Shown here: piece after piece, positions 1 through 53,415 of the stretch
Layout of the letters: the number at the start of each line of letters is the position of its first letter
How positions within the stretch are numbered: the stretch's first letter is position 1
IMG/VR virus record: IMGVR_UViG_3300032087_000658
Location: 1 to 53,415 of that record
Source of the DNA: a virus
Taxonomy: Duplodnaviria > Caudoviricetes
Length of the DNA stretch: 53,415 bases
Reading direction: 5' to 3' (one strand)
Notes under the pieces: model-generated
Databases searched by the model: none
Seen by the model: the letters and a program-made list of their open reading frames with translations, nothing else
What the model was told of the DNA's origin: nothing
Program-made: the position numbers and the translations under genes

Positions 1-45
1 TACAACTTCTATTTTATCTTCTATTATTTCTTTTGTTATTGCCAT
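1..45 (-). CDS. 5' part of a small fibre-associated protein (MAITKEIIEDKIEVV...), truncated by the window edge
   Basis: Hand-translated; ATG at 45 with AGGAGA SD upstream; follows the giant fibre gene. Confidence 0.7.
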   Translation of the reverse strand, partial: MAITKEIIEDKIEVV

Positions 46-92
46 TTTTTTCTCCTATGTCCGTACCTAGAATCCACTAGGTATATTAGTTG

Positions 93-3000
93 TTATGATG
101 CTTTATAAATTAAACACCCCAATAAATTACCACCACCTATATCATTATGCGTTGGTATTTGTATGCCTGTTTGTCCATTACTCTTATAAAGGGCAGCAAC
201 ATTAGCACTTGGACTAATTAAAGCATTGTCAGGTTTTGTAGACGAAGACCATTGATTACAATGTAGACCACTTATACTTCCATAATTTTCTGATGTACTA
301 GCTGCTGCAAAAGGTATTCCAGCTATAATTAAACTTTGTGTACCTGTAGCTCCATTTACATTAATATCAATATGAAACCATGCTGTCACTAAATCACCAA
401 CTTTAGTATATGTTCCAACTTGAACTGTATAGGTAGTAGAGCCATCACTTTGAAATGATGGAGTCCAAGTACCTTCTTCATAATCGTCAAGGTCAGAATC
501 CATTTTTATAGCACCTGAAAGGTACAAGTCTTTAAATTTAGCATTAGACCTACCTAAATCAACTACACCATTTGAAGCTGAATTAGTACTTACATTAAAA
601 GGTCTTATTTTATTTTCTGATTCTAAAAATTGTAAAGCAGCACCACCACTTCCTATAGTTAAATCTGTTCCTTCAGTACCAATACTTCCAACTTTTGTAG
701 TGTCTTTATAAAAAATAGCTATTTCACCATCATTAGAAAGTCTGTTAAATTCTGCTGGTGCTGAAGCTGATTTTGTTGCTCTAAATGTGTTATTAGAAGC
801 TAACTCAAAACCTGCTGTAGCTAAAGAACCACTTGAAGTCTTATTCACCAACAAGTTGCCTGAAGAATCAATACGCATGGCTTCTGATGCGTTAGTTGCA
901 AACCTCATATAATTTGCTGTATGTTCGTATTGAATAAATCCTCTATACGCATCATCTCCTGAAGTTCCATCTGCAAAATGAATATTACCTAAATGTGATG
1001 TTCCTGATGCTATCGTGATGCCTGTATGACCAGCAGTGGCTACAACTAAATCGTCTGCGTTTGCTTGATAACTTGAAGGACTATCAGTTCCAATTCCAAC
1101 AGCATTTCCTATGTAAGCATTATTTGAAAGCCAAAGATTAGTAAATTCTAAACTTGAATCTCCTAACTCAACATTATTGTTATAAGCACCAGCAGCATCA
1201 CAAGGTATGATTCTATTGTTATCTTTATCAAACTGTAATCCAAGACCATCAGCAGTAGCAAAAACCATTCTATCGCTATTTACCACACTTATAATACCGA
1301 CATCTGTACCACCATCTTTTATTTTTATATCCCCACCATCTGCATCAAGAATAATATCTCCACCAACATCTAGTGTTAAATCACCACTATCAGAAATAGT
1401 AGAACCATTAATAGTTATATCGTCTACTGTAAGTGTTGATAGAGTTCCAAGACTTGTAATATTAGGTTGAGCTGCTGTAGCTAGTGTGCCTGTAATGTCT
1501 CCTGATACTGATAATGTGCTATCTAATGTGGTTGCACCTGTCACATCAAACGTACCTGCAATATCAATGTTTGTATCTAGTTTTGCACTAGTAACAGCAT
1601 CATCTGCGATTTTTGCAGTAGTTATATTTGCATCAAGTATCTTAGATGTTGTTACGTTGCCATCTACAATCGTACTGGTTGTTACGCTATTTGAAGTCGG
1701 TGCGTTTACAGCAGTTTGTGACATGATAATCACTTCTATTGCTGTAGTACTTACTGGTGCTGTATCAAAAGCTAATGTTGTGCCACTTACTGTATAAGTA
1801 GATTTATTTTGATACACACCATCTACATAAACCTGTGTATTTAATTCACTGGTTGGATTGATGCTTAGTGTAAAGTCGGTTGTTGAACCATCACCTGTGA
1901 AGCTATCTTGTACTATGCTTGAACCTGCAACTGCTGATCTCACATGATAAATAACAATCTTTCTATTATTAACTGGTGCTGTGTCAAATGTAACTGTAGT
2001 ACCACTTGCAACAAAGGTATCTTTGTTTTGATAAACACCATCTATAAAACAGACTAGGTTATCTTCATTGACAATATTGGTGCTGACACTAAATGCTCTA
2101 GTAGAACCATCACCAGTATGATTACTGGTTTCCATAGCTGCTGCACCACCACCTGCAATCGCACCCCATGCACCATTTTGATAACCCTCAAATTCTGCAT
2201 TTGATGAGTTGTATCTAAACATTCCATTAACTGGTGAGCCATTTCTTTGTGCAGTTGTACCTGCTGGAACTTTTATAGAATCTGTACCACTTAATGTTAA
2301 GTTAGCAAATTCAGGACTGTTTGTTGTACCTACAGCTTGACCTATAGAAACTGCTGTACCTGAAACAGAAACTCCTGTACCTGCTGTTAGTGTTGTTATG
2401 TTTGCACTACCATCAAAACTTACACCATTAATTGTTCTAGCTGTTTCAAGGGCAGTCGCAGTAGCAGCGTTTCCTGAAGTGTCTTGTGTTCCTGCTATAT
2501 TAACCCCTGCAAGGTTGATATTAGCTGTACCATCAAAGGAAACCCCACCAATTGTACGAGCAGTAGCAAGAGCAGTAGCTGTATCGGCTAGTGCAATACT
2601 TATATTAGATGAGCCATCAAAACTTGTACCACCGATTGTTCTAGCAGTCTCTAAAGTAGTCGCTGTTGTCGCATTACCTGACAAAGCACCACTAAATGTT
2701 GTTGATGTTAAAACACCTGTTGATGGGTTGTAGTTTAGTCCTGTGTCTGTTTCTAAACCTTGTACACCAGTTGCACCATCTACAAAGGTTAGATAAACAG
2801 TTTCATTGGTTGTGTTGTTAGCAACTACATTTATTTCAGCAATATCAATATTTGCTGTTCCATCAAAAGATGTGCCACCGATATTTCTTGCTGTAGCTAA
2901 AGCTGTAGCTGTATCTGCTACAACACCTGATAAATTATTTATAAAGGTATTTGTTACTCTTGCATCAATAGCAGAGTTTGCTCTTGCATCTGTGTAATAC

Positions 3001-6000
3001 AGATTTGTGTTTTCAGGTACAACAGAAGTATCAAGTGTTGTTGATACAGCTTGATTAGAACCATTACCTAAGAATATTTTTCCGTTATTAAGATTTGGCG
3101 TAGCATTACTTCTTCCAGCACCACCTACTTTTATAGAACCAGCACTTGCGTGTGACCTTTGAACAATACCTATGTTTTGTATTAATGCTGATTCACCTGT
3201 TGGTGCTGTAGCTGTTAAACCACCAGCTGTTGTATTTATAAATAAAGTATCACCAGCACTAAAACTTGATGTATCTAATCCTGATAACGTACCAAAGGTT
3301 ACAACAATTACAGATGCATTAAGGTTAGCATCTGCTTTAGCCAATCCAAAGCTAGGCATTTTATTAGAATCATCTGCATCTGCTTTTGATACGATAGGTG
3401 TATTACCTGATATGCCTGATATGTAAACCGCATCACCTTTTGTTATTGCTTCACCAGCTTGTGCAGAAAATTCTGTAGCACCATTTATATTTCCAATAAT
3501 ATCTGCTGTTACTGTGTTAAAAGTTACATCACTTGTTGTAGATACAGCTTGTCCTATGGCAATAGATGGTGTTGCACCTTCTCCACTATTATTGGCTAAT
3601 GTTACGCCTGTTCCAGCTACAAGACTTTCTACATAGTCACCTGTAGTGTCTGTACCCAAAGCAACACTGTTAGCTTGAATAGTACTGGATATAGAAATAT
3701 TACCAGTACCATCAAATGATGCTGAACCTACTACATCTCCTGCAATCGCTATATCCCTTGCAGTTTCTAATGCTGTAGCAGTAGCAGCATTACCTGTTGT
3801 ATCTTGATTACCAGTTGTATTAACACCTGCTAAATTAATATTTGCTGAACCATCAAAAGAAACACCGCCTATGGTTCTTGCTGTTTCTAAGGTTGTAGCA
3901 GTAGATGCATTGCCTGTTAATGCACCAACAAAAGCTGTAGAGGTTATTGATGTAGCACCTGTTACCACACCTGCATCAATGATAATAGTTCCATCTAAAA
4001 CAATCTGCTGACCTGTGAGAGGATTAATATTTAGGTCTGTTCCAGCAGTACTAGATATTGTATTACCATTGATGTTGATGTTATCAACTTGTAAAGCAGT
4101 CAAAGTACCAAGACTTGTTATATTACCTTGTGCTGCTGTTTGGATTGTACCTGTTAAATCACCTGTGATATTTCCTTCAAAATTAGCTACTAAAGTTGCT
4201 GTTTGATATCCAGTTCCACTTATATTAACTGTGTTAGTTGGTTCAACTTCTAATAATTCAAAGAGTTTGTATTTGGCATCATTAGTATCTCTAAATAAAC
4301 CAGTAAACTGATTGGTAGAGCCTGATGCTCTGTATTGACCATAAAAACCAATATCTAAAGAATTAGCTGTATTATCTTTTGCTAATTTAATTAATGGGTC
4401 TGTAACTGCTAACGTCTGTGTATCAACTGTGGTGGTTGTTCCGTTTACAGTTAAATCACCTGAGATCGTTACATCATTTGGTAAACCTATAGTTATAGTT
4501 GCAGATTCACTTCCTGAACCTGACACTTCTATTTCATTAGCTGTGCCTGTTACTGTAGCAATATAATTACCAGTAGTGTCTGTTCCAAGAGCCACGCTGT
4601 TTGGTTGAATTGTTGTACTTAGGCTTATGTTACCTGTTCCGTCAAAACTAACGCCTGAAGCCACGACATCACCTGCTAGGGCAATTGTACGACCTGTTTC
4701 TAAAGCTGTAGCTGTTGAAGCATTTCCAGTAAGAGCAGCAGTTACTGTTCCAAACGTAACATCATCTGTAGTGCCTACTGCTTGACCGATTGATATAGTT
4801 GGAGTTGCTGTTTCACCACTATTGTTTGCTAATGCGATACCTGTTCCTGCAACTAAACTAGAAACATAATTACCAGTGGTATCTGTACCTAATGCAACTG
4901 AATTAGCTTGTATGGTTGTAGATATTGATATTCCTGCTGTGCCATCAAAATTAGCAGTACCAACAACATCACCTGATAGTGCTATGGCTCTTGCTGTCTC
5001 TAATGCTGTTGCTGTGCTTGAATTACCAACTAAAGCACCTGTTACCTGATTAAAGACAACGTCATCACCTGTACCTACACTTTGACCAATCGCAAAGGTT
5101 ACACCATTACCTGAAGCTGTACTTGTTACACCAGTACCACCGAGCAGTGATAATGTTTCAGAATCAAGGTCAATGGCTATAGTTGATGTACCATCTGTAA
5201 TATCTAGGTCTTGTGCAGTAACTTGACTATCTACGTAGGTTTTAATTGCTTTTGCTGATGCAATTGTTGTATCCGTAGCAGCAACACTTGTGAGATCAGT
5301 ATCCAATACACCTGATTTAAGATTATCTACCTCTATGTTAGAAACTGTGTTGTTATCTACATCAATTGTTTTGTTTGTTAAGGTTTGTGTACCAGTTAAA
5401 GTAGCTACTGTAGAATCAATAGCAAAAGTAACACCATTTCCTGATGCTGTGGAATCTATACCTGTTCCACCTAATAAAGATAAAGTCTCACTATCTAAGT
5501 CTATTGATATGTCTGTAGAGCCATCTGATACATCTAAATCCTGTGCTGTGACCTGTGAATCAACATAAGCCTTAATTGATTGTTGTGAAGCAACCTTTGT
5601 AGCTGAATTAGATGACATATCATCTTCATCTAAAAATGCACTACCTGATAAAGCTGTATTCAGTACTGGACTGTTTAAAACTGGACTTGTAAGAGTTTTG
5701 TTTGTAAGTGTAGCTGTTGTACCTGATATATAAGTATCAAGCCTTGTTACAGCAATTTGTTTCATAGTTCCGTTGTCATTTACTATGAATTGGTCTGCAT
5801 CAACAATTACTACAGAACTTGCACTGGTATCACCATCTAAAACATTTATTTCTGTGCCTGTTGTTGTGATTACAGTTGAACCATTAATTTTTGGTGATGT
5901 TAGAGTTTTATTAGTTAAAGTATCAGTGGTTGCACGACCAACAAGGGTGTCTGTTGATGTTGGTAGTGTTAATGTACCTGTATTACTTATCTGTGCAATT

Positions 6001-6908
6001 ACTGGTGTAGTAAGTGTCTTATTTGTTAGTGTCTGTGAGCCTGTAAGCGTTACTACGCTATTATCTATAGCAAGTGTTATGTTATTACCACTTAGACTAC
6101 TAGTTAAACCTGTGCCACCTAAGATGCCTAATACTTCTGAATCTAAATCTATAGAACCATTATTAGAACCATCTGTAATGTCTAAATCTTCAGCAGTTAT
6201 AGCAGATTCTACAAATGCTTTGATAGATTGTTGTGATGCTACTGCTGTTGCACTATTTGATGAGAAATCGTCTTCATCTAAGAAAGCTGTACCTGATAAT
6301 GTGCCATTGAGTACTGGTGAAGTTAAGGTAGGTGATGTTAGTGTCTTACTGGTAAGGGTTTGGGTGTCTGTGAGGGTTACAACAGTTGCATCAATAGCAA
6401 AAGTTACATTGTTACCACTTGCAGTAGAACTGATACCAACACCACCTAATAAACCTAGTGTTTCGCTATCTAAATCAATAGCAATAGTGGTTGTTCCGTC
6501 TGTAATATCTAAATCTTGTAAAGTTACCTGTGCATCTACGTAACTTTTTATACTTTGTTGAGTAGCTAATGCAGTATTACTGTCACTAGCCATATTATCT
6601 TCATCTAATATGGTAGTTACAGTTGTACCACCACCATTTAGTTGTAAGTTATAAATCTTTTGTGTTAATGCTTGTGCTTCTGTTGTATCTGAAGCAGTCC
6701 ATGTTGTGTTTGCATTATCATATATAAGAACAGCACCATTGTTAGTTGCACCTGCTGTATTTTGGTCAATACCTCTACCCATAATAGCACTAGGACCAGC
6801 AAGTCCTTGTGTACCTACAGTGGTTACTGTTATACCACTTGTGCTAGTTATTTCTATTTGATTTACAGTACTAACACTTGTGATTGTTATAGAGTCTACA
6901 GTACTCAT
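93..6908 (-). CDS. Giant repetitive virion fibre protein, 2271 aa
   Basis: T/S/G/A-rich; LDEDxxxSNSxTxxASQQSIK, QTLTNKTLT and GNAxTATALETARxI repeats; MRIDSSG repeat; C-terminal DDYEEGTWTP...YTKVG domain typical of phage fibres. Confidence 0.85.
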   Translation of the reverse strand: MSTVDSITITSVSTVNQIEITSTSGITVTTVGTQGLAGPSAIMGRGIDQNTAGATNNGAVLIYDNANTTWTASDTTEAQALTQKIYNLQLNGGGTTVTTILDEDNMASDSNTALATQQSIKSYVDAQVTLQDLDITDGTTTIAIDLDSETLGLLGGVGISSTASGNNVTFAIDATVVTLTDTQTLTSKTLTSPTLTSPVLNGTLSGTAFLDEDDFSSNSATAVASQQSIKAFVESAITAEDLDITDGSNNGSIDLDSEVLGILGGTGLTSSLSGNNITLAIDNSVVTLTGSQTLTNKTLTTPVIAQISNTGTLTLPTSTDTLVGRATTDTLTNKTLTSPKINGSTVITTTGTEINVLDGDTSASSVVIVDADQFIVNDNGTMKQIAVTRLDTYISGTTATLTNKTLTSPVLNSPVLNTALSGSAFLDEDDMSSNSATKVASQQSIKAYVDSQVTAQDLDVSDGSTDISIDLDSETLSLLGGTGIDSTASGNGVTFAIDSTVATLTGTQTLTNKTIDVDNNTVSNIEVDNLKSGVLDTDLTSVAATDTTIASAKAIKTYVDSQVTAQDLDITDGTSTIAIDLDSETLSLLGGTGVTSTASGNGVTFAIGQSVGTGDDVVFNQVTGALVGNSSTATALETARAIALSGDVVGTANFDGTAGISISTTIQANSVALGTDTTGNYVSSLVAGTGIALANNSGETATPTISIGQAVGTTDDVTFGTVTAALTGNASTATALETGRTIALAGDVVASGVSFDGTGNISLSTTIQPNSVALGTDTTGNYIATVTGTANEIEVSGSGSESATITIGLPNDVTISGDLTVNGTTTTVDTQTLAVTDPLIKLAKDNTANSLDIGFYGQYRASGSTNQFTGLFRDTNDAKYKLFELLEVEPTNTVNISGTGYQTATLVANFEGNITGDLTGTIQTAAQGNITSLGTLTALQVDNININGNTISSTAGTDLNINPLTGQQIVLDGTIIIDAGVVTGATSITSTAFVGALTGNASTATTLETARTIGGVSFDGSANINLAGVNTTGNQDTTGNAATATALETARDIAIAGDVVGSASFDGTGNISISSTIQANSVALGTDTTGDYVESLVAGTGVTLANNSGEGATPSIAIGQAVSTTSDVTFNTVTADIIGNINGATEFSAQAGEAITKGDAVYISGISGNTPIVSKADADDSNKMPSFGLAKADANLNASVIVVTFGTLSGLDTSSFSAGDTLFINTTAGGLTATAPTGESALIQNIGIVQRSHASAGSIKVGGAGRSNATPNLNNGKIFLGNGSNQAVSTTLDTSVVPENTNLYYTDARANSAIDARVTNTFINNLSGVVADTATALATARNIGGTSFDGTANIDIAEINVVANNTTNETVYLTFVDGATGVQGLETDTGLNYNPSTGVLTSTTFSGALSGNATTATTLETARTIGGTSFDGSSNISIALADTATALATARTIGGVSFDGTANINLAGVNIAGTQDTSGNAATATALETARTINGVSFDGSANITTLTAGTGVSVSGTAVSIGQAVGTTNSPEFANLTLSGTDSIKVPAGTTAQRNGSPVNGMFRYNSSNAEFEGYQNGAWGAIAGGGAAAMETSNHTGDGSTRAFSVSTNIVNEDNLVCFIDGVYQNKDTFVASGTTVTFDTAPVNNRKIVIYHVRSAVAGSSIVQDSFTGDGSTTDFTLSINPTSELNTQVYVDGVYQNKSTYTVSGTTLAFDTAPVSTTAIEVIIMSQTAVNAPTSNSVTTSTIVDGNVTTSKILDANITTAKIADDAVTSAKLDTNIDIAGTFDVTGATTLDSTLSVSGDITGTLATAAQPNITSLGTLSTLTVDDITINGSTISDSGDLTLDVGGDIILDADGGDIKIKDGGTDVGIISVVNSDRMVFATADGLGLQFDKDNNRIIPCDAAGAYNNNVELGDSSLEFTNLWLSNNAYIGNAVGIGTDSPSSYQANADDLVVATAGHTGITIASGTSHLGNIHFADGTSGDDAYRGFIQYEHTANYMRFATNASEAMRIDSSGNLLVNKTSSGSLATAGFELASNNTFRATKSASAPAEFNRLSNDGEIAIFYKDTTKVGSIGTEGTDLTIGSGGAALQFLESENKIRPFNVSTNSASNGVVDLGRSNAKFKDLYLSGAIKMDSDLDDYEEGTWTPSFQSDGSTTYTVQVGTYTKVGDLVTAWFHIDINVNGATGTQSLIIAGIPFAAASTSENYGSISGLHCNQWSSSTKPDNALISPSANVAALYKSNGQTGIQIPTHNDIGGGNLLGCLIYKAS

Positions 6909-7255
6909 GTTGTAATGTTCCTTCTTATACTATAAGTACCTTCTATTAACCTTGTAACAACAGCAGCACCACTTTCTATTTCTAAATCAAACACACCATC
7001 ATCAGGTTCTAAACCTGCTGTATCTGTTGCACTTATATTTAATGTGACTGTTCCTGCATCTCCATCTATTGTCATACGACCATTAGATGTTGTTAAGGAA
7101 AGGACTGTATCGGTTGCTGTTGGGCTTTCTCTAAGTGTCATACGACCAGTAAAGCCTATTAAACTGACTGTTGAACCTGCTGAATCTTTAAGCGTTAGTG
7201 TCTGACCAAATGTTGCACCCTGCTCTATTATAAAATGATGATATCCTGCACTCAT
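6905..7255 (-). CDS. Small beta-rich virion structural or fibre-attachment protein
   Basis: IEQGATF...FDLEI...RLIEG pattern common upstream of fibre genes; overlaps the fibre start. Confidence 0.6.
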   Translation of the reverse strand: MSAGYHHFIIEQGATFGQTLTLKDSAGSTVSLIGFTGRMTLRESPTATDTVLSLTTSNGRMTIDGDAGTVTLNISATDTAGLEPDDGVFDLEIESGAAVVTRLIEGTYSIRRNITT

Positions 7256-7307
7256 AAAAACTTCCTATAAATTGCATGGTATCTACCATTTAGCTTCTGC
7301 TTCGTTA

Positions 7308-7316
7308 ATCATAACA
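7308..7316 (-). promoter_or_regulatory. Extended -10 promoter candidate (TGTTATGAT) for the fibre genes
   Basis: TGnTAnnnT in the intergenic gap; same 9-mer at 31623-31631. Confidence 0.45.
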
Positions 7317-7325
7317 AAGAATTTA

Positions 7326-7694
7326 TTAAGTTGCTTTCTTTGTTGTTTTCTTTTTAGTAGTTTTCTTTTTTGCAGTAGTTTTTTTCTTTGGTGCTTCTCC
7401 ACCTTCCCATGCTTCGTTTACATCAGGAGTAGTAGGGTCATCACCAACTAATTGACCTTTATCATTTCTTGCTCTTTTGATTTCTTTAACTTCTGCTTGA
7501 ACATCTAATGTTTCTTGTACAGAATCTACTTTGATCTCTATTGCCCAACCATTTTCAACAAAAGTATCCATGATTTCTTCTTGCCACTTACCTGCTGATT
7601 CAACGATATCATCTGCTTTGTGCAAAATCATTTCAGTAGCTTGTTCATCTGCTATTGCTGGTTTAGGAACTAATATTTTAAATTTTCTTGCCAT
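7326..7694 (-). CDS. Hypothetical head-region protein with Lys-rich C-terminus
   Basis: ATG at 7694 after AGGTGAG; RARNDKGQLVGDDPTTPDVNEAW motif; KKKTT tail. Confidence 0.7.
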   Translation of the reverse strand: MARKFKILVPKPAIADEQATEMILHKADDIVESAGKWQEEIMDTFVENGWAIEIKVDSVQETLDVQAEVKEIKRARNDKGQLVGDDPTTPDVNEAWEGGEAPKKKTTAKKKTTKKKTTKKAT

Positions 7695-7707
7695 TTTTCT
7701 CACCTAT

Positions 7708-7729
7708 TAAAGGGGGGTTTTCACCCCCC
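7708..7729 (-). terminator. Intrinsic terminator after the capsid genes
   Basis: GGGGGGT-GAAA-ACCCCCC hairpin followed by TTTAA on the minus strand. Confidence 0.75.
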
Positions 7730-7743
7730 AAGAGTTTCCTCAA

Positions 7744-8205
7744 TTAAGCGTTATGCTTGACGTTAGATACTGGAGCATTTCTAGGTCTGCTCTTAATAAT
7801 CATTCCACTGATTGGTGTACCAGTTGAATGTGTTCCAGCTTTAGCTAGAACTAGTCTTACATATCTCTTACCACCAACATAACCAACTTGCCATGTATCA
7901 CCTGCGGTGTCAGGGTCACCACCTGTTGTACCATCAAGTTTTAACCAAATACCACCAGCAGCAATTGTGCCATTGACGATATCAGCTTGTACACAGTCTG
8001 TATAAGTTGAATCATCATCAGAATGCTCTAATGACACTTCAAAATATACTGAAGAAGAAAGTGTGTCACCTTCTGCTCCAACGCTGACTACAGCAGTTGC
8101 TTCTTCAAAACCTTGTAAATCAATACCAGTGCCATTGGCAGCAGCAGTCTTTACTCCGTTTATGATTGAGTTACCTATTGAAATATTATTTGATAAATCT
8201 TGCAT
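7744..8205 (-). CDS. Putative capsid decoration or cement protein
   Basis: Directly after the MCP; GIDLQGFE...LEHSDD...VGYVGGKRYVR beta-sandwich pattern. Confidence 0.6.
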   Translation of the reverse strand: MQDLSNNISIGNSIINGVKTAAANGTGIDLQGFEEATAVVSVGAEGDTLSSSVYFEVSLEHSDDDSTYTDCVQADIVNGTIAAGGIWLKLDGTTGGDPDTAGDTWQVGYVGGKRYVRLVLAKAGTHSTGTPISGMIIKSRPRNAPVSNVKHNA

Positions 8206-8219
8206 TAGTTACTCCTTGC

Positions 8220-9434
8220 TTAAGCTGTTACTTTTAGTTTATTAATAGCTTCAGGAAGAACCACTTGACCACCAACTCTTCTTCTAGCGATGTATCTTAC
8301 ATTACCAGTTGTAGCTTGTGTGAATGGGTCTCTTAAAACTGCCAAAGATACTCTATCAACAATCATGTATGCTCTTCTAAAGTCACCATAAGCAACTGGG
8401 AAAGCATTTTGTGCGATAGAAGCCATGTCTGTAGCTTCCACATATGGTTGACCAAGAATAGTATTTACCATACCACCTTGTAATGTCATACCTGCTTGGA
8501 ATACATACTGACCAGCTGTATCTTTTAGTTTTCTGATTGCAGAAAGTGTGCTTCTGTTAAATACAAAAGTACCATTTCTACCATAATCACTCTTGATGTT
8601 ATGCACTAATGTGATTAGGTTATCAGCAGTAATTGCTGTGTTAGAACCTGAATCAATTGATGCAACACTTGAGTTTGTCATAAAGCCTTCAGGCTTACCA
8701 ACAGCATTACCACTTACAAAAGCAGCACCTTCAGCTTTTGCAAATTGCTCTGCAAATTCTGATTGCATTTCTGCTTCTAAGTCAAAAACTGAATCCTCTA
8801 AGTCTTGCTCAGAAATATCTACTAAAGCGTATTGCTCATGTGCAGGTAGTTCTTCAAGACCAACAGTGTATCCTTCAGTTTCACTTCTTGTTCCACTTTC
8901 AGCTACCCATTGTGCAGAGAATTGACCAGTTCTTTTTGGTATTTGTATGCTTCTAGCACCTGTGCTTCTGATTCTTGCAATACTTCTGATTGGAGATATT
9001 TCAGTAACATCTTTAATCAGCTCTCTTACATATTCAGGTGGTGCTAAATAACCACCAGTTGAATCATTGCTTACAGTTAATGCTTTTCTTTCTTCAGGAG
9101 CAAGACCTTCAAGTCCTTTCCTGCAGTAAGTATCAAACGCATTCATATACTCATCTACTTGCTTCGTATCAAAACCTGAGTTTGGTCTTCTTATGACTGT
9201 CTCTAGTTTTTCAATTTGGCTTTTGATATTTTCAGCGTTAGCTTCAGCAGTCGTTAATTTTTGATTAATGTCTTCATAAGAATCCATCTTAGCTTCTAAA
9301 TTAGCTAATTTCTCATCTACATATGCTGTACCTTCGCCTTTTTCTATGCTTTCAATTCTTTGGTCATTTACTTTTTTAAATTCTTCAAAAGTTCTGCCCA
9401 TTTCTTGAATAGCATTTTTTATATCTTCCGACAT
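8220..9434 (-). CDS. HK97-family major capsid protein
   Basis: Coiled-coil delta domain; GGYLAPPE, WVAE, AFVSGNAVGKPEG, GDFRRAY, RRVGG motifs. Confidence 0.97.
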   Translation of the reverse strand: MSEDIKNAIQEMGRTFEEFKKVNDQRIESIEKGEGTAYVDEKLANLEAKMDSYEDINQKLTTAEANAENIKSQIEKLETVIRRPNSGFDTKQVDEYMNAFDTYCRKGLEGLAPEERKALTVSNDSTGGYLAPPEYVRELIKDVTEISPIRSIARIRSTGARSIQIPKRTGQFSAQWVAESGTRSETEGYTVGLEELPAHEQYALVDISEQDLEDSVFDLEAEMQSEFAEQFAKAEGAAFVSGNAVGKPEGFMTNSSVASIDSGSNTAITADNLITLVHNIKSDYGRNGTFVFNRSTLSAIRKLKDTAGQYVFQAGMTLQGGMVNTILGQPYVEATDMASIAQNAFPVAYGDFRRAYMIVDRVSLAVLRDPFTQATTGNVRYIARRRVGGQVVLPEAINKLKVTA

Positions 9435-9446
9435 AATTGTCTCCTA

Positions 9447-10379
9447 TTAAGATTTTAAGGTTAAAGTTAAGTTTTTTATGGCATCTACCAATTCAGCATT
9501 TGTATCAACATCACGTTGACCGAATGCATCAGTGACTGCTTTTGCAGCCATCTTTGCTTCTGAACGAGAAAGACTGAAGGCATCACGCATTCCATTTTCC
9601 CACTCTCTAATAGATATATCTTCACCTTTCACTGAACGAACAGTTGCCTGAGGGTTCATGGGAAAAGTTACTAACGATACTTCCATTAAATCTACTTCTT
9701 TGATAATACGTTTGTTACCACGTTTATCATATGAAACTTCTTTTGGGTTTACTCTAAAGCCTATGGATAGACCATCTAATGCACCCATTTTTAATAATTC
9801 GTATGCTTCTGCACCTGCTTGTGTTTTAAGTGCTAATCTACCCTTAACAACAAGACCATGTTCATCTTCTTTTATCTCATCAAAGACACCAATAGGCATA
9901 TCAGACTTGTGCTGATATAAAAGTTTTACGTTTTGTGGTTTTCTTCGTTTTAGGGATTTTAAAAAAGCACCTCTTTCAATAACATCATTACCTAAATCTT
10001 TGTTACCAAATACAGAACCATACCCTTCAAAAGTACCATAGTTCTTATCTTCATCTTCATCATGATAGGCTTTGATGCTTGACTTGATCTCTATGGATTC
10101 TTTTTCTTCTTCTTTAGAAGCTGTTTCATCAACAGTCTCTTCAGAATCAAGTTTGCTTTTGCCAAATTCTATAATGTAAGAGTCATCTGTTTCTTCTACT
10201 GCTCTTATATGTTTTTCATCATTCTCAATAGAATCTTCTTTGTTTGAATCGTACTGGCTAGTACAGACAGCTAATCGTTGGTTGGAATCAGTATATTCAC
10301 TCGCCATAGTCTTGTCTCCCATACATCTTTTTAAAAAACTTTGCCTAGACTCATTATTTTTAGGTTTAGGTATAGGCAT
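9447..10379 (-). CDS. HK97-family prohead protease with N-terminal extension
   Basis: FEGYGSVFGNKD, LLYQH, GLSIGF, EVSLVTFPMN motifs. Confidence 0.95.
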   Translation of the reverse strand: MPIPKPKNNESRQSFLKRCMGDKTMASEYTDSNQRLAVCTSQYDSNKEDSIENDEKHIRAVEETDDSYIIEFGKSKLDSEETVDETASKEEEKESIEIKSSIKAYHDEDEDKNYGTFEGYGSVFGNKDLGNDVIERGAFLKSLKRRKPQNVKLLYQHKSDMPIGVFDEIKEDEHGLVVKGRLALKTQAGAEAYELLKMGALDGLSIGFRVNPKEVSYDKRGNKRIIKEVDLMEVSLVTFPMNPQATVRSVKGEDISIREWENGMRDAFSLSRSEAKMAAKAVTDAFGQRDVDTNAELVDAIKNLTLTLKS

Positions 10380-10405
10380 ATTATCTATATATAGTACATC
10401 ATGGA

Positions 10406-11221
10406 CTAGTCTAGCACAACATCTTGTTCATCTGCATAAATTATTACGCATCTGCAATTAACAACGTTTCTTGCACCGCCTTTGGAATCACCTGCATATT
10501 CCATTGCTGCACCACCAATTATAAAGTTTTCGTCCATATCTACTGTTTGTCCATTTGCACTTGCATGAGCTGGTCTTGTTCTAGCATCACTTGTAGCAAC
10601 CCATTTTTTAACCATTTTTATTCCTAAATCTTGTTGTGTTTTTTTAAAATATGAGTGATTGCTAAAACTAGCTGCATTATGTGTTTCTGTTCTTGCAATT
10701 AAAGCAGCACGAGATTTGCTAATAGGTAAAAATTTTGTGCTTAATAATTTAGCTATTTGTGGCAATGTTAAATTATCTGCACGAGCTTCTTTTATAACTT
10801 TATCAATTCTATTTGCTAAACGCACACTTATTCCAGAAAGTATAAGTTGTCTGCTGTTAAAATAGTTGTTTACTACTTCTTCAAAATCAATGCTTCTACC
10901 AAATACAAAAGCTTCTTGTTTTTCCGTATTATATTTACTTTCATTATATTTATAGATTGTTAAAAATACTCTTTTGTAATGATTTAACATTAGTGGCATT
11001 AAATCTTCATTTAGTGATTGTGCTGCTATGTCTGCATTGTAAATACCAAATTCTTTATAAAGAAAAAGTTGCGTATTCAAAAACTTTCTAAATAACGTGC
11101 TTAGTCTTTTATAAAATCTTTTTTCTAAATTATTTCTAAGTATAAGTTGTTGTCTTGCTTCACGTCTTGCATTGATACGCCCAACTCTTAATGTATTAAA
11201 TCTTTTCTGATTTAGTTTCAT
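10406..11221 (-). CDS. Head morphogenesis protein (Mu gpF / SPP1 gp7 family)
   Basis: RAALIARTE, KKWVATSDARTRPAH, NCRC motifs. Confidence 0.92.
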   Translation of the reverse strand: MKLNQKRFNTLRVGRINARREARQQLILRNNLEKRFYKRLSTLFRKFLNTQLFLYKEFGIYNADIAAQSLNEDLMPLMLNHYKRVFLTIYKYNESKYNTEKQEAFVFGRSIDFEEVVNNYFNSRQLILSGISVRLANRIDKVIKEARADNLTLPQIAKLLSTKFLPISKSRAALIARTETHNAASFSNHSYFKKTQQDLGIKMVKKWVATSDARTRPAHASANGQTVDMDENFIIGGAAMEYAGDSKGGARNVVNCRCVIIYADEQDVVLD

Positions 11222-13248
11222 TTGCTAGATAATGGGTGTCCCTCAGGAAATAAATCTGTATCGTGTTTACCACCTCTAAACTTACCTGATGATAATGCAC
11301 GTAAGAAACTGTTAACACGTGCATATGCCCATTGGTCAGGACCAGTAACATTAGGTCTTACTGATTGTGGGTTTGTTCTGTATGCACCAACACCTCTACG
11401 GAATACAGCTTCTAACATTCTTAATGTTGCTCTTTTAGTTTTGCTGTTTCCATGTTTTTCATTATGGTCTTCAACTTTTTTCTTTAATGCTTCTTTAACT
11501 TTGCCTGATAAAGCCTTAACATCTAAATCAAGGTCATCTATTTCTATATGTGTTTGTAGTGCAAACTCTTTATCTTCTTCAGTGATAATTTGTTGTCTTT
11601 TCTTTTTAGACCAACTAAATCCTGCATCACCACCCCACAAAGCCCATGCAATTCTTCCTGCACTTGGATAACCTTTTTCACCTTGACTAAATCCTTCTGC
11701 TCTTTTGTCTACCTCATGTCTGCTAAAAAAACTATACATTCTTTTAATAGTAGATATAGATAAGTTTTCTTTTGCTATGATTGAGTTTGCTCTAGCTACA
11801 CCAACAGCAGTACCACCCCTGTTGTGTTCTTTACGCCATGCTAAACCACGTTTTGCTTCTGTAACCATTCCGTCTGTAGGTACAGTGTTAATATCAGATA
11901 GTGCTTTTTCTTCTTGTAATAAAAACTCTATTTCCTTATCAACTTCTTCTTCATCATAATCTTCTAAATCTTCTTCATTGACTGGGTTTTCAGGTTTAGC
12001 TACACCATCATCACCAAGTGGGAATAATGTACCTGATATATATAAATCATCTGCACCTTGCACTGGTTCTAAACCAATTATTGCTCTAGCTTCATTACGA
12101 GTCATTATCCCTTCACGTACAGCACTTGTAACGTTTTCATATATCTTTCTACGTCTTTCTGATAATGCTGGTATTGAATCTACGTCAAATTCTAGTGATA
12201 ACCTTTCATCAAACATAGGTATAAGCCATTCATTGAGATCACTGGCTATTTTTCTTAAATGTGGAATGATTGTTTCTTCATATAGAGCAAGTCTTGCTTC
12301 TGCTACATTTGAATAGGTTTGTGAATCAGGTACACCAACTAATTGACTTGGTACACCAAAACATAAAGCTATATCTGTAGCACTCATATTTTTTAAATTT
12401 AGAAAATCCATATCTTTTGGCGATAAACCCATCTCTTTCCAATCAAAGTCACCTTCTAACAACATAGGTCTACCAGCATTACCAGCACCACTAAATCTAT
12501 TGTTTAAATCTGTGAGTAACTGTTGTCTTTGTGATTCTGACAGGTTAACAGCAAATCCTGCATCATCTTGTGGTTTAAATATTACAGCACCACTAGGTCT
12601 TGCACCATTTTGTAATAAGTTAACATTGTGTTTACTTGACATATTAAACTGGTCTATTTCAACAGCAGCAGCACTCATGGGACTTAATCCATAATAATCA
12701 TCTAACGGATTCCATAACTTCACATGTTTTAATTCACTAAAACCATTATCTTGGTCTACTAAAAATGTTTGATGTACCTTACCATTAATTATGTATTCGT
12801 ACTTTTCAGGTATTGGATTGCCACCACCTTTAATATTAATTCTGTCAGGTCTTAATTGATGTAATTCTTTTGGTTGTCCTAACTCACTTCCTACTTTAAG
12901 AATGTATGCATTACCACTAAGAAGCACATAACCAAATAGGGAATTAAAAAACTCTGAGTAGGATTGTAAAGGATTGGGTCTGTTAAGTAGGTCAATAAGT
13001 GGGTGTTGTTCAATTATTTGGTCTCCTGCTTTTATAATGAATGGTACAGCACTTGCACCTTTTGATATTTCATTAACACATCTGTATACAATTGCATTTT
13101 TTAAATAACCCTCTTTTGCTAAGTCCTGATATTTATAAGTTTTTGCTTCTTCAGTACCAACGCCAAAGTAACCCATCATATTTGAGTTTTTTTGTTCTTG
13201 TACAGGTTGTATATTAAACAGTCTTTGTAAAAATGTTTGTTGTGCCAT
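11218..13248 (-). CDS. HK97-family portal protein with about 230-aa C-terminal extension
   Basis: LLNRPNP, GNAY, YGLSP, NGARPSG, FGVP, TYSN, MTRNEAR motifs. Confidence 0.95.
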   Translation of the reverse strand: MAQQTFLQRLFNIQPVQEQKNSNMMGYFGVGTEEAKTYKYQDLAKEGYLKNAIVYRCVNEISKGASAVPFIIKAGDQIIEQHPLIDLLNRPNPLQSYSEFFNSLFGYVLLSGNAYILKVGSELGQPKELHQLRPDRINIKGGGNPIPEKYEYIINGKVHQTFLVDQDNGFSELKHVKLWNPLDDYYGLSPMSAAAVEIDQFNMSSKHNVNLLQNGARPSGAVIFKPQDDAGFAVNLSESQRQQLLTDLNNRFSGAGNAGRPMLLEGDFDWKEMGLSPKDMDFLNLKNMSATDIALCFGVPSQLVGVPDSQTYSNVAEARLALYEETIIPHLRKIASDLNEWLIPMFDERLSLEFDVDSIPALSERRRKIYENVTSAVREGIMTRNEARAIIGLEPVQGADDLYISGTLFPLGDDGVAKPENPVNEEDLEDYDEEEVDKEIEFLLQEEKALSDINTVPTDGMVTEAKRGLAWRKEHNRGGTAVGVARANSIIAKENLSISTIKRMYSFFSRHEVDKRAEGFSQGEKGYPSAGRIAWALWGGDAGFSWSKKKRQQIITEEDKEFALQTHIEIDDLDLDVKALSGKVKEALKKKVEDHNEKHGNSKTKRATLRMLEAVFRRGVGAYRTNPQSVRPNVTGPDQWAYARVNSFLRALSSGKFRGGKHDTDLFPEGHPLSSK

Positions 13249-14552
13249 TAGCTTATTCTCCAGTTAACTTGTCCTCTAGACTTGCTTAGTTCAGTAAGAC
13301 CCCAAACTAAAGCATCAAGTCTATCTGGACTTGGCTTTGGTCGTTCCCCAGTGTAAGTAGTCATTTGTGACTCTAACTCTGCAAAATAACCAACATGATG
13401 AACTCGCCTTTGCTCATATAATGCTGCTATAGGTTCTGCTCTAACCAGTTTACCTCTAGTAGCTGTAACTGACTTATAAGGAACGTTTGCATCAATAGTT
13501 CTTAAAAGTCTTTCCACCAAATCACCGCCATTGTTAGTTTCAGCAATTATTCTGTCAGCATCCCATTCATAAAATGCTTTTACAGCTATCTTACACCATT
13601 TATCAGCAGAATACTTGCCTGATATATCTTCTAATACATAATACTCGTTATTTGCATCTTTACCAACTACAACTATACCTGTTTCATCAGAGTCATCATT
13701 ATGTGTTACAGCTGGGTCAAGTGCGACTATTATTTGTGTAAGTTCTTTATTTGTATCTTTTGGAAGTCGTGATTCTTCAATCATTGCATTAGTCCATAAT
13801 GCACCCTCTAACATATCTATAACTTCTGCGTATAGTTCTTGTCTACCTAATGTAGTGCCTTCATATTTTTCTTTTAACATTTGTAGAGCAGATGCAGCTA
13901 GATTTGCTTCATTTTCAAAAGTGCTACCTGTTGTCACATGACAATCATTTCTTTCTATTAATTGTTTTATTATGGGTGTTGGCTTGGGTGTTGTTGTAAT
14001 AATGCATTGTGGGTTGTCTCCAAGCCTTAAACCAAACATTAATTGGTCAAATGTTTCAGGGTATCTCCATGCAGCTAACTCATCACACCATGCTCTATGA
14101 AACTGCGGACCCCTCAATCTATCAGGTTCTATAGCAGCAAATCCCATTATCTTACTGCCATTGGCTAATCTTATTTCTGCAGAGTTTTCACTGTAATGTT
14201 TTCTACCTCTACTTACTTGATAACATTCTTCAGGAATTATTGAAATTAATCCACTGGGACCACCAAAACAAACTCTACGGAGATCACCAAAAGTTGGTGC
14301 AACTACAGCACATATTGTGTCGCGATTTGTTAATGCATAATGTGCAATGTCCTGAGCACCAGTTCTAGTTTTACCCCAACCACGACCAGCAAGTATTAAC
14401 CATATATGAAATGGAACTTTAGGTGTTCTTTGTTTTTTTCTAGCTGTGCCTAACCACTCAGTGTATAGCTGAAGAGTCTTCTTCTCCGATATCTTCGGCG
14501 AGTCTATCCAATCGTTCCAAAGCTCGTCTGAAACTTTCGCTGTCTTTGACAT
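13248..14552 (-). CDS. terL: Terminase large subunit
   Basis: Walker A AGRGWGKT, LRGPQF, Walker B WCDE, TTTP, nuclease ALDPA and SPDRLDA. Confidence 0.97.
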   Translation of the reverse strand: MSKTAKVSDELWNDWIDSPKISEKKTLQLYTEWLGTARKKQRTPKVPFHIWLILAGRGWGKTRTGAQDIAHYALTNRDTICAVVAPTFGDLRRVCFGGPSGLISIIPEECYQVSRGRKHYSENSAEIRLANGSKIMGFAAIEPDRLRGPQFHRAWCDELAAWRYPETFDQLMFGLRLGDNPQCIITTTPKPTPIIKQLIERNDCHVTTGSTFENEANLAASALQMLKEKYEGTTLGRQELYAEVIDMLEGALWTNAMIEESRLPKDTNKELTQIIVALDPAVTHNDDSDETGIVVVGKDANNEYYVLEDISGKYSADKWCKIAVKAFYEWDADRIIAETNNGGDLVERLLRTIDANVPYKSVTATRGKLVRAEPIAALYEQRRVHHVGYFAELESQMTTYTGERPKPSPDRLDALVWGLTELSKSRGQVNWRIS

Positions 14553-15015
14553 TAGTATTTATATCCATATTATCAGTGGCTTCACCAAGTGCTAACTTAG
14601 CAATTCTTTGTGCGTTAGTAGCAGCACTAGATAAAGCAACTAGGTTCTGAGGTTTAACATCTGCATCAGGTGCAGCGTTTTTACTTATCACTTTTCCAAC
14701 TTGTCCCATTATACCTTTAGCTATAGCAAGACATGATTTATCAAAACTAATACTTTCTTGTACAAGTTCTTTTTTTCTTCTAGCATCTAATTCAATTAAA
14801 TAACTATCTTGAAACCTTTTTTGCTGCATAACCCAATCATCTTTTTTTGCATGTTTATACAATGTTGGTTTTGCTACGTTATAGTCATCAGCTAATTGGT
14901 CTATAGTAAATAACTTACGACCCCCTGTATTTGCTTCTATTCCTTGCACAAACTTATTTCTTATCTCTTCTAATAAAGTTGGGGTTAGCTTTGTAAAGTT
15001 TGATTTTTTAACCAT
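14458..15015 (-). CDS. Putative terminase small subunit
   Basis: Upstream of and overlapping terL; N-terminal HTH-like segment (TIDQLADDYNVAKPTLYK). Confidence 0.7.
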   Translation of the reverse strand: MVKKSNFTKLTPTLLEEIRNKFVQGIEANTGGRKLFTIDQLADDYNVAKPTLYKHAKKDDWVMQQKRFQDSYLIELDARRKKELVQESISFDKSCLAIAKGIMGQVGKVISKNAAPDADVKPQNLVALSSAATNAQRIAKLALGEATDNMDINTNVKDSESFRRALERLDRLAEDIGEEDSSAIH

Positions 15016-15102
15016 TTTTTATATCTAATTATCGTTATTCTGTCTTTTTTAGCCCTAAAAGTAAAGAAAACAGCACAAAAAGGGCATTATTTTGTATATT
15101 AA

Positions 15103-15133
15103 TGTTTACAAATGTAAACAAATTAGCGATAAT
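15103..15133 (+). promoter_or_regulatory. Sigma70-type promoter overlapped by a palindromic operator
   Basis: TTTACA-17-GATAAT; perfect inverted repeat TGTTTACA-AA-TGTAAACA at 15103-15120. Confidence 0.7.
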
Positions 15134-15168
15134 AGTTGTGTTAAGTAAATAATTATAAGGAGAAAAAA

Positions 15169-16206
15169 TTGAATAACTTAAACAACAACTACCCAACACT
15201 AACAAATAGAACATTTGGTCTTGAGTTAGAATTCGTTGGAGTATCACCTAGAACTGTAGCAGAGACTATCAACAACCTTGATGGTATTGAGTGTTACTTT
15301 GAAGGGTATCATCATACTACTAGACCATATTGGAAGATTGTTACAGATGCTTCTTTAGATGGAACTGGTGGTGAAATCGTTAGTCCAATACTAAAAGGTG
15401 TTGAGGGTGCTAAGCAATTAGAAACTATACTTAATGCCTTAGATAACTTAGAAGGTATTAGGGTTAATGTTCAATGCGGTTTGCATGTTCACCTTGATGT
15501 TAATGATCTCACAGTTGCAGAGATACAATCTGTTTATGAGAGATACGCTGACTATGAAAGCCAAATTGATATGGTTATGCCTAGAAGTCGTAGAGGTAAT
15601 AATTCTAGATGGTGTGCAAGTGTTACTAACACAGCTGGTAGAATCAAAAATGTAAGAGGTAGAACTAAATCTGCTCTTGCAAATGCAGCTGGTAGATATT
15701 ACAAAGTAAATTTACAAAGTCTAACTAGATACGGAACAATGGAGTTCAGACAACACAGTGGTACTCTTAACTTTGACAAGATTATTAACTGGGTTAGCTT
15801 CTTAATGGCTTTTGTTGAAAAAAGTGCAAAGCTTTCAAATCAAGTTAAAACTCCTAAAACAAACAGAGTTTACTCAACAGTAAGAAATGCAGTTGAAAAT
15901 GCTGGTTATACAATGGAGTGGAACAGAGGACATAACATTTGGACTGTAGAGAAAAATAACGAACATTTTGCTGCTTTTTCAAATCATACTTTAAACAGAC
16001 TATACAGCGGTAGCAGAGAGTCTAGCATTGACTTAAACATGTTGGTTGACCTTTTGATTGATAGAGGAATTTTAGATTGTGCATCACAAGCTAACTTCCA
16101 AAAACCAGTTGTTGTAGAAAGCAATGAGGTTGATAACGGATGGTTAGATGGTTGTGATAACAAAGTGCAGACATTTTACCAAGAAAGAGAATTAGAATTA
16201 AATTAA
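15169..16206 (+). CDS. Putative amidoligase (COOH-NH2 ligase type 2)
   Basis: TFGLELEF, WKIVTDASL, EIVSPIL, CGLHVH, RYYKVN, TMEFRQHSGT motifs; TTG start after AGGAG. Confidence 0.9.
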   Translation: MNNLNNNYPTLTNRTFGLELEFVGVSPRTVAETINNLDGIECYFEGYHHTTRPYWKIVTDASLDGTGGEIVSPILKGVEGAKQLETILNALDNLEGIRVNVQCGLHVHLDVNDLTVAEIQSVYERYADYESQIDMVMPRSRRGNNSRWCASVTNTAGRIKNVRGRTKSALANAAGRYYKVNLQSLTRYGTMEFRQHSGTLNFDKIINWVSFLMAFVEKSAKLSNQVKTPKTNRVYSTVRNAVENAGYTMEWNRGHNIWTVEKNNEHFAAFSNHTLNRLYSGSRESSIDLNMLVDLLIDRGILDCASQANFQKPVVVESNEVDNGWLDGCDNKVQTFYQERELELN

Positions 16207-16220
16207 TATAAGGAGATAAT

Positions 16221-16703
16221 ATGAAAAAGAATATTCTAAAAATGAAACAGAAGCCTACAAAAAACATGCAGTATTTGTATGGTGCTTATGGTAGCAACAT
16301 GAACCTCATGCAAATGTCTACTAGATGCCCACATGCAAAACCAGTTGGCAGTGTTTTTGTAGAAGGCTTTGCATTGAAGTTTAGAGGTGTTGCTGATATT
16401 GAACACACTAAAGAATCAAGAGTGCCACTTGCTTTATGGCAGATTACAGATGCTTGTGAAGCTAGGCTAGATATATATGAGGGGTTTCCTAGTTTATATC
16501 GTAAACAAATTCTACAGATACCAGCTTTAAAAAATAAGTTTGGTACTGACAGGGTAATGGTTTACATTATGAACAGCAAAGATGTTTATCCACCATCTAG
16601 CCGATACTTAGAAGGTATTGCACAAGGTTACAATGACTTTGGTATTGATACTGATACTTTAATGTACGCAGTCAAAGATTCGTATAGTCAAACTAACATA
16701 TAA
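16221..16703 (+). CDS. Gamma-glutamylcyclotransferase (AIG2-like)
   Basis: YGAYGSNM, LDIYEG, PPSSRY motifs; next to the amidoligase. Confidence 0.9.
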   Translation: MKKNILKMKQKPTKNMQYLYGAYGSNMNLMQMSTRCPHAKPVGSVFVEGFALKFRGVADIEHTKESRVPLALWQITDACEARLDIYEGFPSLYRKQILQIPALKNKFGTDRVMVYIMNSKDVYPPSSRYLEGIAQGYNDFGIDTDTLMYAVKDSYSQTNI

Positions 16704-16710
16704 AAGATAT

Positions 16711-16745
16711 AGCCTTTCATGATCTCCAGTTGTGAAAGGCTTTAT
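16711..16745 (+). terminator. Terminator-like hairpin with TCTCCAG loop
   Basis: AGCCTTTCA/TGAAAGGCT stem extended by two G-U pairs, followed by a short T tract. Confidence 0.7.
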
Positions 16746-16784
16746 GCGTTGTAAGGAATCGTAATTTACCCTATAGCAAAGGTA

Positions 16785-16910
16785 TTAACCACCTTTAGAT
16801 AATGCCTTCAGCGGCTTGTCAGTGCGTTGTTTTTTTGTTTTTTTACCCTTTTTTGCTTGTTTTGTGACTATTGGCGTCCATTTAGCTGCTATAACAAAAC
16901 CACTAAACAC
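16785..16910 (-). CDS. Possible 41-aa basic peptide (MFSGFVIAAKWTPIVTKQAKKGKK...)
   Basis: Hand-translated GTG ORF right after the ParB-like gene stop; no SD. Confidence 0.3.
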   Translation of the reverse strand: MFSGFVIAAKWTPIVTKQAKKGKKTKKQRTDKPLKALSKGG

Positions 16911-16912
16911 TA

Positions 16913-17728
16913 CTAATCAGATGTTATTTGATTACACATAAACAAAAGTTTTTCAGCTGGATTTTCTCCTAAAGCAGTTTTAACAGTATCAGCTTCTTCT
17001 CCACTAAAAACTAAATTTAATCTATAGAAGTTAGCTTCTTTGACTGCCATTTTTCTTTCTTCTTCTGTTTTAGCTGCTGCAACTATTGCTTCTACTTGTC
17101 TTTGTTTGTTAAGTGCTTCAACTGTCAAAGACTTAACCATGATACCATCATTTGTTTTATGTTCTACACCAGCAACACCATCTTCTGAACTATCATTATC
17201 AGAAGGTATCCAAGCACCACTCCATTCTTCAGCTGCCATAGCTTCAGGTGCAGGTATATCTTCTAACATTCTTTGCAGTTCTAAATCGTCCATCATTAAA
17301 GAATCTTGAGCCCAGTCTAATGCACCTAATGATTCAAGATCTCGTAATACATTTGCAGTTAGCTCAATATCTTCTGAACCTCTTGCTCTGTTATGTCGTA
17401 GTGTTGCGATTCTTGCCTGTTCCATAGTCATAGGAGTTACTACAATAGGTATTTCTTTATATCCAAGTTCCTTAGAACAACGCCATCTATGCTCACCATC
17501 TACAATTCTAAACATGCCTTTTTGTTCTTCATGCTCTACACATACAATAGGTTGTGTGAATCCATCTTCAGTCATAGACCTTTTTAACAATTCAAACTCA
17601 TCTTCTGATTGTCTGTTTGGGTTGTATGTATTTGGAACTATTTTATCGTGTGTGATGTATTGAACATCTAGTGCTTTTAGAACTGCGTTCTTTTTTTCAA
17701 CTTGTGCCTTACCTTTAAATTTTGCCAT
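16913..17728 (-). CDS. ParB/Srx-domain protein (IbrB-like)
   Basis: PNTYNPN, DGFTQPIV, IVDGEHRW, ATLRHNRARG motifs. Confidence 0.9.
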   Translation of the reverse strand: MAKFKGKAQVEKKNAVLKALDVQYITHDKIVPNTYNPNRQSEDEFELLKRSMTEDGFTQPIVCVEHEEQKGMFRIVDGEHRWRCSKELGYKEIPIVVTPMTMEQARIATLRHNRARGSEDIELTANVLRDLESLGALDWAQDSLMMDDLELQRMLEDIPAPEAMAAEEWSGAWIPSDNDSSEDGVAGVEHKTNDGIMVKSLTVEALNKQRQVEAIVAAAKTEEERKMAVKEANFYRLNLVFSGEEADTVKTALGENPAEKLLFMCNQITSD

Positions 17729-18005
17729 CTGACTCTATCCTCGCTTTGTTTATAACTGGTTCCATATACCAGTATTTATATTTACCTAAATACAAATAAA
17801 CACAAGGATAGGTTCTACCATTATGATTAGTGTATTCTTCCTCTACGCCATGTAATTCTATCATGCGTTTTAAAATTTCGTAAAGATATGGTTGTTCTTT
17901 ATATCTGATATACCAATGTGGTGCAAACTTTGCATAGCTTTTTGCCCAAATCCATTTCACTGAATTACAATGTTCTTCAAGACTTTTCCAGTCTACTTTT
18001 GACAT
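17715..18005 (-). CDS. Hypothetical aromatic-rich protein
   Basis: WIWAKSYAKFAPHWY...YKYWYM...INKA; overlaps both neighbours. Confidence 0.7.
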   Translation of the reverse strand: MSKVDWKSLEEHCNSVKWIWAKSYAKFAPHWYIRYKEQPYLYEILKRMIELHGVEEEYTNHNGRTYPCVYLYLGKYKYWYMEPVINKARIESDGKI

Positions 18006-19138
18006 TAGAAAGTTGGTTTACCACCCCAGTAACCAGCACCTTTTCTAAACTCTTCAGGTTCCATATATTTGAGAATATTACATTTAAGTGCAAAAGGGTC
18101 ACCGTTCCAAAGTGCCATAGCTAGTTTTTTATAAGAACCAATTGGGTTGGCTCGTAAAGAATTTATTTGTGGAAAGGGTATACCTCCGTTTGCTCTTATG
18201 TGTGCTTCTAGTTGTTTCTTGTAAACAAACTCTGCTCTTTCTGCAATCCAATCAGGTGCTTCATCTATACATTCTCTTTTAAAACATTGTTCCCATGTTT
18301 CACCACTTCTTCTACTTGGTTGACATGATATTTTTCCAAATTGTGTAACTGTCCTGATGCCATCAAGTCTATGACATACTTTGTCAAACCATTGAGGCCA
18401 TGCCTTTTGTGCTAGTTGTAGGTCAGGAATACCAGCTGTTGTCATTGTTAGTGGTGCAATCCTTAATTTATTTTTTGATCTCCCATGCTTTACCATCACA
18501 TCATATGCGTGATTATAATCCCATTGAAAATCTTGGATAGCTTTCCATATATCACCATCAGTCCAATCATAGATAGGTCTCACATATTTTGTACCTCTAT
18601 CATTTGGTTTTGTAATATGTCCTTTACTAGAAAATAAACCCATTCTTCTATTAGGACTTTCTTGCACTCTTAGACCGATACATGCAAACAAGTCTTTTCC
18701 TTCAGCTACTGGAAACCTTTCTTTTGTAACTAAAGCGTTTATGTTTTTTTCTTCTATCTGATAAGCATATTCAGGTGGTTGTCTGACCCATTCTTCTCTT
18801 GGTACTTGCTCATCAAAAATCCACCAGTAGGGATTTTTTCTATTAAAGACGTTTACCACTGGTTGTCCTGCCCAAACATGATGCATATTAACTTCAGGTC
18901 TATTGGCTACTCTATCTAAATATTCATATGTGTTTGGAAATAATATTTCTTCGTCACGATGTATGACATTTATAGGTAATTTACCAGCAGCATCAGCTGC
19001 CATGATTGCTAATTCCATACATACAGTAGAGTCTTTACCTCCACTTTGCGAGATCACAATTGTATGGTCTTGTTCATATAATTCTTGCAGTCTATTTAAA
19101 GCTGCATCAAATACGTTCATGTTAAGATTTAATTTCAT
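18005..19138 (-). CDS. PAPS-reductase / PP-loop family protein (IbrA-like)
   Basis: NVFDAALNRL, SQSGGKDS PP-loop, DEE, GLRVQESPNR, PIYDWTDGDIW, YNHAYD motifs. Confidence 0.9.
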   Translation of the reverse strand: MKLNLNMNVFDAALNRLQELYEQDHTIVISQSGGKDSTVCMELAIMAADAAGKLPINVIHRDEEILFPNTYEYLDRVANRPEVNMHHVWAGQPVVNVFNRKNPYWWIFDEQVPREEWVRQPPEYAYQIEEKNINALVTKERFPVAEGKDLFACIGLRVQESPNRRMGLFSSKGHITKPNDRGTKYVRPIYDWTDGDIWKAIQDFQWDYNHAYDVMVKHGRSKNKLRIAPLTMTTAGIPDLQLAQKAWPQWFDKVCHRLDGIRTVTQFGKISCQPSRRSGETWEQCFKRECIDEAPDWIAERAEFVYKKQLEAHIRANGGIPFPQINSLRANPIGSYKKLAMALWNGDPFALKCNILKYMEPEEFRKGAGYWGGKPTF

Positions 19139-19797
19139 TTTTGAGCCATCACAAAATAATATTTAGCATCTGCTAAAAGATGTCGTTTATTTAAGAGTTC
19201 TTTTGTCATTGTTTGTACATCTGCACTATCTTCAATATTTGCTATTCCTAGAATATAATACCAGTCAAATCCATTTTTCTCCAGTTCATTACAAATTTCT
19301 GAATATTTGTAAGTCATTGGCTCAAAATCTATTCCATTTTTTTCAAAACAATGCAGTTTTTTATAAGGACCATCTGAGTTTATAAAAGTAGAAACAAACA
19401 TACCTTTGTCATTTAAAAGGTCTACTGATTTTTTAATCATAGATGTGCCAAAAACATCTGTAACTGCAAACAATGCAACACAAAAATCATACTTGGCTTT
19501 ATGATTAAATATGTCACCATGTATAAACGTGTATTTATTATTTTTATTTTTAGCAATTTTCATCATGCCTTTTGATATATCTACACCTACATAATTTTCT
19601 ACATCTATATTAATTAGGTCTAAAAGCAACCCAGTACCGCAACCACAATCAATAAGACTTCCCAATCCTTGATAGGGCATCATTTCTTTTATAAAAGCAT
19701 TTTCTGCTTCTACTTGTTTGCCTACTCTTTCATCTGCATAATCATTTTCATAATCATTAGCAATTGAGTCATATATTTTTTCTACATCTATTGTCAT
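19135..19797 (-). CDS. Class I SAM-dependent methyltransferase
   Basis: IDCGCGTG, GVDISKGM motifs; no DPPY or PC motif of classical DNA MTases. Confidence 0.9.
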   Translation of the reverse strand: MTIDVEKIYDSIANDYENDYADERVGKQVEAENAFIKEMMPYQGLGSLIDCGCGTGLLLDLINIDVENYVGVDISKGMMKIAKNKNNKYTFIHGDIFNHKAKYDFCVALFAVTDVFGTSMIKKSVDLLNDKGMFVSTFINSDGPYKKLHCFEKNGIDFEPMTYKYSEICNELEKNGFDWYYILGIANIEDSADVQTMTKELLNKRHLLADAKYYFVMAQK

Positions 19798-21491
19798 AAA
19801 TCATTCCAATTAATCTCATCATCAAAACTTGGTTCTTTAAATATTCTTTTCTTTACATCATATACAAATTTTGCTTCACCAATACTTCCATATAAACCTT
19901 GTTCTCTTATTTTTCTTGTTATTATAGAAACACTATCATCATCAAAATCTCTATGCACTGTTACTACAGCATCACTTTGATTATGCCAATGACTAGCACC
20001 TGCAATATCGTAAGCTGTTGGCGGTGAATAACCACCACTATTATCTTTTTGCATTTTTGTAGGGTGTGCTACAACCCATACTGTTGCATCATGATTTCTA
20101 GCAAACTTTTTACAATGTGAAATAAAATCTCTTATATGCTCATCTTCTCTTTGATTGCCACGTCTTATTGCTGATACTTCATTAAATGGGTCAATGACTA
20201 TGCCGTTGATACCAAACTTTGCACATGATTGTGATGCAATATCTAAAATCTTTTCTATGTTAGGTATATGTTCTCTAGTTTCTATAAAATAAAAATGCTC
20301 ATGAATCCAATCTAGTGAAGCATGTAATTCTCCTGTATCCATTCTTGTTGAGAAACCTTTATCAAATGGTTTTTCTGCAACTATTTGCAGCAATCTTCTA
20401 ATATGCATTTTGGTTGAATGTTCAGGTGAAAATAGTGCAAATTTCCAATCATGTTGTTTTGCAATTCGTACAAGTATTTGGTCTAAAAATGTACTCTTGC
20501 CATGATTTGGTATACCAGTCCAAACATGAAAAGTACCTTTTTGCACTTTATATAATTTGTCTAAATTTGTATATCCTATTTCTAATGGCTTGTCATAGTT
20601 GCCATTATAGAGATCAATAACATCTTTTGTATAATTATTAACTGAGTACAAACCATCTACAGGCAGCGGTCTTGCTCTATCAACAAGTGTCTTCAAAGTT
20701 TTTGCACCATGTTTTACTAAAACATCATTTGCATCTTTGCAATCTTTTGGAGTTTGTACTACCCAACATAATTTTTTGCCATAACGATGTACTAGCTCTT
20801 TATTAAGATTTTCACCAGCACCATCACTATCAACAAACAATATTATTTTTTTTGCTTTTAATGGGTGTGTTTGTAAGCAGCTAAATCTTTTATCACTTTC
20901 TTTATACGCAACTGTAGGTGGAGCACCATCAGGCAGTGTTGTTACATTTTTAAATCCTACTTCCCACAAACTTAATACGTCTATTTCACCTTCTACAAAA
21001 ATCACAGTGTGTGCATCTTTTACGTGGTGATAGTTATATAAACTTTTTTTTGCGTTTGGTGTCTGTTTAAATTGTTTATCAACAGTTCTATACTTTATGT
21101 TGTCACATCTGTTATTAAAACCATTGTATGGAAAACCAATCCACTTATTATCTTTGCAAAAAATATTGAAAGCTTGATATGTTTCTCTACTTATTGATCT
21201 CTGACGAAAATAATTGTCTAAATAGTTATTTGCACTTGCATCATAATTTACTACTTTTTGAACTACTTTTTTCACAGGCTTTGATTGTAACCCATTTTGT
21301 CTCACAGAGCCACTAAAATTACAGTGATGACATAACCACAGTGCAGTATTGTTTTCAATTGTAAGTGATAATGGTCTATCTTTTGGATTATGTGGTGGCT
21401 GACATTGTGGACATTTTATTTTATGTGAGCCTTCATGCAAATTTTGTGCATCTATATTATGTTCATCTTTCAATTTAACCTGCAAGTTCAT
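19794..21491 (-). CDS. Primase-helicase (T7 gp4 / Twinkle-like)
   Basis: Zn finger CPQC...CHHC; TOPRIM VEGEID, DSDGAG, KDAND; SF4 helicase TGIPNHGKS, VIDP, VAHP. Confidence 0.95.
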   Translation of the reverse strand: MNLQVKLKDEHNIDAQNLHEGSHKIKCPQCQPPHNPKDRPLSLTIENNTALWLCHHCNFSGSVRQNGLQSKPVKKVVQKVVNYDASANNYLDNYFRQRSISRETYQAFNIFCKDNKWIGFPYNGFNNRCDNIKYRTVDKQFKQTPNAKKSLYNYHHVKDAHTVIFVEGEIDVLSLWEVGFKNVTTLPDGAPPTVAYKESDKRFSCLQTHPLKAKKIILFVDSDGAGENLNKELVHRYGKKLCWVVQTPKDCKDANDVLVKHGAKTLKTLVDRARPLPVDGLYSVNNYTKDVIDLYNGNYDKPLEIGYTNLDKLYKVQKGTFHVWTGIPNHGKSTFLDQILVRIAKQHDWKFALFSPEHSTKMHIRRLLQIVAEKPFDKGFSTRMDTGELHASLDWIHEHFYFIETREHIPNIEKILDIASQSCAKFGINGIVIDPFNEVSAIRRGNQREDEHIRDFISHCKKFARNHDATVWVVAHPTKMQKDNSGGYSPPTAYDIAGASHWHNQSDAVVTVHRDFDDDSVSIITRKIREQGLYGSIGEAKFVYDVKKRIFKEPSFDDEINWNDL

Positions 21492-21822
21492 TTTTACTCC
21501 TTTTTGTTTTCTTCTTTTGTATGTCTTTAGTATAGGTGGTAGCTGGTGTCCTAAGTGTTAGGACGTTGGTGTCCACACTTAAAAAATACCTGTTACTTGT
21601 ACCTTTTCTATGTTGTATACGCAGCTTATTATTTTCTTCTAACCATGTTAAACATCTGCGAACTTGTCTATCAGATATGCCACAAATTTTTGCTAAATGT
21701 TTTTCACTTGGAAAACAACTGTGTTGTTCGTCTGCGTAATTAGAAAGTATAAAAAGAACCAGTTTTGTACTTGGCGTATTACAATCTTGTTTTTTACACC
21801 ATCCAAGGGCTTCTATACTCAT
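21475..21822 (-). CDS. Short wHTH replication-initiator-like protein
   Basis: KLVLFILSNYADE, CFPSEKHLAKICGISDRQVRRCL, SNRY pattern of phage initiator N-termini. Confidence 0.8.
   Translation of the reverse strand: MSIEALGWCKKQDCNTPSTKLVLFILSNYADEQHSCFPSEKHLAKICGISDRQVRRCLTWLEENNKLRIQHRKGTSNRYFLSVDTNVLTLRTPATTYTKDIQKKKTKRSKNELAG
21544..21574. repeat. Iteron-like direct and inverted repeats (candidate replication origin)
   Basis: TGGTGTCC at 21544 and 21567; GTCCTAA-GTG-TTAGGAC inverted repeat; T-rich tract adjacent. Confidence 0.45.
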
Positions 21823-21846
21823 AGCCCATAATGTACTTGCTATTAA

Positions 21847-22056
21847 TTAGGATTGCAAGTTATAAAAATCATTTGGTGTTACTTTGCCTTTAGAGATCTT
21901 ATAAATTTGTTCCATCTCATCTTTTCTGGGTATACGAACACCCCTACACCATTTTGCTAATGCATGTATTGTAAAAGTACTACCATTTTTATTTGCTAGT
22001 TTTATAAATGATTCATGAGTATGACCATTATCTTTTAACCATGTTCCTAACTTCAT
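21847..22056 (-). CDS. Cro-like HTH regulator
   Basis: MKLGTWL...KWCRGVRIP...GKVTPNDFY pattern; first gene of a divergent operon. Confidence 0.8.
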   Translation of the reverse strand: MKLGTWLKDNGHTHESFIKLANKNGSTFTIHALAKWCRGVRIPRKDEMEQIYKISKGKVTPNDFYNLQS

Positions 22057-22062
22057 AAGATT

Positions 22063-22108
22063 ATTCTATCAGATATTTCTTGCATATGCACCCATTTTGT
22101 CTTATCAT
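22063..22108. promoter_or_regulatory. Overlapping divergent promoters centred on palindrome TGCATATGCA
   Basis: Plus: TTGCAT-17-TATCAT; minus: GTGCAT-17-TAGAAT with TGn extension, 6 nt before the cro-like ATG. Confidence 0.65.
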
Positions 22109-22141
22109 CACTATATTAATTTGAACATAATTTGGAATAAT

Positions 22142-22915
22142 ATGAATAATAATCCTTTTGAACAACATGGCATTACTTATCTTAGTGCTACTTCTATAAA
22201 TGAATTTATAACTAATCCAGCAAGATGGATTTTGCATGTAAGTGGATTTCGTGACGCTTTTGGTTCACCTGCTATGTGGCGTGGCTCAGCAGTTGATGAT
22301 GCTATTTGTAAAGGTATATATAATGACCAATCAATAAAAAAATTACAAAAGTTTGCTTTAGATGTTTTTGATAACAAGTTATTAGAAGCACAAGAAGAGA
22401 ACATTCCATTTGATATAAACAAAGTAAGCAAAGAAAGAGACTTAATAAACACTTATGTAGATATAGCTATTCCACACTTTAGAAGTTTGGGTGAGCCTAT
22501 AGCTACACAAAAAAGAATCAAGCTGGAGTTTGACTGGTTGCCTGTTCCTATAATAGGTTACCTTGATCTCCAGTATGAAGGGGTGGTTCGCGATATAAAA
22601 ACTGTCAATAGGTTGCCAAGCAAAATGCTAGATACAACCAGTAGACAACTTGCTATATATGCTGCTGCCGAAGAATGTGTGCCTATCATTGATTATGTAT
22701 ATGTTACTACTACTAAACAAGAAATTGTTACAACACCAGTAGCACATGTTGATAAGTACTTAAATGAAGTAAAAAGAGCAGCCAACAATATGATGAATGT
22801 TCTTTCTTACAGTAATGATATAAATGTTGTTGCTGATTTATTTTTTCCAAACTTAGATGATTGGAAATGGTCTAATGCAGAAAAAGAAGCAGCAAAAAAA
22901 CTATGGAGAATATAA
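22142..22915 (+). CDS. PD-(D/E)XK exonuclease (RecB/Cas4-like phage family)
   Basis: LSATSI, IIGYLDL, DIKT, RQLAIY motifs. Confidence 0.88.
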   Translation: MNNNPFEQHGITYLSATSINEFITNPARWILHVSGFRDAFGSPAMWRGSAVDDAICKGIYNDQSIKKLQKFALDVFDNKLLEAQEENIPFDINKVSKERDLINTYVDIAIPHFRSLGEPIATQKRIKLEFDWLPVPIIGYLDLQYEGVVRDIKTVNRLPSKMLDTTSRQLAIYAAAEECVPIIDYVYVTTTKQEIVTTPVAHVDKYLNEVKRAANNMMNVLSYSNDINVVADLFFPNLDDWKWSNAEKEAAKKLWRI

Positions 22916-23565
22916 TGAGTAAATTGAATGAAGCAATAAGTGAAATAGCAAATCTTCCTAATTCAGATAAAGTTAATATAAAGGGTAAGTTCTACACAAC
23001 TGTAGATACTAGGGTTCATGCTTTTAGAAAACATGTAGGAGAAGATGCACAAATAACAACAGAGGTCATACACCATGATGATACAAGAGTGGTCGTTAAA
23101 GCCACTGTAAGCGTGTGTGTTGATGGGGAATTAAGAGTATTAGGCAATGACTATGCTGAAGAATATAGAGCAGCTGGTATGGTTAATAAAACATCAGCAC
23201 TAGAAAATTGTTGTACAAGTGCTATTGGTCGTGCATTGGCATGTTGTGGATTGGGTGGCGGTGAGTATGCAAGTGCGTTTGAAGTTGATAATGCAATCAA
23301 TAATAAAGCAGAAGCACCAAAAGCTAAAGAAAAAACAAAGGGTAAATATAAAATAGAATCTGACAATAAAGCTGTTGTTATAAATACTGATGATGAAGAA
23401 AAGTATTTACATCATTTAAGAACTTTTTTAGCAGACCCAACAAGTGATGAATGTAAAAGAATTTTTAAACTTAATAAAGAAACAATAGTAAAAGCACAAA
23501 TAGCATCTACAAATAGTACAAAAGATGCGTATGACAAATTATTAGAGATTTACAATGAAGCCTAA
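22915..23565 (+). CDS. Putative single-strand annealing protein
   Basis: KGKFYTTVDTRV, ALENCCTSAIGRALA motifs; lies between exonuclease and SSB-like gene. Confidence 0.65.
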   Translation: MSKLNEAISEIANLPNSDKVNIKGKFYTTVDTRVHAFRKHVGEDAQITTEVIHHDDTRVVVKATVSVCVDGELRVLGNDYAEEYRAAGMVNKTSALENCCTSAIGRALACCGLGGGEYASAFEVDNAINNKAEAPKAKEKTKGKYKIESDNKAVVINTDDEEKYLHHLRTFLADPTSDECKRIFKLNKETIVKAQIASTNSTKDAYDKLLEIYNEA

Positions 23566-23815
23566 TTGTTTAGATGATTATGTTTTCGTATGTATGCGAA
23601 ATGGTAAATGGTGGACTTTTTGGGAATTACAACAAGTCATAAAAGAAAAAACAGGTAGATTTTATGGTGAGCCAACTATCAGTGCAGCTATAAGAAATTT
23701 AAGAAAAGATTATGCTAGAGCAAAATACAATCTACCATCATGTGATGAAGTTGTAGAAAAGAAAAGGCTTTGGAATAGTAATGGTTGGAAATATAGATTA
23801 ATAATTAAGGAGTAA
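23555..23815 (+). CDS. Small winged-helix-like protein
   Basis: WWTFWEL...TISAAIRNLRK...WKYRL. Confidence 0.6.
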   Translation: MKPNCLDDYVFVCMRNGKWWTFWELQQVIKEKTGRFYGEPTISAAIRNLRKDYARAKYNLPSCDEVVEKKRLWNSNGWKYRLIIKE

Positions 23816-23817
23816 AA

Positions 23818-24171
23818 ATGGAATATGATAATAATTTAACTGGTGCTTTGTTCAATGAAACAAAATCAGAGGTAATTAAGCGTGGCAACTTTATGATAAA
23901 TGGTGTCAAAAGATATGGTGTTCTTATAAAAAGTGAGAATGATAAAGGGCAAGAAAAGTTTGAACTTATGATAAGTGCTGGTCTTGTATATCATCATGAT
24001 GAATCAGAAAAGAAATCACCAAAAAGTCCTGACGTAAGTGGTCGCGTTTATTTTGATGAAATGACATATAAATTTGGTGCATGGAATAAAATAGGGCATG
24101 ATAGTGGTAATGAATTTTTAAGTTGCTCATTTATGCCAGTACTAGATGAAGAAAACAAAGCACCCTTTTAG
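23818..24171 (+). CDS. Putative ssDNA-binding protein
   Basis: MEYDNNLTGALF, SPDVSG, GAW motifs; acidic tail ending in PF. Confidence 0.6.
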   Translation: MEYDNNLTGALFNETKSEVIKRGNFMINGVKRYGVLIKSENDKGQEKFELMISAGLVYHHDESEKKSPKSPDVSGRVYFDEMTYKFGAWNKIGHDSGNEFLSCSFMPVLDEENKAPF

Positions 24172-24493
24172 AGATCAAAAACATCTTTCTTATGTCAGAA
24201 CCTTGCCTTGCACTATTTGTAAGGCAGGATTTATTTCCCATCACAAAACAGTACAAGCACATCATTTATTGAAACCTTGGGTCGGTACAAGAGGTATGTC
24301 ATTAAAAGCTGATGATAGAAATGTAATACCTTTATGTTTACATCACCATCATTTACTACATTCAAAATTTGGTTCAGAAAAAGCAATGTTTGAGAACTAT
24401 GGAATGAGTGCTGACTTTGGAAAACAATACGCACAACAATTGTGGGAACAAAAATCATCATATGAAGATATTGATGATGAACTACCCTTCTAA
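24146..24493 (+). CDS. HNH-like Zn-binding nuclease (DUF968/Ref-like)
   Basis: VRTLPCTIC, AHHL, GMSLKADD, IPLCxxHH motifs. Confidence 0.8.
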   Translation: MKKTKHPFRDQKHLSYVRTLPCTICKAGFISHHKTVQAHHLLKPWVGTRGMSLKADDRNVIPLCLHHHHLLHSKFGSEKAMFENYGMSADFGKQYAQQLWEQKSSYEDIDDELPF

Positions 24494-24510
24494 AAAAACT
24501 TAAATTAATT

Positions 24511-24551
24511 GTACAATATGGGTTGTTTATTTTTGTAAACAATGTATAATT
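24511..24551 (+). promoter_or_regulatory. Early promoter with operator-like inverted repeat
   Basis: GGGTTGTTTATT...TATAAT; TTGTTTA-N6-TAAACAA; near copy at 31637-31677. Confidence 0.75.
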
Positions 24552-24595
24552 TTTATATGAACACAAAAAATGTTAATACTTTGAAAGGAGAAAAT

Positions 24596-24853
24596 ATGAA
24601 TATTACATTTAATACAGAAGCAACAACTGATGAAATGGTTGCACAAGTACTACCAGCATTATTAGATGCAATAAAAGAGAGTGCCTTTGTAAATGGTTAC
24701 AAAGCTACTGATGAAGAAGCACTTGGTCTTGTTGTTAGTAAGTTCACTAAATGGAATGCTGGTGCAATTCTTGCGGTAGCATCAGAAGCATTAGAAGATG
24801 CAAACTTTGATAGCCTTGCAAGTTCTGTTGATTCTTTACAAGGGGTAAAGTAA
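24596..24853 (+). CDS. Hypothetical protein
   Basis: ATG after AAAGGAG; first gene behind the promoter. Confidence 0.75.
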   Translation: MNITFNTEATTDEMVAQVLPALLDAIKESAFVNGYKATDEEALGLVVSKFTKWNAGAILAVASEALEDANFDSLASSVDSLQGVK

Positions 24854-25101
24854 TGGAGATCAAAATAGATAAAAATATTCCTTTACCATCAGCTAACAGA
24901 GGTAGACAACGTAAAGTTCAAAAATATGATGAGCCTTTATTTTCATTAGAAATTGGTGATAGTTTTCAAGTAACTGGTAAACAAGAATGCATAAATTTAA
25001 GAAACTGTGTGCAATATCACAGAACACATTTTGATAAAGATTATGCAACAAGGTCTATACCAAATGCAGAATATACTATTAGAGTGTGGAGAACAAAATG
25101 A
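24853..25101 (+). CDS. Small putative DNA-binding protein (IDKNIPLP...GDSF...IRVWR family)
   Basis: Recurrent small phage protein pattern; TAATG coupling. Confidence 0.7.
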   Translation: MEIKIDKNIPLPSANRGRQRKVQKYDEPLFSLEIGDSFQVTGKQECINLRNCVQYHRTHFDKDYATRSIPNAEYTIRVWRTK

Positions 25102-25298
25102 GTAAATCTAGCATAGTAACCGCACTTACATTATCTAACATCAAACACAACATGATTGAATTTATAAAAGAGTATGGCTATCAAGAAGCTGATAATAAAT
25201 TAGCAAGTCTTTATGGCAAACAATATATAGAAAACAGAGAAGAGTTATATCAGTGGTATGACTTTGAAATTAGTGGAGAGTGTGACAATGTCAAATAA
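25098..25298 (+). CDS. Hypothetical protein
   Basis: GGAG SD; ATGA overlap. Confidence 0.65.
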   Translation: MSKSSIVTALTLSNIKHNMIEFIKEYGYQEADNKLASLYGKQYIENREELYQWYDFEISGECDNVK

Positions 25299-25476
25299 TA
25301 AAGCAGAAACATTTGCAATGGCTGATTATCAATACAAAATAAATCTTTCAGATAAGGGTTTTTCATATAGCCACCCTGTTGAATCTGAAAGTTCTGAATA
25401 TAAAAACTTTTGGGTGTTACGTGATAACTTCGGTTTCATAGCAGCTGTAGATAAAAAAACAGGAGAAATTTTATGA
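25288..25476 (+). CDS. Hypothetical protein
   Basis: GGAG SD; tiles with the operon. Confidence 0.65.
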   Translation: MSNNKAETFAMADYQYKINLSDKGFSYSHPVESESSEYKNFWVLRDNFGFIAAVDKKTGEIL

Positions 25477-25634
25477 AAAGACATGTATATGTTTTTAATG
25501 TTATAAATGAGTTATCTAAAAAATATGACCTTGATTTAAGGAATATGAGATTGCCTCATATAAAAAAACAAATTAGCAAACAAGACTGGAATAGATTACA
25601 TCATGCAGTCAAATTTGGAAAAGAGGTTCATTAA
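25473..25634 (+). CDS. 53-aa hypothetical protein absent from the ORF track (MKRHVYVFNV...KFGKEVH)
   Basis: Hand-translated; AGGAG SD; ATGA and TAATG overlaps fill the gap exactly. Confidence 0.7.
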   Translation: MKRHVYVFNVINELSKKYDLDLRNMRLPHIKKQISKQDWNRLHHAVKFGKEVH

Positions 25635-26194
25635 TGAAATCTTTAAATATTAAATTAGAAAAAAACATCATGATGCCAAATAAATTTGGTGCAGATGTAC
25701 ATACATTTGACCAAGAGACCATTGACGCATTGAGAAATATGGAGGTTGGTGATTCTTTTGTAGTTAAAAAATATGGCGATGTTTCTAAAATTAGAAATAT
25801 TTGCAAATACAAATTAAAAAAAGTTGTTTCATCAAGAAAGCAATTCATTGGTAAAACTAAAAATGATGGGCATGTGTTTAGAGTTTGGTGTACAAAAATA
25901 CTATCAGATGATGAACATCAAAAAGCATTAGCTAAATATCAAGAACAATTTACAAGTAAAAAATTAAACACTGCTGGTATCTTGGCAAAACATCAGACAT
26001 CAGATAAAAAATCTACAATAAATCATAATGATTATAGAGCAAAAATAGATAATGTAATTCTTGCTTTAGCAGAATATAAAGAAGAAAACAGAATGATTGT
26101 AGAAGACATTGACTATATAAAAAAAATACTTACTCAAGAACTTGGCTATACACATGAAAAAGCATCTTTAAGCACAGGAGAAAACAATGATTGA
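25634..26194 (+). CDS. Hypothetical protein; N-terminal domain resembles 24853..25101, followed by a coiled coil
   Basis: IKLEKNIMMP...MEVGDSF...FRVWC. Confidence 0.7.
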   Translation: MKSLNIKLEKNIMMPNKFGADVHTFDQETIDALRNMEVGDSFVVKKYGDVSKIRNICKYKLKKVVSSRKQFIGKTKNDGHVFRVWCTKILSDDEHQKALAKYQEQFTSKKLNTAGILAKHQTSDKKSTINHNDYRAKIDNVILALAEYKEENRMIVEDIDYIKKILTQELGYTHEKASLSTGENND

Positions 26195-26579
26195 AGAAAT
26201 GAGAATGAAGAATGTATATAAGATAGAATTAAGGTCAGCAGATGGTATGTCATACGAAAGACTTTGTAAGTGGTTAAAAAGCAAACATGTTCCAATGAGT
26301 CCAGTAAGAGGAAAAATGGATACTTACTGGGTCAATAAATATGTGCAAATAGAAACTGGTCATGATTGTTTTTATGTTGGTGCTAATGGTGATTTAAGAG
26401 CATGGGAAGCAGCAAATCTCATATTTAAAGATGCGGTTGTTTCCGAATATCCTTTTTCAAATTTTAGACATGTAAAAATTGATATTAATAATCAATACAA
26501 TGATGATGGTTTAAGTGGTACAAGAATCACATATGCTAAAGATATTTTAAAAAGCAAAAGGAATAAAGCATCATGTTAG
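26187..26579 (+). CDS. Hypothetical protein
   Basis: AGGAG SD; tiles with the operon. Confidence 0.7.
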   Translation: MIEEMRMKNVYKIELRSADGMSYERLCKWLKSKHVPMSPVRGKMDTYWVNKYVQIETGHDCFYVGANGDLRAWEAANLIFKDAVVSEYPFSNFRHVKIDINNQYNDDGLSGTRITYAKDILKSKRNKASC

Positions 26580-26773
26580 AAAAATATAAAGTCAAAACTT
26601 GCCTAGAAAGCAATCCTAAATTTTGGCATTCTTTTTTAGTTTGGTATAACCAATGGAACGGTGCAAAATTAAATCCTACAGAATGGACAGAAATAGAATG
26701 TAATGACTTTTTAAATGAATGGCATCACATTGTATTAGATAGATATAACATTGATTATAAGGAGAATTTATGA
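26573..26773 (+). CDS. Hypothetical Trp-rich protein
   Basis: Tiles with the operon. Confidence 0.6.
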   Translation: MLEKYKVKTCLESNPKFWHSFLVWYNQWNGAKLNPTEWTEIECNDFLNEWHHIVLDRYNIDYKENL

Positions 26774-26976
26774 GTGGTCTAGAATTATATGAATTAAGAA
26801 AAGAACTTGGTATAACACAAAGTGATTTAGCAAAACATCTTGGATATTATAGCAATGGTATTCCAAACAGAAGCATGATTGCTAGGTTTGAAAATGGACA
26901 TGCATCTATAAATTCTAGAATTGCAATGTTAATTAATCAATATGCAAAAGAATGCAAGGAGATAGCAGATGCATAA
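26770..26976 (+). CDS. XRE-family HTH protein
   Basis: LRKELGITQSDLAKHLG...IARFENG. Confidence 0.88.
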   Translation: MSGLELYELRKELGITQSDLAKHLGYYSNGIPNRSMIARFENGHASINSRIAMLINQYAKECKEIADA

Positions 26977-27382
26977 TGGAATGAGTACAAAGTATTTAAT
27001 AGACGTAGTTGTTATTGACCCATACAAAAAAGAACTTTCATGGCAAACAATTGATAACAATTATGACCCAAAAAAATTTACAGACATAATGCAATGTAGA
27101 CATTTTGATGTTGTACGACTAGGTGATAATGTCATTATGTATGTTGATGATGAAGGATTATTAAAAAATCCAAATAGTTATTTTTCATTTGTTACTAATG
27201 ATGTTGAAAGTCAAGGATATGCTGGTATAGCTATTCTAGCTACAACTAATAGTGAAGGAGATACATTGTCTTTTGATAAAGATATTGGTGAAGTAAGAAG
27301 TATTTTACACTGGAAACCTGAAGGTTACAGTGAAGAACCATACATGGAGTTTATTCCATTAGATGATATTGTTAAACATTAA
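26969..27382 (+). CDS. DUF3846-like protein
   Basis: IDP...MYVDDEGLL...YAG motifs. Confidence 0.65.
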   Translation: MHNGMSTKYLIDVVVIDPYKKELSWQTIDNNYDPKKFTDIMQCRHFDVVRLGDNVIMYVDDEGLLKNPNSYFSFVTNDVESQGYAGIAILATTNSEGDTLSFDKDIGEVRSILHWKPEGYSEEPYMEFIPLDDIVKH

Positions 27383-27391
27383 GGAAAGCTT

Positions 27392-27553
27392 ATGAACTTT
27401 TTAAAAAAAATTGACAAATTTATAGACAAACAATGGAGACAAACATGTTCTGCAATATTTTATTTATTTAATTGTAGAAAAAATGAAGTAGATATTGATT
27501 GGCTAAATATGCATAATAATATGATACAAAAAAAGGGGGATAAAAATGAATGA
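27392..27553 (+). CDS. 53-aa hypothetical protein absent from the ORF track (MNFLKKIDKF...KGDKNE)
   Basis: Hand-translated; AAGGA SD; overlaps the next gene. Confidence 0.6.
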   Translation: MNFLKKIDKFIDKQWRQTCSAIFYLFNCRKNEVDIDWLNMHNNMIQKKGDKNE

Positions 27554-27728
27554 ATTTTTATATGATGATGAAGCACCATATGATGTTAATTTTCAAAGAT
27601 GGTATGTTGCTAATTGCATAGAAAGAGAAATTTATAAAGAGCCAAAGCTAGACATAGATAATGCTGAAGTAACATTTAGTAAAATGTGGGGCTTTAAAAA
27701 AATAGAAGGTAAAGTTTTTATAAATTAA
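27546..27728 (+). CDS. Hypothetical protein
   Basis: GGGGG SD; last gene of the plus-strand operon. Confidence 0.65.
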   Translation: MNEFLYDDEAPYDVNFQRWYVANCIEREIYKEPKLDIDNAEVTFSKMWGFKKIEGKVFIN

Positions 27729-27732
27729 GTTA

Positions 27733-27780
27733 ATTACAAGGCACTTTACTTTGCATGGTATCTCCTCAGTGTCTTGTAAT
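27733..27780 (+). ncRNA. Long stem-loop between convergent operons (terminator or candidate sRNA)
   Basis: 13-bp stem ATTACAAGGCACT/AGTGTCTTGTAAT with one G-U; 22-nt loop containing CATGGTATCTCCTC. Confidence 0.5.
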
Positions 27781-27805
27781 GAGCAGCATGTGAATTTGGT
27801 TTAGT

Positions 27806-28033
27806 TTATGTGCTGCTCTTTTTTTCAGAAGAATACATTATATTTAACCCAGCTAAAGTGCATAGACGATTTTTTTCATCTAGACCTTTTTCTGTGAGAT
27901 CATAATTTTGTCCATTAACTTTGATGTAACCATCTGTAATTAATGCAGTCAATAAATCACTAGGTATATCATCACCAAACATAACTGTTAATATGCCACC
28001 TAATCTTTTAGTTTGTGTTTTACTTAGTGCCAT
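27806..28033 (-). CDS. Small hypothetical protein, possibly winged helix
   Basis: LITDGYI...YDLTEKG; coupled to the endolysin stop. Confidence 0.65.
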   Translation of the reverse strand: MALSKTQTKRLGGILTVMFGDDIPSDLLTALITDGYIKVNGQNYDLTEKGLDEKNRLCTLAGLNIMYSSEKKSST

Positions 28034-28476
28034 TAAACGTGTTCCCAGTCATTACCCTCAAATAATAATGATTCTGCTAATCTTCTTCTTGTTAATCCTT
28101 CAAGAACTTTGCCACCTGCTTTGTTCCATCGTTTCATCTGATAAGGCACATCTTCATACGCACCTTGATTTAAAACTTTTAACATAGTTGAAGCGTTTAA
28201 ATTTGCACCACCAAGATTAAATGTCCAAGATACTAATGCATCAAACTGGTGTTGATGTAATGGAAGCTTTACTGCTTTATTGACAGCATCTTCATAGACT
28301 ACTAAATCTTCTAGCAATAATTCTTCTGCACGTTCTTGTGATATGGTCATGCCCATTTGTATACCTTTAGTTGAACCATAACCAATGGTAGGTACATTAG
28401 CAGCACATAAATAACTTTCTAATTTGCACCCTTCAAACTTCTTGATAAGTGCGATTCCTTCTTGTGATATCTTCAT
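28033..28476 (-). CDS. Endolysin, GH24 phage lysozyme
   Basis: IKKFEG, TIGYG, QFDALVSWTFNLG, RWNKAGG, GLTRRR; start re-called at MKISQEG after GGAG. Confidence 0.95.
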   Translation of the reverse strand: MKISQEGIALIKKFEGCKLESYLCAANVPTIGYGSTKGIQMGMTISQERAEELLLEDLVVYEDAVNKAVKLPLHQHQFDALVSWTFNLGGANLNASTMLKVLNQGAYEDVPYQMKRWNKAGGKVLEGLTRRRLAESLLFEGNDWEHV

Positions 28477-28477
28477 A

Positions 28478-28873
28478 TTATTCTCCCCATGTTCCATCTT
28501 CTCGGACTTTGGCTTTCTTTGTGCCACCCCAGTATTCAACTGCGTGTCCTTCTTTAATAAGAATCTGACAAATGCTTTTATTATTTTCATCATAAGGTAT
28601 TCCCAGTATTCTTCCGTACTTGCCCTTTCCTAGTGATTGTACTTTGAAAGCACCAACACATAGTTCTATAAGTCTTTTTTTTGCTTTTAAACCTAGTGCT
28701 TTTTCTTCTAAATTTCTTGTGCGTGATTCAGGAGTATCTATCCCTGCTAATCGCACTCTTTGTTTATGGAGTTTGACATCAAAGCCTAAATCAAGAGTCA
28801 CATCTATGGTGTCTCCATCTATTACCCTTTCTAGTATAGCGTTGTATACGAATGGCGTGACCGATTCAGACAT
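28478..28873 (-). CDS. Thermonuclease (SNase-like)
   Basis: RVIDGDT, RVRLAGIDTPE, GKYGRILG motifs. Confidence 0.93.
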   Translation of the reverse strand: MSESVTPFVYNAILERVIDGDTIDVTLDLGFDVKLHKQRVRLAGIDTPESRTRNLEEKALGLKAKKRLIELCVGAFKVQSLGKGKYGRILGIPYDENNKSICQILIKEGHAVEYWGGTKKAKVREDGTWGE

Positions 28874-28879
28874 AGCTAA

Positions 28880-29047
28880 CTACTTTTGTTTAGCTTTGCC
28901 AATGTTGAGTGCAAGTAATTCAATAAGTTTGTATAACTTAGCAATCATTGCATCATCTTTTGGTGTAGGAGTTAAAGCACAGATTATGGATGCACCGCAA
29001 ACAACACCTGTAATTATTCCCAACCATTCTCCTATCATTCCCATCAT
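28880..29047 (-). CDS. 55-aa membrane protein, holin candidate, absent from the ORF track
   Basis: Hand-translated MMGMIGEWLGIITGVVCGASIICALTPTPKDDAMIAKLYKLIELLALNIGKAKQK; AGGAG SD; lysis context. Confidence 0.7.
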   Translation of the reverse strand: MMGMIGEWLGIITGVVCGASIICALTPTPKDDAMIAKLYKLIELLALNIGKAKQK

Positions 29048-29087
29048 ATTAATCTCCTAATAATGAATGAAATTAAAGTCTATCAAA

Positions 29088-29480
29088 TTATTTGTTCTCT
29101 GACACCTTTTCTTCTTCATTATCTTCTTTGTCATAATCTCTATAATATTTGATAATTGATAAAGTATCTCTTAAATATCTTTTAATTTCTGCCATATTCA
29201 TAGATAGGTTTTCGTACTCTTTACTGGTTAATGAATAATAAGCAATGGCAGGAGCAGAGCCATTCTCGTAATTTTCTAGGTACTCTTTCATTAAATCAGG
29301 AGTTAATATTTCCCAGTCAATATCAACCAATCCAACTTCTAGGGGTAAAGGTGGATGGTAAAGGGGGACTGGCTCTGCAATCGTTACGACCTCAACAGGT
29401 TTAGCAGTGGGCATCATAGAACAGTTTGCAATAACAAAAAGACATGATATTAATATTATGCTTTTAATTTTCATCATCAA
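29088..29480 (-). CDS. Lipoprotein, o-spanin (Rz1-like) candidate
   Basis: Signal peptide with IANC lipobox; Pro-rich segment; overlaps the i-spanin candidate. Confidence 0.65.
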   Translation of the reverse strand: MMMKIKSIILISCLFVIANCSMMPTAKPVEVVTIAEPVPLYHPPLPLEVGLVDIDWEILTPDLMKEYLENYENGSAPAIAYYSLTSKEYENLSMNMAEIKRYLRDTLSIIKYYRDYDKEDNEEEKVSENK

Positions 29481-29859
29481 ACTGGTTTGGGTCTGTTAAA
29501 GCTATTATTTCTTCTTTGACTTTTTTAGTTCCCTTGTTCACAATATTTTCTATTAACTTAGGTTTGCTCAATGCTAAATTATCTAAATCATGTTTTGCAA
29601 AGGTTGTTCGTAGTTTGTTTACTTCTCTTACTGCTTCCTGTTTTTCTTTTTCTATTGCTTGTATCTGCTTTTGTGCCTTCTCTTGGTTGGCAAGATAAGT
29701 TTTAATTGATTCGTTTTGTTGTGCTATTGATTGTTCTAAGGCTATCTGATTGCCTTTTAAAGTAGAGATATTGTCTTGTAATCTATCAATATACCAAAAT
29801 GAACCACTAGCAGTAACTAGCAATAAACCACCTAGTATTATTGATAATTTGAATCCCAT
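29464..29859 (-). CDS. i-spanin (Rz-like) candidate
   Basis: Single N-terminal TM followed by a long coiled coil. Confidence 0.65.
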   Translation of the reverse strand: MGFKLSIILGGLLLVTASGSFWYIDRLQDNISTLKGNQIALEQSIAQQNESIKTYLANQEKAQKQIQAIEKEKQEAVREVNKLRTTFAKHDLDNLALSKPKLIENIVNKGTKKVKEEIIALTDPNQFDDEN

Positions 29860-31616
29860 GTATACACCTGTAATTTCTCGCTTTTACCTTTAGCTTCTAT
29901 TGGGTCTAAAGGTATCAAATCAAATTCTATCGCATTTTCTGTACTTTGACCAATTAGGAGATCAACACCAGCGTTTTTAGTTCCTGATTCTAATCTTGCT
30001 GCTACATTGACTGCATCACCGATAGCTGTGTAATCAAATCTATTTTCACTACCCATATTTCCTATAACCGCATATCCAGTGTTAATTCCTATGCCAATGG
30101 TTACTGGATTTATACCTTTGTCTGCTAAAACATAATTCAGTTCTATCATATTTTTTTGTATATCCATAGCACAAGCCAACGCCTTTGTTTCATGATTTTC
30201 TAAATCAAGGGGTGCATTAAAAATCGCCATCATGGCATCACCAATATATTTATCAACCATACCCCCATGCTTTTGTACTGCTTTTTGTTGAGCAGTAAGT
30301 GCTTGGTTCATAATGTAAGTCACCTGTTCAGGTTCTAGTGTTTCTGATAAAGCTGTAAACCCACGAACATCTGTAAATAAAAATGTTGCGTATCTTTTTT
30401 CTCCACCAAGTTTTAAAAGTTCAGGATTTTTTTGCAGTTGTTTTACTTGTCTTGGGTCTAAATAATGTTCAAATTGTTTCTTAATTTGTAATCTAAGTTT
30501 GTATTGTTCTCTAAATCTTAGATAAAAAGCTATAGAACCTGTAATAAACTGTGAGATCAATGTCCATGTTACATCTAACAAAATACCCCTGTGAATAAGT
30601 TCATATCCTGTATAAGCTGTTGATAACATTATTCCTAGACCTAATACTAAACCCCATGTTATGCCTAAAGTGTTCAATACAAGCCATATAAGGCTTACTG
30701 ATACAATAAATATAAGCATTTCTACAGCTAATGACCAATCAGGTATGTAAGGACTATCTTGTATTAAGATTGATTCTGCTAAAGCACTTTGTATTTTATG
30801 TGGTTCTAATAATCCAACTGGTGTTGCTATCTGTGGCATAACACCATTTGCTGTTACTCCTACAAATACAAACTTACCTGCTACATCCATTTCTTTTAAT
30901 GTAGTTTGTGGCGTATCTACCCAACTTATCCACTTACGACCAAGACTGTCTGTTTTTACTGGTGGTATTCCTCTAATTGATATTTCCTCTATACCATTAT
31001 CATTAGTTTTTATAATGTAAGTTCTAACATCAAATAATGCTTTGTATATTTGTGTACCGAATGATGGTATCCATTCTTTTTTAGGTGTGCTTACAAGTAG
31101 TGGGATTCTTCTAACAAGTTGGTCAACTTCGGTGGGAGCAATGGCTAATCCCTGTAATGTATTATCTGCTAGAGTGTTCAGGTTTTCCTTAACTCCCATA
31201 GATACTATACCATCAACATGGTTGCCTTTGACAACAGTACCAGTAGCTTTTGGGTATTTATTTTTGCCATCTTCAAACATTGCTATAACAGATGGTATGT
31301 ATCCCAAAGTCTTTGCAAAAACTTGATCTCCACCCATTCTATCTGCTTGTGGAAAAGATATTACCCAACCTACCCCTATAGCACCTGAATTAATAAGGTC
31401 TACTTGTATCTCTGCTAATCTTCTTCTTGGAAAAGGATAACCGCCTTCGTTTTCTACATCTTCTTCTGTGATGTTTAATATTACAAAGTTACCTGATGGC
31501 TCATATTTTTTTACAAAGGTATCAAAGGTTTTTAGTTTTAATATTTCAGTTGGTGTGCTTTGATATATAAAAGGTAAACATAAAATTAGTAGTATGGGTA
31601 TGAGCAATTTTTTCAT
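29838..31616 (-). CDS. Membrane class III adenylyl cyclase with periplasmic CHASE2 domain
   Basis: N-terminal TM; CHASE2 (YPFPRRRLA, DQLVRRIPL, TPVG); 3 TMs; FTDVRGFT, DKYIGDAMM, DYTAIGDAVNVAARLES. Confidence 0.95.
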   Translation of the reverse strand: MKKLLIPILLILCLPFIYQSTPTEILKLKTFDTFVKKYEPSGNFVILNITEEDVENEGGYPFPRRRLAEIQVDLINSGAIGVGWVISFPQADRMGGDQVFAKTLGYIPSVIAMFEDGKNKYPKATGTVVKGNHVDGIVSMGVKENLNTLADNTLQGLAIAPTEVDQLVRRIPLLVSTPKKEWIPSFGTQIYKALFDVRTYIIKTNDNGIEEISIRGIPPVKTDSLGRKWISWVDTPQTTLKEMDVAGKFVFVGVTANGVMPQIATPVGLLEPHKIQSALAESILIQDSPYIPDWSLAVEMLIFIVSVSLIWLVLNTLGITWGLVLGLGIMLSTAYTGYELIHRGILLDVTWTLISQFITGSIAFYLRFREQYKLRLQIKKQFEHYLDPRQVKQLQKNPELLKLGGEKRYATFLFTDVRGFTALSETLEPEQVTYIMNQALTAQQKAVQKHGGMVDKYIGDAMMAIFNAPLDLENHETKALACAMDIQKNMIELNYVLADKGINPVTIGIGINTGYAVIGNMGSENRFDYTAIGDAVNVAARLESGTKNAGVDLLIGQSTENAIEFDLIPLDPIEAKGKSEKLQVYTWDSNYQ

Positions 31617-31622
31617 AGATAC

Positions 31623-31631
31623 ATCATAACA
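31623..31631 (-). promoter_or_regulatory. Extended -10 promoter giving a probably leaderless cyclase mRNA
   Basis: TGTTATGAT 6 nt before the ATG at 31616; no SD. Confidence 0.55.
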
Positions 31632-31636
31632 GAAAA

Positions 31637-31677
31637 GTACAAAAAGGGTTGTTTATTACAAATAAATATCTATAATT
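31637..31677 (+). promoter_or_regulatory. Early promoter for the denV-like gene
   Basis: GTACAA-N3-GGGTTGTTTATT-N13-TATAATT, matching 24511-24551. Confidence 0.75.
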
Positions 31678-31706
31678 ATATTTATATTAATTTGAAAGGA
31701 GATATT

Positions 31707-32195
31707 ATGAATATATTTGCAGTAGAACAATGCCCTGAACAAGCCGCTAGAGCTTTACCTGATAAACTGATAGTTAAAATGCCATTAGAAACAGCACAAA
31801 TGCTTTCTACGGCACACAGATATCTTAGTCCTACAGAGTATTGTGAAGAAAAAAACTTATACAAGAAAGCATATTACAACCATCCTTGCACTGTTTGGGC
31901 AAGAGAAACACATGAAAACTATAGATGGTTGCTAATACATTTTATAACTTTGTGCGAAGAATACTATTTGCGATATGGCAGAATACATGCTTCTTGGGAT
32001 AAATTATGGGATGGCTTAAAAATATTTCCAATGAATATTAAAGAAGGCAGCTTAACACCTTTTGCACAAGCTATGCCTGAACAATACAAAAACCCTGTTG
32101 ACCATATTGATGCATATCGTACATACATGATTGCAGAAAAGCATTATGCAAAATGGGAAAAAGGTAGAGACAAGCCTGTTTGGTGGTCTAATTAG
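31707..32195 (+). CDS. Pyrimidine-dimer DNA glycosylase family protein (T4 DenV-like)
   Basis: MNIF, DKLIVKMPLETAQMLST, NHPCTVWAR, FAQAMP, AYRTY motifs; start re-called after AAAGGAG. Confidence 0.85.
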   Translation: MNIFAVEQCPEQAARALPDKLIVKMPLETAQMLSTAHRYLSPTEYCEEKNLYKKAYYNHPCTVWARETHENYRWLLIHFITLCEEYYLRYGRIHASWDKLWDGLKIFPMNIKEGSLTPFAQAMPEQYKNPVDHIDAYRTYMIAEKHYAKWEKGRDKPVWWSN

Positions 32196-33285
32196 ATTGT
32201 GTAATCTTTATTGTGCTACCCTCACCACCATTAATGGTAACAATGTTTGAAACACCATTTTGTATAAAGATAACAGTATAACTCGCACTTCCATCTATAT
32301 CTATTCTTGCTGAACTTTCTACACTTCGTAACAAAGTTAATTTTTCACCAGTATAGAAAGTTGTAATCTGTGTTTCTAAGTCTTGACCAAACTTTGTACC
32401 TTTAATGTTGGTTGTTATGGCATCTTGACCAAGCACATCTTCTTCTTTTGCAACTTCTAATGCATCTATAACATCTAGCAAATCTTCTAGGAAGTTGACA
32501 TCAAGATAGTTTATATCTAATTCTGTAAACTCTAATTCATCTTCTTTTAAAAAATCTTCTTCTAAGTAATCTATATCTAAATCATCAAAGTCTAAGATAT
32601 TTTTCTTCTGCACTACAGTTTCTTCACCTTCAATAATTTGTTCTTCAGGTGGTGTCACTATTAACATATTGTCTATGAGATCAAGCGTTAAATCTAAAAT
32701 TACTGGACGTGTTGGAGAATTTTCAAATACGGATACAGTTGTTGCTTCATAAGGTTTATTTAAAATAACACTACCTGTAGCTGTCATAACCTCTATTTCA
32801 CCACTAGATAAACCATATTTATCAGGTAAAAGAATTATAAGACTACGTCCAAGTTCATCTACAGTTGCTGTAAAGTCTGTTCCTCTAATGGCTATATTTG
32901 CTGTGGGTGTTTTAAGTTGTATGTTTTGTTTATCAATTTTGTTTAGATTGCCTGTAATAAACCTTGCTGTTCCTAATCCAAAGGTAAGAGCCATCTTTGA
33001 TTTAGATGGGTCAGGGTCATAGATATATTCGTCAATTAATAATTCAGAGTGTTCTGTTAATCTAACTGTTGAATCATCAAGAAAGGTAATAGCCATACGA
33101 CCATTAGTAGTTATGGCTTGATCATTACTTTGTATGCCGAGGTTTAATTCAGCTTGTAATGGTTCGTCTCTTAATATTCGTGCAACACCATTTAGTTCTG
33201 ATATATCACCTATATCAACAACCTGTTGCTGTTCCCCCATCGTTTTGAGTGATACAAATATTAGAGTTAGAAGTAGTAGTCTCAA
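32188..33285 (-). CDS. Exported FecR-domain protein with acidic linker
   Basis: Signal peptide; ITFLDDSTVRLTEHS, GTARF, TPTANIAIRGTDF motifs. Confidence 0.9.
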   Translation of the reverse strand: MRLLLLTLIFVSLKTMGEQQQVVDIGDISELNGVARILRDEPLQAELNLGIQSNDQAITTNGRMAITFLDDSTVRLTEHSELLIDEYIYDPDPSKSKMALTFGLGTARFITGNLNKIDKQNIQLKTPTANIAIRGTDFTATVDELGRSLIILLPDKYGLSSGEIEVMTATGSVILNKPYEATTVSVFENSPTRPVILDLTLDLIDNMLIVTPPEEQIIEGEETVVQKKNILDFDDLDIDYLEEDFLKEDELEFTELDINYLDVNFLEDLLDVIDALEVAKEEDVLGQDAITTNIKGTKFGQDLETQITTFYTGEKLTLLRSVESSARIDIDGSASYTVIFIQNGVSNIVTINGGEGSTIKITQSN

Positions 33286-33949
33286 TTTTTAACCAATCCT
33301 TTGCAAGTGTTGATGATTGTATGATGTTAAATGTATTACTGCTACCATCTAAATCCATGTAAAAATATCCTGAATCAGATGATGTGTTTCCTGAATATCC
33401 ACTAGCTGTAAAGTTGATAGTGTTTGAACCACCATTAATATCTACAAAGTTAATAGCATTAGCATAATCAATATCAAAATTTAATTCATTAGAATCACCT
33501 AAGATTGTCCAGTCTAAATCAAGATAAGATGAATCAGCGTTTTCTGCTATTTCTAAATCAAATTCATTACTGCTTCCAGTAACATCTAAATATAGATTTA
33601 TGTAATCTGCACTTATAAGACCAGTGCTATTTAATAAGATATCCATAACATTACTATCACCATCAAACTCAAAGAACCCAGTAAAGTTATCACCATCAAT
33701 AGCATCTGACCTAAAGATATTGCTTGAACCAATCTGATTAATATCTAAAGTCATACTAATACCATCAAGGTCAAGAGCAGTCATAGTTCCTGATACAGCA
33801 GAACTACCACCAATGAGGTTAGAGCTACCAAGTTGTTCTAAATCTATGGAAGCAGTATTACCGCTTTGGTCTACATAAATTTCATTATCCGCGTATGTTT
33901 GCAATGCAGTCATCATCACAAACAGGCTCATTAATTTCATTTTCTTCAT
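33215..33949 (-). CDS. Secreted curlin-like repeat protein (CsgA/CsgB-like)
   Basis: Signal peptide; repeated hydrophobic-x-hydrophobic-(Q/x)-x-G-(S/D)-S-N units; directly after csgG. Confidence 0.7.
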   Translation of the reverse strand: MKKMKLMSLFVMMTALQTYADNEIYVDQSGNTASIDLEQLGSSNLIGGSSAVSGTMTALDLDGISMTLDINQIGSSNIFRSDAIDGDNFTGFFEFDGDSNVMDILLNSTGLISADYINLYLDVTGSSNEFDLEIAENADSSYLDLDWTILGDSNELNFDIDYANAINFVDINGGSNTINFTASGYSGNTSSDSGYFYMDLDGSSNTFNIIQSSTLAKDWLKIETTTSNSNICITQNDGGTATGC

Positions 33950-34757
33950 ATTTCCAGTACCCTTTATCGTAACCGATAATAATAAGTTCTAATACAGCAC
34001 CTTCTATAGCTTTCATTAAGGCTATAGTAGTACTCTCGTTGCGTGAAACACCAAATTCCACTTCAACTAACTCAGTACCCATTTCTATGAATTTAAACAC
34101 ATCTTGTGACTGTCCATAGCTAAGTATTGTCTTACTAGACATTACTTCTACTAGTATTTCACCAGTAGCTACAGAAACCATTCTAAGGCTTACAGTGATT
34201 GTATCTTCACGATACTGCACACTAGAGCCTATTCCTAAATATCTTGCTCCTGCACCACCTGTGATTAGGTTACTATCATACGACACAACAGCACCTTCAA
34301 GCAATACACCTGCAAACAGCAAAGGCATTATAGTTTTTTTATCTTCTAATTCTTCTCTTGTACTTCTAATAATTTGTCTTTCTTTTGTTAAGTTATCTAA
34401 ACCAACTCTTTCAACAACTCTAAAAAATTCACCATTACTTGCGTGTTTTAATGCTCTTATTAATAGATTGCTTGGTGCTTGAGTTATAGCACTAGAAAAT
34501 AAAGCAAACTCACTGTTGCTCTTCCTTTGTCCTGTTTGGTCTGTAAAAGCAGTTGGATATACAGCAACTACTGGTTTTGTTTGTGGTGCTTGTACGTTTA
34601 ATAAATCCTGTGACTGTAAAGAAAAAATACTAGGCTTATCTTTGCTTTTATGTTGGAATCTTATCTGTTGCGTGTCCTCTATGACACTATTAATAGAACA
34701 ACTAGAAAGTAAAAGAACCAATAGGTAATGTGATCTCTGTAATATTGCCATCTGCAT
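33885..34757 (-). CDS. csgG: Curli secretion pore CsgG
   Basis: LLLSSC lipobox; VAVY..FTDQTGQRK, FRVVER.GLDNLTKERQIIR, PLLFAG, GGAGARYLGIG, QYRED motifs. Confidence 0.95.
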   Translation of the reverse strand: MQMAILQRSHYLLVLLLSSCSINSVIEDTQQIRFQHKSKDKPSIFSLQSQDLLNVQAPQTKPVVAVYPTAFTDQTGQRKSNSEFALFSSAITQAPSNLLIRALKHASNGEFFRVVERVGLDNLTKERQIIRSTREELEDKKTIMPLLFAGVLLEGAVVSYDSNLITGGAGARYLGIGSSVQYREDTITVSLRMVSVATGEILVEVMSSKTILSYGQSQDVFKFIEMGTELVEVEFGVSRNESTTIALMKAIEGAVLELIIIGYDKGYWKYEENEINEPVCDDDCIANIRG

Positions 34758-35247
34758 CAGTTATTTTAAGTGTTATAAATTGTCCATCAGATGTGTATTC
34801 TATAGTATTACCTTCAAGTTCTATAGTACCTTCAGTTTGTGGGGTTTCACCGAAAAGATTATCTACAAGTTGTCTTGATAGTTGAGCATAGATACGTGAC
34901 TCTAAGTTACGCATAAATCTTGCAAGTGTGGTGTTCTCTTTATCTCTTTCTATTTGTTCTTGTAAGGCTTTAATCTCTTCTTTGATTGTCATCTTCCTAT
35001 TAAACTCTTGGTTTTCAATAGTCAAGTAATGTGAACTCGTGTTGATGCCACTAAAAGATGGTGATTTGAACTTATGAACTATTTGGTCTGCTTTTATGTT
35101 AATTACTAAAATACCAATCAATAAAATAAAACCAATAACTGTAACTGTGTAAGCAATTCTATTTTTACTTAATTCTTCTGCTTTACGTTGTTTTTTTGTC
35201 ATTTTTTTCTTAATCTTTTCTTTGGTCATCTCTATCCGCCTTTGCAA
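34702..35247 (-). CDS. csgF: Curli assembly component CsgF
   Basis: Signal/TM then HKFKSPSFSG (compare CsgF FQFRNPNFGG); LESRIYAQLSRQL; adjacent to csgG. Confidence 0.85.
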   Translation of the reverse strand: MQRRIEMTKEKIKKKMTKKQRKAEELSKNRIAYTVTVIGFILLIGILVINIKADQIVHKFKSPSFSGINTSSHYLTIENQEFNRKMTIKEEIKALQEQIERDKENTTLARFMRNLESRIYAQLSRQLVDNLFGETPQTEGTIELEGNTIEYTSDGQFITLKITDADGNITEITLPIGSFTF

Positions 35248-35560
35248 TTTTACTGCTATCTATTAACTGTGGTACTCCTAAAATAGTTTTTATAAGGGTG
35301 TCTTGTCTTATGATTTCATTATCTAAGCTACGCACTCTATCAATTAATGCTACAAGTATTCCATGTTGTGAGTCAAGTTTTGTGCCTAATCGTTCTTCAA
35401 TAGCTGCTATCTGTGATTCTACTTTTTCATCAACATTATCAAGTTTGGTTTCCATGCCATCTACAATACGCATGATTAATTTATATATAAACCATCCTAA
35501 ACCAATTGCTGCTGCTATTGGAAAACCAACTTCTTGAATTACTTTTATTGCTGCATCCAT
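35210..35560 (-). CDS. Single-TM coiled-coil protein, holin-like
   Basis: IQEVGFPIAAAIGLGWFIY TM then coiled coil; overlaps csgF. Confidence 0.6.
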   Translation of the reverse strand: MDAAIKVIQEVGFPIAAAIGLGWFIYKLIMRIVDGMETKLDNVDEKVESQIAAIEERLGTKLDSQHGILVALIDRVRSLDNEIIRQDTLIKTILGVPQLIDSSKIAKADRDDQRKD

Positions 35561-35562
35561 AA

Positions 35563-35907
35563 TTATTCAACTATAGGTGAAACTTCATCTGCTCCATAAA
35601 TTTGCCATGTAAAATACACGTCTAAATCATCTTCTGTAACTGTGTTTTTATACCATTCTATTACTTTAGCATTCGTTAAATTTTCTACTAATATAAAATC
35701 ACTTGGTAGACCATTATCTTGTATTGAATAAACTCCATCTAAAGATGAATACATTTTCTCAGTCATGGTTTGTGTATTGTCTGCTTGGTCAACAGCTGAT
35801 ACTTCTACACAAACATTTTTAACAATTTGCGTATCATCATTTTGACTTAGTGGCATAGTTGATATGCTGTCAAAAGTGTATGTGTAGTTAAAATTATGTA
35901 CTGCCAT
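35563..35907 (-). CDS. Tail-tip-associated small acidic protein
   Basis: Coupled to the tail tip gene; DFILVENLTNAKVIEW pattern. Confidence 0.55.
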   Translation of the reverse strand: MAVHNFNYTYTFDSISTMPLSQNDDTQIVKNVCVEVSAVDQADNTQTMTEKMYSSLDGVYSIQDNGLPSDFILVENLTNAKVIEWYKNTVTEDDLDVYFTWQIYGADEVSPIVE

Positions 35908-38900
35908 TATATTTCTGAAAATTTGTAAAAACCTAGTTGTACATTGCTCAATTGTCTATTGTTACCATCGCCTTGTGCTAAAATATAAACACTTAAAGTT
36001 CTACTTGTACCACTTATTTTTCTAATCATAAAATCTTTTTGCACCATTTTATAAGTTGAGTCAAATCTATCTACACCTGACCATGTTTGTGCTTGACCTG
36101 AATTATACTGAGCATAACCCTGATTTGCTATTGGTAAATTTAATGCAAATAACTGGTCTACACCATATGCAAAATCATCTCTTAATTCAAAACTAAAACC
36201 TGTTCCATAAGTACCATCACCTGCAACAATAGATAGAGTTTTAACCTGTCCACTTCCTCCAAAAACTCTGCAAAAAATATGATATATACCTGTAGCTGTT
36301 CCAATATCTGCAACTTTTTTCAAACGCATTGTATTGCTCTGCCAAGAACCTATAGTAGAACCTGAAACTGTTTGTGCATCAAAATCAAGAGCTAAATCAG
36401 TAACATTAATTCTATCAGCAGTAATAGTGTTTGAAGCAATTTGTGTAGCTGTTATTGTGCCTGTGGCTATTTCTGTAGCTGTTACCTGTCCAGCAGCAAT
36501 TTTTGCTGTAGTTATTGCATCAGCATTGATTTTATCAGTAGTAATAGCATTAGATATAATTTTATCAGCAGTAATTGCGTTAGAAGCTATTTCTGTAGCA
36601 GTAATTGTTCCTGCTGTAATTTTAGCAGCAGTAACAGCATTGGCAGCAAGTTCATCAGTAGCAATTGCACCAGCAGCAATATTTGAAGCTGTGATTGTAT
36701 CTGTAGCTATTTGTGTTGAAGTGATAGTACCAGCAGCGATCTCACTAGCTGTTATTTGATTTGCTGCAATTTTTGCAGTGGTAATAGCATTAGCAGCAAT
36801 CTTATCTGTAGTAATAGCATCAGCAATAATCTTATTAGCTGTAACTGCATTTGTGGCTATGGTATCGGCAGTTATTGCACCTGCATTAATCTTTGCAGTC
36901 GTAATAGCGTTAGCAATAATTTTATCTGATGTGATTGCATTTGTTTGAATGTTATCAGCAACAATTGCGTTTGCAGCAACTTTATCAGCAGTCACAGCAT
37001 CAGCTGCTATTTTTACAGCAGTAATGGCGTTACTTGCAATAGTGTCAGCTGTAACAGCACCTGCGTTTATTTTTGCAGTCGTAATTGCATTTGCAGTTAT
37101 CTTTGCGGTTGTTATTGCATTATCACTTATTTTTGTACTAGTTATAGCATTAGCTGCAAGATTTGCAGTCTGAACAGCATTATCTGCAAGTTTTGCGTTT
37201 GTGACTGCATCTGTACCTAGTTTTGTATTTGTAATAGCACCTGTGGCAATTTTTGCTTCACTTATAGCATTTGCAACTATCTGTGCTGTATTTACTGCGT
37301 TATCAGCTATTTTGGCATTGGTAACAGCATCAACACCCAATTTTGCTTCTACGATAGCACCAGCAGCAATAACATCACCTTGTATAGCATCTACTGCTAT
37401 TTTTGCATTAGTAACTGCTTCAGATGCTAGTTTTACAGTTGTAATTGCACCATCTACTATTTCTCCTGCATCTACGTTTGTAAAACTACCTGTAGCTACA
37501 GAAGTAAATGCTGAATGTACGTCTGAATGATTTACAGACCTTGCCCAAAAATAATACGTTGTACCAGCAGTTAAACCATCTTGTGTTCCAAACAAAGTAC
37601 TAGTCTTTTTACCATTTTGCCCATAAATCGTTTCTACTAAATAAGTGTCATCTGTTGGTGTTGTATTTGATGTTCTTCTATAAATCTTAGTTGCCTTGAG
37701 ATCAGCACTAGTTGAATTTATCCAAGATACAACTATGTTAAATGCTTGTCCTGTTGATGCAGTTAAACTTGTTGGTACTGCTGGTGCATCTGTTGGTGCT
37801 GCTATTGTTATATTAACAACACTGGTATAAGCACTAGCTACACCATTTACGTCAATATGTCGTGCTTTTACGTTATAAGTTTTTCCAACTACAACATTAG
37901 GGAGAAGGGCTACAGCAACACCTTTTCCTACAGTAAAGTCAGATGTATATGCACCATCTGTACTTAGCTTATACGCCACCTCTGTAAGTGTGACCTTATC
38001 GCTAGAGTTGTTTGTCCACGTAGCTTTTATATCTACTTTGGTTGTAACACCATCTTTGTTTGTTTGTTGTGCTAGTGCTAAGTTTGATGGTGCTGTTACT
38101 GCATATGTACCAGTACCGACATCACTACCTTCTGATTGACCAGTTGTATAATCACTTGTAGCAAAATTAAATACACTAGATGCGACTTCTTTTAGTTCCA
38201 ACTGTGTAGCCATAACAGGAATATCACCATCTGTTATAACTTGCATATTAGTGGATATTACTTCAAAGACTTTTTGACTGTAACCCATTCTTTCGTTGGT
38301 TAAATATACCCAATCGTTAGGTTGTAGTCGCATATATTTTAAAGTTACTAAACAAGATATTGATGTGGTCTGTCTTTGACTTTTTAATGCTATTCTGCCT
38401 AATCTTTGTGCCATTGTATCTGTAACTGTAAATGGCAATTGTGATTCCATTTGTTTTACATAATTAGCAGTAGATTCGCCACTAGGTGTATCTGCATTAA
38501 GCATTGTAGTATCTTGGTGAACTTCAGCATCAGCTGCTACATATCCTTGTGTAGAGTCAACATATAAAGGTTTAACACTATTGAATAAATTACCTGAACT
38601 TGGGTTTGTTTGTATTTGTACATCATTTAATAAATCATCATCAGTAATAATTAATGATGGTGTTTGTGATGCACCTGCAAAAACATTAAATTTACCATTT
38701 ACATAAGAAACTTTACCTGCCATAGAACTAAGTATTGATTCTATAATTCCATTACCATTTGCACTAAAGTTAGTAAATCCGTTTGACGTGTATCTTTTTT
38801 CTGTTGTAGAACCATCTGCTAAAGTTACATTTTGTTCACAGATATTAGCAGCACTTGCAAAACCACCTGCATTTGTTGTGTCATTAATCTCATCATTAGT

Positions 38901-39677
38901 AGCTTTAATACCATATTGAGTGTTTGTTAAATAGTCTCTAATTTGTAAAGCTGGATTATCTGTCCAAACAGTTGTGTTAGTTCTTGGGTCATAACACTTT
39001 TTACCTTTTACTAAAAATGATATTGCTGGTATTCCACCACCAAATTTTTCAGCATCAAAAACCATTTGAATATATACGTATGCAACATCTTGAAACTTAT
39101 CTGATGTACCCATTGAACTTAATTGTGCATTCATAAAACCATCAACAGCAGTTTGACTACCATCTTTGTATGAATAACGCATTAATCTACCACTACCAAA
39201 ATTATTATCGTTTTCAGTATTTGTATATTCTGAATTTGTTACTGTGTAAACAGTAGAACCACTTATAGTGCTGGTGCTAGTACTCAAATCTATATCATTA
39301 ACACGAACAGATGTGAGTTCTTCTATTTCGTGTCCTGCAATTGCAACAACAAGATGCAATAAATAGTTGTCATTTCCAGTAGTTTCCATGTGGACTATTG
39401 TTCCACCTACACGACATTTACCATATATTATTTGTCGTGGTGCTACAGCTTCCCTTGTTGCAAACTTACTACCAAAATTACCAGCTGAAGCATCAATACC
39501 TTTTGATGTCATCTTGCCAATAACACCACCAATTAAGGTTGTTGCAAAAGTAAATGCTGCTGCTGCTGCTGCACCACTTAAACCAAAAGCAGTGTATGCT
39601 ATATCAATACGACCTGTAGTTACTACTATAAATACTACAAGTGCTGCAATGACTGCTTGTTTAATCTGTTTAGCCAT
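35907..39677 (-). CDS. Central tail tip / host-specificity protein (gpJ-like) with FN3 domains and a decapeptide repeat stalk
   Basis: RQIIYGKCRVGG, VKGKKCYDPR, WTDNPAL..RDYL motifs; FN3 (TTYYFWARSV); AITTAKIAAN repeats. Confidence 0.9.
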   Translation of the reverse strand: MAKQIKQAVIAALVVFIVVTTGRIDIAYTAFGLSGAAAAAAFTFATTLIGGVIGKMTSKGIDASAGNFGSKFATREAVAPRQIIYGKCRVGGTIVHMETTGNDNYLLHLVVAIAGHEIEELTSVRVNDIDLSTSTSTISGSTVYTVTNSEYTNTENDNNFGSGRLMRYSYKDGSQTAVDGFMNAQLSSMGTSDKFQDVAYVYIQMVFDAEKFGGGIPAISFLVKGKKCYDPRTNTTVWTDNPALQIRDYLTNTQYGIKATNDEINDTTNAGGFASAANICEQNVTLADGSTTEKRYTSNGFTNFSANGNGIIESILSSMAGKVSYVNGKFNVFAGASQTPSLIITDDDLLNDVQIQTNPSSGNLFNSVKPLYVDSTQGYVAADAEVHQDTTMLNADTPSGESTANYVKQMESQLPFTVTDTMAQRLGRIALKSQRQTTSISCLVTLKYMRLQPNDWVYLTNERMGYSQKVFEVISTNMQVITDGDIPVMATQLELKEVASSVFNFATSDYTTGQSEGSDVGTGTYAVTAPSNLALAQQTNKDGVTTKVDIKATWTNNSSDKVTLTEVAYKLSTDGAYTSDFTVGKGVAVALLPNVVVGKTYNVKARHIDVNGVASAYTSVVNITIAAPTDAPAVPTSLTASTGQAFNIVVSWINSTSADLKATKIYRRTSNTTPTDDTYLVETIYGQNGKKTSTLFGTQDGLTAGTTYYFWARSVNHSDVHSAFTSVATGSFTNVDAGEIVDGAITTVKLASEAVTNAKIAVDAIQGDVIAAGAIVEAKLGVDAVTNAKIADNAVNTAQIVANAISEAKIATGAITNTKLGTDAVTNAKLADNAVQTANLAANAITSTKISDNAITTAKITANAITTAKINAGAVTADTIASNAITAVKIAADAVTADKVAANAIVADNIQTNAITSDKIIANAITTAKINAGAITADTIATNAVTANKIIADAITTDKIAANAITTAKIAANQITASEIAAGTITSTQIATDTITASNIAAGAIATDELAANAVTAAKITAGTITATEIASNAITADKIISNAITTDKINADAITTAKIAAGQVTATEIATGTITATQIASNTITADRINVTDLALDFDAQTVSGSTIGSWQSNTMRLKKVADIGTATGIYHIFCRVFGGSGQVKTLSIVAGDGTYGTGFSFELRDDFAYGVDQLFALNLPIANQGYAQYNSGQAQTWSGVDRFDSTYKMVQKDFMIRKISGTSRTLSVYILAQGDGNNRQLSNVQLGFYKFSEI

Positions 39678-40086
39678 CTATACGCCACACCTTAAGAATA
39701 TTTACATTATTCTTAACACCAATACAATCATCTGTTGGTGTAAGAACACTTAAGCCATCTGATATACCTACTAATTCTGTTTCTTCTTTATATACAACTA
39801 AATCACCTTTGCTTACGAAGGCTTTTTCTATTTCTTTAACACCCTTTGCTTTACAAGCCTTTTCAATGCTTTTTAGTAAAGTTTTGTTATATGTTTTTAT
39901 AGCCTTCATAGCACTATCTTCATCATTCCATTTAAGTGTTTTAGGTATTAAATCTTCACCAGTAATTTCTTTAATAACAGCATTAGAAAATTTACAACAA
40001 TCCCATGAACCCCATTTAAAAGGTTTATTTTTATTTTTTTCAATAAATGCATTGAATTTAATTTCCCAATCAACAATCTTTTTCAT
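39670..40086 (-). CDS. NlpC/P60-like tail tip protein
   Basis: PFKWGSWDCC...ITGED...GDLV; position between hub and tip genes. Confidence 0.8.
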   Translation of the reverse strand: MKKIVDWEIKFNAFIEKNKNKPFKWGSWDCCKFSNAVIKEITGEDLIPKTLKWNDEDSAMKAIKTYNKTLLKSIEKACKAKGVKEIEKAFVSKGDLVVYKEETELVGISDGLSVLTPTDDCIGVKNNVNILKVWRIDG

Positions 40087-40721
40087 TTTTCTATATTATT
40101 CTTAGCCATTTGTCTTGCCTTAAAATTATTAGAACCACTGCCACTTGGTTTATCAGATTGTTTACCCCATACAATTTCTTTATCTTGCAAAGAAGCAACT
40201 CTGTTAAAACCAGTATCACCATTATGTAAAAAGTTTTGTGATTCTTTTGTGTATCTAAAGTTAGATGGTCTATCTAAATCAATTAATCTATTTTCTGCAC
40301 TTATAGTTATATTAGAACCTTGTGGACTGTCTGTAACAGATAATGATGTCATTCTACCTTTAAATAAAACAAGAGTTCCTGCAACTTCGTTTGTTTTACC
40401 CATAAGATAACCAAGAAATAAAGTTATAAATCTATTTTGATAGTTTTCTGTTAAAGCAAGATTTAAAACAGTTGTGTCCATTCCTGAAATACCAACTGTC
40501 AATCCTGATGATTTTAAGTCAGTGCTTTCTTCAACATTACTTATTGATAATAATTCACCAGCACCAGTGTAACTTTCGCTATTTATAGTTAAGTCATCAA
40601 TTCCTGTCCATAATCTAACTGTGTCTGTGTCAAATTCTGCCTTTATGGCTAAGAACATTGTTTGTTCGTCTGCACCTAGACGATTTACGATAGAACTATC
40701 TAATCCTTGTCTAGTTGCCAT
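40083..40721 (-). CDS. Minor tail / baseplate hub protein
   Basis: LWTG, YTGAGELL, LFKGRM, RYTKESQ...GDTGF...IVWG motifs; synteny. Confidence 0.8.
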   Translation of the reverse strand: MATRQGLDSSIVNRLGADEQTMFLAIKAEFDTDTVRLWTGIDDLTINSESYTGAGELLSISNVEESTDLKSSGLTVGISGMDTTVLNLALTENYQNRFITLFLGYLMGKTNEVAGTLVLFKGRMTSLSVTDSPQGSNITISAENRLIDLDRPSNFRYTKESQNFLHNGDTGFNRVASLQDKEIVWGKQSDKPSGSGSNNFKARQMAKNNIEK

Positions 40722-40722
40722 A

Positions 40723-41595
40723 TTAAATTACCTCAACACATGAAAAACTTATACCATAGTTAGAAATTCTATCTGCTGACCAACTTACTTCATTACTAAT
40801 TAATCTAAAGTTGCCTTTAGGATTTGTAAAAACTACATAATGCCCACTAGCTAAATCAGACCTAAGTTTTGGCTCTGTTTTAACAGAATAAAAATCATTA
40901 CCTGCATCACTAGTTGCAGTTGCATCTTCTACTACCATAACTAATTGTGTTGGTGTTCCTGAAGAACTAGCTGCTGATTGTATACTTAGATAGTCTCCTT
41001 TCTTTATAGTGCCACTCGCACCTGTTGTAGAAGCTCTAAGGCATAAACCTGTAGCACCCTTTACATTAGTTCTAACCTTACAACTTGCAGTATTACTTTC
41101 AGTAGTAAAATTACCATCTGTTACTATCACTGTATTACTTGTTACTGTAGTTACTTTAAAAGTTCCATTGTTTTCTTCATTTGTTGCACCAGTAATAACT
41201 ATAAAATCTCCTACCTTAGTATTTGCAAAAGTTGATGCACTTGCTGTTAATGTGCCATTAGATGCAAATGATAAAGTTACATTAGTGTTATTAGTTCTTA
41301 GTTCACTAGTAAGGTGTGCGGTTGAATAAGTACCTTGATTAGATAAAGCATCAGGGTCAGCAAATTTAAAAGTATTTACTGGTCCGTTGAGATCAAGTAA
41401 AAAAGACTGCCAGTTTGATGCCACATCTCTACGCATGGGTGGTAAAGAAACTTCAGCAGTCCAATAAACCCCATCAAATTCTTGTGTTTTTGTTTTACCT
41501 GTAAAAGGGGATACAGTTGTTCCTACAGTTCTAACTAGTGAAAAATTACTTCTAACAAAGTTAGGAGTTGTAGGCATTGTTATTAATTTAGCCAC
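40723..41595 (-). CDS. Distal tail protein (Dit-like) with internal insertion
   Basis: Follows TMP; SPFTG, WTAEVSLPPM, FLLDLNG, EPKLR, NPKGNFRL; start re-called at GTG 41595. Confidence 0.75.
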   Translation of the reverse strand: MAKLITMPTTPNFVRSNFSLVRTVGTTVSPFTGKTKTQEFDGVYWTAEVSLPPMRRDVASNWQSFLLDLNGPVNTFKFADPDALSNQGTYSTAHLTSELRTNNTNVTLSFASNGTLTASASTFANTKVGDFIVITGATNEENNGTFKVTTVTSNTVIVTDGNFTTESNTASCKVRTNVKGATGLCLRASTTGASGTIKKGDYLSIQSAASSSGTPTQLVMVVEDATATSDAGNDFYSVKTEPKLRSDLASGHYVVFTNPKGNFRLISNEVSWSADRISNYGISFSCVEVI

Positions 41596-43474
41596 CTTGT
41601 AACATTCTCCTATAATTTCCACCACGCATTGCAGCTTCAGCAACAGCACCTTTTGTTACATCTGCAATCTGTGGCATCATTTTCATAACTTCTGCTCTAA
41701 CTGTTGGTACAACACCAGTAGCAAAATTAATTGATTGGTTTATAACAGTAGTACCACCACCGCCCAAAGCGTTTTTGCTATTCATGTTGTTCATTATGTT
41801 TCCATTACTATGTGGAACAAAAATTTCAGGACCACGTTCACCAACTAACATAGGTTCACCGCCATAAGCCGAACCACCACCAGCTGATTTTCTTAATGTA
41901 GGCAAAGCATCACTTGTACCTGTTAAACCAAATACTGAATTAAGAATTTCATTTACTACCGCCATCTGTAAAAATGTAGATATTATTTGACTAACAATAT
42001 TTTTTGCAAAGTTTTTAAAACTTTCTAAAGCATTTTCACCTGCCATTAATGAATTTACAAAATCTGTTGTAAAAGCATTTGATGCATTAATTATTGTTTG
42101 CTGCATTTCATCTGAAAAAGTAATAGTTTCTTCTAATTCACCTTTAAGTTTTTCTAAGTGTGTTACAACAGCTTGTAGTTCACTTTCATCTGTTATACCC
42201 AAGAAAGCCATAATACCTTTCTTGTCTTTTGCATCAGGTGTATTTATTAAACCATTTATATAATCTATTTGGTCTTGAAGTTTTTGTTGTTCAGGTATTG
42301 TGTCTTCTAATAATTTTTTAAATGTTGATTGAAAATCTATTAATCCTTCAATGTTACCTGCTTCAAATTTTGTAGTTTTAACTGTTTTCTTTTTCGTTTC
42401 TTCAATGCTTTGTAATATTTCTAATCTTAATGTTTCTTTATTTGTTATATCTTGTTGCAACTTTAATAAGTCGCTCATATGTGATAAAGCCAATTGTTCT
42501 TTAAATGGCGGATTTGCTGCCATGAATTTTGCACGTTCTTTATCTGCATCAATTTGGGCTTTTAACAAATCAGCCTGTTTCTGTGGGTCTGTTTCCGTAA
42601 TCCCAACATCTGCAACAGTAATATCACCTCTCAATCTTCTAACTGTTTTACCTATAGCGTTTGCCATATCAGTTAGTCTATCAGCCATATTTTTAAGAAA
42701 ATCACCTAAACCACTTTTAAATACCTCATCTCCTAACTGTTTAAAAGCAATAACCATGTTAGATGTTTTTGTACTAAGGTTATCCATTTTAGATTCCATA
42801 GCACCACCAAACTTTTCATTCAGACCTTCTGTTAAGGCTTTTACCATTTCAGCAGCACCTTCAGCAGTTTTACCAAATTTAGCTATATCATCTTTTGTAA
42901 GGTTTAATTTATCACCAAGAATACCAAGAACATCTATACCTCTATCGGAGATCATGTTTAATTCTTCTAGACCCATGCCACCTGAAGCTGACCTTTGTAC
43001 CATTCTTATAAGTGCTTCAAATGTTCCTAATTGGTCTACAGATACAGATGCAGTATCAGCAAAAGTCTGTAACATATCCATACTTGGTTCAATACCTGCT
43101 GATTTAAGTGCAATAAATGCTTTTGTTGCATCTTCTATTTGGAATGGCGTTGTTTGTGCAAAAGTAAATACTTTTTGCATAGCTGCATCACCAGCTTCCA
43201 TGCTACCAAATACTTGGTCTAAAGAATCTTTTAAATCTTCAAATTGTGCTCCAACACCTGCTATAGCTTTCATTGGTAAAACTATTGCTGCAATACCTGC
43301 TGCTGCTGCTAATGCTGGTCCTTTAATTTTTGTAAGACTAGCACCCATAGTACCAAAAGCTGCACCACCTGCTGCACCAGTTACTTTGATTTTTCCTTGT
43401 ATTTGTTTTAAATCTTTTTGTAACTGTTTTGTATCAGCTTTGATTTGAATTATTAAATCATCTATCTTAGCCAT
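41588..43474 (-). CDS. Tape measure protein
   Basis: Helical, Ala/Gln/Lys-rich; FAQTTPF; C-terminal LVGERGPEIFVP. Confidence 0.93.
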   Translation of the reverse strand: MAKIDDLIIQIKADTKQLQKDLKQIQGKIKVTGAAGGAAFGTMGASLTKIKGPALAAAAGIAAIVLPMKAIAGVGAQFEDLKDSLDQVFGSMEAGDAAMQKVFTFAQTTPFQIEDATKAFIALKSAGIEPSMDMLQTFADTASVSVDQLGTFEALIRMVQRSASGGMGLEELNMISDRGIDVLGILGDKLNLTKDDIAKFGKTAEGAAEMVKALTEGLNEKFGGAMESKMDNLSTKTSNMVIAFKQLGDEVFKSGLGDFLKNMADRLTDMANAIGKTVRRLRGDITVADVGITETDPQKQADLLKAQIDADKERAKFMAANPPFKEQLALSHMSDLLKLQQDITNKETLRLEILQSIEETKKKTVKTTKFEAGNIEGLIDFQSTFKKLLEDTIPEQQKLQDQIDYINGLINTPDAKDKKGIMAFLGITDESELQAVVTHLEKLKGELEETITFSDEMQQTIINASNAFTTDFVNSLMAGENALESFKNFAKNIVSQIISTFLQMAVVNEILNSVFGLTGTSDALPTLRKSAGGGSAYGGEPMLVGERGPEIFVPHSNGNIMNNMNSKNALGGGGTTVINQSINFATGVVPTVRAEVMKMMPQIADVTKGAVAEAAMRGGNYRRMLQGG

Positions 43475-43679
43475 CAGGATATAACTCCATCATTTCTTCT
43501 AGTCTATCACTAGTCATAGGTTCTTCTTTTTCTTCACCACTTGCATGGAAAGTTTTAAAACCTGATATTGCTAAATACATCTCTCTAGGAGAAAGATTCC
43601 AAAAATCACTAGGTCGCATATTCATCATACCAATACAAATTTTTACATAATCTGCCCAGTTGATGTTTACTGGATTCAT
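43467..43679 (-). CDS. Tail assembly chaperone, gpT-like part
   Basis: PSDFWNLSPRE...LEEMMELYPD; directly before TMP. Confidence 0.85.
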   Translation of the reverse strand: MNPVNINWADYVKICIGMMNMRPSDFWNLSPREMYLAISGFKTFHASGEEKEEPMTSDRLEEMMELYPDG

Positions 43680-44023
43680 GCTACTTGTTCTTTTTTTTTA
43701 TCTTCCTCGTCTGAGTCGTTATCAGTTAATGTTGCAGCTAAGAGTTTAGCTACTTCGGTTGATGCTACCACAATTCCTACACTAGATATGATCTCACCTA
43801 TTTTTTTATCGTCAAAATCGTTGCCACCACCTCTAAGTGCATGACGTAATACAACGAGTAGTGTACGAATACGCACTTTAGCTTCAGCAATGGCAGTAGC
43901 TAACTCTAAAATGCCTTTATCTAATTCGTCTTCTATTCTTACTAATGCATCTATTGTTAATCTGCATTTATAAGTTTCTTTACCTAACGTAAGTGGTATT
44001 TCACCCTTCAGTGGATTCGCCAT
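43676..44023 (-). CDS. Tail assembly chaperone, gpG-like
   Basis: MANPLKGE...LTIDALVRIE; start re-called at 44023; A9 run near the 3' end. Confidence 0.85.
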   Translation of the reverse strand: MANPLKGEIPLTLGKETYKCRLTIDALVRIEDELDKGILELATAIAEAKVRIRTLLVVLRHALRGGGNDFDDKKIGEIISSVGIVVASTEVAKLLAATLTDNDSDEEDKKKEQVA

Positions 44024-44237
44024 CTGACTTTTCTCCTTTTGGTTGACTTGCCTTTGCAAGTTTTACTTTTAAAATATTATCTCTTGTATCAATGACTGAT
44101 GACATAACTTGCATAATTTTGCCATTAACTTTAATAGTATCTTTGATATCGCATACTGGTATGTCTAATTGTTCTCCATCAAACATACCATGAATATCTT
44201 GGTTGTTAATTCTAAGTACTACTTTTTCCCAAGCCAT
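44001..44237 (-). CDS. Hypothetical tail-region protein
   Basis: AGGAG SD; between major tail and chaperone genes. Confidence 0.65.
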   Translation of the reverse strand: MAWEKVVLRINNQDIHGMFDGEQLDIPVCDIKDTIKVNGKIMQVMSSVIDTRDNILKVKLAKASQPKGEKSDGESTEG

Positions 44238-44247
44238 AAGTTACTCC

Positions 44248-44688
44248 TTATGCTGCTGCGAATGTTATATATCCTGCTGATTCAAAAGACATTGAATATG
44301 TTGCTTCACCATTATATTCACCAGCATACTCTAATGAAGTGATTTGAAAAGCACCAGTATAAGTACCTAAGTTTGGTATTATAAATTCAAATGATTCAAA
44401 TGCTGCTGTTTGTGCTGATGAGCCATCTGAAGTATTTTGCTGTGCTGCAAAAGCAGTTCTAACTGCAACTTCTGCTGCTGAATCTGTAAATACTCCTGAA
44501 CCACTAACAGATAAACTGTTTACACCTGCACCTGCTAATAAAGTTCTAGTACCAAGACTATCTTTATTAGTAATGTCTACTGATTCGTCATTAAGTGTGA
44601 TTGATGTAGACCTTAAACCACCAATAGTAGTTTTAGTTCCACTGATGTCAATTTTCATTAAGACATCTAACCCTTTTTGTGCTGCCAT
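44248..44688 (-). CDS. Major tail tube protein (TP901-1-like family)
   Basis: MAAQKG, GGLRS, VDITNKDS, GAFQITSLEYAG, FESAG motifs. Confidence 0.93.
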   Translation of the reverse strand: MAAQKGLDVLMKIDISGTKTTIGGLRSTSITLNDESVDITNKDSLGTRTLLAGAGVNSLSVSGSGVFTDSAAEVAVRTAFAAQQNTSDGSSAQTAAFESFEFIIPNLGTYTGAFQITSLEYAGEYNGEATYSMSFESAGYITFAAA

Positions 44689-44705
44689 TTTTTTCTCCTA
44701 TAAAA

Positions 44706-45110
44706 TTAGTTTGTTCCTAATATTATTGCACGAAATCGCATGACTCCATGTCTAGTGACACCATCTGGGTCTCTCATTATATCACTGTATTCAAATCTAA
44801 GATTAATTAGATTAAATCCAGTAACAGTTAAGTTTATATCATGCAATAAATCGTGTATCTTGTCCATTATTTGTTTGGTTTCTTTAGAACCTTTATATTG
44901 TGACCAAATGTGTATGTTGATTGTGTATTCCCCACCATCTAAGTCTTTTGTTCCATAATCAATAGCAGTTTCTTCTCCAAGTGTAATGAAAGGGTACGTA
45001 TTACCTTCTATAACTTCGTCATATACACCACAAGATAGTGTAGATGTGATAGCACTTACATTAAGAGCAGAATACACAGCACTTTGTAATTGAAATTGTC
45101 CTATGCTCAT
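44706..45110 (-). CDS. Tail terminator (DUF3168 family)
   Basis: LQSAVYSAL, VYD, YPFITLGE, IHIWS, HGVMRFRA. Confidence 0.9.
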   Translation of the reverse strand: MSIGQFQLQSAVYSALNVSAITSTLSCGVYDEVIEGNTYPFITLGEETAIDYGTKDLDGGEYTINIHIWSQYKGSKETKQIMDKIHDLLHDINLTVTGFNLINLRFEYSDIMRDPDGVTRHGVMRFRAIILGTN

Positions 45111-45538
45111 TTCAATACACCTTTTTTAAACATACGCTCTATTTTTCTTCTATTTTTTTCTAATGCTGGTTGCATGAATGGTCTTTCAGTCATTTGTGTT
45201 GTACCAAACTCTAGTGCCTTAGAATATGGTGCTGCTGATATTATTTGCCCAATAACAGTACCATTTGCTTTTACATCTACATTCATAGTTATTTGACTTA
45301 CTAAAAATCCTGTGTCACTTGCAGGTGGTTGATTAGGTGCTGATGCTCTATGACTTCTTCTTGGTTCATATTTTTGATATAACTTTCCAGTACCACCTTT
45401 CATAATGCTTTCTTTTGCAGTGTTTTGTACCATCATAGTTCCACGAGTTACATATTCTTTGACTTTGTTATCCTGCAATTTTTTATTTAATTTTTTATTA
45501 AATTCTTTTAAATTTGTTATCTTGAGATCAACACTCAT
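45107..45538 (-). CDS. HK97 gp10-like neck protein
   Basis: ASAPNQPPASDTG, LEFGT, RPFMQPA. Confidence 0.9.
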   Translation of the reverse strand: MSVDLKITNLKEFNKKLNKKLQDNKVKEYVTRGTMMVQNTAKESIMKGGTGKLYQKYEPRRSHRASAPNQPPASDTGFLVSQITMNVDVKANGTVIGQIISAAPYSKALEFGTTQMTERPFMQPALEKNRRKIERMFKKGVLK

Positions 45539-45864
45539 ATTGCCACACCTTCTTCGCATAACAATTTAAGAAATCTATCTCTTTCATCTACATTAACAAT
45601 GCCTTTGATATTAAAATTACGACTGCCATAAGTTACCCTACTGTTAGTAGATATATTCTTCATATAACGAATTGTAACCTCGTGTGTGACCTTTTCTTGG
45701 ACTATCCCTTGCCTGTATATACTATTGGCATTCATAGGCTTTATATTGGCGTAGATAAATGTAACTGGTGAATAGGATTGTGATAGACCACCACCAGCAT
45801 CACGAGTATTAGTAGCATTTTCTACTTTAACTCTATATCGCATTTTGCCAATAGAGTTAGACAT
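45535..45864 (-). CDS. Head closure protein (SPP1 gp16-like)
   Basis: IGKMRYRV, DAGGG, THEVTIRY, LLCEE. Confidence 0.9.
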   Translation of the reverse strand: MSNSIGKMRYRVKVENATNTRDAGGGLSQSYSPVTFIYANIKPMNANSIYRQGIVQEKVTHEVTIRYMKNISTNSRVTYGSRNFNIKGIVNVDERDRFLKLLCEEGVAI

Positions 45865-46521
45865 TTATCCCAGTGCCATTAAAGATGATGAACCTAATCC
45901 TCTGTGTACAACATAAGGTGCATACAAACTTCTTAACATAGGTGGATAAGGTAACTTAGCATCATACATATCTCCTCTGTGTTCATAAAGATATGCTATG
46001 TGTTGTAGTATTCCTAATCTTAGTGGTTCAGGTATGTTGTATTGTGATGTGTAACCTGCTACGTATTTAACTTCTATAGCGTTTGCTACTCTTAATGCAG
46101 TTGGAAAAGTAGCACCAGTTCTTAAAACTACTCTTGCTGGTTCTCTAGCGTTATCTACATAATAATCTGTACTAGCAAAGGTAGTTGCTGTATCTGAATC
46201 ATCATAAGTCTTTATATGTGTAACAGAAGCTACTGGTGATCTCGGTAAAACTACATAATTTTTATAGTAATTTAAGTATGGACCAGTACGTACACCTTCC
46301 CATAAAGGGTCACTTATATCTTCAAATGCATCAATAAATAATGTTAGAGTTTGTGTCATTAATGCTCTACCAGTATGTTCCTCACAAAACCTTCTAGCTG
46401 TTTCTATGAAAGGTCTTATGATTCTTTCATCAGTAGAATCATCAACTCGTAAATATTCTTTGACTTCTTGTAATGTGACTGGCTCTTGGGTTGGCTCTAC
46501 GCTTACTTTTAATCCTGCCAT
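45865..46521 (-). CDS. Head-tail connector (HK97 gp6-like)
   Basis: EPVTLQEVKEYLRVD, CEEHTGRALMTQ, YVAGY, LYEHRGD; start re-called at 46521. Confidence 0.92.
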   Translation of the reverse strand: MAGLKVSVEPTQEPVTLQEVKEYLRVDDSTDERIIRPFIETARRFCEEHTGRALMTQTLTLFIDAFEDISDPLWEGVRTGPYLNYYKNYVVLPRSPVASVTHIKTYDDSDTATTFASTDYYVDNAREPARVVLRTGATFPTALRVANAIEVKYVAGYTSQYNIPEPLRLGILQHIAYLYEHRGDMYDAKLPYPPMLRSLYAPYVVHRGLGSSSLMALG

Positions 46522-46721
46522 TAGACAAATGCTCCTATGACTTGTGAAGCTATGATTAAAGCATATAAACCCCAAATCTGTTGTTCTATACGAATAAATC
46601 GTTTAGAACCTGCTTCCATACGTCTTTCTATGTTTTCGTATCGTAAAGCACAAATTTGTTCGTGCAATTCCAACTTTGTGAGATCAGTTGGATTTTTTAT
46701 CTCCACTTTCGGCATCTTCAT
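46521..46721 (-). CDS. Small coiled-coil protein with C-terminal TM
   Basis: HEQICALRY...RIEQQIWGLYALII. Confidence 0.6.
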   Translation of the reverse strand: MKMPKVEIKNPTDLTKLELHEQICALRYENIERRMEAGSKRFIRIEQQIWGLYALIIASQVIGAFV

Positions 46722-46992
46722 TACTTGCTTCCATTTCTTCAGGCAAATTGTTTTTTAACTCTGCCATGTAATGATTTATAAGTGCATCTGCTTTTTCTAT
46801 TTCAAATTGTGCGTTTGCAACTAAATCATTTTTTTGTTTTTGTATAATGGCAAGTTTGTTGTAAATTACTTTACCTTCATCGGACATATCGTCTATTAGG
46901 TATTTCTTTTCAACGTCTTTGTCATCTACCTTTTCAGTAAGTGTTAAAACCTTTGGTTCTTCGTTTACTGTGTTGTTATTAGCTTCTGCCAT
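46684..46992 (-). CDS. Acidic coiled-coil hypothetical protein following the fibre genes
   Basis: AGGAG SD; TGATAGACT extended -10 candidate at 47019-47027. Confidence 0.7.
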   Translation of the reverse strand: MAEANNNTVNEEPKVLTLTEKVDDKDVEKKYLIDDMSDEGKVIYNKLAIIQKQKNDLVANAQFEIEKADALINHYMAELKNNLPEEMEASNEDAESGDKKSN

Positions 46993-47024
46993 AATTAATT
47001 CTCCTAATTAAAAGTATTAGTCTA

Positions 47025-48989
47025 TCATTCATTTTCTAATGTTTCTATTCTTGATTTTAAATCTTCTATAATTACTTGTTGTTCTTGTATAGCTTTTATT
47101 AAGTAGGGTGTAAGTTTTCCGTAATCAACACCAAAAGGTTCTTCGGTTACATCATCTCCACCTTCTATAACAACATTAGGAATTACATCTTTTAATTCTT
47201 GTGCAATCATACCAATATCATGTTTACTACTACTTTTCCAATCAAATTCTCTTACTTTTACATTTTTAATTACATCTAATTGAGAAGAAGCATCAACAAT
47301 ATTTTCTTTAAGTCTTTCATCAGAAGTTGTATTAAAAAGTACTGAACTTGCACCATTTTGTGATACTGAACCAATATTTCCACCACCATCATAAAAAGCT
47401 ATAAATTTTCCTTGTGAATCAGTATCAACACTAAATGTACATCTTAATATGTGGTTACTTGTAGCAACCGAAACATCAGGGTCAATAAAATTGACTACAC
47501 CACCACTTATACTATTACCTGCAACTTGTAAAAAACTGCCATAGCTACTACCATCAAAACCATTAGTCATACGCCCACTACTATCAATACGCCATCTTTC
47601 TGTTGTGCCACCAGCATAAAATCTTAAATCAGCACTATTAAATGCTTGTCCTGTTGAAGCTATACCAGCACCTTCACTAGAAGTACCAGCAGTAAAACTA
47701 ATTTTTGCCCCATCATTTACTGATGTTCCTGCATGATTTAGGTTTAATGCTTTAAGAACTCCTGAACCACCACTACCTGCTCTTTTTATTGAAACTTCTC
47801 CCACACTATCAATACGCATTCTTTCTGTGCCGTTAGTATGAACCTGAAAGTCGTTTGTACCATTTCTTAATCTTGTAAGACTACTAGTATTAGCAGATTG
47901 CATCGTAATATCACAATTAGAATTACCAGTAACAAAGTTTGCTGATACAGGACTTGCTGAAGATGTGGTCTGTGTGATTGTTCCATTAGAATCAATACGC
48001 ATTCTTTCTGTTACTGTTGGGTCTCCAGTTGTTGCTGCTGAATTAGAAAATATTACATTACCTTCAACAAACTGCATTGCAACACCTGCTGTAGCATTAG
48101 AGCCATCTCTAACCCTAAAATTACCTGCTGAATTGTAAAAAAGATTATCTAATAGTGCTGTTTGCCCAGTGCTTGAACCAGTATCATTAGCTAAAAGTGT
48201 TCCTCTAGCACCAATTTGTAATACATCATGCCCTGCAAATCTATTAGTTTGTGGAACTACACCTATACCAAAGGCACCTGAAGAATCAACTGTAACCCTA
48301 GATTCAGGAGTGCTACCTGTCCATATTTGAACAGAGGTGTCACCACCTAAAATTAAATTACCACCAGCAACACCTTGTCCATCAGCTCTTATGTGATATA
48401 AACCATTAGCATCCATGTAATGTTGACCATACAAAGTAGTAGAATTATATCTAAGTGCTAGTGTATTATTTGAGCCATTCCCTGTTCCAATAGTTCCATG
48501 TTGAATTTCTAATGAGTTTGCTGGATTTGTTAATCCAATTCCAACTCTATTATTTGTAGCATCAACAACTAAAGTAGAAGTATCAACAGTCAAGCCATCA
48601 GCAACAACTGTACCTGTTACACTAACCCCTGCACTGCTTGTCGCTAGTTTTACAGCATTATCGTGATAAAGAGATACTGCACCATCAGCTGTACAAACTA
48701 TGCTTTCCTCGTTGAGTTTTGCTTGTATGTGTACTGAACCATTGGTATCAGCTAAATAGATATTACCTGTGGAATTGCTGATATAAGAATTAGAACCATC
48801 GTGGTAGATCTCAAGATCTCCACCAGTACCTATCTTTATCTTATCGTTGTCTCCCATAATCATATGGGTAGCTAGTGTTAGTTCACCTGTGACACCTAAA
48901 GTTCCTGAGATCGCTATATTAGTATCTAACTTAGCACTGGTTACTGCTCCGTCTACTATTAACTCTGTTGGTACTAATGTATATGCCAT
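47025..48989 (-). CDS. Fibre protein with C-terminal intramolecular chaperone (peptidase S74)
   Basis: ERMRIDS repeats; TSDERLKENI, GMIAQEL, VDYGKL, KAIQEQQ. Confidence 0.9.
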   Translation of the reverse strand: MAYTLVPTELIVDGAVTSAKLDTNIAISGTLGVTGELTLATHMIMGDNDKIKIGTGGDLEIYHDGSNSYISNSTGNIYLADTNGSVHIQAKLNEESIVCTADGAVSLYHDNAVKLATSSAGVSVTGTVVADGLTVDTSTLVVDATNNRVGIGLTNPANSLEIQHGTIGTGNGSNNTLALRYNSTTLYGQHYMDANGLYHIRADGQGVAGGNLILGGDTSVQIWTGSTPESRVTVDSSGAFGIGVVPQTNRFAGHDVLQIGARGTLLANDTGSSTGQTALLDNLFYNSAGNFRVRDGSNATAGVAMQFVEGNVIFSNSAATTGDPTVTERMRIDSNGTITQTTSSASPVSANFVTGNSNCDITMQSANTSSLTRLRNGTNDFQVHTNGTERMRIDSVGEVSIKRAGSGGSGVLKALNLNHAGTSVNDGAKISFTAGTSSEGAGIASTGQAFNSADLRFYAGGTTERWRIDSSGRMTNGFDGSSYGSFLQVAGNSISGGVVNFIDPDVSVATSNHILRCTFSVDTDSQGKFIAFYDGGGNIGSVSQNGASSVLFNTTSDERLKENIVDASSQLDVIKNVKVREFDWKSSSKHDIGMIAQELKDVIPNVVIEGGDDVTEEPFGVDYGKLTPYLIKAIQEQQVIIEDLKSRIETLENE

Positions 48990-48990
48990 A

Positions 48991-51765
48991 TTATTCCTTT
49001 AGTTCCTGTATTTCTTGCTTAAGTGTTTCAATCTGTGCTTGTTGTTCTTGTATAGCTTTTACAAGTAATGGAGTTATTCTTCCGTAGTCCATGCTTTGCA
49101 TTTGTTCGCCATCTTTTTCATGACTTACAGCATCAGGAAATATTTCTTGTACTTCATGTGCAATGAAACCTTCACTAGATGTGCCATCTTCTTTCCAATC
49201 AAATTGAACAGGATTTAATTCGTTTAATCTTTGTAATCCATTTTCAAGAGGTTGTATGTTTTCTTTTAATCTGTAGTCTGAAGATGTGGCATAAGTAGTT
49301 GAAGTTGAACTTACTTGTATTTGACCTTTACTTGCATTATTTTGTCTAAAATCTATAAGATATGTAGCACCACTAGAGTTGTTGTTATTGTATGTAAAAC
49401 ATTCATTTGTTGATGTGAGATTAAATGCTAAACCACCTGTACCACTACCTCCAAACTCACATCCAGTATTTGTACTACCTCCTGATGTTTTTCCAATAAG
49501 CAATCCTCCTGAAGAATCAATACGCATTTTTTCTGTTGAAGAATTACCTGTAGCAAACAAAATATTATCAAAAGACCTAATTCCAAAGTCATCAACATCA
49601 CCTAAACTAAAACCACCACCTGAACCAACAAAATGTTTAACACTTCCACTTGCTAAAAATCTTGCATGAGAACCATTAGCATTTCCTGAATCAATATATA
49701 AAACAGCATCAGTAGAAGCATCATAAATATGAGTTTTTACTGAAGGACTACTAGTTCCAATTCCAACGTTGCCTGAAGAATCAATACGTACCTTTTCTGA
49801 ATTACCTGTATATAAAGCAAAATCTAAAGGAGATATACTTCCTACATAAGGTATTCCACTACGAATACCAGCCGCCATCTGACCATAATCATTTTGAGCA
49901 AGTATTGTTTTATTTTCACCAGTACCTGAATAATTTGCTAAAGATACATTACCAGCAACATCTAATTTTGTAGAAGGACTAGTCGTTCCAATTCCAACGT
50001 TGCCGCCATCTGTAATGACCATTTGACCACCAGCATCAGATAAACTGTTGTAATTAAATCTTAGAGTATTAGAACTTCCTGATTGATAAATGTAAAAAGG
50101 ATTTGTATTACCAGCATTAATTTTTAAACCAGCATGAACATAAGCGTTAGAGTTGGTTTGAGCTATTGTTACTAAAGCATCGCCACCACCTACTGCTGGT
50201 TGGAATTTACCGCTTCCAACAACATCTAAAGGAGTAGAAGGACTGCTCGTGCCAATTCCAACGTTTCCTGAAGAATCAATGCGAAGCCTCTCACTCATAG
50301 TTCCATTGAGCCTTGTTGAGAAAGCTAAATCAGCAGTTCTATTAGCACTAACAGAAAAATCTTCTATAGCTATAGATGATATTTGCGAACCTGCAACATT
50401 ATTAGCTGGTGCAAGATATAAATTAGCAGTATTGCCTGTAGTTGCATTTGTGTTAGTTATATAAACATTAGAAGTTGTTGCATTAGAACTTCTTAAAAAT
50501 GCTATATCTGAAGCTGAGTCTGTTATGTCTAAACCATCACCAACAATTTCACCTGTTACGTCTATGCCTGTTGAAGTTGTTTCTAATTTTGTTGCACCAT
50601 CAAAATTAATTCTTACACTATCGTTTTTTTGTGCACGAATCATTTGTTCGCCTTCATTACTTTCTAATATAACGTATGCAGCACCTTGTATTTTTAAATT
50701 TCCAGTACCAGCATCTTTTATATAACTATGACTACCATCATGGTAAATCTGTAAATCTGAGCCTGTACCAAACTTAGCTATAGCGTTATCTGGCATATTG
50801 AGATGGCTAGATATTTTTACTTCACCAACAATATCTACGGGCACGGATGGCGTTGCTGTTCCTAGACCCACTCTTGAGTTAGCGTTGTCAACTACGAAGG
50901 TTGGTGAATCAAAAGCAACATCTCCTGTTACTGTAAGATCCGCAGGCATAGTAATGTTTCCAGATAGCTTTGCACTAGTTACAGTGCCATCGCTTGGTGT
51001 TCCTATGTTGACTGGATTAATAACATAAACGGTTACACCAAAGTCTGCTGTAACTCCGTCTGTTATTGTTAGTGTTTGATTTGATATAGTGTAAGCATCT
51101 TGATCTTGAAATACACCATCAATAAAAACTAATAAGTTATCTTCTGCTGCTGGAGCATCTGATAATGTGAAATCTGTTTGTGGATTACCACCAACATCTG
51201 CTGCGGTAAAAGTATCTACGGTAAGATTAGAAGACTGTAGGTTAATTAAGTTATCAACTATAACTTCTAACGCCATGCCGTTTGGCGGGGCTGCATCAAA
51301 TGTTAAGGTGCTACCACTAAAAGAGAAAGTATCATGATGTTGCATAACACCATTTAAAAAGACCATAGCGTTTGCTTCTACACTAGGGTCTATACCTATA
51401 TCGTAATCTGTAGCACTTGATGCTGTGGTGGTATTATAAACTGTTTGGTTTGCAGACTTAGCTGCAATGTTTTCTTGTATGTCTGTTAGTAACCCTGCGG
51501 TTGCTCTTAACTCAGCAGAATCTCCAGAGCTAAATGCTCTTGCAGAAGTATTATCCACACCCCTAACGATGGTAAGGGTATTACCACTTCTTGCAGTAAC
51601 CTTAACAATCTCATTGTTGCTTCCATCATCAAAAGTACAATAGAAATACTCACCTGCACCTAGAGTAGGAAAAACCGAACCATCAACAACTGATGCACTT
51701 GTAGCTACATTAGTTAGAGATGATGCAAGAGTTGTCTTGGCATTGTTAGTGAACTTAACAGCCAT
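48991..51765 (-). CDS. Fibre protein with C-terminal intramolecular chaperone (peptidase S74)
   Basis: RIDSSGNVGIGTSSP repeats; SSDYRLKENI, GFIAHEVQ, MDYGRI. Confidence 0.9.
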   Translation of the reverse strand: MAVKFTNNAKTTLASSLTNVATSASVVDGSVFPTLGAGEYFYCTFDDGSNNEIVKVTARSGNTLTIVRGVDNTSARAFSSGDSAELRATAGLLTDIQENIAAKSANQTVYNTTTASSATDYDIGIDPSVEANAMVFLNGVMQHHDTFSFSGSTLTFDAAPPNGMALEVIVDNLINLQSSNLTVDTFTAADVGGNPQTDFTLSDAPAAEDNLLVFIDGVFQDQDAYTISNQTLTITDGVTADFGVTVYVINPVNIGTPSDGTVTSAKLSGNITMPADLTVTGDVAFDSPTFVVDNANSRVGLGTATPSVPVDIVGEVKISSHLNMPDNAIAKFGTGSDLQIYHDGSHSYIKDAGTGNLKIQGAAYVILESNEGEQMIRAQKNDSVRINFDGATKLETTSTGIDVTGEIVGDGLDITDSASDIAFLRSSNATTSNVYITNTNATTGNTANLYLAPANNVAGSQISSIAIEDFSVSANRTADLAFSTRLNGTMSERLRIDSSGNVGIGTSSPSTPLDVVGSGKFQPAVGGGDALVTIAQTNSNAYVHAGLKINAGNTNPFYIYQSGSSNTLRFNYNSLSDAGGQMVITDGGNVGIGTTSPSTKLDVAGNVSLANYSGTGENKTILAQNDYGQMAAGIRSGIPYVGSISPLDFALYTGNSEKVRIDSSGNVGIGTSSPSVKTHIYDASTDAVLYIDSGNANGSHARFLASGSVKHFVGSGGGFSLGDVDDFGIRSFDNILFATGNSSTEKMRIDSSGGLLIGKTSGGSTNTGCEFGGSGTGGLAFNLTSTNECFTYNNNNSSGATYLIDFRQNNASKGQIQVSSTSTTYATSSDYRLKENIQPLENGLQRLNELNPVQFDWKEDGTSSEGFIAHEVQEIFPDAVSHEKDGEQMQSMDYGRITPLLVKAIQEQQAQIETLKQEIQELKE

Positions 51766-51784
51766 TCAGTTAACTCCTGTAGAA

Positions 51785-52210
51785 TTAACTGACTGTTACA
51801 GTCCAAGTAATTGTCATTGAGTCAGCAGAACCCTTATTAACAACCGAGAAAACCGTTCTACAAAGTAATGTACCTGATGAAGAGGCATTTAAAATACCAG
51901 CTTCAGTAATTGCACCTGTACCAGTACCAGCACCAAAAGTTGCAACATATTCAACTTCGTTACTAGTAACAGTAGTAGATGTTAACGATACACGGCCAGC
52001 TTCAGACCCTAAAGCTGCATCAGATGCTGACGCTGCTGTTGAGTCAGTACCAATAGCCATGTGTGACATAGCAGTAGCTGTTGCATCTTTCATTCTGGAA
52101 GCAACGTATTCCTTCCCGTCTGTTACAACAACGTTTGGTATTTCTTGAACAGTATCTCCGTTAATGGCGATCTTTAACTTACCTGTAAGTTTTAATCCGT
52201 CTTTTAACAT
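51785..52210 (-). CDS. Virion structural protein
   Basis: NVVVTDG, HMAIGT, GAITEAGI, VVNKG, TITWTVT pattern seen in fibre clusters. Confidence 0.7.
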   Translation of the reverse strand: MLKDGLKLTGKLKIAINGDTVQEIPNVVVTDGKEYVASRMKDATATAMSHMAIGTDSTAASASDAALGSEAGRVSLTSTTVTSNEVEYVATFGAGTGTGAITEAGILNASSSGTLLCRTVFSVVNKGSADSMTITWTVTVS

Positions 52211-52220
52211 TTATAGTCTC

Positions 52221-53415
52221 CTAATTTAATACACTAGTGTTTAATGCCGAAGTATTTAAAACTCCTGAACCTCCAGGAATAAATGAAATACTAATCGACT
52301 CAGTTATTGTAGCACTATCTGATAAAGATTTGCTAAAACTATGCACTAATATTTCAGACAATAAAGCAGTATCTGCTTTTGTCAAGCCTGTGCTTACAAG
52401 GGGTGCGTCAGATAGTGTCGCAGTGTCTGCAACTACTGAAGAAACTAGTAAAGCAGCTGCCTCAGAAAGTGTCATACTGTCAGAAGCACCAGTAGAAAAG
52501 CTAAAACTAGAAGTTTCAGATATAGCCACAGAGTCTGTTTTACCTAAACTTGGAGATAAAACTGCTGTTTCAGACATAGTTAAAGTGTCAGAAGAAGCTT
52601 TATCTACAGTTAAACTAGAGTCTTCTCCCATAGATACAGAAGCTGTAATTGCAGGTTTATCAATAGAGAATGAAGATACCTCTGTAAGAGTTGCTACATT
52701 CTCTTTATCTAAGTTAGTATCAGTCTGTAAAACGTCTGTAACACTTGCTAAATCATCTAAAGTAAAGGCATCGGTAAAGGTACGAATAAAGGTAACTACA
52801 CGACTAAAACTCTCAGATATAGCAACACTATCGGTTTTAGTTAAACTAGGTGTTAATATAGCTGATTCAGAAAGTGTCATACTTTCTGTTTTAACTAGAG
52901 CAGGACTTAAAACAGCAGCCTCTGATAGCGTCATACTGTCAGTTTTTATACTAGAAAAACTAAAACTATCGGTATCAGTAAAAGAAATACTATCTGTTTT
53001 TACTAAACTTGGTCCTAATACAGCAGTTTCAGATAATGTACTACTATCATCAAACGCTGTACTAAATGCTTTTGCAATGTCTTCTGTAATAGTAGCTGTA
53101 TCAGATTTACCTAAATTTGTATCTAAACTATCTATAGCATCACTAAAGGTGTAGTTGTCACTGAAAACTCTTATAAAAAGCACACTCTTTTCTAAATCTT
53201 CAGTAAGCGTTGTGGTGTCAGAAACAGTTTTACCCAAATCTTTTACTGCAGCTTCTGTTAGGGTTGTAGTATCTGTTTTAGCTAAATCAACAGCAAACGT
53301 TGCAACTTCAGATAGCGTTACAACTTGAACCTGATCAGAATCATATTGTGAAGTAAAATAAAGATTTTTAGTATCTGCATCTAGTATTACATTTACAGCC
53401 GACAAATCTACGTAC
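52221..53415 (-). CDS. Ser/Thr/Asp-rich repeat structural protein, 5' end outside the window
   Basis: About 19-aa (K/S)TD(S/T)x(T/S)(L/I)SE repeats; frame stays open to the window edge. Confidence 0.75.
   Translation of the reverse strand, partial: YVDLSAVNVILDADTKNLYFTSQYDSDQVQVVTLSEVATFAVDLAKTDTTTLTEAAVKDLGKTVSDTTTLTEDLEKSVLFIRVFSDNYTFSDAIDSLDTNLGKSDTATITEDIAKAFSTAFDDSSTLSETAVLGPSLVKTDSISFTDTDSFSFSSIKTDSMTLSEAAVLSPALVKTESMTLSESAILTPSLTKTDSVAISESFSRVVTFIRTFTDAFTLDDLASVTDVLQTDTNLDKENVATLTEVSSFSIDKPAITASVSMGEDSSLTVDKASSDTLTMSETAVLSPSLGKTDSVAISETSSFSFSTGASDSMTLSEAAALLVSSVVADTATLSDAPLVSTGLTKADTALLSEILVHSFSKSLSDSATITESISISFIPGGSGVLNTSALNTSVLN

Follow-up and report, generated by a model that had tools for sequence, protein, structure and literature searches.

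The window, the complete 53.4 kb genome of a marine tailed phage (53,415 bases), has been purged of nearly every GATC outside the asymmetric 5'-GAGATC(A)-3', whilst the copies in this context are enriched, conserved and evenly spaced. These remaining sites are not neutral leftovers.

GATC depletion and its context

There are exactly 40 GATC in the window, 35 of which lie within GAGATC or its complement (19 GAGATC and 16 GATCTC on the + strand); an earlier note had estimated about 39 and 34. By base composition 167 copies of GATC are expected, and 159 under a maximal-order Markov model, in line with the roughly 160 that the note had given from composition. The synonymous codons inside genes were also shuffled 1000 times, which gave 117.5 +/- 7.7 copies with a minimum of 93, and an in-context share averaging 10.4% with a maximum of 19%, against the observed 87.5%. 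The hexamer itself is expected 19.0 times on both strands from base composition and 12.4 +/- 2.9 times from the codon shuffles (maximum 24 in 1000), hence the 35 observed represent a 1.8- to 2.8-fold enrichment, or a density of ~0.7 per kb vs 0.23 per kb in the shuffles. Not every copy of GATC is equally disfavoured, as GAGATC(A) is both exempt and ~3-fold enriched.

None of the 1000 codon-preserving shuffles reached either the GATC depletion or the hexamer count. The 33 sites internal to open reading frames occupy all three reading frames and both gene orientations (the coding strand reads GAGATC at 15 and GATCTC at 18), so the pattern is not accounted for by codon or dipeptide usage; it also recurs in independent contigs sharing ~80% mutual identity. 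The probability that chance or codon usage is responsible is consequently negligible. Other palindromes are scarce in the window too, with no CCGG or GCGC, two GGCC and one TCGA; alongside the codon shuffles, this bears out the strong, restriction-avoiding selection against GATC that had been proposed.

Positions 1-50,900 contain 36 GATC and, as had been claimed, a single exception to the context rule, TTGATCAT at 33120. Hence, of the 36 GATC that precede the mosaic junction, 35 obey the context rule, leaving a single one out of context in 50.8 kb. The remaining four exceptions (50937, 51102, 52169 and 53333) all fall within a terminal mosaic module, together with the sole TCGA (52295) and one of the two GGCC (51994). 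Overall, the exact counts confirm the original observation and make it stronger than first stated. The sites are listed below, with strand and the corresponding sequences in related marine phage contigs (L numbers).

1936..1941 (-): GAGATC site, GATCTC on +
4462..4467 (+): GAGATC site
5292..5297 (+): GAGATC site
7533..7538 (-): GAGATC site; common to L202 record, AACTTC/GACTTC in most relatives
10086..10091 (-): GAGATC site; most relatives GATTTC, L010 and L054 also GATCTC
12235..12240 (+): GAGATC site, portal gene; unpurged relatives AAGATC/CAGATC/TAGATC, purged NAGGTC/NAAATC
14280..14285 (+): GAGATC site; L202 record has the same GATC core with the GA flank on the opposite side (GTGATCTC in the window, GAGATCTT in L202)
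15505..15510 (-): GAGATC site; L057, L059 read GATCTT
16721..16726 (-): GAGATC site, intergenic
17338..17343 (-): GAGATC site
18477..18482 (-): GAGATC site; L057, L059 read GATCTT or GATCTG
19050..19055 (+): GAGATC site; absent from closest relative L001 (GAAACC)
20610..20615 (+): GAGATC site
21196..21201 (-): GAGATC site; L057, L059 read GATCTG or GATCTA
21893..21898 (+): GAGATC site
22565..22570 (-): GAGATC site
24171..24176 (+): GAGATC site
24856..24861 (+): GAGATC site
27896..27901 (+): GAGATC site
29958..29963 (+): GAGATC site
30553..30558 (+): GAGATC site; common to L202
31325..31330 (-): GAGATC site; common to L202 and L182
32677..32682 (+): GAGATC site
33120..33123 (no strand): sole out-of-context GATC before the mosaic junction
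34732..34737 (-): GAGATC site, codes Glu-Ile; L178, L202, L182 GAGATC, purged/unpurged relatives GAAATT or GAAATC
36738..36743 (-): GAGATC site
37698..37703 (+): GAGATC site
41389..41394 (+): GAGATC site; L178, L202, L210 GATCTC, purged relatives GACTTA
42948..42953 (+): GAGATC site
43790..43795 (-): GAGATC site
45524..45529 (+): GAGATC site
46238..46243 (-): GAGATC site
46680..46685 (+): GAGATC site, intergenic
48807..48812 (-): GAGATC site, opens an atypical cluster of three
48815..48820 (-): GAGATC site, 8 bp after the 48807 site
48907..48912 (+): GAGATC site, 92 bp after the 48815 site
50805..53415 (no strand): mosaic module, 75-84% nt identity to phages not avoiding TCGA, CCGG, GATC

Recurrence in related phages

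In 14 GAGATC-type sequences from related marine phage contigs, 104 of 114 distinct GATC are in context, and in the 38.6 kb covered of the L202 record all 29 are. Close relatives also occur with zero GATC or with normal GATC. On the portal tree these states are interleaved, L010 and L136, both GAGATC-type, being nested among fully purged lineages; in the regions covered, no gene was found to be exclusive to GAGATC-type phages.

TCGA is missing from all but one of 80 portal-scan loci, and the avoidance of GCNNGC, GCGC, ACGT, GTAC, GCTGG and GATC varies lineage by lineage across the family: GCTGG, for instance, is present 79 times in the window vs 30 expected, and 0-1 times in L010, L136, L076 and L077. 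The absence of many further palindromes across the family lends good support to a restriction-driven purge of GATC. Depletion of GATC in enterobacteriophages was reportedly ascribed by McClelland in 1985, and by Deschavanne and Radman in 1991, to Dam/MutH-type counterselection, in which mismatch repair kills undermethylated phage DNA. Such an origin is very improbable here, as five other palindromes are likewise purged, the closest genomic portal relatives (41-50% identity) are alphaproteobacterial, a class without Dam/MutH, and the GAGATCA rule would be left without a reason.

A seven-letter word favoured by selection

The base following the hexamer is A at 106, G at 10 and T at 10 of 126 sites, and C at none, compared with 50% A and 23% C in unpurged relatives; the preserved word is the seven-letter GAGATCA, and GAGATCC is never seen. 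Glu-Ile is encoded as GAG-ATC seven times in the window vs 1.1 expected, and eight times vs 1.7 in GAGATC-only relatives, an association that is absent from unpurged relatives, whilst purged relatives have no instances. Fifteen of 25 sites are common to a genome 80.9% identical to the window, compared with 33.7% of control hexamers. In purged relatives the hexamers at these sites each carry 2.0-2.75 substitutions, vs a background of 0.6-1.2, in all eight comparisons.

A signature of flank conversion is also evident. The unpurged L057 and L059 have GATCTT, GATCTG or GATCTA where the window has GATCTC, and AAGATC, CAGATC or TAGATC are found elsewhere in place of GAGATC; all four sites not shared by L010 and L136, which are 95.5% identical, differ by the flank base only. 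Other sites have been gained de novo, from GAAATC, GAGATA or GATTTC in the relatives compared. GCGATC(A) is found repeatedly among the few out-of-context exceptions. The exemption of the hexamer, previously remarked upon, is thus real, but "exempt" is too weak a word: the hexamer is favoured by selection, beyond mere sparing.

Repulsion between neighbouring sites

GAGATCA recurs at a regular interval of about 1.4 kb. In the window the gaps have a coefficient of variation (CV) of 0.62 (P=0.0014), the third lowest when ranked among 285 control hexamers, the lowest being AGATCA, which tags the same sites. In the L202 record it is 0.39, and none of 20,000 random placements was equally even. Pooled gaps shorter than 440 bp number 3 of 78 vs 20.1 expected (P=2.8e-7), and there is one gap over 4 kb vs 5.2 expected. 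Sites therefore repel each other along the genome, irrespective of their orientation; once a 440-bp minimum distance is imposed, most of the excess evenness is accounted for. Some close pairs go against this rule: 48807/48815/48907 (window) and 5225/5240 (L010).

Flank conversion, site repulsion that a minimum distance largely explains, and the recurrence of GCGATC(A) would all be anticipated if no modification were involved, and a host GATC nuclease were instead intrinsically weak on GAGATCA (less so on GCGATCA) and needed two sites in cis, the hexamer excess being a by-product of flank conversion. There is precedent in the multi-site enzymes that spare isolated sites, as described in the relevant passages of PMC12707154. 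However, a Glu-Ile pair offers no unsafe GATC form in need of rescue, and its GAG-ATC spelling is nonetheless over-used 5- to 6-fold; the de novo gains likewise did not start from a GATC; and in L010 and L136, nested as they are within purged lineages, there would have been nothing to rescue. We also know of no GATC enzyme showing near-absolute exclusion by a flanking dinucleotide, and overall consider this explanation possible, if somewhat unlikely.

The IbrAB-like module

The earlier note had suggested that the hexamer may mark the target of a methyltransferase and IbrAB-like module, encoded in the window by the following genes.

16913..17728 (-): IbrB-like ParB_N protein
18005..19138 (-): IbrA-like PP-loop (PAPS_reduct) protein
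19135..19797 (-): class-I SAM methyltransferase, without (D/N/S)PP(Y/F) motif

Pfam matches to PF01507 (18005..19138 protein) and PF02195 (ParB_N protein) identify a PAPS_reduct protein adjoining a ParB_N protein, as in an IbrA/IbrB-like pair, although DUF3440 was not detected by Pfam in the window's IbrA-like protein. The module of L077 has a PF01507+PF11922 protein and two PF02195 proteins. The IbrA-like gene has as neighbours those of the class-I methyltransferase, a 96-aa ORF, and the ParB_N, GGACT and Amidoligase_2 proteins. The modules of the two GAGATC-only groups share only about 30% identity, and the methyltransferase is missing from one of these groups.

The 19135..19797 protein was rejected as a canonical DNA N6A/N4C methyltransferase: the catalytic motif is absent from this protein and from its counterparts in L001, L202, L057 and L059, and it matches no DNA methyltransferase family in Pfam, only the generic Methyltransf_11/25/31, with UbiE/BioC-like matches far below cut-offs. 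Nor did a Pfam scan of 40 window proteins reveal a canonical DNA methyltransferase, or a DndA, DndD or DndE homologue (the scan covered 39 of 63 called genes and one overlapping ORF; the other 24 genes are mostly tail or small, and five of these were scanned against PHROGs only). The IbrA-like protein was similarly rejected as DndC/SspD, since the DndC model TIGR03183 scores it at 18.5 bits (24.5 bits in L077) relative to a cut-off of 290.4, and no SspA/B/C or DndA/D/E partners are encoded among its neighbours. When conserved Fe-S cluster cysteines, as in DndC/SspD, were looked for, the two IbrA versions had no cysteine in common apart from one beside the PP-loop, which is T in L035, and 4-5 cysteines of its own were retained within each version.

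Every GAGATC-type lineage with a visible module region has the module (the window, L001, the L202 record, L010/L136 and L076/L077), which points to some link. It is absent from purged L003 (81% complete record) and L185 (50% complete), and from the syntenic regions of L055 and L066. GAGATCA might accordingly act as a working signal of the phage ParB-like/PP-loop module, such as the point of loading, or the target, from where a modification spreads about 1 kb, the even array being retained in the sole context to survive GATC restriction. ParB-family proteins load at short sites and then spread, and orientation-blind even spacing and positive selection would suit such a role. Nevertheless, module presence fails to predict the GAGATC state. 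L047 encodes IbrA and ParB proteins 84% and 85% identical to those of the GAGATC-only L077, yet has no GATC in 12.8 kb; the IbrA and ParB of L057, L059 and L081 are 81-82% identical to those of the window, but these contigs are unpurged and show no hexamer excess, with only 3-4 GAGATC in 13.5-21 kb, and L071/L135, also unpurged and with few GAGATC, are alike. About 28 of 80 IbrA-bearing contigs are depleted of GATC without the exemption, and the module-bearing GAGATC-type phages represent just two independent module lineages. As close homologues of the module are found in both fully purged and unpurged relatives, and GATC is missing altogether from many phages with IbrA, the suggested link is not supported as sufficient, and a signalling role for the word is unlikely.

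That one rule holds in two phage groups whose modules differ greatly, and that no phage gene tracks the GAGATC state, would fit a conserved host methyltransferase marking a single strand of GAGATCD in every host strain, GATC restriction being present in only some of them and progeny being protected at GAGATCD alone; the interleaved states on the portal tree would then reflect regimes dependent on host strain. This also seems improbable, as it predicts neutral sites, at odds with the observed enrichment, conservation and spacing, and GCTGG avoidance differs between the two GAGATC-type groups.

A proposed mechanism

Our best guess, to which we assign a probability of about 0.4, combines a host GATC nuclease, asymmetric modification of one strand at GAGATC(A), and a two-site cost set against a benefit per site. 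The nuclease would be one of many restriction specificities shaping this phage family, and the lineage has shed all GATC outside the asymmetric word. A sequence-specific enzyme, of the phage or conserved in the host, would read the 7-mer and modify one strand of the inner GATC, making GAGATC(A) refractory to the nuclease. Sites are created and maintained by selection, roughly one to every 1.3-1.5 kb, and pairs closer than about 0.45 kb are removed; this would fit a residual cost incurred when two weak sites cooperate with a two-site nuclease, balanced by the benefit of each isolated site. Either component alone meets a difficulty: a protective modification would leave sites neutral, with neither enrichment nor spacing, whilst a two-site nuclease would spare an isolated GATC whatever its flanks, contrary to what is observed. 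PMC12707154 indicates that 6mA or 5mC can block GATC enzymes, that DpnI acts poorly on hemimethylated GATC, and that asymmetric modification motifs containing GATC exist, such as BREX GATCAG.

Comparison with known systems

The near-total loss of GATC, TCGA, CCGG, GCGC and GGCC relative to a null that preserves codons, its lineage specificity among close relatives and the foreign sites in a recently recombined module all resemble the restriction-site avoidance of virulent phages. Two-site Type IIE/IIF and Type III enzymes, known from EcoRII sites in T3/T7 DNA, similarly allow distant sites to persist, matching the rarity of gaps below 440 bp here; the principle that isolated sites are refractory is given in PMC12707154, with a citation of Kruger 1988. 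Unlike the case of these enzymes, which tolerate any isolated copy, isolated out-of-context GATC is purged in these phages, and the word that does escape the purge is enriched. Protection by overlapping methyltransferases (Dam overlaps; one-strand Type IIS, Type III and BREX modification) likewise has as its unit an asymmetric 6-7 bp word containing a palindrome; however, the BREX motifs in the motif table of PMC12707154 have a modified A at position 5, where GAGATC and GATCTC both have T.

Like Chi octamers, GAGATCA is short, asymmetric, enriched and spread along the genome, but its orientation is unbiased both along the genome and relative to genes, and it contains the purged palindrome, suggesting a tie to the GATC system. 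GATC is a phosphorothioate motif in some marine bacteria, and the PAPS_reduct-family PP-loop protein beside a ParB_N protein recalls Dnd/Ssp phosphorothioation (DndC/SspD, with DndB being ParB-like); the low DndC score and the close module homologues in phages without the pattern set the window apart from those systems.

No description of a context-specific exemption of this kind was found in the literature searched, which included portions of PMC12679398, PMC13515534 and PMC12707154. In contrast to the usual all-or-none avoidance, one asymmetric extension of a palindrome is here exempt, enriched, conserved and evenly spaced. Hence the exempt and evenly kept GAGATCA pattern of these phages is not explained by ordinary restriction-site avoidance.

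GATC is confined to a single asymmetric context

As an earlier note had claimed, GATC is purged from the window save within GAGATC or its complement GATCTC, here termed 'in context': 35 of the 40 sites are of this kind, whilst 167 GATC would be expected from base composition and 159 from a maximal-order Markov model. This was checked by codon-preserving shuffling, 1000 synonymous-codon shuffles giving 117.5 +/- 7.7 GATC with a minimum of 93. The hexamer itself, observed 35 times, was expected 19.0 times from composition and 12.4 +/- 2.9 times (maximum 24) in 1000 shuffles, and the in-context share of 87.5% compares with a shuffle mean of 10.4% and a shuffle maximum of 19%. All three reading frames are used, the sites divide 15 to 18 by gene-relative orientation and 19 to 16 by strand (19 on the plus strand), and two are intergenic. 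Given these frames and orientations, together with the shuffle results, coding does not explain the pattern; codon or dipeptide usage is ruled out as its cause by the shuffles, and the probability of an origin through chance or codon usage is negligible.

Nucleotide similarity to another phage group (L253, L256-L260 and L262, contigs from our IMG/VR scans; 75-84% identity) starts at 50,798-50,810 and, in the case of L257, extends to the window end. As this group contains TCGA, CCGG and ordinary GATC, the tail end of the window represents a recombined module:

50805-53415, mosaic module: N-terminal third of a 924-aa tail protein and two genes beyond

Before this junction 35 of 36 GATC sites obey the context rule, the single exception being at 33120 (TTGATCAT). 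The other four out-of-context sites (50937, 51102, 52169 and 53333) all lie within the last 2.6 kb, as do the window's only TCGA (52295) and one of its two GGCC sites (51994); the recombined end retains the signature of another restriction environment.

That the loss of GATC was driven by restriction is well supported, as is the earlier proposal of strong selection of this type against the site. TCGA, CCGG, CCWGG and GGCC are avoided across the family (the window and L001-L080), and GCNNGC, GCGC, ACGT, GTAC, ACGGT and GCTGG lineage by lineage, a restriction-avoidance mosaic unusually rich for one phage family. GCTGG/CCAGC is found 79 times in the window against 30 expected and 0-1 times in L010, L136, L076, L077 and many other relatives; this points to avoidance, in those relatives, of a 5-mer which the window lineage tolerates. 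Counterselection of the Dam/MutH type is a very improbable cause of the GATC loss.

GATC states across the family

An IMG/VR portal scan listed 80 relatives out of at least 564, at 69-91% identity; TCGA is missing from 79 of the 80 listed loci, and CCGG from 73.

GATC states of loci listed in the portal scan (in context/total)
None (0 GATC; purged): L002, L003, L007, L029, L043, L044, L047, L055, L066
GAGATC-only: L001 9/9, L054 4/4, L077 9/10, L076 9/12, L010 13/18
Near-normal (unpurged): the majority of loci
Enriched: L067-L070, L079

The enriched loci have a 1.6- to 2.5-fold excess of GATC, which in L068 favours TAGATCC, TGGATCT and AGGATCT; L067-L070 have wholly lost ACGT and nearly lost GTAC. 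Scans with tail proteins brought many purged contigs and further pure GAGATC-only contigs (L178 5/5, L182 7/7, L202 13/13, L210 4/4 and L186 6/7), approximately 80% identical to one another; L180 and L231 duplicate L202. The 39-kb record containing L202 adds another near-complete genome of the same type, with 29 of 29 GATC in context within the 38.6 kb examined and 30 GAGATC in the whole record. When 14 sequences of the GAGATC type were pooled, 130 of 141 sites were in context (104 of 114 distinct sites), L054 entering with three sites and its fourth lying no more than 10 bases from the contig end.

In a quick IQ-TREE run on 79 portal rows, excluding L054, L076 and L077 (portal coverage <90%), the window and L001 form a clade (support 96) parted from the L010/L136 group by a branch with support of 99, and the purged L002, L055 and L007 nest together with L010/L136 (support 88). 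These positions of the GAGATC-type lineages require at least two changes of state, and the GAGATC state neighbours the fully purged state on this tree; mosaicism limits both inferences.

GAGATC is favoured as well as spared

The hexamer is selected for, beyond mere sparing. GAGATC-type sequences carry 0.62-0.91 copies per kb, compared with approximately 0.23 per kb in shuffles and 0.28 per kb in unpurged relatives (GATC-enriched loci excluded). GAG-ATC is the sole Glu-Ile codon pair containing GATC, hence there is no unsafe variant to be rescued; it encodes Glu-Ile seven times in the window against 1.1 expected, eight times against 1.7 in GAGATC-type relatives and never in purged relatives. 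The odds ratio for GAG with ATC in such pairs is about 11 in the window, 4 in GAGATC-type relatives and 1.3 in 44 unpurged loci. Sites have also been gained de novo: several GAGATC-type lineages have GAGATC (window 34732; L136 19838) where purged as well as unpurged relatives read GAAATC or GAAATT, GAGATA has become GAGATC in L136 (15244), and GATTTC has become GATCTC at window 10086.

The L202 record, 80.9% identical to the window, shares 15 of 25 aligned sites with it, against 33.7% for control hexamers, and L001 shares 7 of 8, against 45%. Purged relatives have 2.0-2.75 substitutions per hexamer at window sites, compared with a background of 0.6-1.2; this faster divergence was found in 8 of 8 comparisons (P 0.00015 to 0.04), and is also seen in L173, which is 90% identical to the window overall. 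In a separate look for nicks or ends at the sites, none of the 40 differences listed (1246 in all) between metagenome contigs and the window fell within a GAGATC hexamer of 1-20 kb, which is uninformative; contig sets X7 and X8, identical in their values, probably represent a single data set.

The base following the hexamer is also constrained. A follows at 106 of 126 non-redundant oriented sites, G and T at 10 each and C at none, against 50% A, 23% T, 23% C and 5% G in 48 unpurged family loci. GGATC, which is contained in GAGATCC, is absent from GAGATC-type genomes, as against 81 expected from unpurged relatives, and C is scarce at positions -1 and +4 too. No wider or bipartite motif emerged from the 80 positions tested, of which +1 alone was strongly informative; -1, +4 and a small number besides deviated at P ~1e-4, and GCGATC(A) repeats among the relatives' few exceptions. 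A family-wide preference of GATC for GA flanks was found to be absent (31 GA against 26 expected in GATC-enriched relatives, 53 against 66 in unpurged ones).

The flank bases are themselves under selection. GATCTT, GATCTG or GATCTA in unpurged L057 and L059 is matched by GATCTC in the window; AAGATC, CAGATC or TAGATC in unpurged relatives likewise corresponds to GAGATC in the window, L001 and L010, and to NAGGTC or NAAATC in purged relatives. L136, 95.5% identical to L010, retains 9 of its 13 sites, and at the remaining four only the flank base has changed, leaving the GATC core unbroken. With L077 as the outgroup, L136 is the derived member of the pair, and has additionally gained GATC in other contexts, hence its lineage looks like one released from the constraint. 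Around the common core at window 14280 the window sequence is GTGATCTC and that of the L202 record GAGATCTT; a single protective flank suffices, whichever side it occupies.

Neighbouring sites repel one another

Evenness of GAGATC spacing, as coefficient of variation (CV) of gaps, against random placement; some sites are common to L001 and the window, to L136 and L010, and to L076 and L077
Window: CV 0.62, P=0.0014
L001: CV 0.35, P=0.003
L136: CV 0.38, P=0.0008
L076: CV 0.41, P=0.012
L077: CV 0.44, P=0.02
L010: CV 0.62, P=0.07
L202 record: CV 0.39, 0 of 20,000 random placements

Across 285 window hexamers with 28-42 copies the mean CV was 1.01 +/- 0.16; GAGATC is the third lowest, and the lowest, AGATCA, labels the same sites. 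Seven non-redundant sets gave 78 gaps with a mean of 1475 bp and a CV of 0.53, of which three fall below 440 bp where 20.1 were expected (P=2.8e-7), and one exceeds 4 kb (5.2 expected). Once a 440-bp minimum is imposed, what evenness is left fails to reach significance in the window (P=0.10) and is marginal for L136 (P=0.02), hence repulsion between neighbours is the main component. Exceptions are an L010 pair 17 bp apart and the window cluster 48807/48815/48907, three sites in 106 bp (48807-48912) in the 5'-terminal part of the tail-fibre gene (47025-48989), at the equivalent of which L173 and L185 have no GATC. Compensation for lost sites was not significant: of 10 unshared window sites, five lie within 250 bp of a site in the L202 record, against approximately 3.2 expected.

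GCTGGTGG, the E. coli Chi octamer, has seven window copies, all on the minus strand (3220, 7952, 41877, 45791, 47608, 48361 and 50027). It was rejected as a Chi-like signal, since all seven encode Ala-Gly-Gly in frame 0 and are explained by codon usage in Gly-rich structural proteins.

As part of the explanation that we favour (below), a close-pair cost, as from a two-site nuclease, would account for the missing short gaps, and the gains of sites would require some benefit per site. Intrinsic resistance conferred by the flanks, combined with a two-site requirement of the nuclease, is a rather doubtful alternative.

Genes of the window and the candidate module

The window is a single contig forming the entire assembly (53,415 bases, 34% G+C), approximately 95% coding with 63 genes by our own ORF call. 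It has the tailed-phage genes for a major head protein, protease, portal, large terminase and tape measure, and also encodes a Mu-F-like protein, a primase-helicase and a lysozyme. Nothing near-identical was found in the annotated phage collection; the best isolate match of the major head protein is from a Rhizobium phage (49%), the portal's nearest genomic relatives (41-50% identical) are in alphaproteobacterial genomes and MAGs, and the 22 public runs listed as containing the genome come from seawater or other marine metagenomes. Features outside the candidate module are as follows:

93-6908, 2271-aa protein downstream of the head genes, sole match DUF4183
29838-31616, CHASE2 and adenylate/guanylate cyclase protein (cargo-like block 29838-34757)
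31692-32195, T4 endonuclease V-like pyrimidine-dimer glycosylase (same block)
32188-33285, FecR-domain protein (same block)
33885-34757, CsgG-family protein (same block)

Many internal joints in metagenome contigs fall in the 2271-aa protein, suggesting repeats or strain variation; with DUF4183 as its only match, it was ruled out as the carrier of a DNA methyltransferase domain. Homologues of the glycosylase occur in 11 family loci, whilst the cyclase, FecR-domain and CsgG genes have none in the relatives compared.

The earlier note had suggested GAGATC as the target mark of an MTase/IbrAB-like module, the cluster of which separates the primase-helicase from the small terminase:

15169-16703, GGACT and Amidoligase_2 proteins, divergent to the module
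16913-17728, ParB_N protein
18005-19138, PAPS_reduct PP-loop protein (IbrA-like)
19135-19797, class-I SAM methyltransferase (MTase)
within the cluster, 96-aa ORF

Every GAGATC-type lineage with a visible module region has one of two versions, approximately 30% identical and in the same genomic slot. Version A (window, L001, L202 record) consists of MTase, IbrA, small ORF and ParB; version B (L010, L136, L076/L077) lacks the MTase and consists of ParB, a weak cupin-like protein, IbrA with DUF3440, and ParB. Amidoligase_2 and GGACT (gamma-glutamyl cyclotransferase-like) adjoin IbrA/ParB in both versions (L077 5569-7132), and also occur in more distant IbrA-bearing contigs such as L086, L087 and L092.

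Phages carrying module genes in other states speak against the proposed causal link. L047 has no GATC in 12.8 kb despite IbrA and ParB 84% and 85% identical to those of L077; L081, L057 and L059, with IbrA and ParB 81-82% identical to the window's and MTases only 35-37% identical, have ordinary GATC and 3-4 GAGATC in 13.5-21 kb; and L071/L135 are unpurged without GAGATC excess. Amongst 80 IbrA-bearing contigs from many phage groups, approximately 28 are GATC-depleted, many to zero, and none is GAGATC-only but the family member L136, which is intermediate. IbrA was not found in the purged L003 (81% complete) and L185 (50%) records, in the L173, L055, L177 and L186 records (22-43% complete; L186 itself is GAGATC-type), nor in the mosaic L192 (84%) and unpurged L184 (85%) records. 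The L192 record (L192 and L295) was rejected as a module-less GAGATC-type genome, being a mosaic of a purged tail module (first 4.7 kb, 0 GATC against 13 expected) and an unpurged head and replication part (12-32 kb, 59 against 76, in ordinary contexts).

The window MTase lacks the (D/N/S)PP(Y/F) motif and resembles small-molecule methyltransferases, at scores far below cut-offs. The IbrA proteins score 18.5-24.5 bits against the DndC model (cut-off 290.4), share no cysteine conserved in both versions apart from one beside the PP-loop (T in L035), each version keeping 4-5 of its own, and match only CysD/CysH weakly amongst solved structures. Within version A the MTase allele follows the GATC state (approximately 80% identity among window, L001 and L202, against 37-39% to L057), which, being confined to a single lineage, proves nothing. 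That GAGATCA is a working signal of the ParB/PP-loop module is unlikely. No gene exclusive to GAGATC-type phages was found in the covered regions. An exemption conferred by a conserved host methyltransferase is of similarly low probability. Protection by itself, from whatever source, leaves the enrichment, conservation and spacing unexplained.

Interpretation

The explanation we favour, at a probability of roughly 40%, combines a GATC nuclease, modification of one strand of the asymmetric 7-mer GAGATCA, a two-site cost and a per-site benefit. The exemption requires a factor that reads the 7-mer, the simplest of which would be a one-strand modification overlapping GATC, precedents for which appear in passages of PMC12707154. 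No context-specific, spaced exemption from palindrome avoidance was found in a literature search of main texts from a largely open-access collection, nor any report of IbrA/IbrB in phage with DNA modification. Of two papers that seemed plausible sources, PMC12679398 deals with a GATC artefact and PMC13515534 with a Type I test plasmid, and neither passage holds a precedent for a GAGATC exemption; PMC10853773 mentions none of IbrA, DUF3440 and GATC.

More tentatively, and on the doubtful side, GAGATCA sites may be epigenetic marks of the phage chromosome, arrayed by selection at even intervals; each would be a GATC modified on one strand and immune to GATC-directed nucleases, and would shield, or be the entry point for, approximately 1 kb around it. 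Such a mark could stop a translocating defence nuclease by imitating host self-marks, or could alternatively load a ParB-like clamp bearing the PP-loop enzyme. If so, this would be a counter-defence encoded in genome sequence, with kilobase periodicity and site turnover under a spacing constraint.

Restriction-site avoidance is commonly understood as plain word loss. Besides purged and unpurged genomes, this abundant marine phage family shows an intermediate third state, in which one asymmetric extension of a palindrome is retained, newly created, conserved and spaced. If modification underlies it, the motif would be the specificity of an unknown DNA-modifying enzyme, with a ready assay in GAGATCA versus other GATC; if a two-site or translocating nuclease sets the spacing, the minimum of approximately 0.45 kb and typical 1.4 kb would reflect the reach of that enzyme in nature. 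The family provides matched natural controls, as relatives 80-96% identical differ in GATC state, and in its mosaic genomes modules preserve the avoidance signature of previous hosts.

Follow-up and report, generated by a model that had tools for sequence, protein, structure and literature searches.

Organization of the locus

The window analyzed here, the whole stretch of 53,415 nucleotides, is a complete IMG/VR virus record, which bears out its initial annotation as a phage; it is a siphovirus-like genome of 53 kb and not a PolA podovirus. At the end of its tail operon, directly upstream of the spanin, staphylococcal-nuclease-like (SNase) and endolysin genes, lies what is very probably a copy of the marine-phage "viral type VIII secretion (curli) cassette" of six co-inherited genes. 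Each gene that the initial annotation had named was found in place on the minus strand. The features are listed below.

35907..39677 (-): J-like central tail fiber, 1256 aa (phrog_5616, 1.9e-73; phrog_31 "central tail fiber J", 1.2e-56)
35563..35907 (-): 114-aa DUF7936 protein in the interval between tail fiber and cassette (PF25590, 9.1e-6, slightly below the cut-off)
35210..35560 (-): first gene of the cassette, single-pass membrane protein of 116 aa, coiled-coil tail (hydrophobic segment, residues 7-33)
34702..35247 (-): CsgF, outer-membrane pore accessory protein (PF10614, 3.5e-18; phrog_35372, 1.1e-44)
33885..34757 (-): CsgG, outer-membrane lipoprotein pore (PF03783, 1.4e-49)
33215..33949 (-): curlin-repeat protein, 244 aa (alignment with phage relatives)
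32188..33285 (-): secreted FecR-domain protein, 365 aa (PF04773, 5e-10, residues 59-144; phrog_37870, 1.1e-70)
31692..32195 (+): Pyr_excise (DenV-like) insert, not a cassette gene (PF03013, 9.6e-10; phrog_624, 1.9e-57)
29838..31616 (-): CHASE2 class III adenylate cyclase, 592 aa (PF05226, 1.4e-23, residues 12-307; PF00211 Guanylate_cyc, 1.9e-20, residues 410-583)
29464..29859 (-): Rz-like i-spanin (phrog_739, 6.6e-13)
29088..29480 (-): Rz1-like o-spanin lipoprotein (phrog_812, 4.7e-15; hydrophobic segment, residues 1-26)
28880..29047 (-): 55-aa single-pass membrane protein, holin/antiholin candidate (hydrophobic segment, residues 4-29)
28478..28873 (-): SNase (PF00565, 7.8e-13)
28033..28593 (-): endolysin, Phage_lysozyme (PF00959, 5.9e-47)
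27781..27818: strong hairpin with a 16-bp stem between converging units, where the late unit of the minus strand ends

On the minus strand the cassette thus reads 116-aa membrane/coiled-coil protein, CsgF, CsgG, curlin-repeat protein, FecR-domain protein and CHASE2 cyclase, followed by the Rz/Rz1 spanins, the 55-aa membrane protein, SNase and lysozyme. All six cassette ORFs are intact. Taken as longest ORFs, the first gene and CsgF overlap by 38 nt, CsgF and CsgG by 56 nt, CsgG and the curlin gene by 65 nt, the curlin and FecR genes by 71 nt, and the cyclase stop and i-spanin start by 22 nt. Of the large tail genes, the J-like tail fiber gene is the last before the cassette, and from it to the hairpin there is no strong terminator-like site; a scan of minus-strand positions 28000 to 40000 gave none comparable to this hairpin. 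The 114-aa DUF7936 protein had no PHROG match. PHROG and Pfam matches, together with the coordinates, agree with the initial annotation that spanins, a small membrane protein, SNase and endolysin come after the cyclase; the 55-aa protein has no Pfam match and keeps company with SNase and lysozyme in relatives. The window stretch is represented in 20 sequencing runs from 9 seawater studies.

Pore and curlin proteins

The best PHROG matches of the 116-aa first protein are families of unknown function (phrog_18771, 2.2e-16), the clusters nearest to it in the ESM Atlas consist entirely of viral hypothetical proteins, and no HisKA, HATPase or other Pfam family was found in it above the cut-off. We take it to be both the "HK" of Wittmers et al. 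(2022) and the gene initially annotated as holin-like; it is indeed present and a companion of the cassette in all lineages examined, whereas the holin identity is not borne out, the match to phrog_1296 being weak (E 0.006).

The N-terminal part of CsgF includes a hydrophobic stretch, either a signal or an anchor (residues 29-58). Residues 49-272 of CsgG match E. coli CsgG (4uv2/4uv3, 2.5e-43), and its translation contains a lipobox-like LLSSC ending at Cys20. The curlin-repeat protein has a signal-like N-terminal segment and repeated G-S/D-S-N motifs. It has no Pfam match of its own and aligns with HTVC008M gp016 (34% identity) and with Melnitz gp101 (30%), the latter matching Curlin_rpt (PF07012, 8.6e-6). 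A CsgE gate was looked for and not found.

FecR-domain protein and CHASE2 cyclase

The FecR-domain protein consists of a signal-like N-terminus, the FecR beta-domain, an acidic D/E-L-rich linker and a beta-rich C-terminal part, and no hydrophobic segment of transmembrane grade was found in it. Its gene stands on the curli side and overlaps the curlin gene. The initial annotation had placed the cyclase directly after it; this is not so, as the plus-strand Pyr_excise gene, which had been missed, lies in between. In most relatives the gap between the two genes is only 5-160 nt. However, one other locus (L021) has the same Pyr_excise insert, and another (L011) has a C-5 DNA methylase in its place; the junction therefore accepts foreign genes, and tight translational coupling is not needed.

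The cyclase is laid out as a first transmembrane segment, a periplasmic CHASE2 domain, a transmembrane block and, in the cytoplasm, the cyclase domain; its hydrophobic segments span residues 1-23 and 291-334. Among solved structures its best matches are 6fht/2w01 and CyaB (3r5g). The claim that it keeps its catalytic residues is confirmed by the alignment of D416, K456, D460, N537 and R541 with CyaB (3r5g) and Cya2 (2w01) and by their conservation among 83 viral homologues of 30-96% identity. D416, K456, D460 and R541 are invariant in all 83, N537 is present in 82, and at position T530 there are 46 sequences with Thr, 36 with Ser and one with Asp. The catalytic residues are also invariant in an alignment with 10 bacterial homologues. 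The roles of these six positions we take to be those given in the class III cyclase literature.

Conservation of the cassette in phages

Co-occurrence was surveyed at 80 IMG/VR loci, counting for each gene only the loci with enough sequence. CsgF was present in 70/70, the curlin gene in 79/79, FecR in 76/76, the cyclase in 62/62 and the membrane protein in 61/61. FecR and cyclase travel with csgFG at every assessable locus, as they likewise do in HTVC008M and Melnitz. T4-like, PolA-bearing and tape-measure-bearing phages all keep the same order, and at least two cassette genes stood in order in 13 of 17 genome contig matches. Median dN/dS was 0.057-0.18 for the six cassette genes (0.057 for the first gene, 0.12 for FecR) and 0.12-0.18 for the lysis genes; all six cassette genes are under purifying selection, with no decay.

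Of 57 assessable loci, 40 had a lysis gene no more than 1.5 kb downstream of the cyclase, and in the other 17 none was recognized; SNase or the 55-aa protein lay directly upstream in 25 of 55. HTVC008M (7562-13807) and Melnitz have the same cassette gene order as the window phage, but there it has ssb on one side and tail genes on the other and is not placed among lysis genes.

Bacterial counterparts of the two modules

The bacterial context was examined at the 20 best alphaproteobacterial cyclase homologues, a single sample from 301 genomes that includes two same-genome pairs; the cyclases of loci L137 and L139 share 35 identical N-terminal residues. A FecR-domain ORF, in every case confirmed by Pfam, adjoins the CHASE2 cyclase in nine loci, type I secretion or TolC-like genes in six and Slam-like TPR/barrel genes in four, and 15 of the 20 have one or more of these partners. 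Some form same-strand arrays: ABC-HlyD-cyclase-TolC-FecR/RTX in L136, and Slam-like, FecR and cyclase in L143 and L152. In a rough control of 12 lower-ranked cyclase loci, FecR or type I secretion genes were adjacent in three (L162, L164, L166), each with a match to the CHASE2 portion of the profile, and in none of the five without an N-terminal match.

Neither CsgG nor CsgF was found at any of the 20 bacterial CHASE2-cyclase loci, and neither FecR nor cyclase within 10 kb of five csgF-csgG loci in Alphaproteobacteria, so that, in the sample searched, the join is specific to phages. The cassette unites a csgF-csgG secretion module with a FecR/CHASE2-cyclase sensor pair, and the two are separate in the bacteria sampled.

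Discussion

It is quite possible, although we propose it tentatively, that the cassette follows an exporter, FecR protein and CHASE2 cyclase design, its parts making a chain from envelope to cAMP. CsgG and CsgF would assemble an outer-membrane channel late in infection and export the curlin-repeat protein and possibly also the FecR-domain protein; the latter would act on the cyclase in the inner membrane through the periplasmic CHASE2 domain, and cAMP synthesis in the infected cell would be set by the condition of what is exported or by an outside cue that reaches it. The proposal builds directly on the gene identities, the intact catalytic residues, the strictness of co-occurrence, the evidence of purifying selection and the linkage, in bacteria, of CHASE2 cyclases with FecR-domain proteins and outer-membrane exporters. 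Contact between the parts, the nature of the cue and the reader of the cAMP are inferred. The initial annotation had already suggested a receptor chain, and co-occurrence, the lack of decay and the bacterial CHASE2-exporter-FecR precedent speak for it, whereas the novelty claimed with it does not stand, and the link to lysis timing and the CRP route are not supported. With regard to the reader, a search for cNMP-binding proteins gave none in the window and none in five other cassette-bearing phage records, namely HTVC008M, Melnitz and three related viral contigs (0/5). On the host side, the cNMP-binding domain PF00027 was detected in only 2 of 41 genomes of one family, that of a MAG with the title Candidatus Pelagibacter. 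The suggested host CRP route therefore has no known reader in this family, to which the HTVC008M host belongs, although it may not be the host family of the window phage. There is therefore no obvious cAMP reader in SAR11-type hosts.

Zaragoza-Solas (2020) and Wittmers et al. (2022) put the effector first: the cassette makes curli on infected cells, with FecR, cyclase and the small "HK" only regulating secretion, and aggregation or "sibling capture", a superinfection shield and uptake via the pore are the proposed uses. This idea, published with distribution data, seems to us somewhat unlikely. CsgG, CsgF and the curlin-repeat protein are all there and conserved, contigs of one RNA library map onto relatives of cassette genes, and Wittmers et al. 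(2022; PMC9599517) report metatranscriptome detection. However, Melnitz-infected cells showed no clumping in cytograms or TEM (Buchholz et al.), the "HK" has no kinase domain, and neither a CsgD-like nor a cNMP-binding regulator was found in the phage. Moreover, the late unit that houses the cassette contains no strong terminator, which leaves a regulator of the cassette's own transcription little to act on, and the bacterial FecR-cyclase pair occurs without curli genes (0/20). That separation, the foreign genes tolerated between FecR and cyclase, and the cyclase-less cassettes reported by Wittmers et al. (2022; PMC9599517) would instead suit two independent passengers, a curli module and a FecR/CHASE2-cyclase module that are linked and moved jointly, with the cyclase acting by itself, for instance to take over metabolism or to interfere with the defense signaling of the host. 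We regard this as improbable in view of the strict co-occurrence and fixed order in every assessable locus, the constancy of that order across T4-like, PolA-bearing and tape-measure-bearing phages, and the FecR gene, which is always on the curli side and overlaps the curlin gene.

Position enters the argument in another way. An ungated CsgG-CsgF pore (Buchholz 2022) or a cAMP signal (the initial annotation) might time lysis, in the manner of periplasmic sensing in T4 lysis inhibition. In the window lineage the cassette indeed lies between tail fiber and lysis genes, with the 22-nt cyclase/i-spanin overlap, the downstream lysis genes (40/57) and upstream SNase or 55-aa genes (25/55), the CsgE gate was not found, and the first cassette gene is weakly like small lysis membrane proteins (phrog_1296, 0.006; Atlas leads, 0.87). 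Yet the ordinary lysis set is complete (lysozyme, Rz/Rz1, small membrane protein), 17/57 loci have no recognized downstream lysis gene, the cassette of HTVC008M and Melnitz is not beside annotated lysis genes, and no cAMP reader is known. The ends of late operons are, besides, frequent sites of accessory genes, as in lambdoid phages, which also counts against this reading. The earlier link to lysis timing thus comes down to position; a lysis-timing role is possible, if distinctly improbable as the explanation of the cassette, and its place among lysis genes most simply reflects late co-expression. A recent host-derived passenger, decaying or neutral, is very improbable. Wittmers et al. (2022; PMC9599517) do give the cassette a bacterial (alphaproteobacterial) origin, but the six intact ORFs with dN/dS of 0.06-0.18, the catalytic residues kept in 83/83 viral homologues, the strict co-occurrence and the recovery of the stretch across nine seawater studies contradict such a reading.

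The initial annotation was mistaken in holding that no such phage system had been described. The same gene set, as "HK"-CsgF-CsgG-CsgA/B-FecR-(CsgA/B)-AC, is reported from pelagiphages by Wittmers et al. (2022; PMC9599517), with the cyclase sometimes absent from podovirus cassettes. What is new here is the cassette in a complete siphovirus-like 53-kb phage, the strict co-occurrence of six genes, the purifying selection on them, the two separate modules in bacteria, and the frequent position of bacterial CHASE2 cyclases beside exporters and FecR exoproteins.

For the envelope-to-cAMP chain that we favor, CsgG and CsgF may be said to fill the bacterial "exporter slot", by analogy and not by homology. 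The view of CHASE2 cyclases as envelope sensors has its precedent in S. meliloti, where the outer-membrane barrel NsrA feeds the CHASE2 cyclases CyaD1, CyaD2 and CyaK, with a rise in cAMP (PMC13001267). CyaD1 lacking CHASE2 produces cAMP constitutively. S. meliloti SMc02177, whose tag number is next to cyaD1, has a FecR domain; that its gene is dispensable for perception of the plant signal counts against the chain. In Burkholderiales, LysM-FecR proteins are likewise paired with CHASE2 histidine kinases.

Gene organization of the late region

Over 28,033-39,677 of this complete virus record (53,415 bases) the long ORFs lie on the minus strand, apart from a single Pyr_excise gene, and run downstream from the central tail fibre as listed here.

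Genes of the late region in downstream order (coordinates, strand, product)
35907-39677, minus, J-like central tail fibre
35563-35907, minus, DUF7936 protein
35210-35560, minus, 116-aa protein with one membrane segment and a coiled-coil tail
34702-35247, minus, CsgF (PF10614, 3.5e-18)
33885-34757, minus, CsgG (PF03783, 1.4e-49; E. coli CsgG 4uv2, 2.5e-43)
33215-33949, minus, 244-aa repeat protein (curlin-repeat)
32188-33285, minus, FecR-domain protein (PF04773, 5e-10)
31692-32195, plus, Pyr_excise, DenV-like gene (phrog_624), between FecR and cyclase
29838-31616, minus, CHASE2 and class III cyclase protein
29464-29859, minus, Rz-like i-spanin (phrog_739)
29088-29480, minus, o-spanin (phrog_812)
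28880-29047, minus, 55-aa membrane protein
28478-28873, minus, SNase
28033-28593, minus, phage lysozyme (endolysin; PF00959)

The genes named in the initial annotation, and the overlaps among their ORFs, were confirmed by ORF coordinates and domain matches, and the stop of the cyclase gene overlaps the start of the i-spanin gene by 22 nt. The cyclase was also correctly placed downstream of FecR, but not in direct succession, as the plus-strand Pyr_excise gene (31692-32195) had been overlooked. The presence of an endolysin (PF00959) together with an i-spanin (phrog_739) and o-spanin (phrog_812) pair is that of a lysis cassette of a phage with a Gram-negative host. There are two small single-pass membrane proteins, of 55 and 116 aa, and a weak holin match was obtained for the 116-aa protein only.

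A hairpin at 27781-27818, with a 16-bp stem and T runs, lies exactly between the converging plus-strand genes, which end at 27728, and the minus-strand late unit, and is likely a two-way terminator. It was the only strong site in a scan of 27500-40000, where terminator-like sites numbered 6 vs 5.4 in shuffled sequences; promoter-like sites in the same scan (41 vs 60.5 +/- 8.7 in shuffles) were uninformative. One marine metatranscriptome run contained 0.28 of the sampled words, and its contigs map onto relatives of the lysis genes, the cyclase, curlin, CsgG and CsgF; since such libraries may contain DNA and the contigs are strandless, these matches do not establish transcription of the cassette. 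The bin 31670-32086 had zero cover in this run, from which we draw nothing.

The cyclase

The last gene of the cassette encodes a predicted CHASE2 receptor class III adenylate cyclase of the CyaD1/CyaD2/CyaK type. Its Pfam domains and hydrophobic segments are arranged as a transmembrane segment, CHASE2, a transmembrane block and the cyclase domain, and the hydrophobic segments that flank CHASE2, at residues 1-23 on one side and from residue 291 on the other, predict a periplasmic location for this domain. Among solved structures, the best relatives are the cyclase domain of Cya2 (2w01), also in its fusion to a bacteriophytochrome (6fht), and CyaB of P. aeruginosa (3r5g). The initial annotation had credited the enzyme with both metal-binding Asp, the Lys/Thr pair and the Asn/Arg pair, and the alignments bear this out, with D416, D460, K456, T530, N537 and R541 all present. 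From the class III cyclase literature we take D416 and D460 to be the two metal-binding positions, N537 and R541 the transition-state pair, and K456 and T530 (Thr/Ser) the purine-specifying residues. Among 83 viral homologues with 30-96% identity, D416, K456, D460 and R541 are invariant (83/83) and N537 is kept in 82; position 530, seven residues N-terminal of N537, is Thr in 46, Ser in 36 and Asp in one. The invariance of the D416, K456, D460, N537 and R541 columns holds when 10 bacterial homologues are added. The K456 column has Glu in the guanylate-specific Cya2 and Lys in the Cya2-derived chimera 6fht.

The pore, the curlin-repeat and FecR proteins, and the small first gene

The csgF gene is followed at once by csgG on an overlapping ORF (PF10614, PF03783). 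CsgG carries a lipobox-like motif, which together with its match to E. coli CsgG is the basis for its assignment as a pore. In the loop aligned with the E. coli constriction, the sole residue kept is a Phe. CsgF had no match among solved structures at E <= 0.01, and CsgE (PF10627) had no match in the window at E <= 1. The curlin ORF, which comes after csgG, aligns with gp016 of the Pelagibacter phage HTVC008M and gp101 of the Methylophilales phage Melnitz, the latter of which matches Curlin_rpt, and the window protein itself gave no Pfam match even at E up to 10; judged by its repeat pattern and homology, it is a putative fibre subunit. The FecR gene comes after the curlin gene with the adenylate cyclase downstream, which completes the gene order of the cassette published by Wittmers et al. 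(2022; PMC9599517).

The FecR protein has a signal-peptide-like N-terminus and no hydrophobic segment above threshold, hence no membrane span. PF04773 is its sole Pfam match at E <= 0.1, apart from a sub-threshold flgE_D3, which was also all that the C-terminus returned at E up to 10. That it might be an anti-sigma factor was ruled out, as it lacks an N-terminal anti-sigma domain and a membrane span and no sigma-70 region 2 (Sigma70_r2) was found in the phage. The C-terminus has the look of a curlin repeat ('...IQNGVSN..INGG..ITQSN'), and this idea was dropped as unsupported after its last 75 residues were compared with the curlin alignment (profile probability 1.3%, E 0.04, 15 columns). A complex prediction for CHASE2 residues 20-293 with FecR residues 18-215 scored 0.01 and 0.00 against a mark of 0.32 and has no bearing either way.

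The 116-aa gene is the best-conserved member of the cassette. Homologues of it precede csgF in HTVC008M and Melnitz, each with two copies, and in 61/61 assessable loci of the IMG/VR relatives, and from this position we infer that it corresponds to the 'HK' of Wittmers et al. It contains no kinase domain and was therefore rejected as a histidine kinase. The ESM Atlas placed it in viral hypothetical clusters only, and its named neighbours there (CdvA-like, Holin_BhlA and Mu releasin, at 0.87-0.88) serve as leads only; with its weak match, the protein is at most a candidate holin. Two tandem paralogues of this small membrane/coiled-coil gene occur in three of the compared loci (L053 9046-9584, L065 1137-1717, L081 7642-8228) and likewise in the myophages, and the window has one copy.

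Synteny and selection among viral relatives

The synteny survey that had been proposed along with the signalling claim was run on the best 80 of 108 IMG/VR relatives found with the window CsgG, at 68-99% identity, which makes these relatives close kin rather than independent lineages; only loci with enough sequence on the relevant side were counted. FecR and the cyclase did co-occur with csgFG, in 76/76 and 62/62 loci, and the gene order of the cassette was identical across the assessable loci of this set.

Presence among the best 80 of 108 relatives (assessable loci) and median pairwise dN/dS of the cassette genes (rough values, dS about 1)
Small membrane protein: present in 61/61; dN/dS 0.057 (35 pairs)
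CsgF: present in 70/70; dN/dS 0.18 (21 pairs)
CsgG: search query; dN/dS 0.14 (52 pairs)
Curlin: present in 79/79; dN/dS 0.11 (38 pairs)
FecR: present in 76/76; dN/dS 0.12 (49 pairs)
Cyclase: present in 62/62; dN/dS 0.16 (25 pairs)

The dN/dS values were computed by pairwise NG86 between the window and relatives at 70-97% protein identity and are rough, with dS around 1. A cassette decaying as a passenger is ruled out by the medians of 0.057-0.18 over the six genes; the lysis genes, for comparison, gave 0.12-0.18.

The surroundings of the cassette vary more than its order. In 40/57 loci, a gene for a spanin, a lysozyme, SNase or the 55-aa protein follows the cyclase at a distance of no more than 1.5 kb. 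The place immediately before the cassette is taken by SNase or the 55-aa protein in 25/55 loci, by the tail fibre gene in 4/55 and by nothing recognised in 26/55. Some relatives have the 55-aa protein, SNase, the cassette, spanins and lysozyme in this order, so that the lysis genes are split by the cassette. The gap between FecR and cyclase is 5-160 nt in most loci, and this junction is an insertion site for unrelated genes: a DenV-like Pyr_excise gene on the opposite strand in the window (31692-32195, plus) and in the related locus L021 (2757-3251), a 543-aa C-5 cytosine DNA methylase in relatives of the L011 type (L011 6119-7750), and a second curlin-repeat protein in the myophages, which in HTVC008M also carries PA14.

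The phage and its tail type

The window encodes an HK97-type major head protein, protease, portal and large terminase; a head-tail adaptor, head closure protein and neck protein; and a tail terminator, 146-aa major tail protein, 628-aa tape measure, Dit and the J-like fibre. According to Wittmers et al. (PMC9599517), podoviruses of the HTVC023P type, which carry the published cassette, count the family A polymerase PolA among their core genes, and their genomes average 58.8 kb. PolA (PF00476) is absent from the complete 53.4-kb record, and together with the tape measure, Dit, major tail and tail terminator genes this rules out an HTVC023P-type podovirus. The best cultured match of the head protein is in a Rhizobium phage (49%). 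Of five related viral records, two share the tape measure of the window (at 62% and about 50% identity), PolA occurs in a different one, and CsgG is still 72% identical. The cassette therefore occurs in three tail types, T4-like, PolA-bearing and, in the window, tape-measure-bearing, which makes a stronger case for its moving and being selected as a unit.

The stretch is present in 20 seawater or marine runs from 9 studies, and it contains no tRNA genes that could give a host clue. The portal ORF (11218-13248, minus, 676 aa) matches portal proteins over residues 41-484, and its residues 457-676 are 58-61% identical to stretches called 'major capsid protein' in small Roseobacter phages (CRP-701, CRP-821 and others); this C-terminal part could be an extra domain or reflect a misannotation in the Roseobacter phage records. 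Three more very large tail-fibre-like proteins, of 2271, 654 and 924 aa, are encoded at 93-6908, 47025-48989 and 48991-51765 (all minus), and fibre genes make up about a quarter of the genome.

Bacterial relatives and their neighbourhoods

A scan of 185,579 species genomes with the FecR alignment, taken as a route to true bacterial relatives, gave instead mainly phage-like contigs. It found 17 loci, 13 of which carry cassette genes, arranged in order, within MAGs of unrelated taxa; these 13 contigs (L084-L096) are probably phage contigs binned with bacteria. Their MAG labels are Parvibaculum, Neomarinimicrobiota, Nisaea, Saprospirales, Synechococcus, Sphingobacteriales, Rhodobacterales, Planctomycetaceae, Pelagibacter, Flavobacteriaceae and others, and two of the contigs, at 142 kb and 121 kb, are as large as myophage genomes.

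The cyclase matched 175/301 alphaproteobacterial genomes at E <= 1e-10, the best being ORFs of about 750 aa with 33-39% identity. In 20-kb stretches around the 20 best matches, searched with profiles from the viral proteins, a FecR-domain ORF adjoins the cyclase in 9/20, confirmed by Pfam in all nine; in three of these nine loci the FecR partner is a large protein with Big_9/cadherin and/or RTX repeats after the FecR domain. CsgG, CsgF, curlin and the small membrane protein were found with the same profiles in 0/20 of these stretches. Conversely, CsgG matched 5/301 alphaproteobacterial genomes (43-50% identity), with csgF beside csgG in 5/5 and FecR or cyclase within 10 kb in 0/5. It follows from these counts that the phage cassette joins two modules which are separate in the sampled bacteria, in agreement with Wittmers et al.

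The bacterial cyclases have exporters of other kinds nearby. Type I secretion genes (ABC, HlyD) and/or a TolC-like protein are adjacent in 6/20 loci (L134, L136, L144, L148, L149, L150). In L136 (5266-18154, from genome G220) the genes for ABC, HlyD, a CHASE2 adenylate cyclase, a TolC-like protein and a FecR/RTX protein of about 1,900-2,000 aa lie on one strand, so that by sequence a type I secretion operon has a receptor cyclase within it; our literature search found no description of such an arrangement. Slam-like genes (TPR plus SlipAM barrel) are adjacent in another 4/20 (L137, L139, L143, L152), where the cyclases of L137 and L139 are identical over their 35 N-terminal residues; Pfam bears out the SlipAM barrel in L137 and L143, and L152 gave TPR matches only. 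The Slam-like, FecR and cyclase genes are on one strand in L143 (8773-15213) and L152 (8764-14060), and in L143 a GAF-domain protein adjoins the array. Altogether an exporter gene and/or a FecR gene is present in 15/20 of the bacterial CHASE2-cyclase loci, counts that come from one sample of 301 genomes with a rough control and include two locus pairs from the same genomes. In that control, 12 lower-ranked cyclase loci, FecR or type I secretion genes were adjacent in three, all of which match the CHASE2 part of the profile, and in 0/5 of the loci without an N-terminal CHASE2 match.

Proposed mechanism

The FecR protein is a standard bacterial companion of CHASE2 sensors, and FecR-CHASE2 pairs are often found beside outer-membrane exporters. 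From these neighbourhoods we infer a common design in three parts, with an exporter in the outer membrane, a FecR-domain protein that is exported and a CHASE2 sensor; in the phage, CsgG/CsgF would fill the exporter position. In the late stage of infection, the pore would serve to export the curlin-repeat protein, and perhaps the FecR protein as well, and the action of the FecR domain on CHASE2 would be passed on by the cyclase as cAMP. In Sinorhizobium meliloti, a CyaD1 construct without CHASE2 makes cAMP constitutively, which suggests that CHASE2 holds the enzyme off until relieved.

A complete trans-envelope sensor would go well beyond this. CsgG/CsgF would pass a FecR-domain 'antenna', together with a curlin fibre, out to the surface of a cell soon to be lysed; the antenna would meet a cue from outside, such as envelope damage, sibling virions, or debris or fibres from infected cells nearby, and the hold of CHASE2 on the cyclase would be released. 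Through a putative receptor, cAMP would then delay or trigger the adjacent holin, spanin and endolysin action, or block superinfection. If true, this would be the counterpart of T4 lysis inhibition with a cyclic nucleotide as the signal, and exporter, FecR exoprotein and CHASE2 sensor would make up a general, unnamed class of bacterial surface signalling with T1SS, Slam and T8SS versions. We regard this reading as a whole, from surface antenna to general device class, as improbable. A cNMP-binding domain was found in neither the window nor HTVC008M, Melnitz and three related contigs (0/5), which counts against the exporter-FecR-CHASE2 mechanism, as do the dispensability of smc02177 for signal perception in S. 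meliloti and the cassettes without cyclase noted in the accessible text of Wittmers et al. (PMC9599517). With bearing on SAR11-type hosts, cNMP_binding (PF00027) was found in 2/41 genomes of the family of G003, a MAG titled Candidatus Pelagibacter; this near-absence, with the absence in the phages, raises the question of what reads the cAMP. A class-wide search also returned many small alphaproteobacterial genomes with one cyclase-domain match.

The link to lysis timing came from gene position only and was not upheld, as in the myophages the cassette sits between ssb and tail genes. Accessory genes are often found at the ends of late operons. Overall, the gene observation stands, and the trans-envelope reading is partly supported and has gained comparative support from the bacterial neighbourhoods. 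The idea itself is absent from the searchable texts on the cassette. With the cyclase as a predicted CHASE2 receptor, the picture of curli plus regulators becomes testable, in the form of whether exporter and FecR protein control cAMP synthesis.

Comparison with known systems

The cassette shares with FecA-FecR-FecI a periplasmic FecR domain (PF04773) and differs in that its FecR protein lacks an anti-sigma domain and a membrane span and that no sigma-70 region 2 was found in the phage. With the operon of Burkholderiales and P. aeruginosa (Voronina et al., 2016; PMC5192318) it shares a secreted FecR protein (there LysM-FecR, COG4254) beside a CHASE2 sensor, whereas that operon has a histidine kinase and response regulator as output, a LysM on the FecR protein and no secretion pore. 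A further parallel is the NsrA-CyaD1/CyaD2/CyaK-Clr cascade of S. meliloti, where, according to the published account, a plant protein is perceived by CHASE2 receptor cyclases by way of NsrA, an outer-membrane barrel, and cAMP rises, and where the periplasmic FecR-domain protein SMc02177 is next in tag number to cyaD1; in the window, by contrast, the outer-membrane part is CsgG/CsgF rather than NsrA, and no Clr/CRP-type reader was found in the phage. With E. coli CsgBAC/CsgDEFG the window has in common a predicted CsgG lipoprotein pore (2.5e-43 to 4uv2), CsgF and a putative curlin-repeat substrate, and it differs by lacking CsgE and by the attached FecR protein and cyclase.

Among viruses, the statement that no such phage system had been described has to be withdrawn, since the gene set is present in HTVC008M and Melnitz and was reported by Wittmers et al. 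(PMC9599517), the only paper in which our literature search found CsgG, phage, FecR and adenylate cyclase together. In its accessible text, the order "HK"-CsgF-CsgG-CsgA/B-FecR-(CsgA/B)-AC is given for HTVC023P-type podoviruses and pelagimyophages, FecR, HK and AC are stated not to belong to bacterial curli operons, the origin is inferred to be alphaproteobacterial with transfer between virus families, and the cassette is found at all 65 ocean stations examined, at about 0.1% of assembled viral proteins. "Sibling capture" was proposed earlier, in the accessible part of Zaragoza-Solas et al. (2020; PMC7029224), and a part of the pore in lysis timing by Buchholz et al. (2022; PMC9004378). The searchable main texts on the viral curli cassette, including that of Wittmers et al., do not contain 'CHASE2', the main text of the latter contains none of the words spanin, holin or lysozyme, and no paper combining CHASE2 with phage and curli was found.

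HTVC008M (7562-13807; gp014-019) and Melnitz (gp99-104) have csgF, csgG, curlin, FecR, a second curlin-repeat gene and the cyclase in the order of the window, with two copies of the small membrane protein in front where the window has one; the window has no second curlin gene, and at that place a DenV-like gene lies on the other strand. Identities between the window and HTVC008M are 44% for CsgG, 44% for CsgF, 37% for FecR and 33% for the cyclase. The window has siphovirus-type tail genes and no PolA, and its cassette lies between the tail fibre and the lysis genes instead of between ssb and tail genes as in the two myophages. The window is a new phage lineage and a new genomic position for a published kind of cassette.
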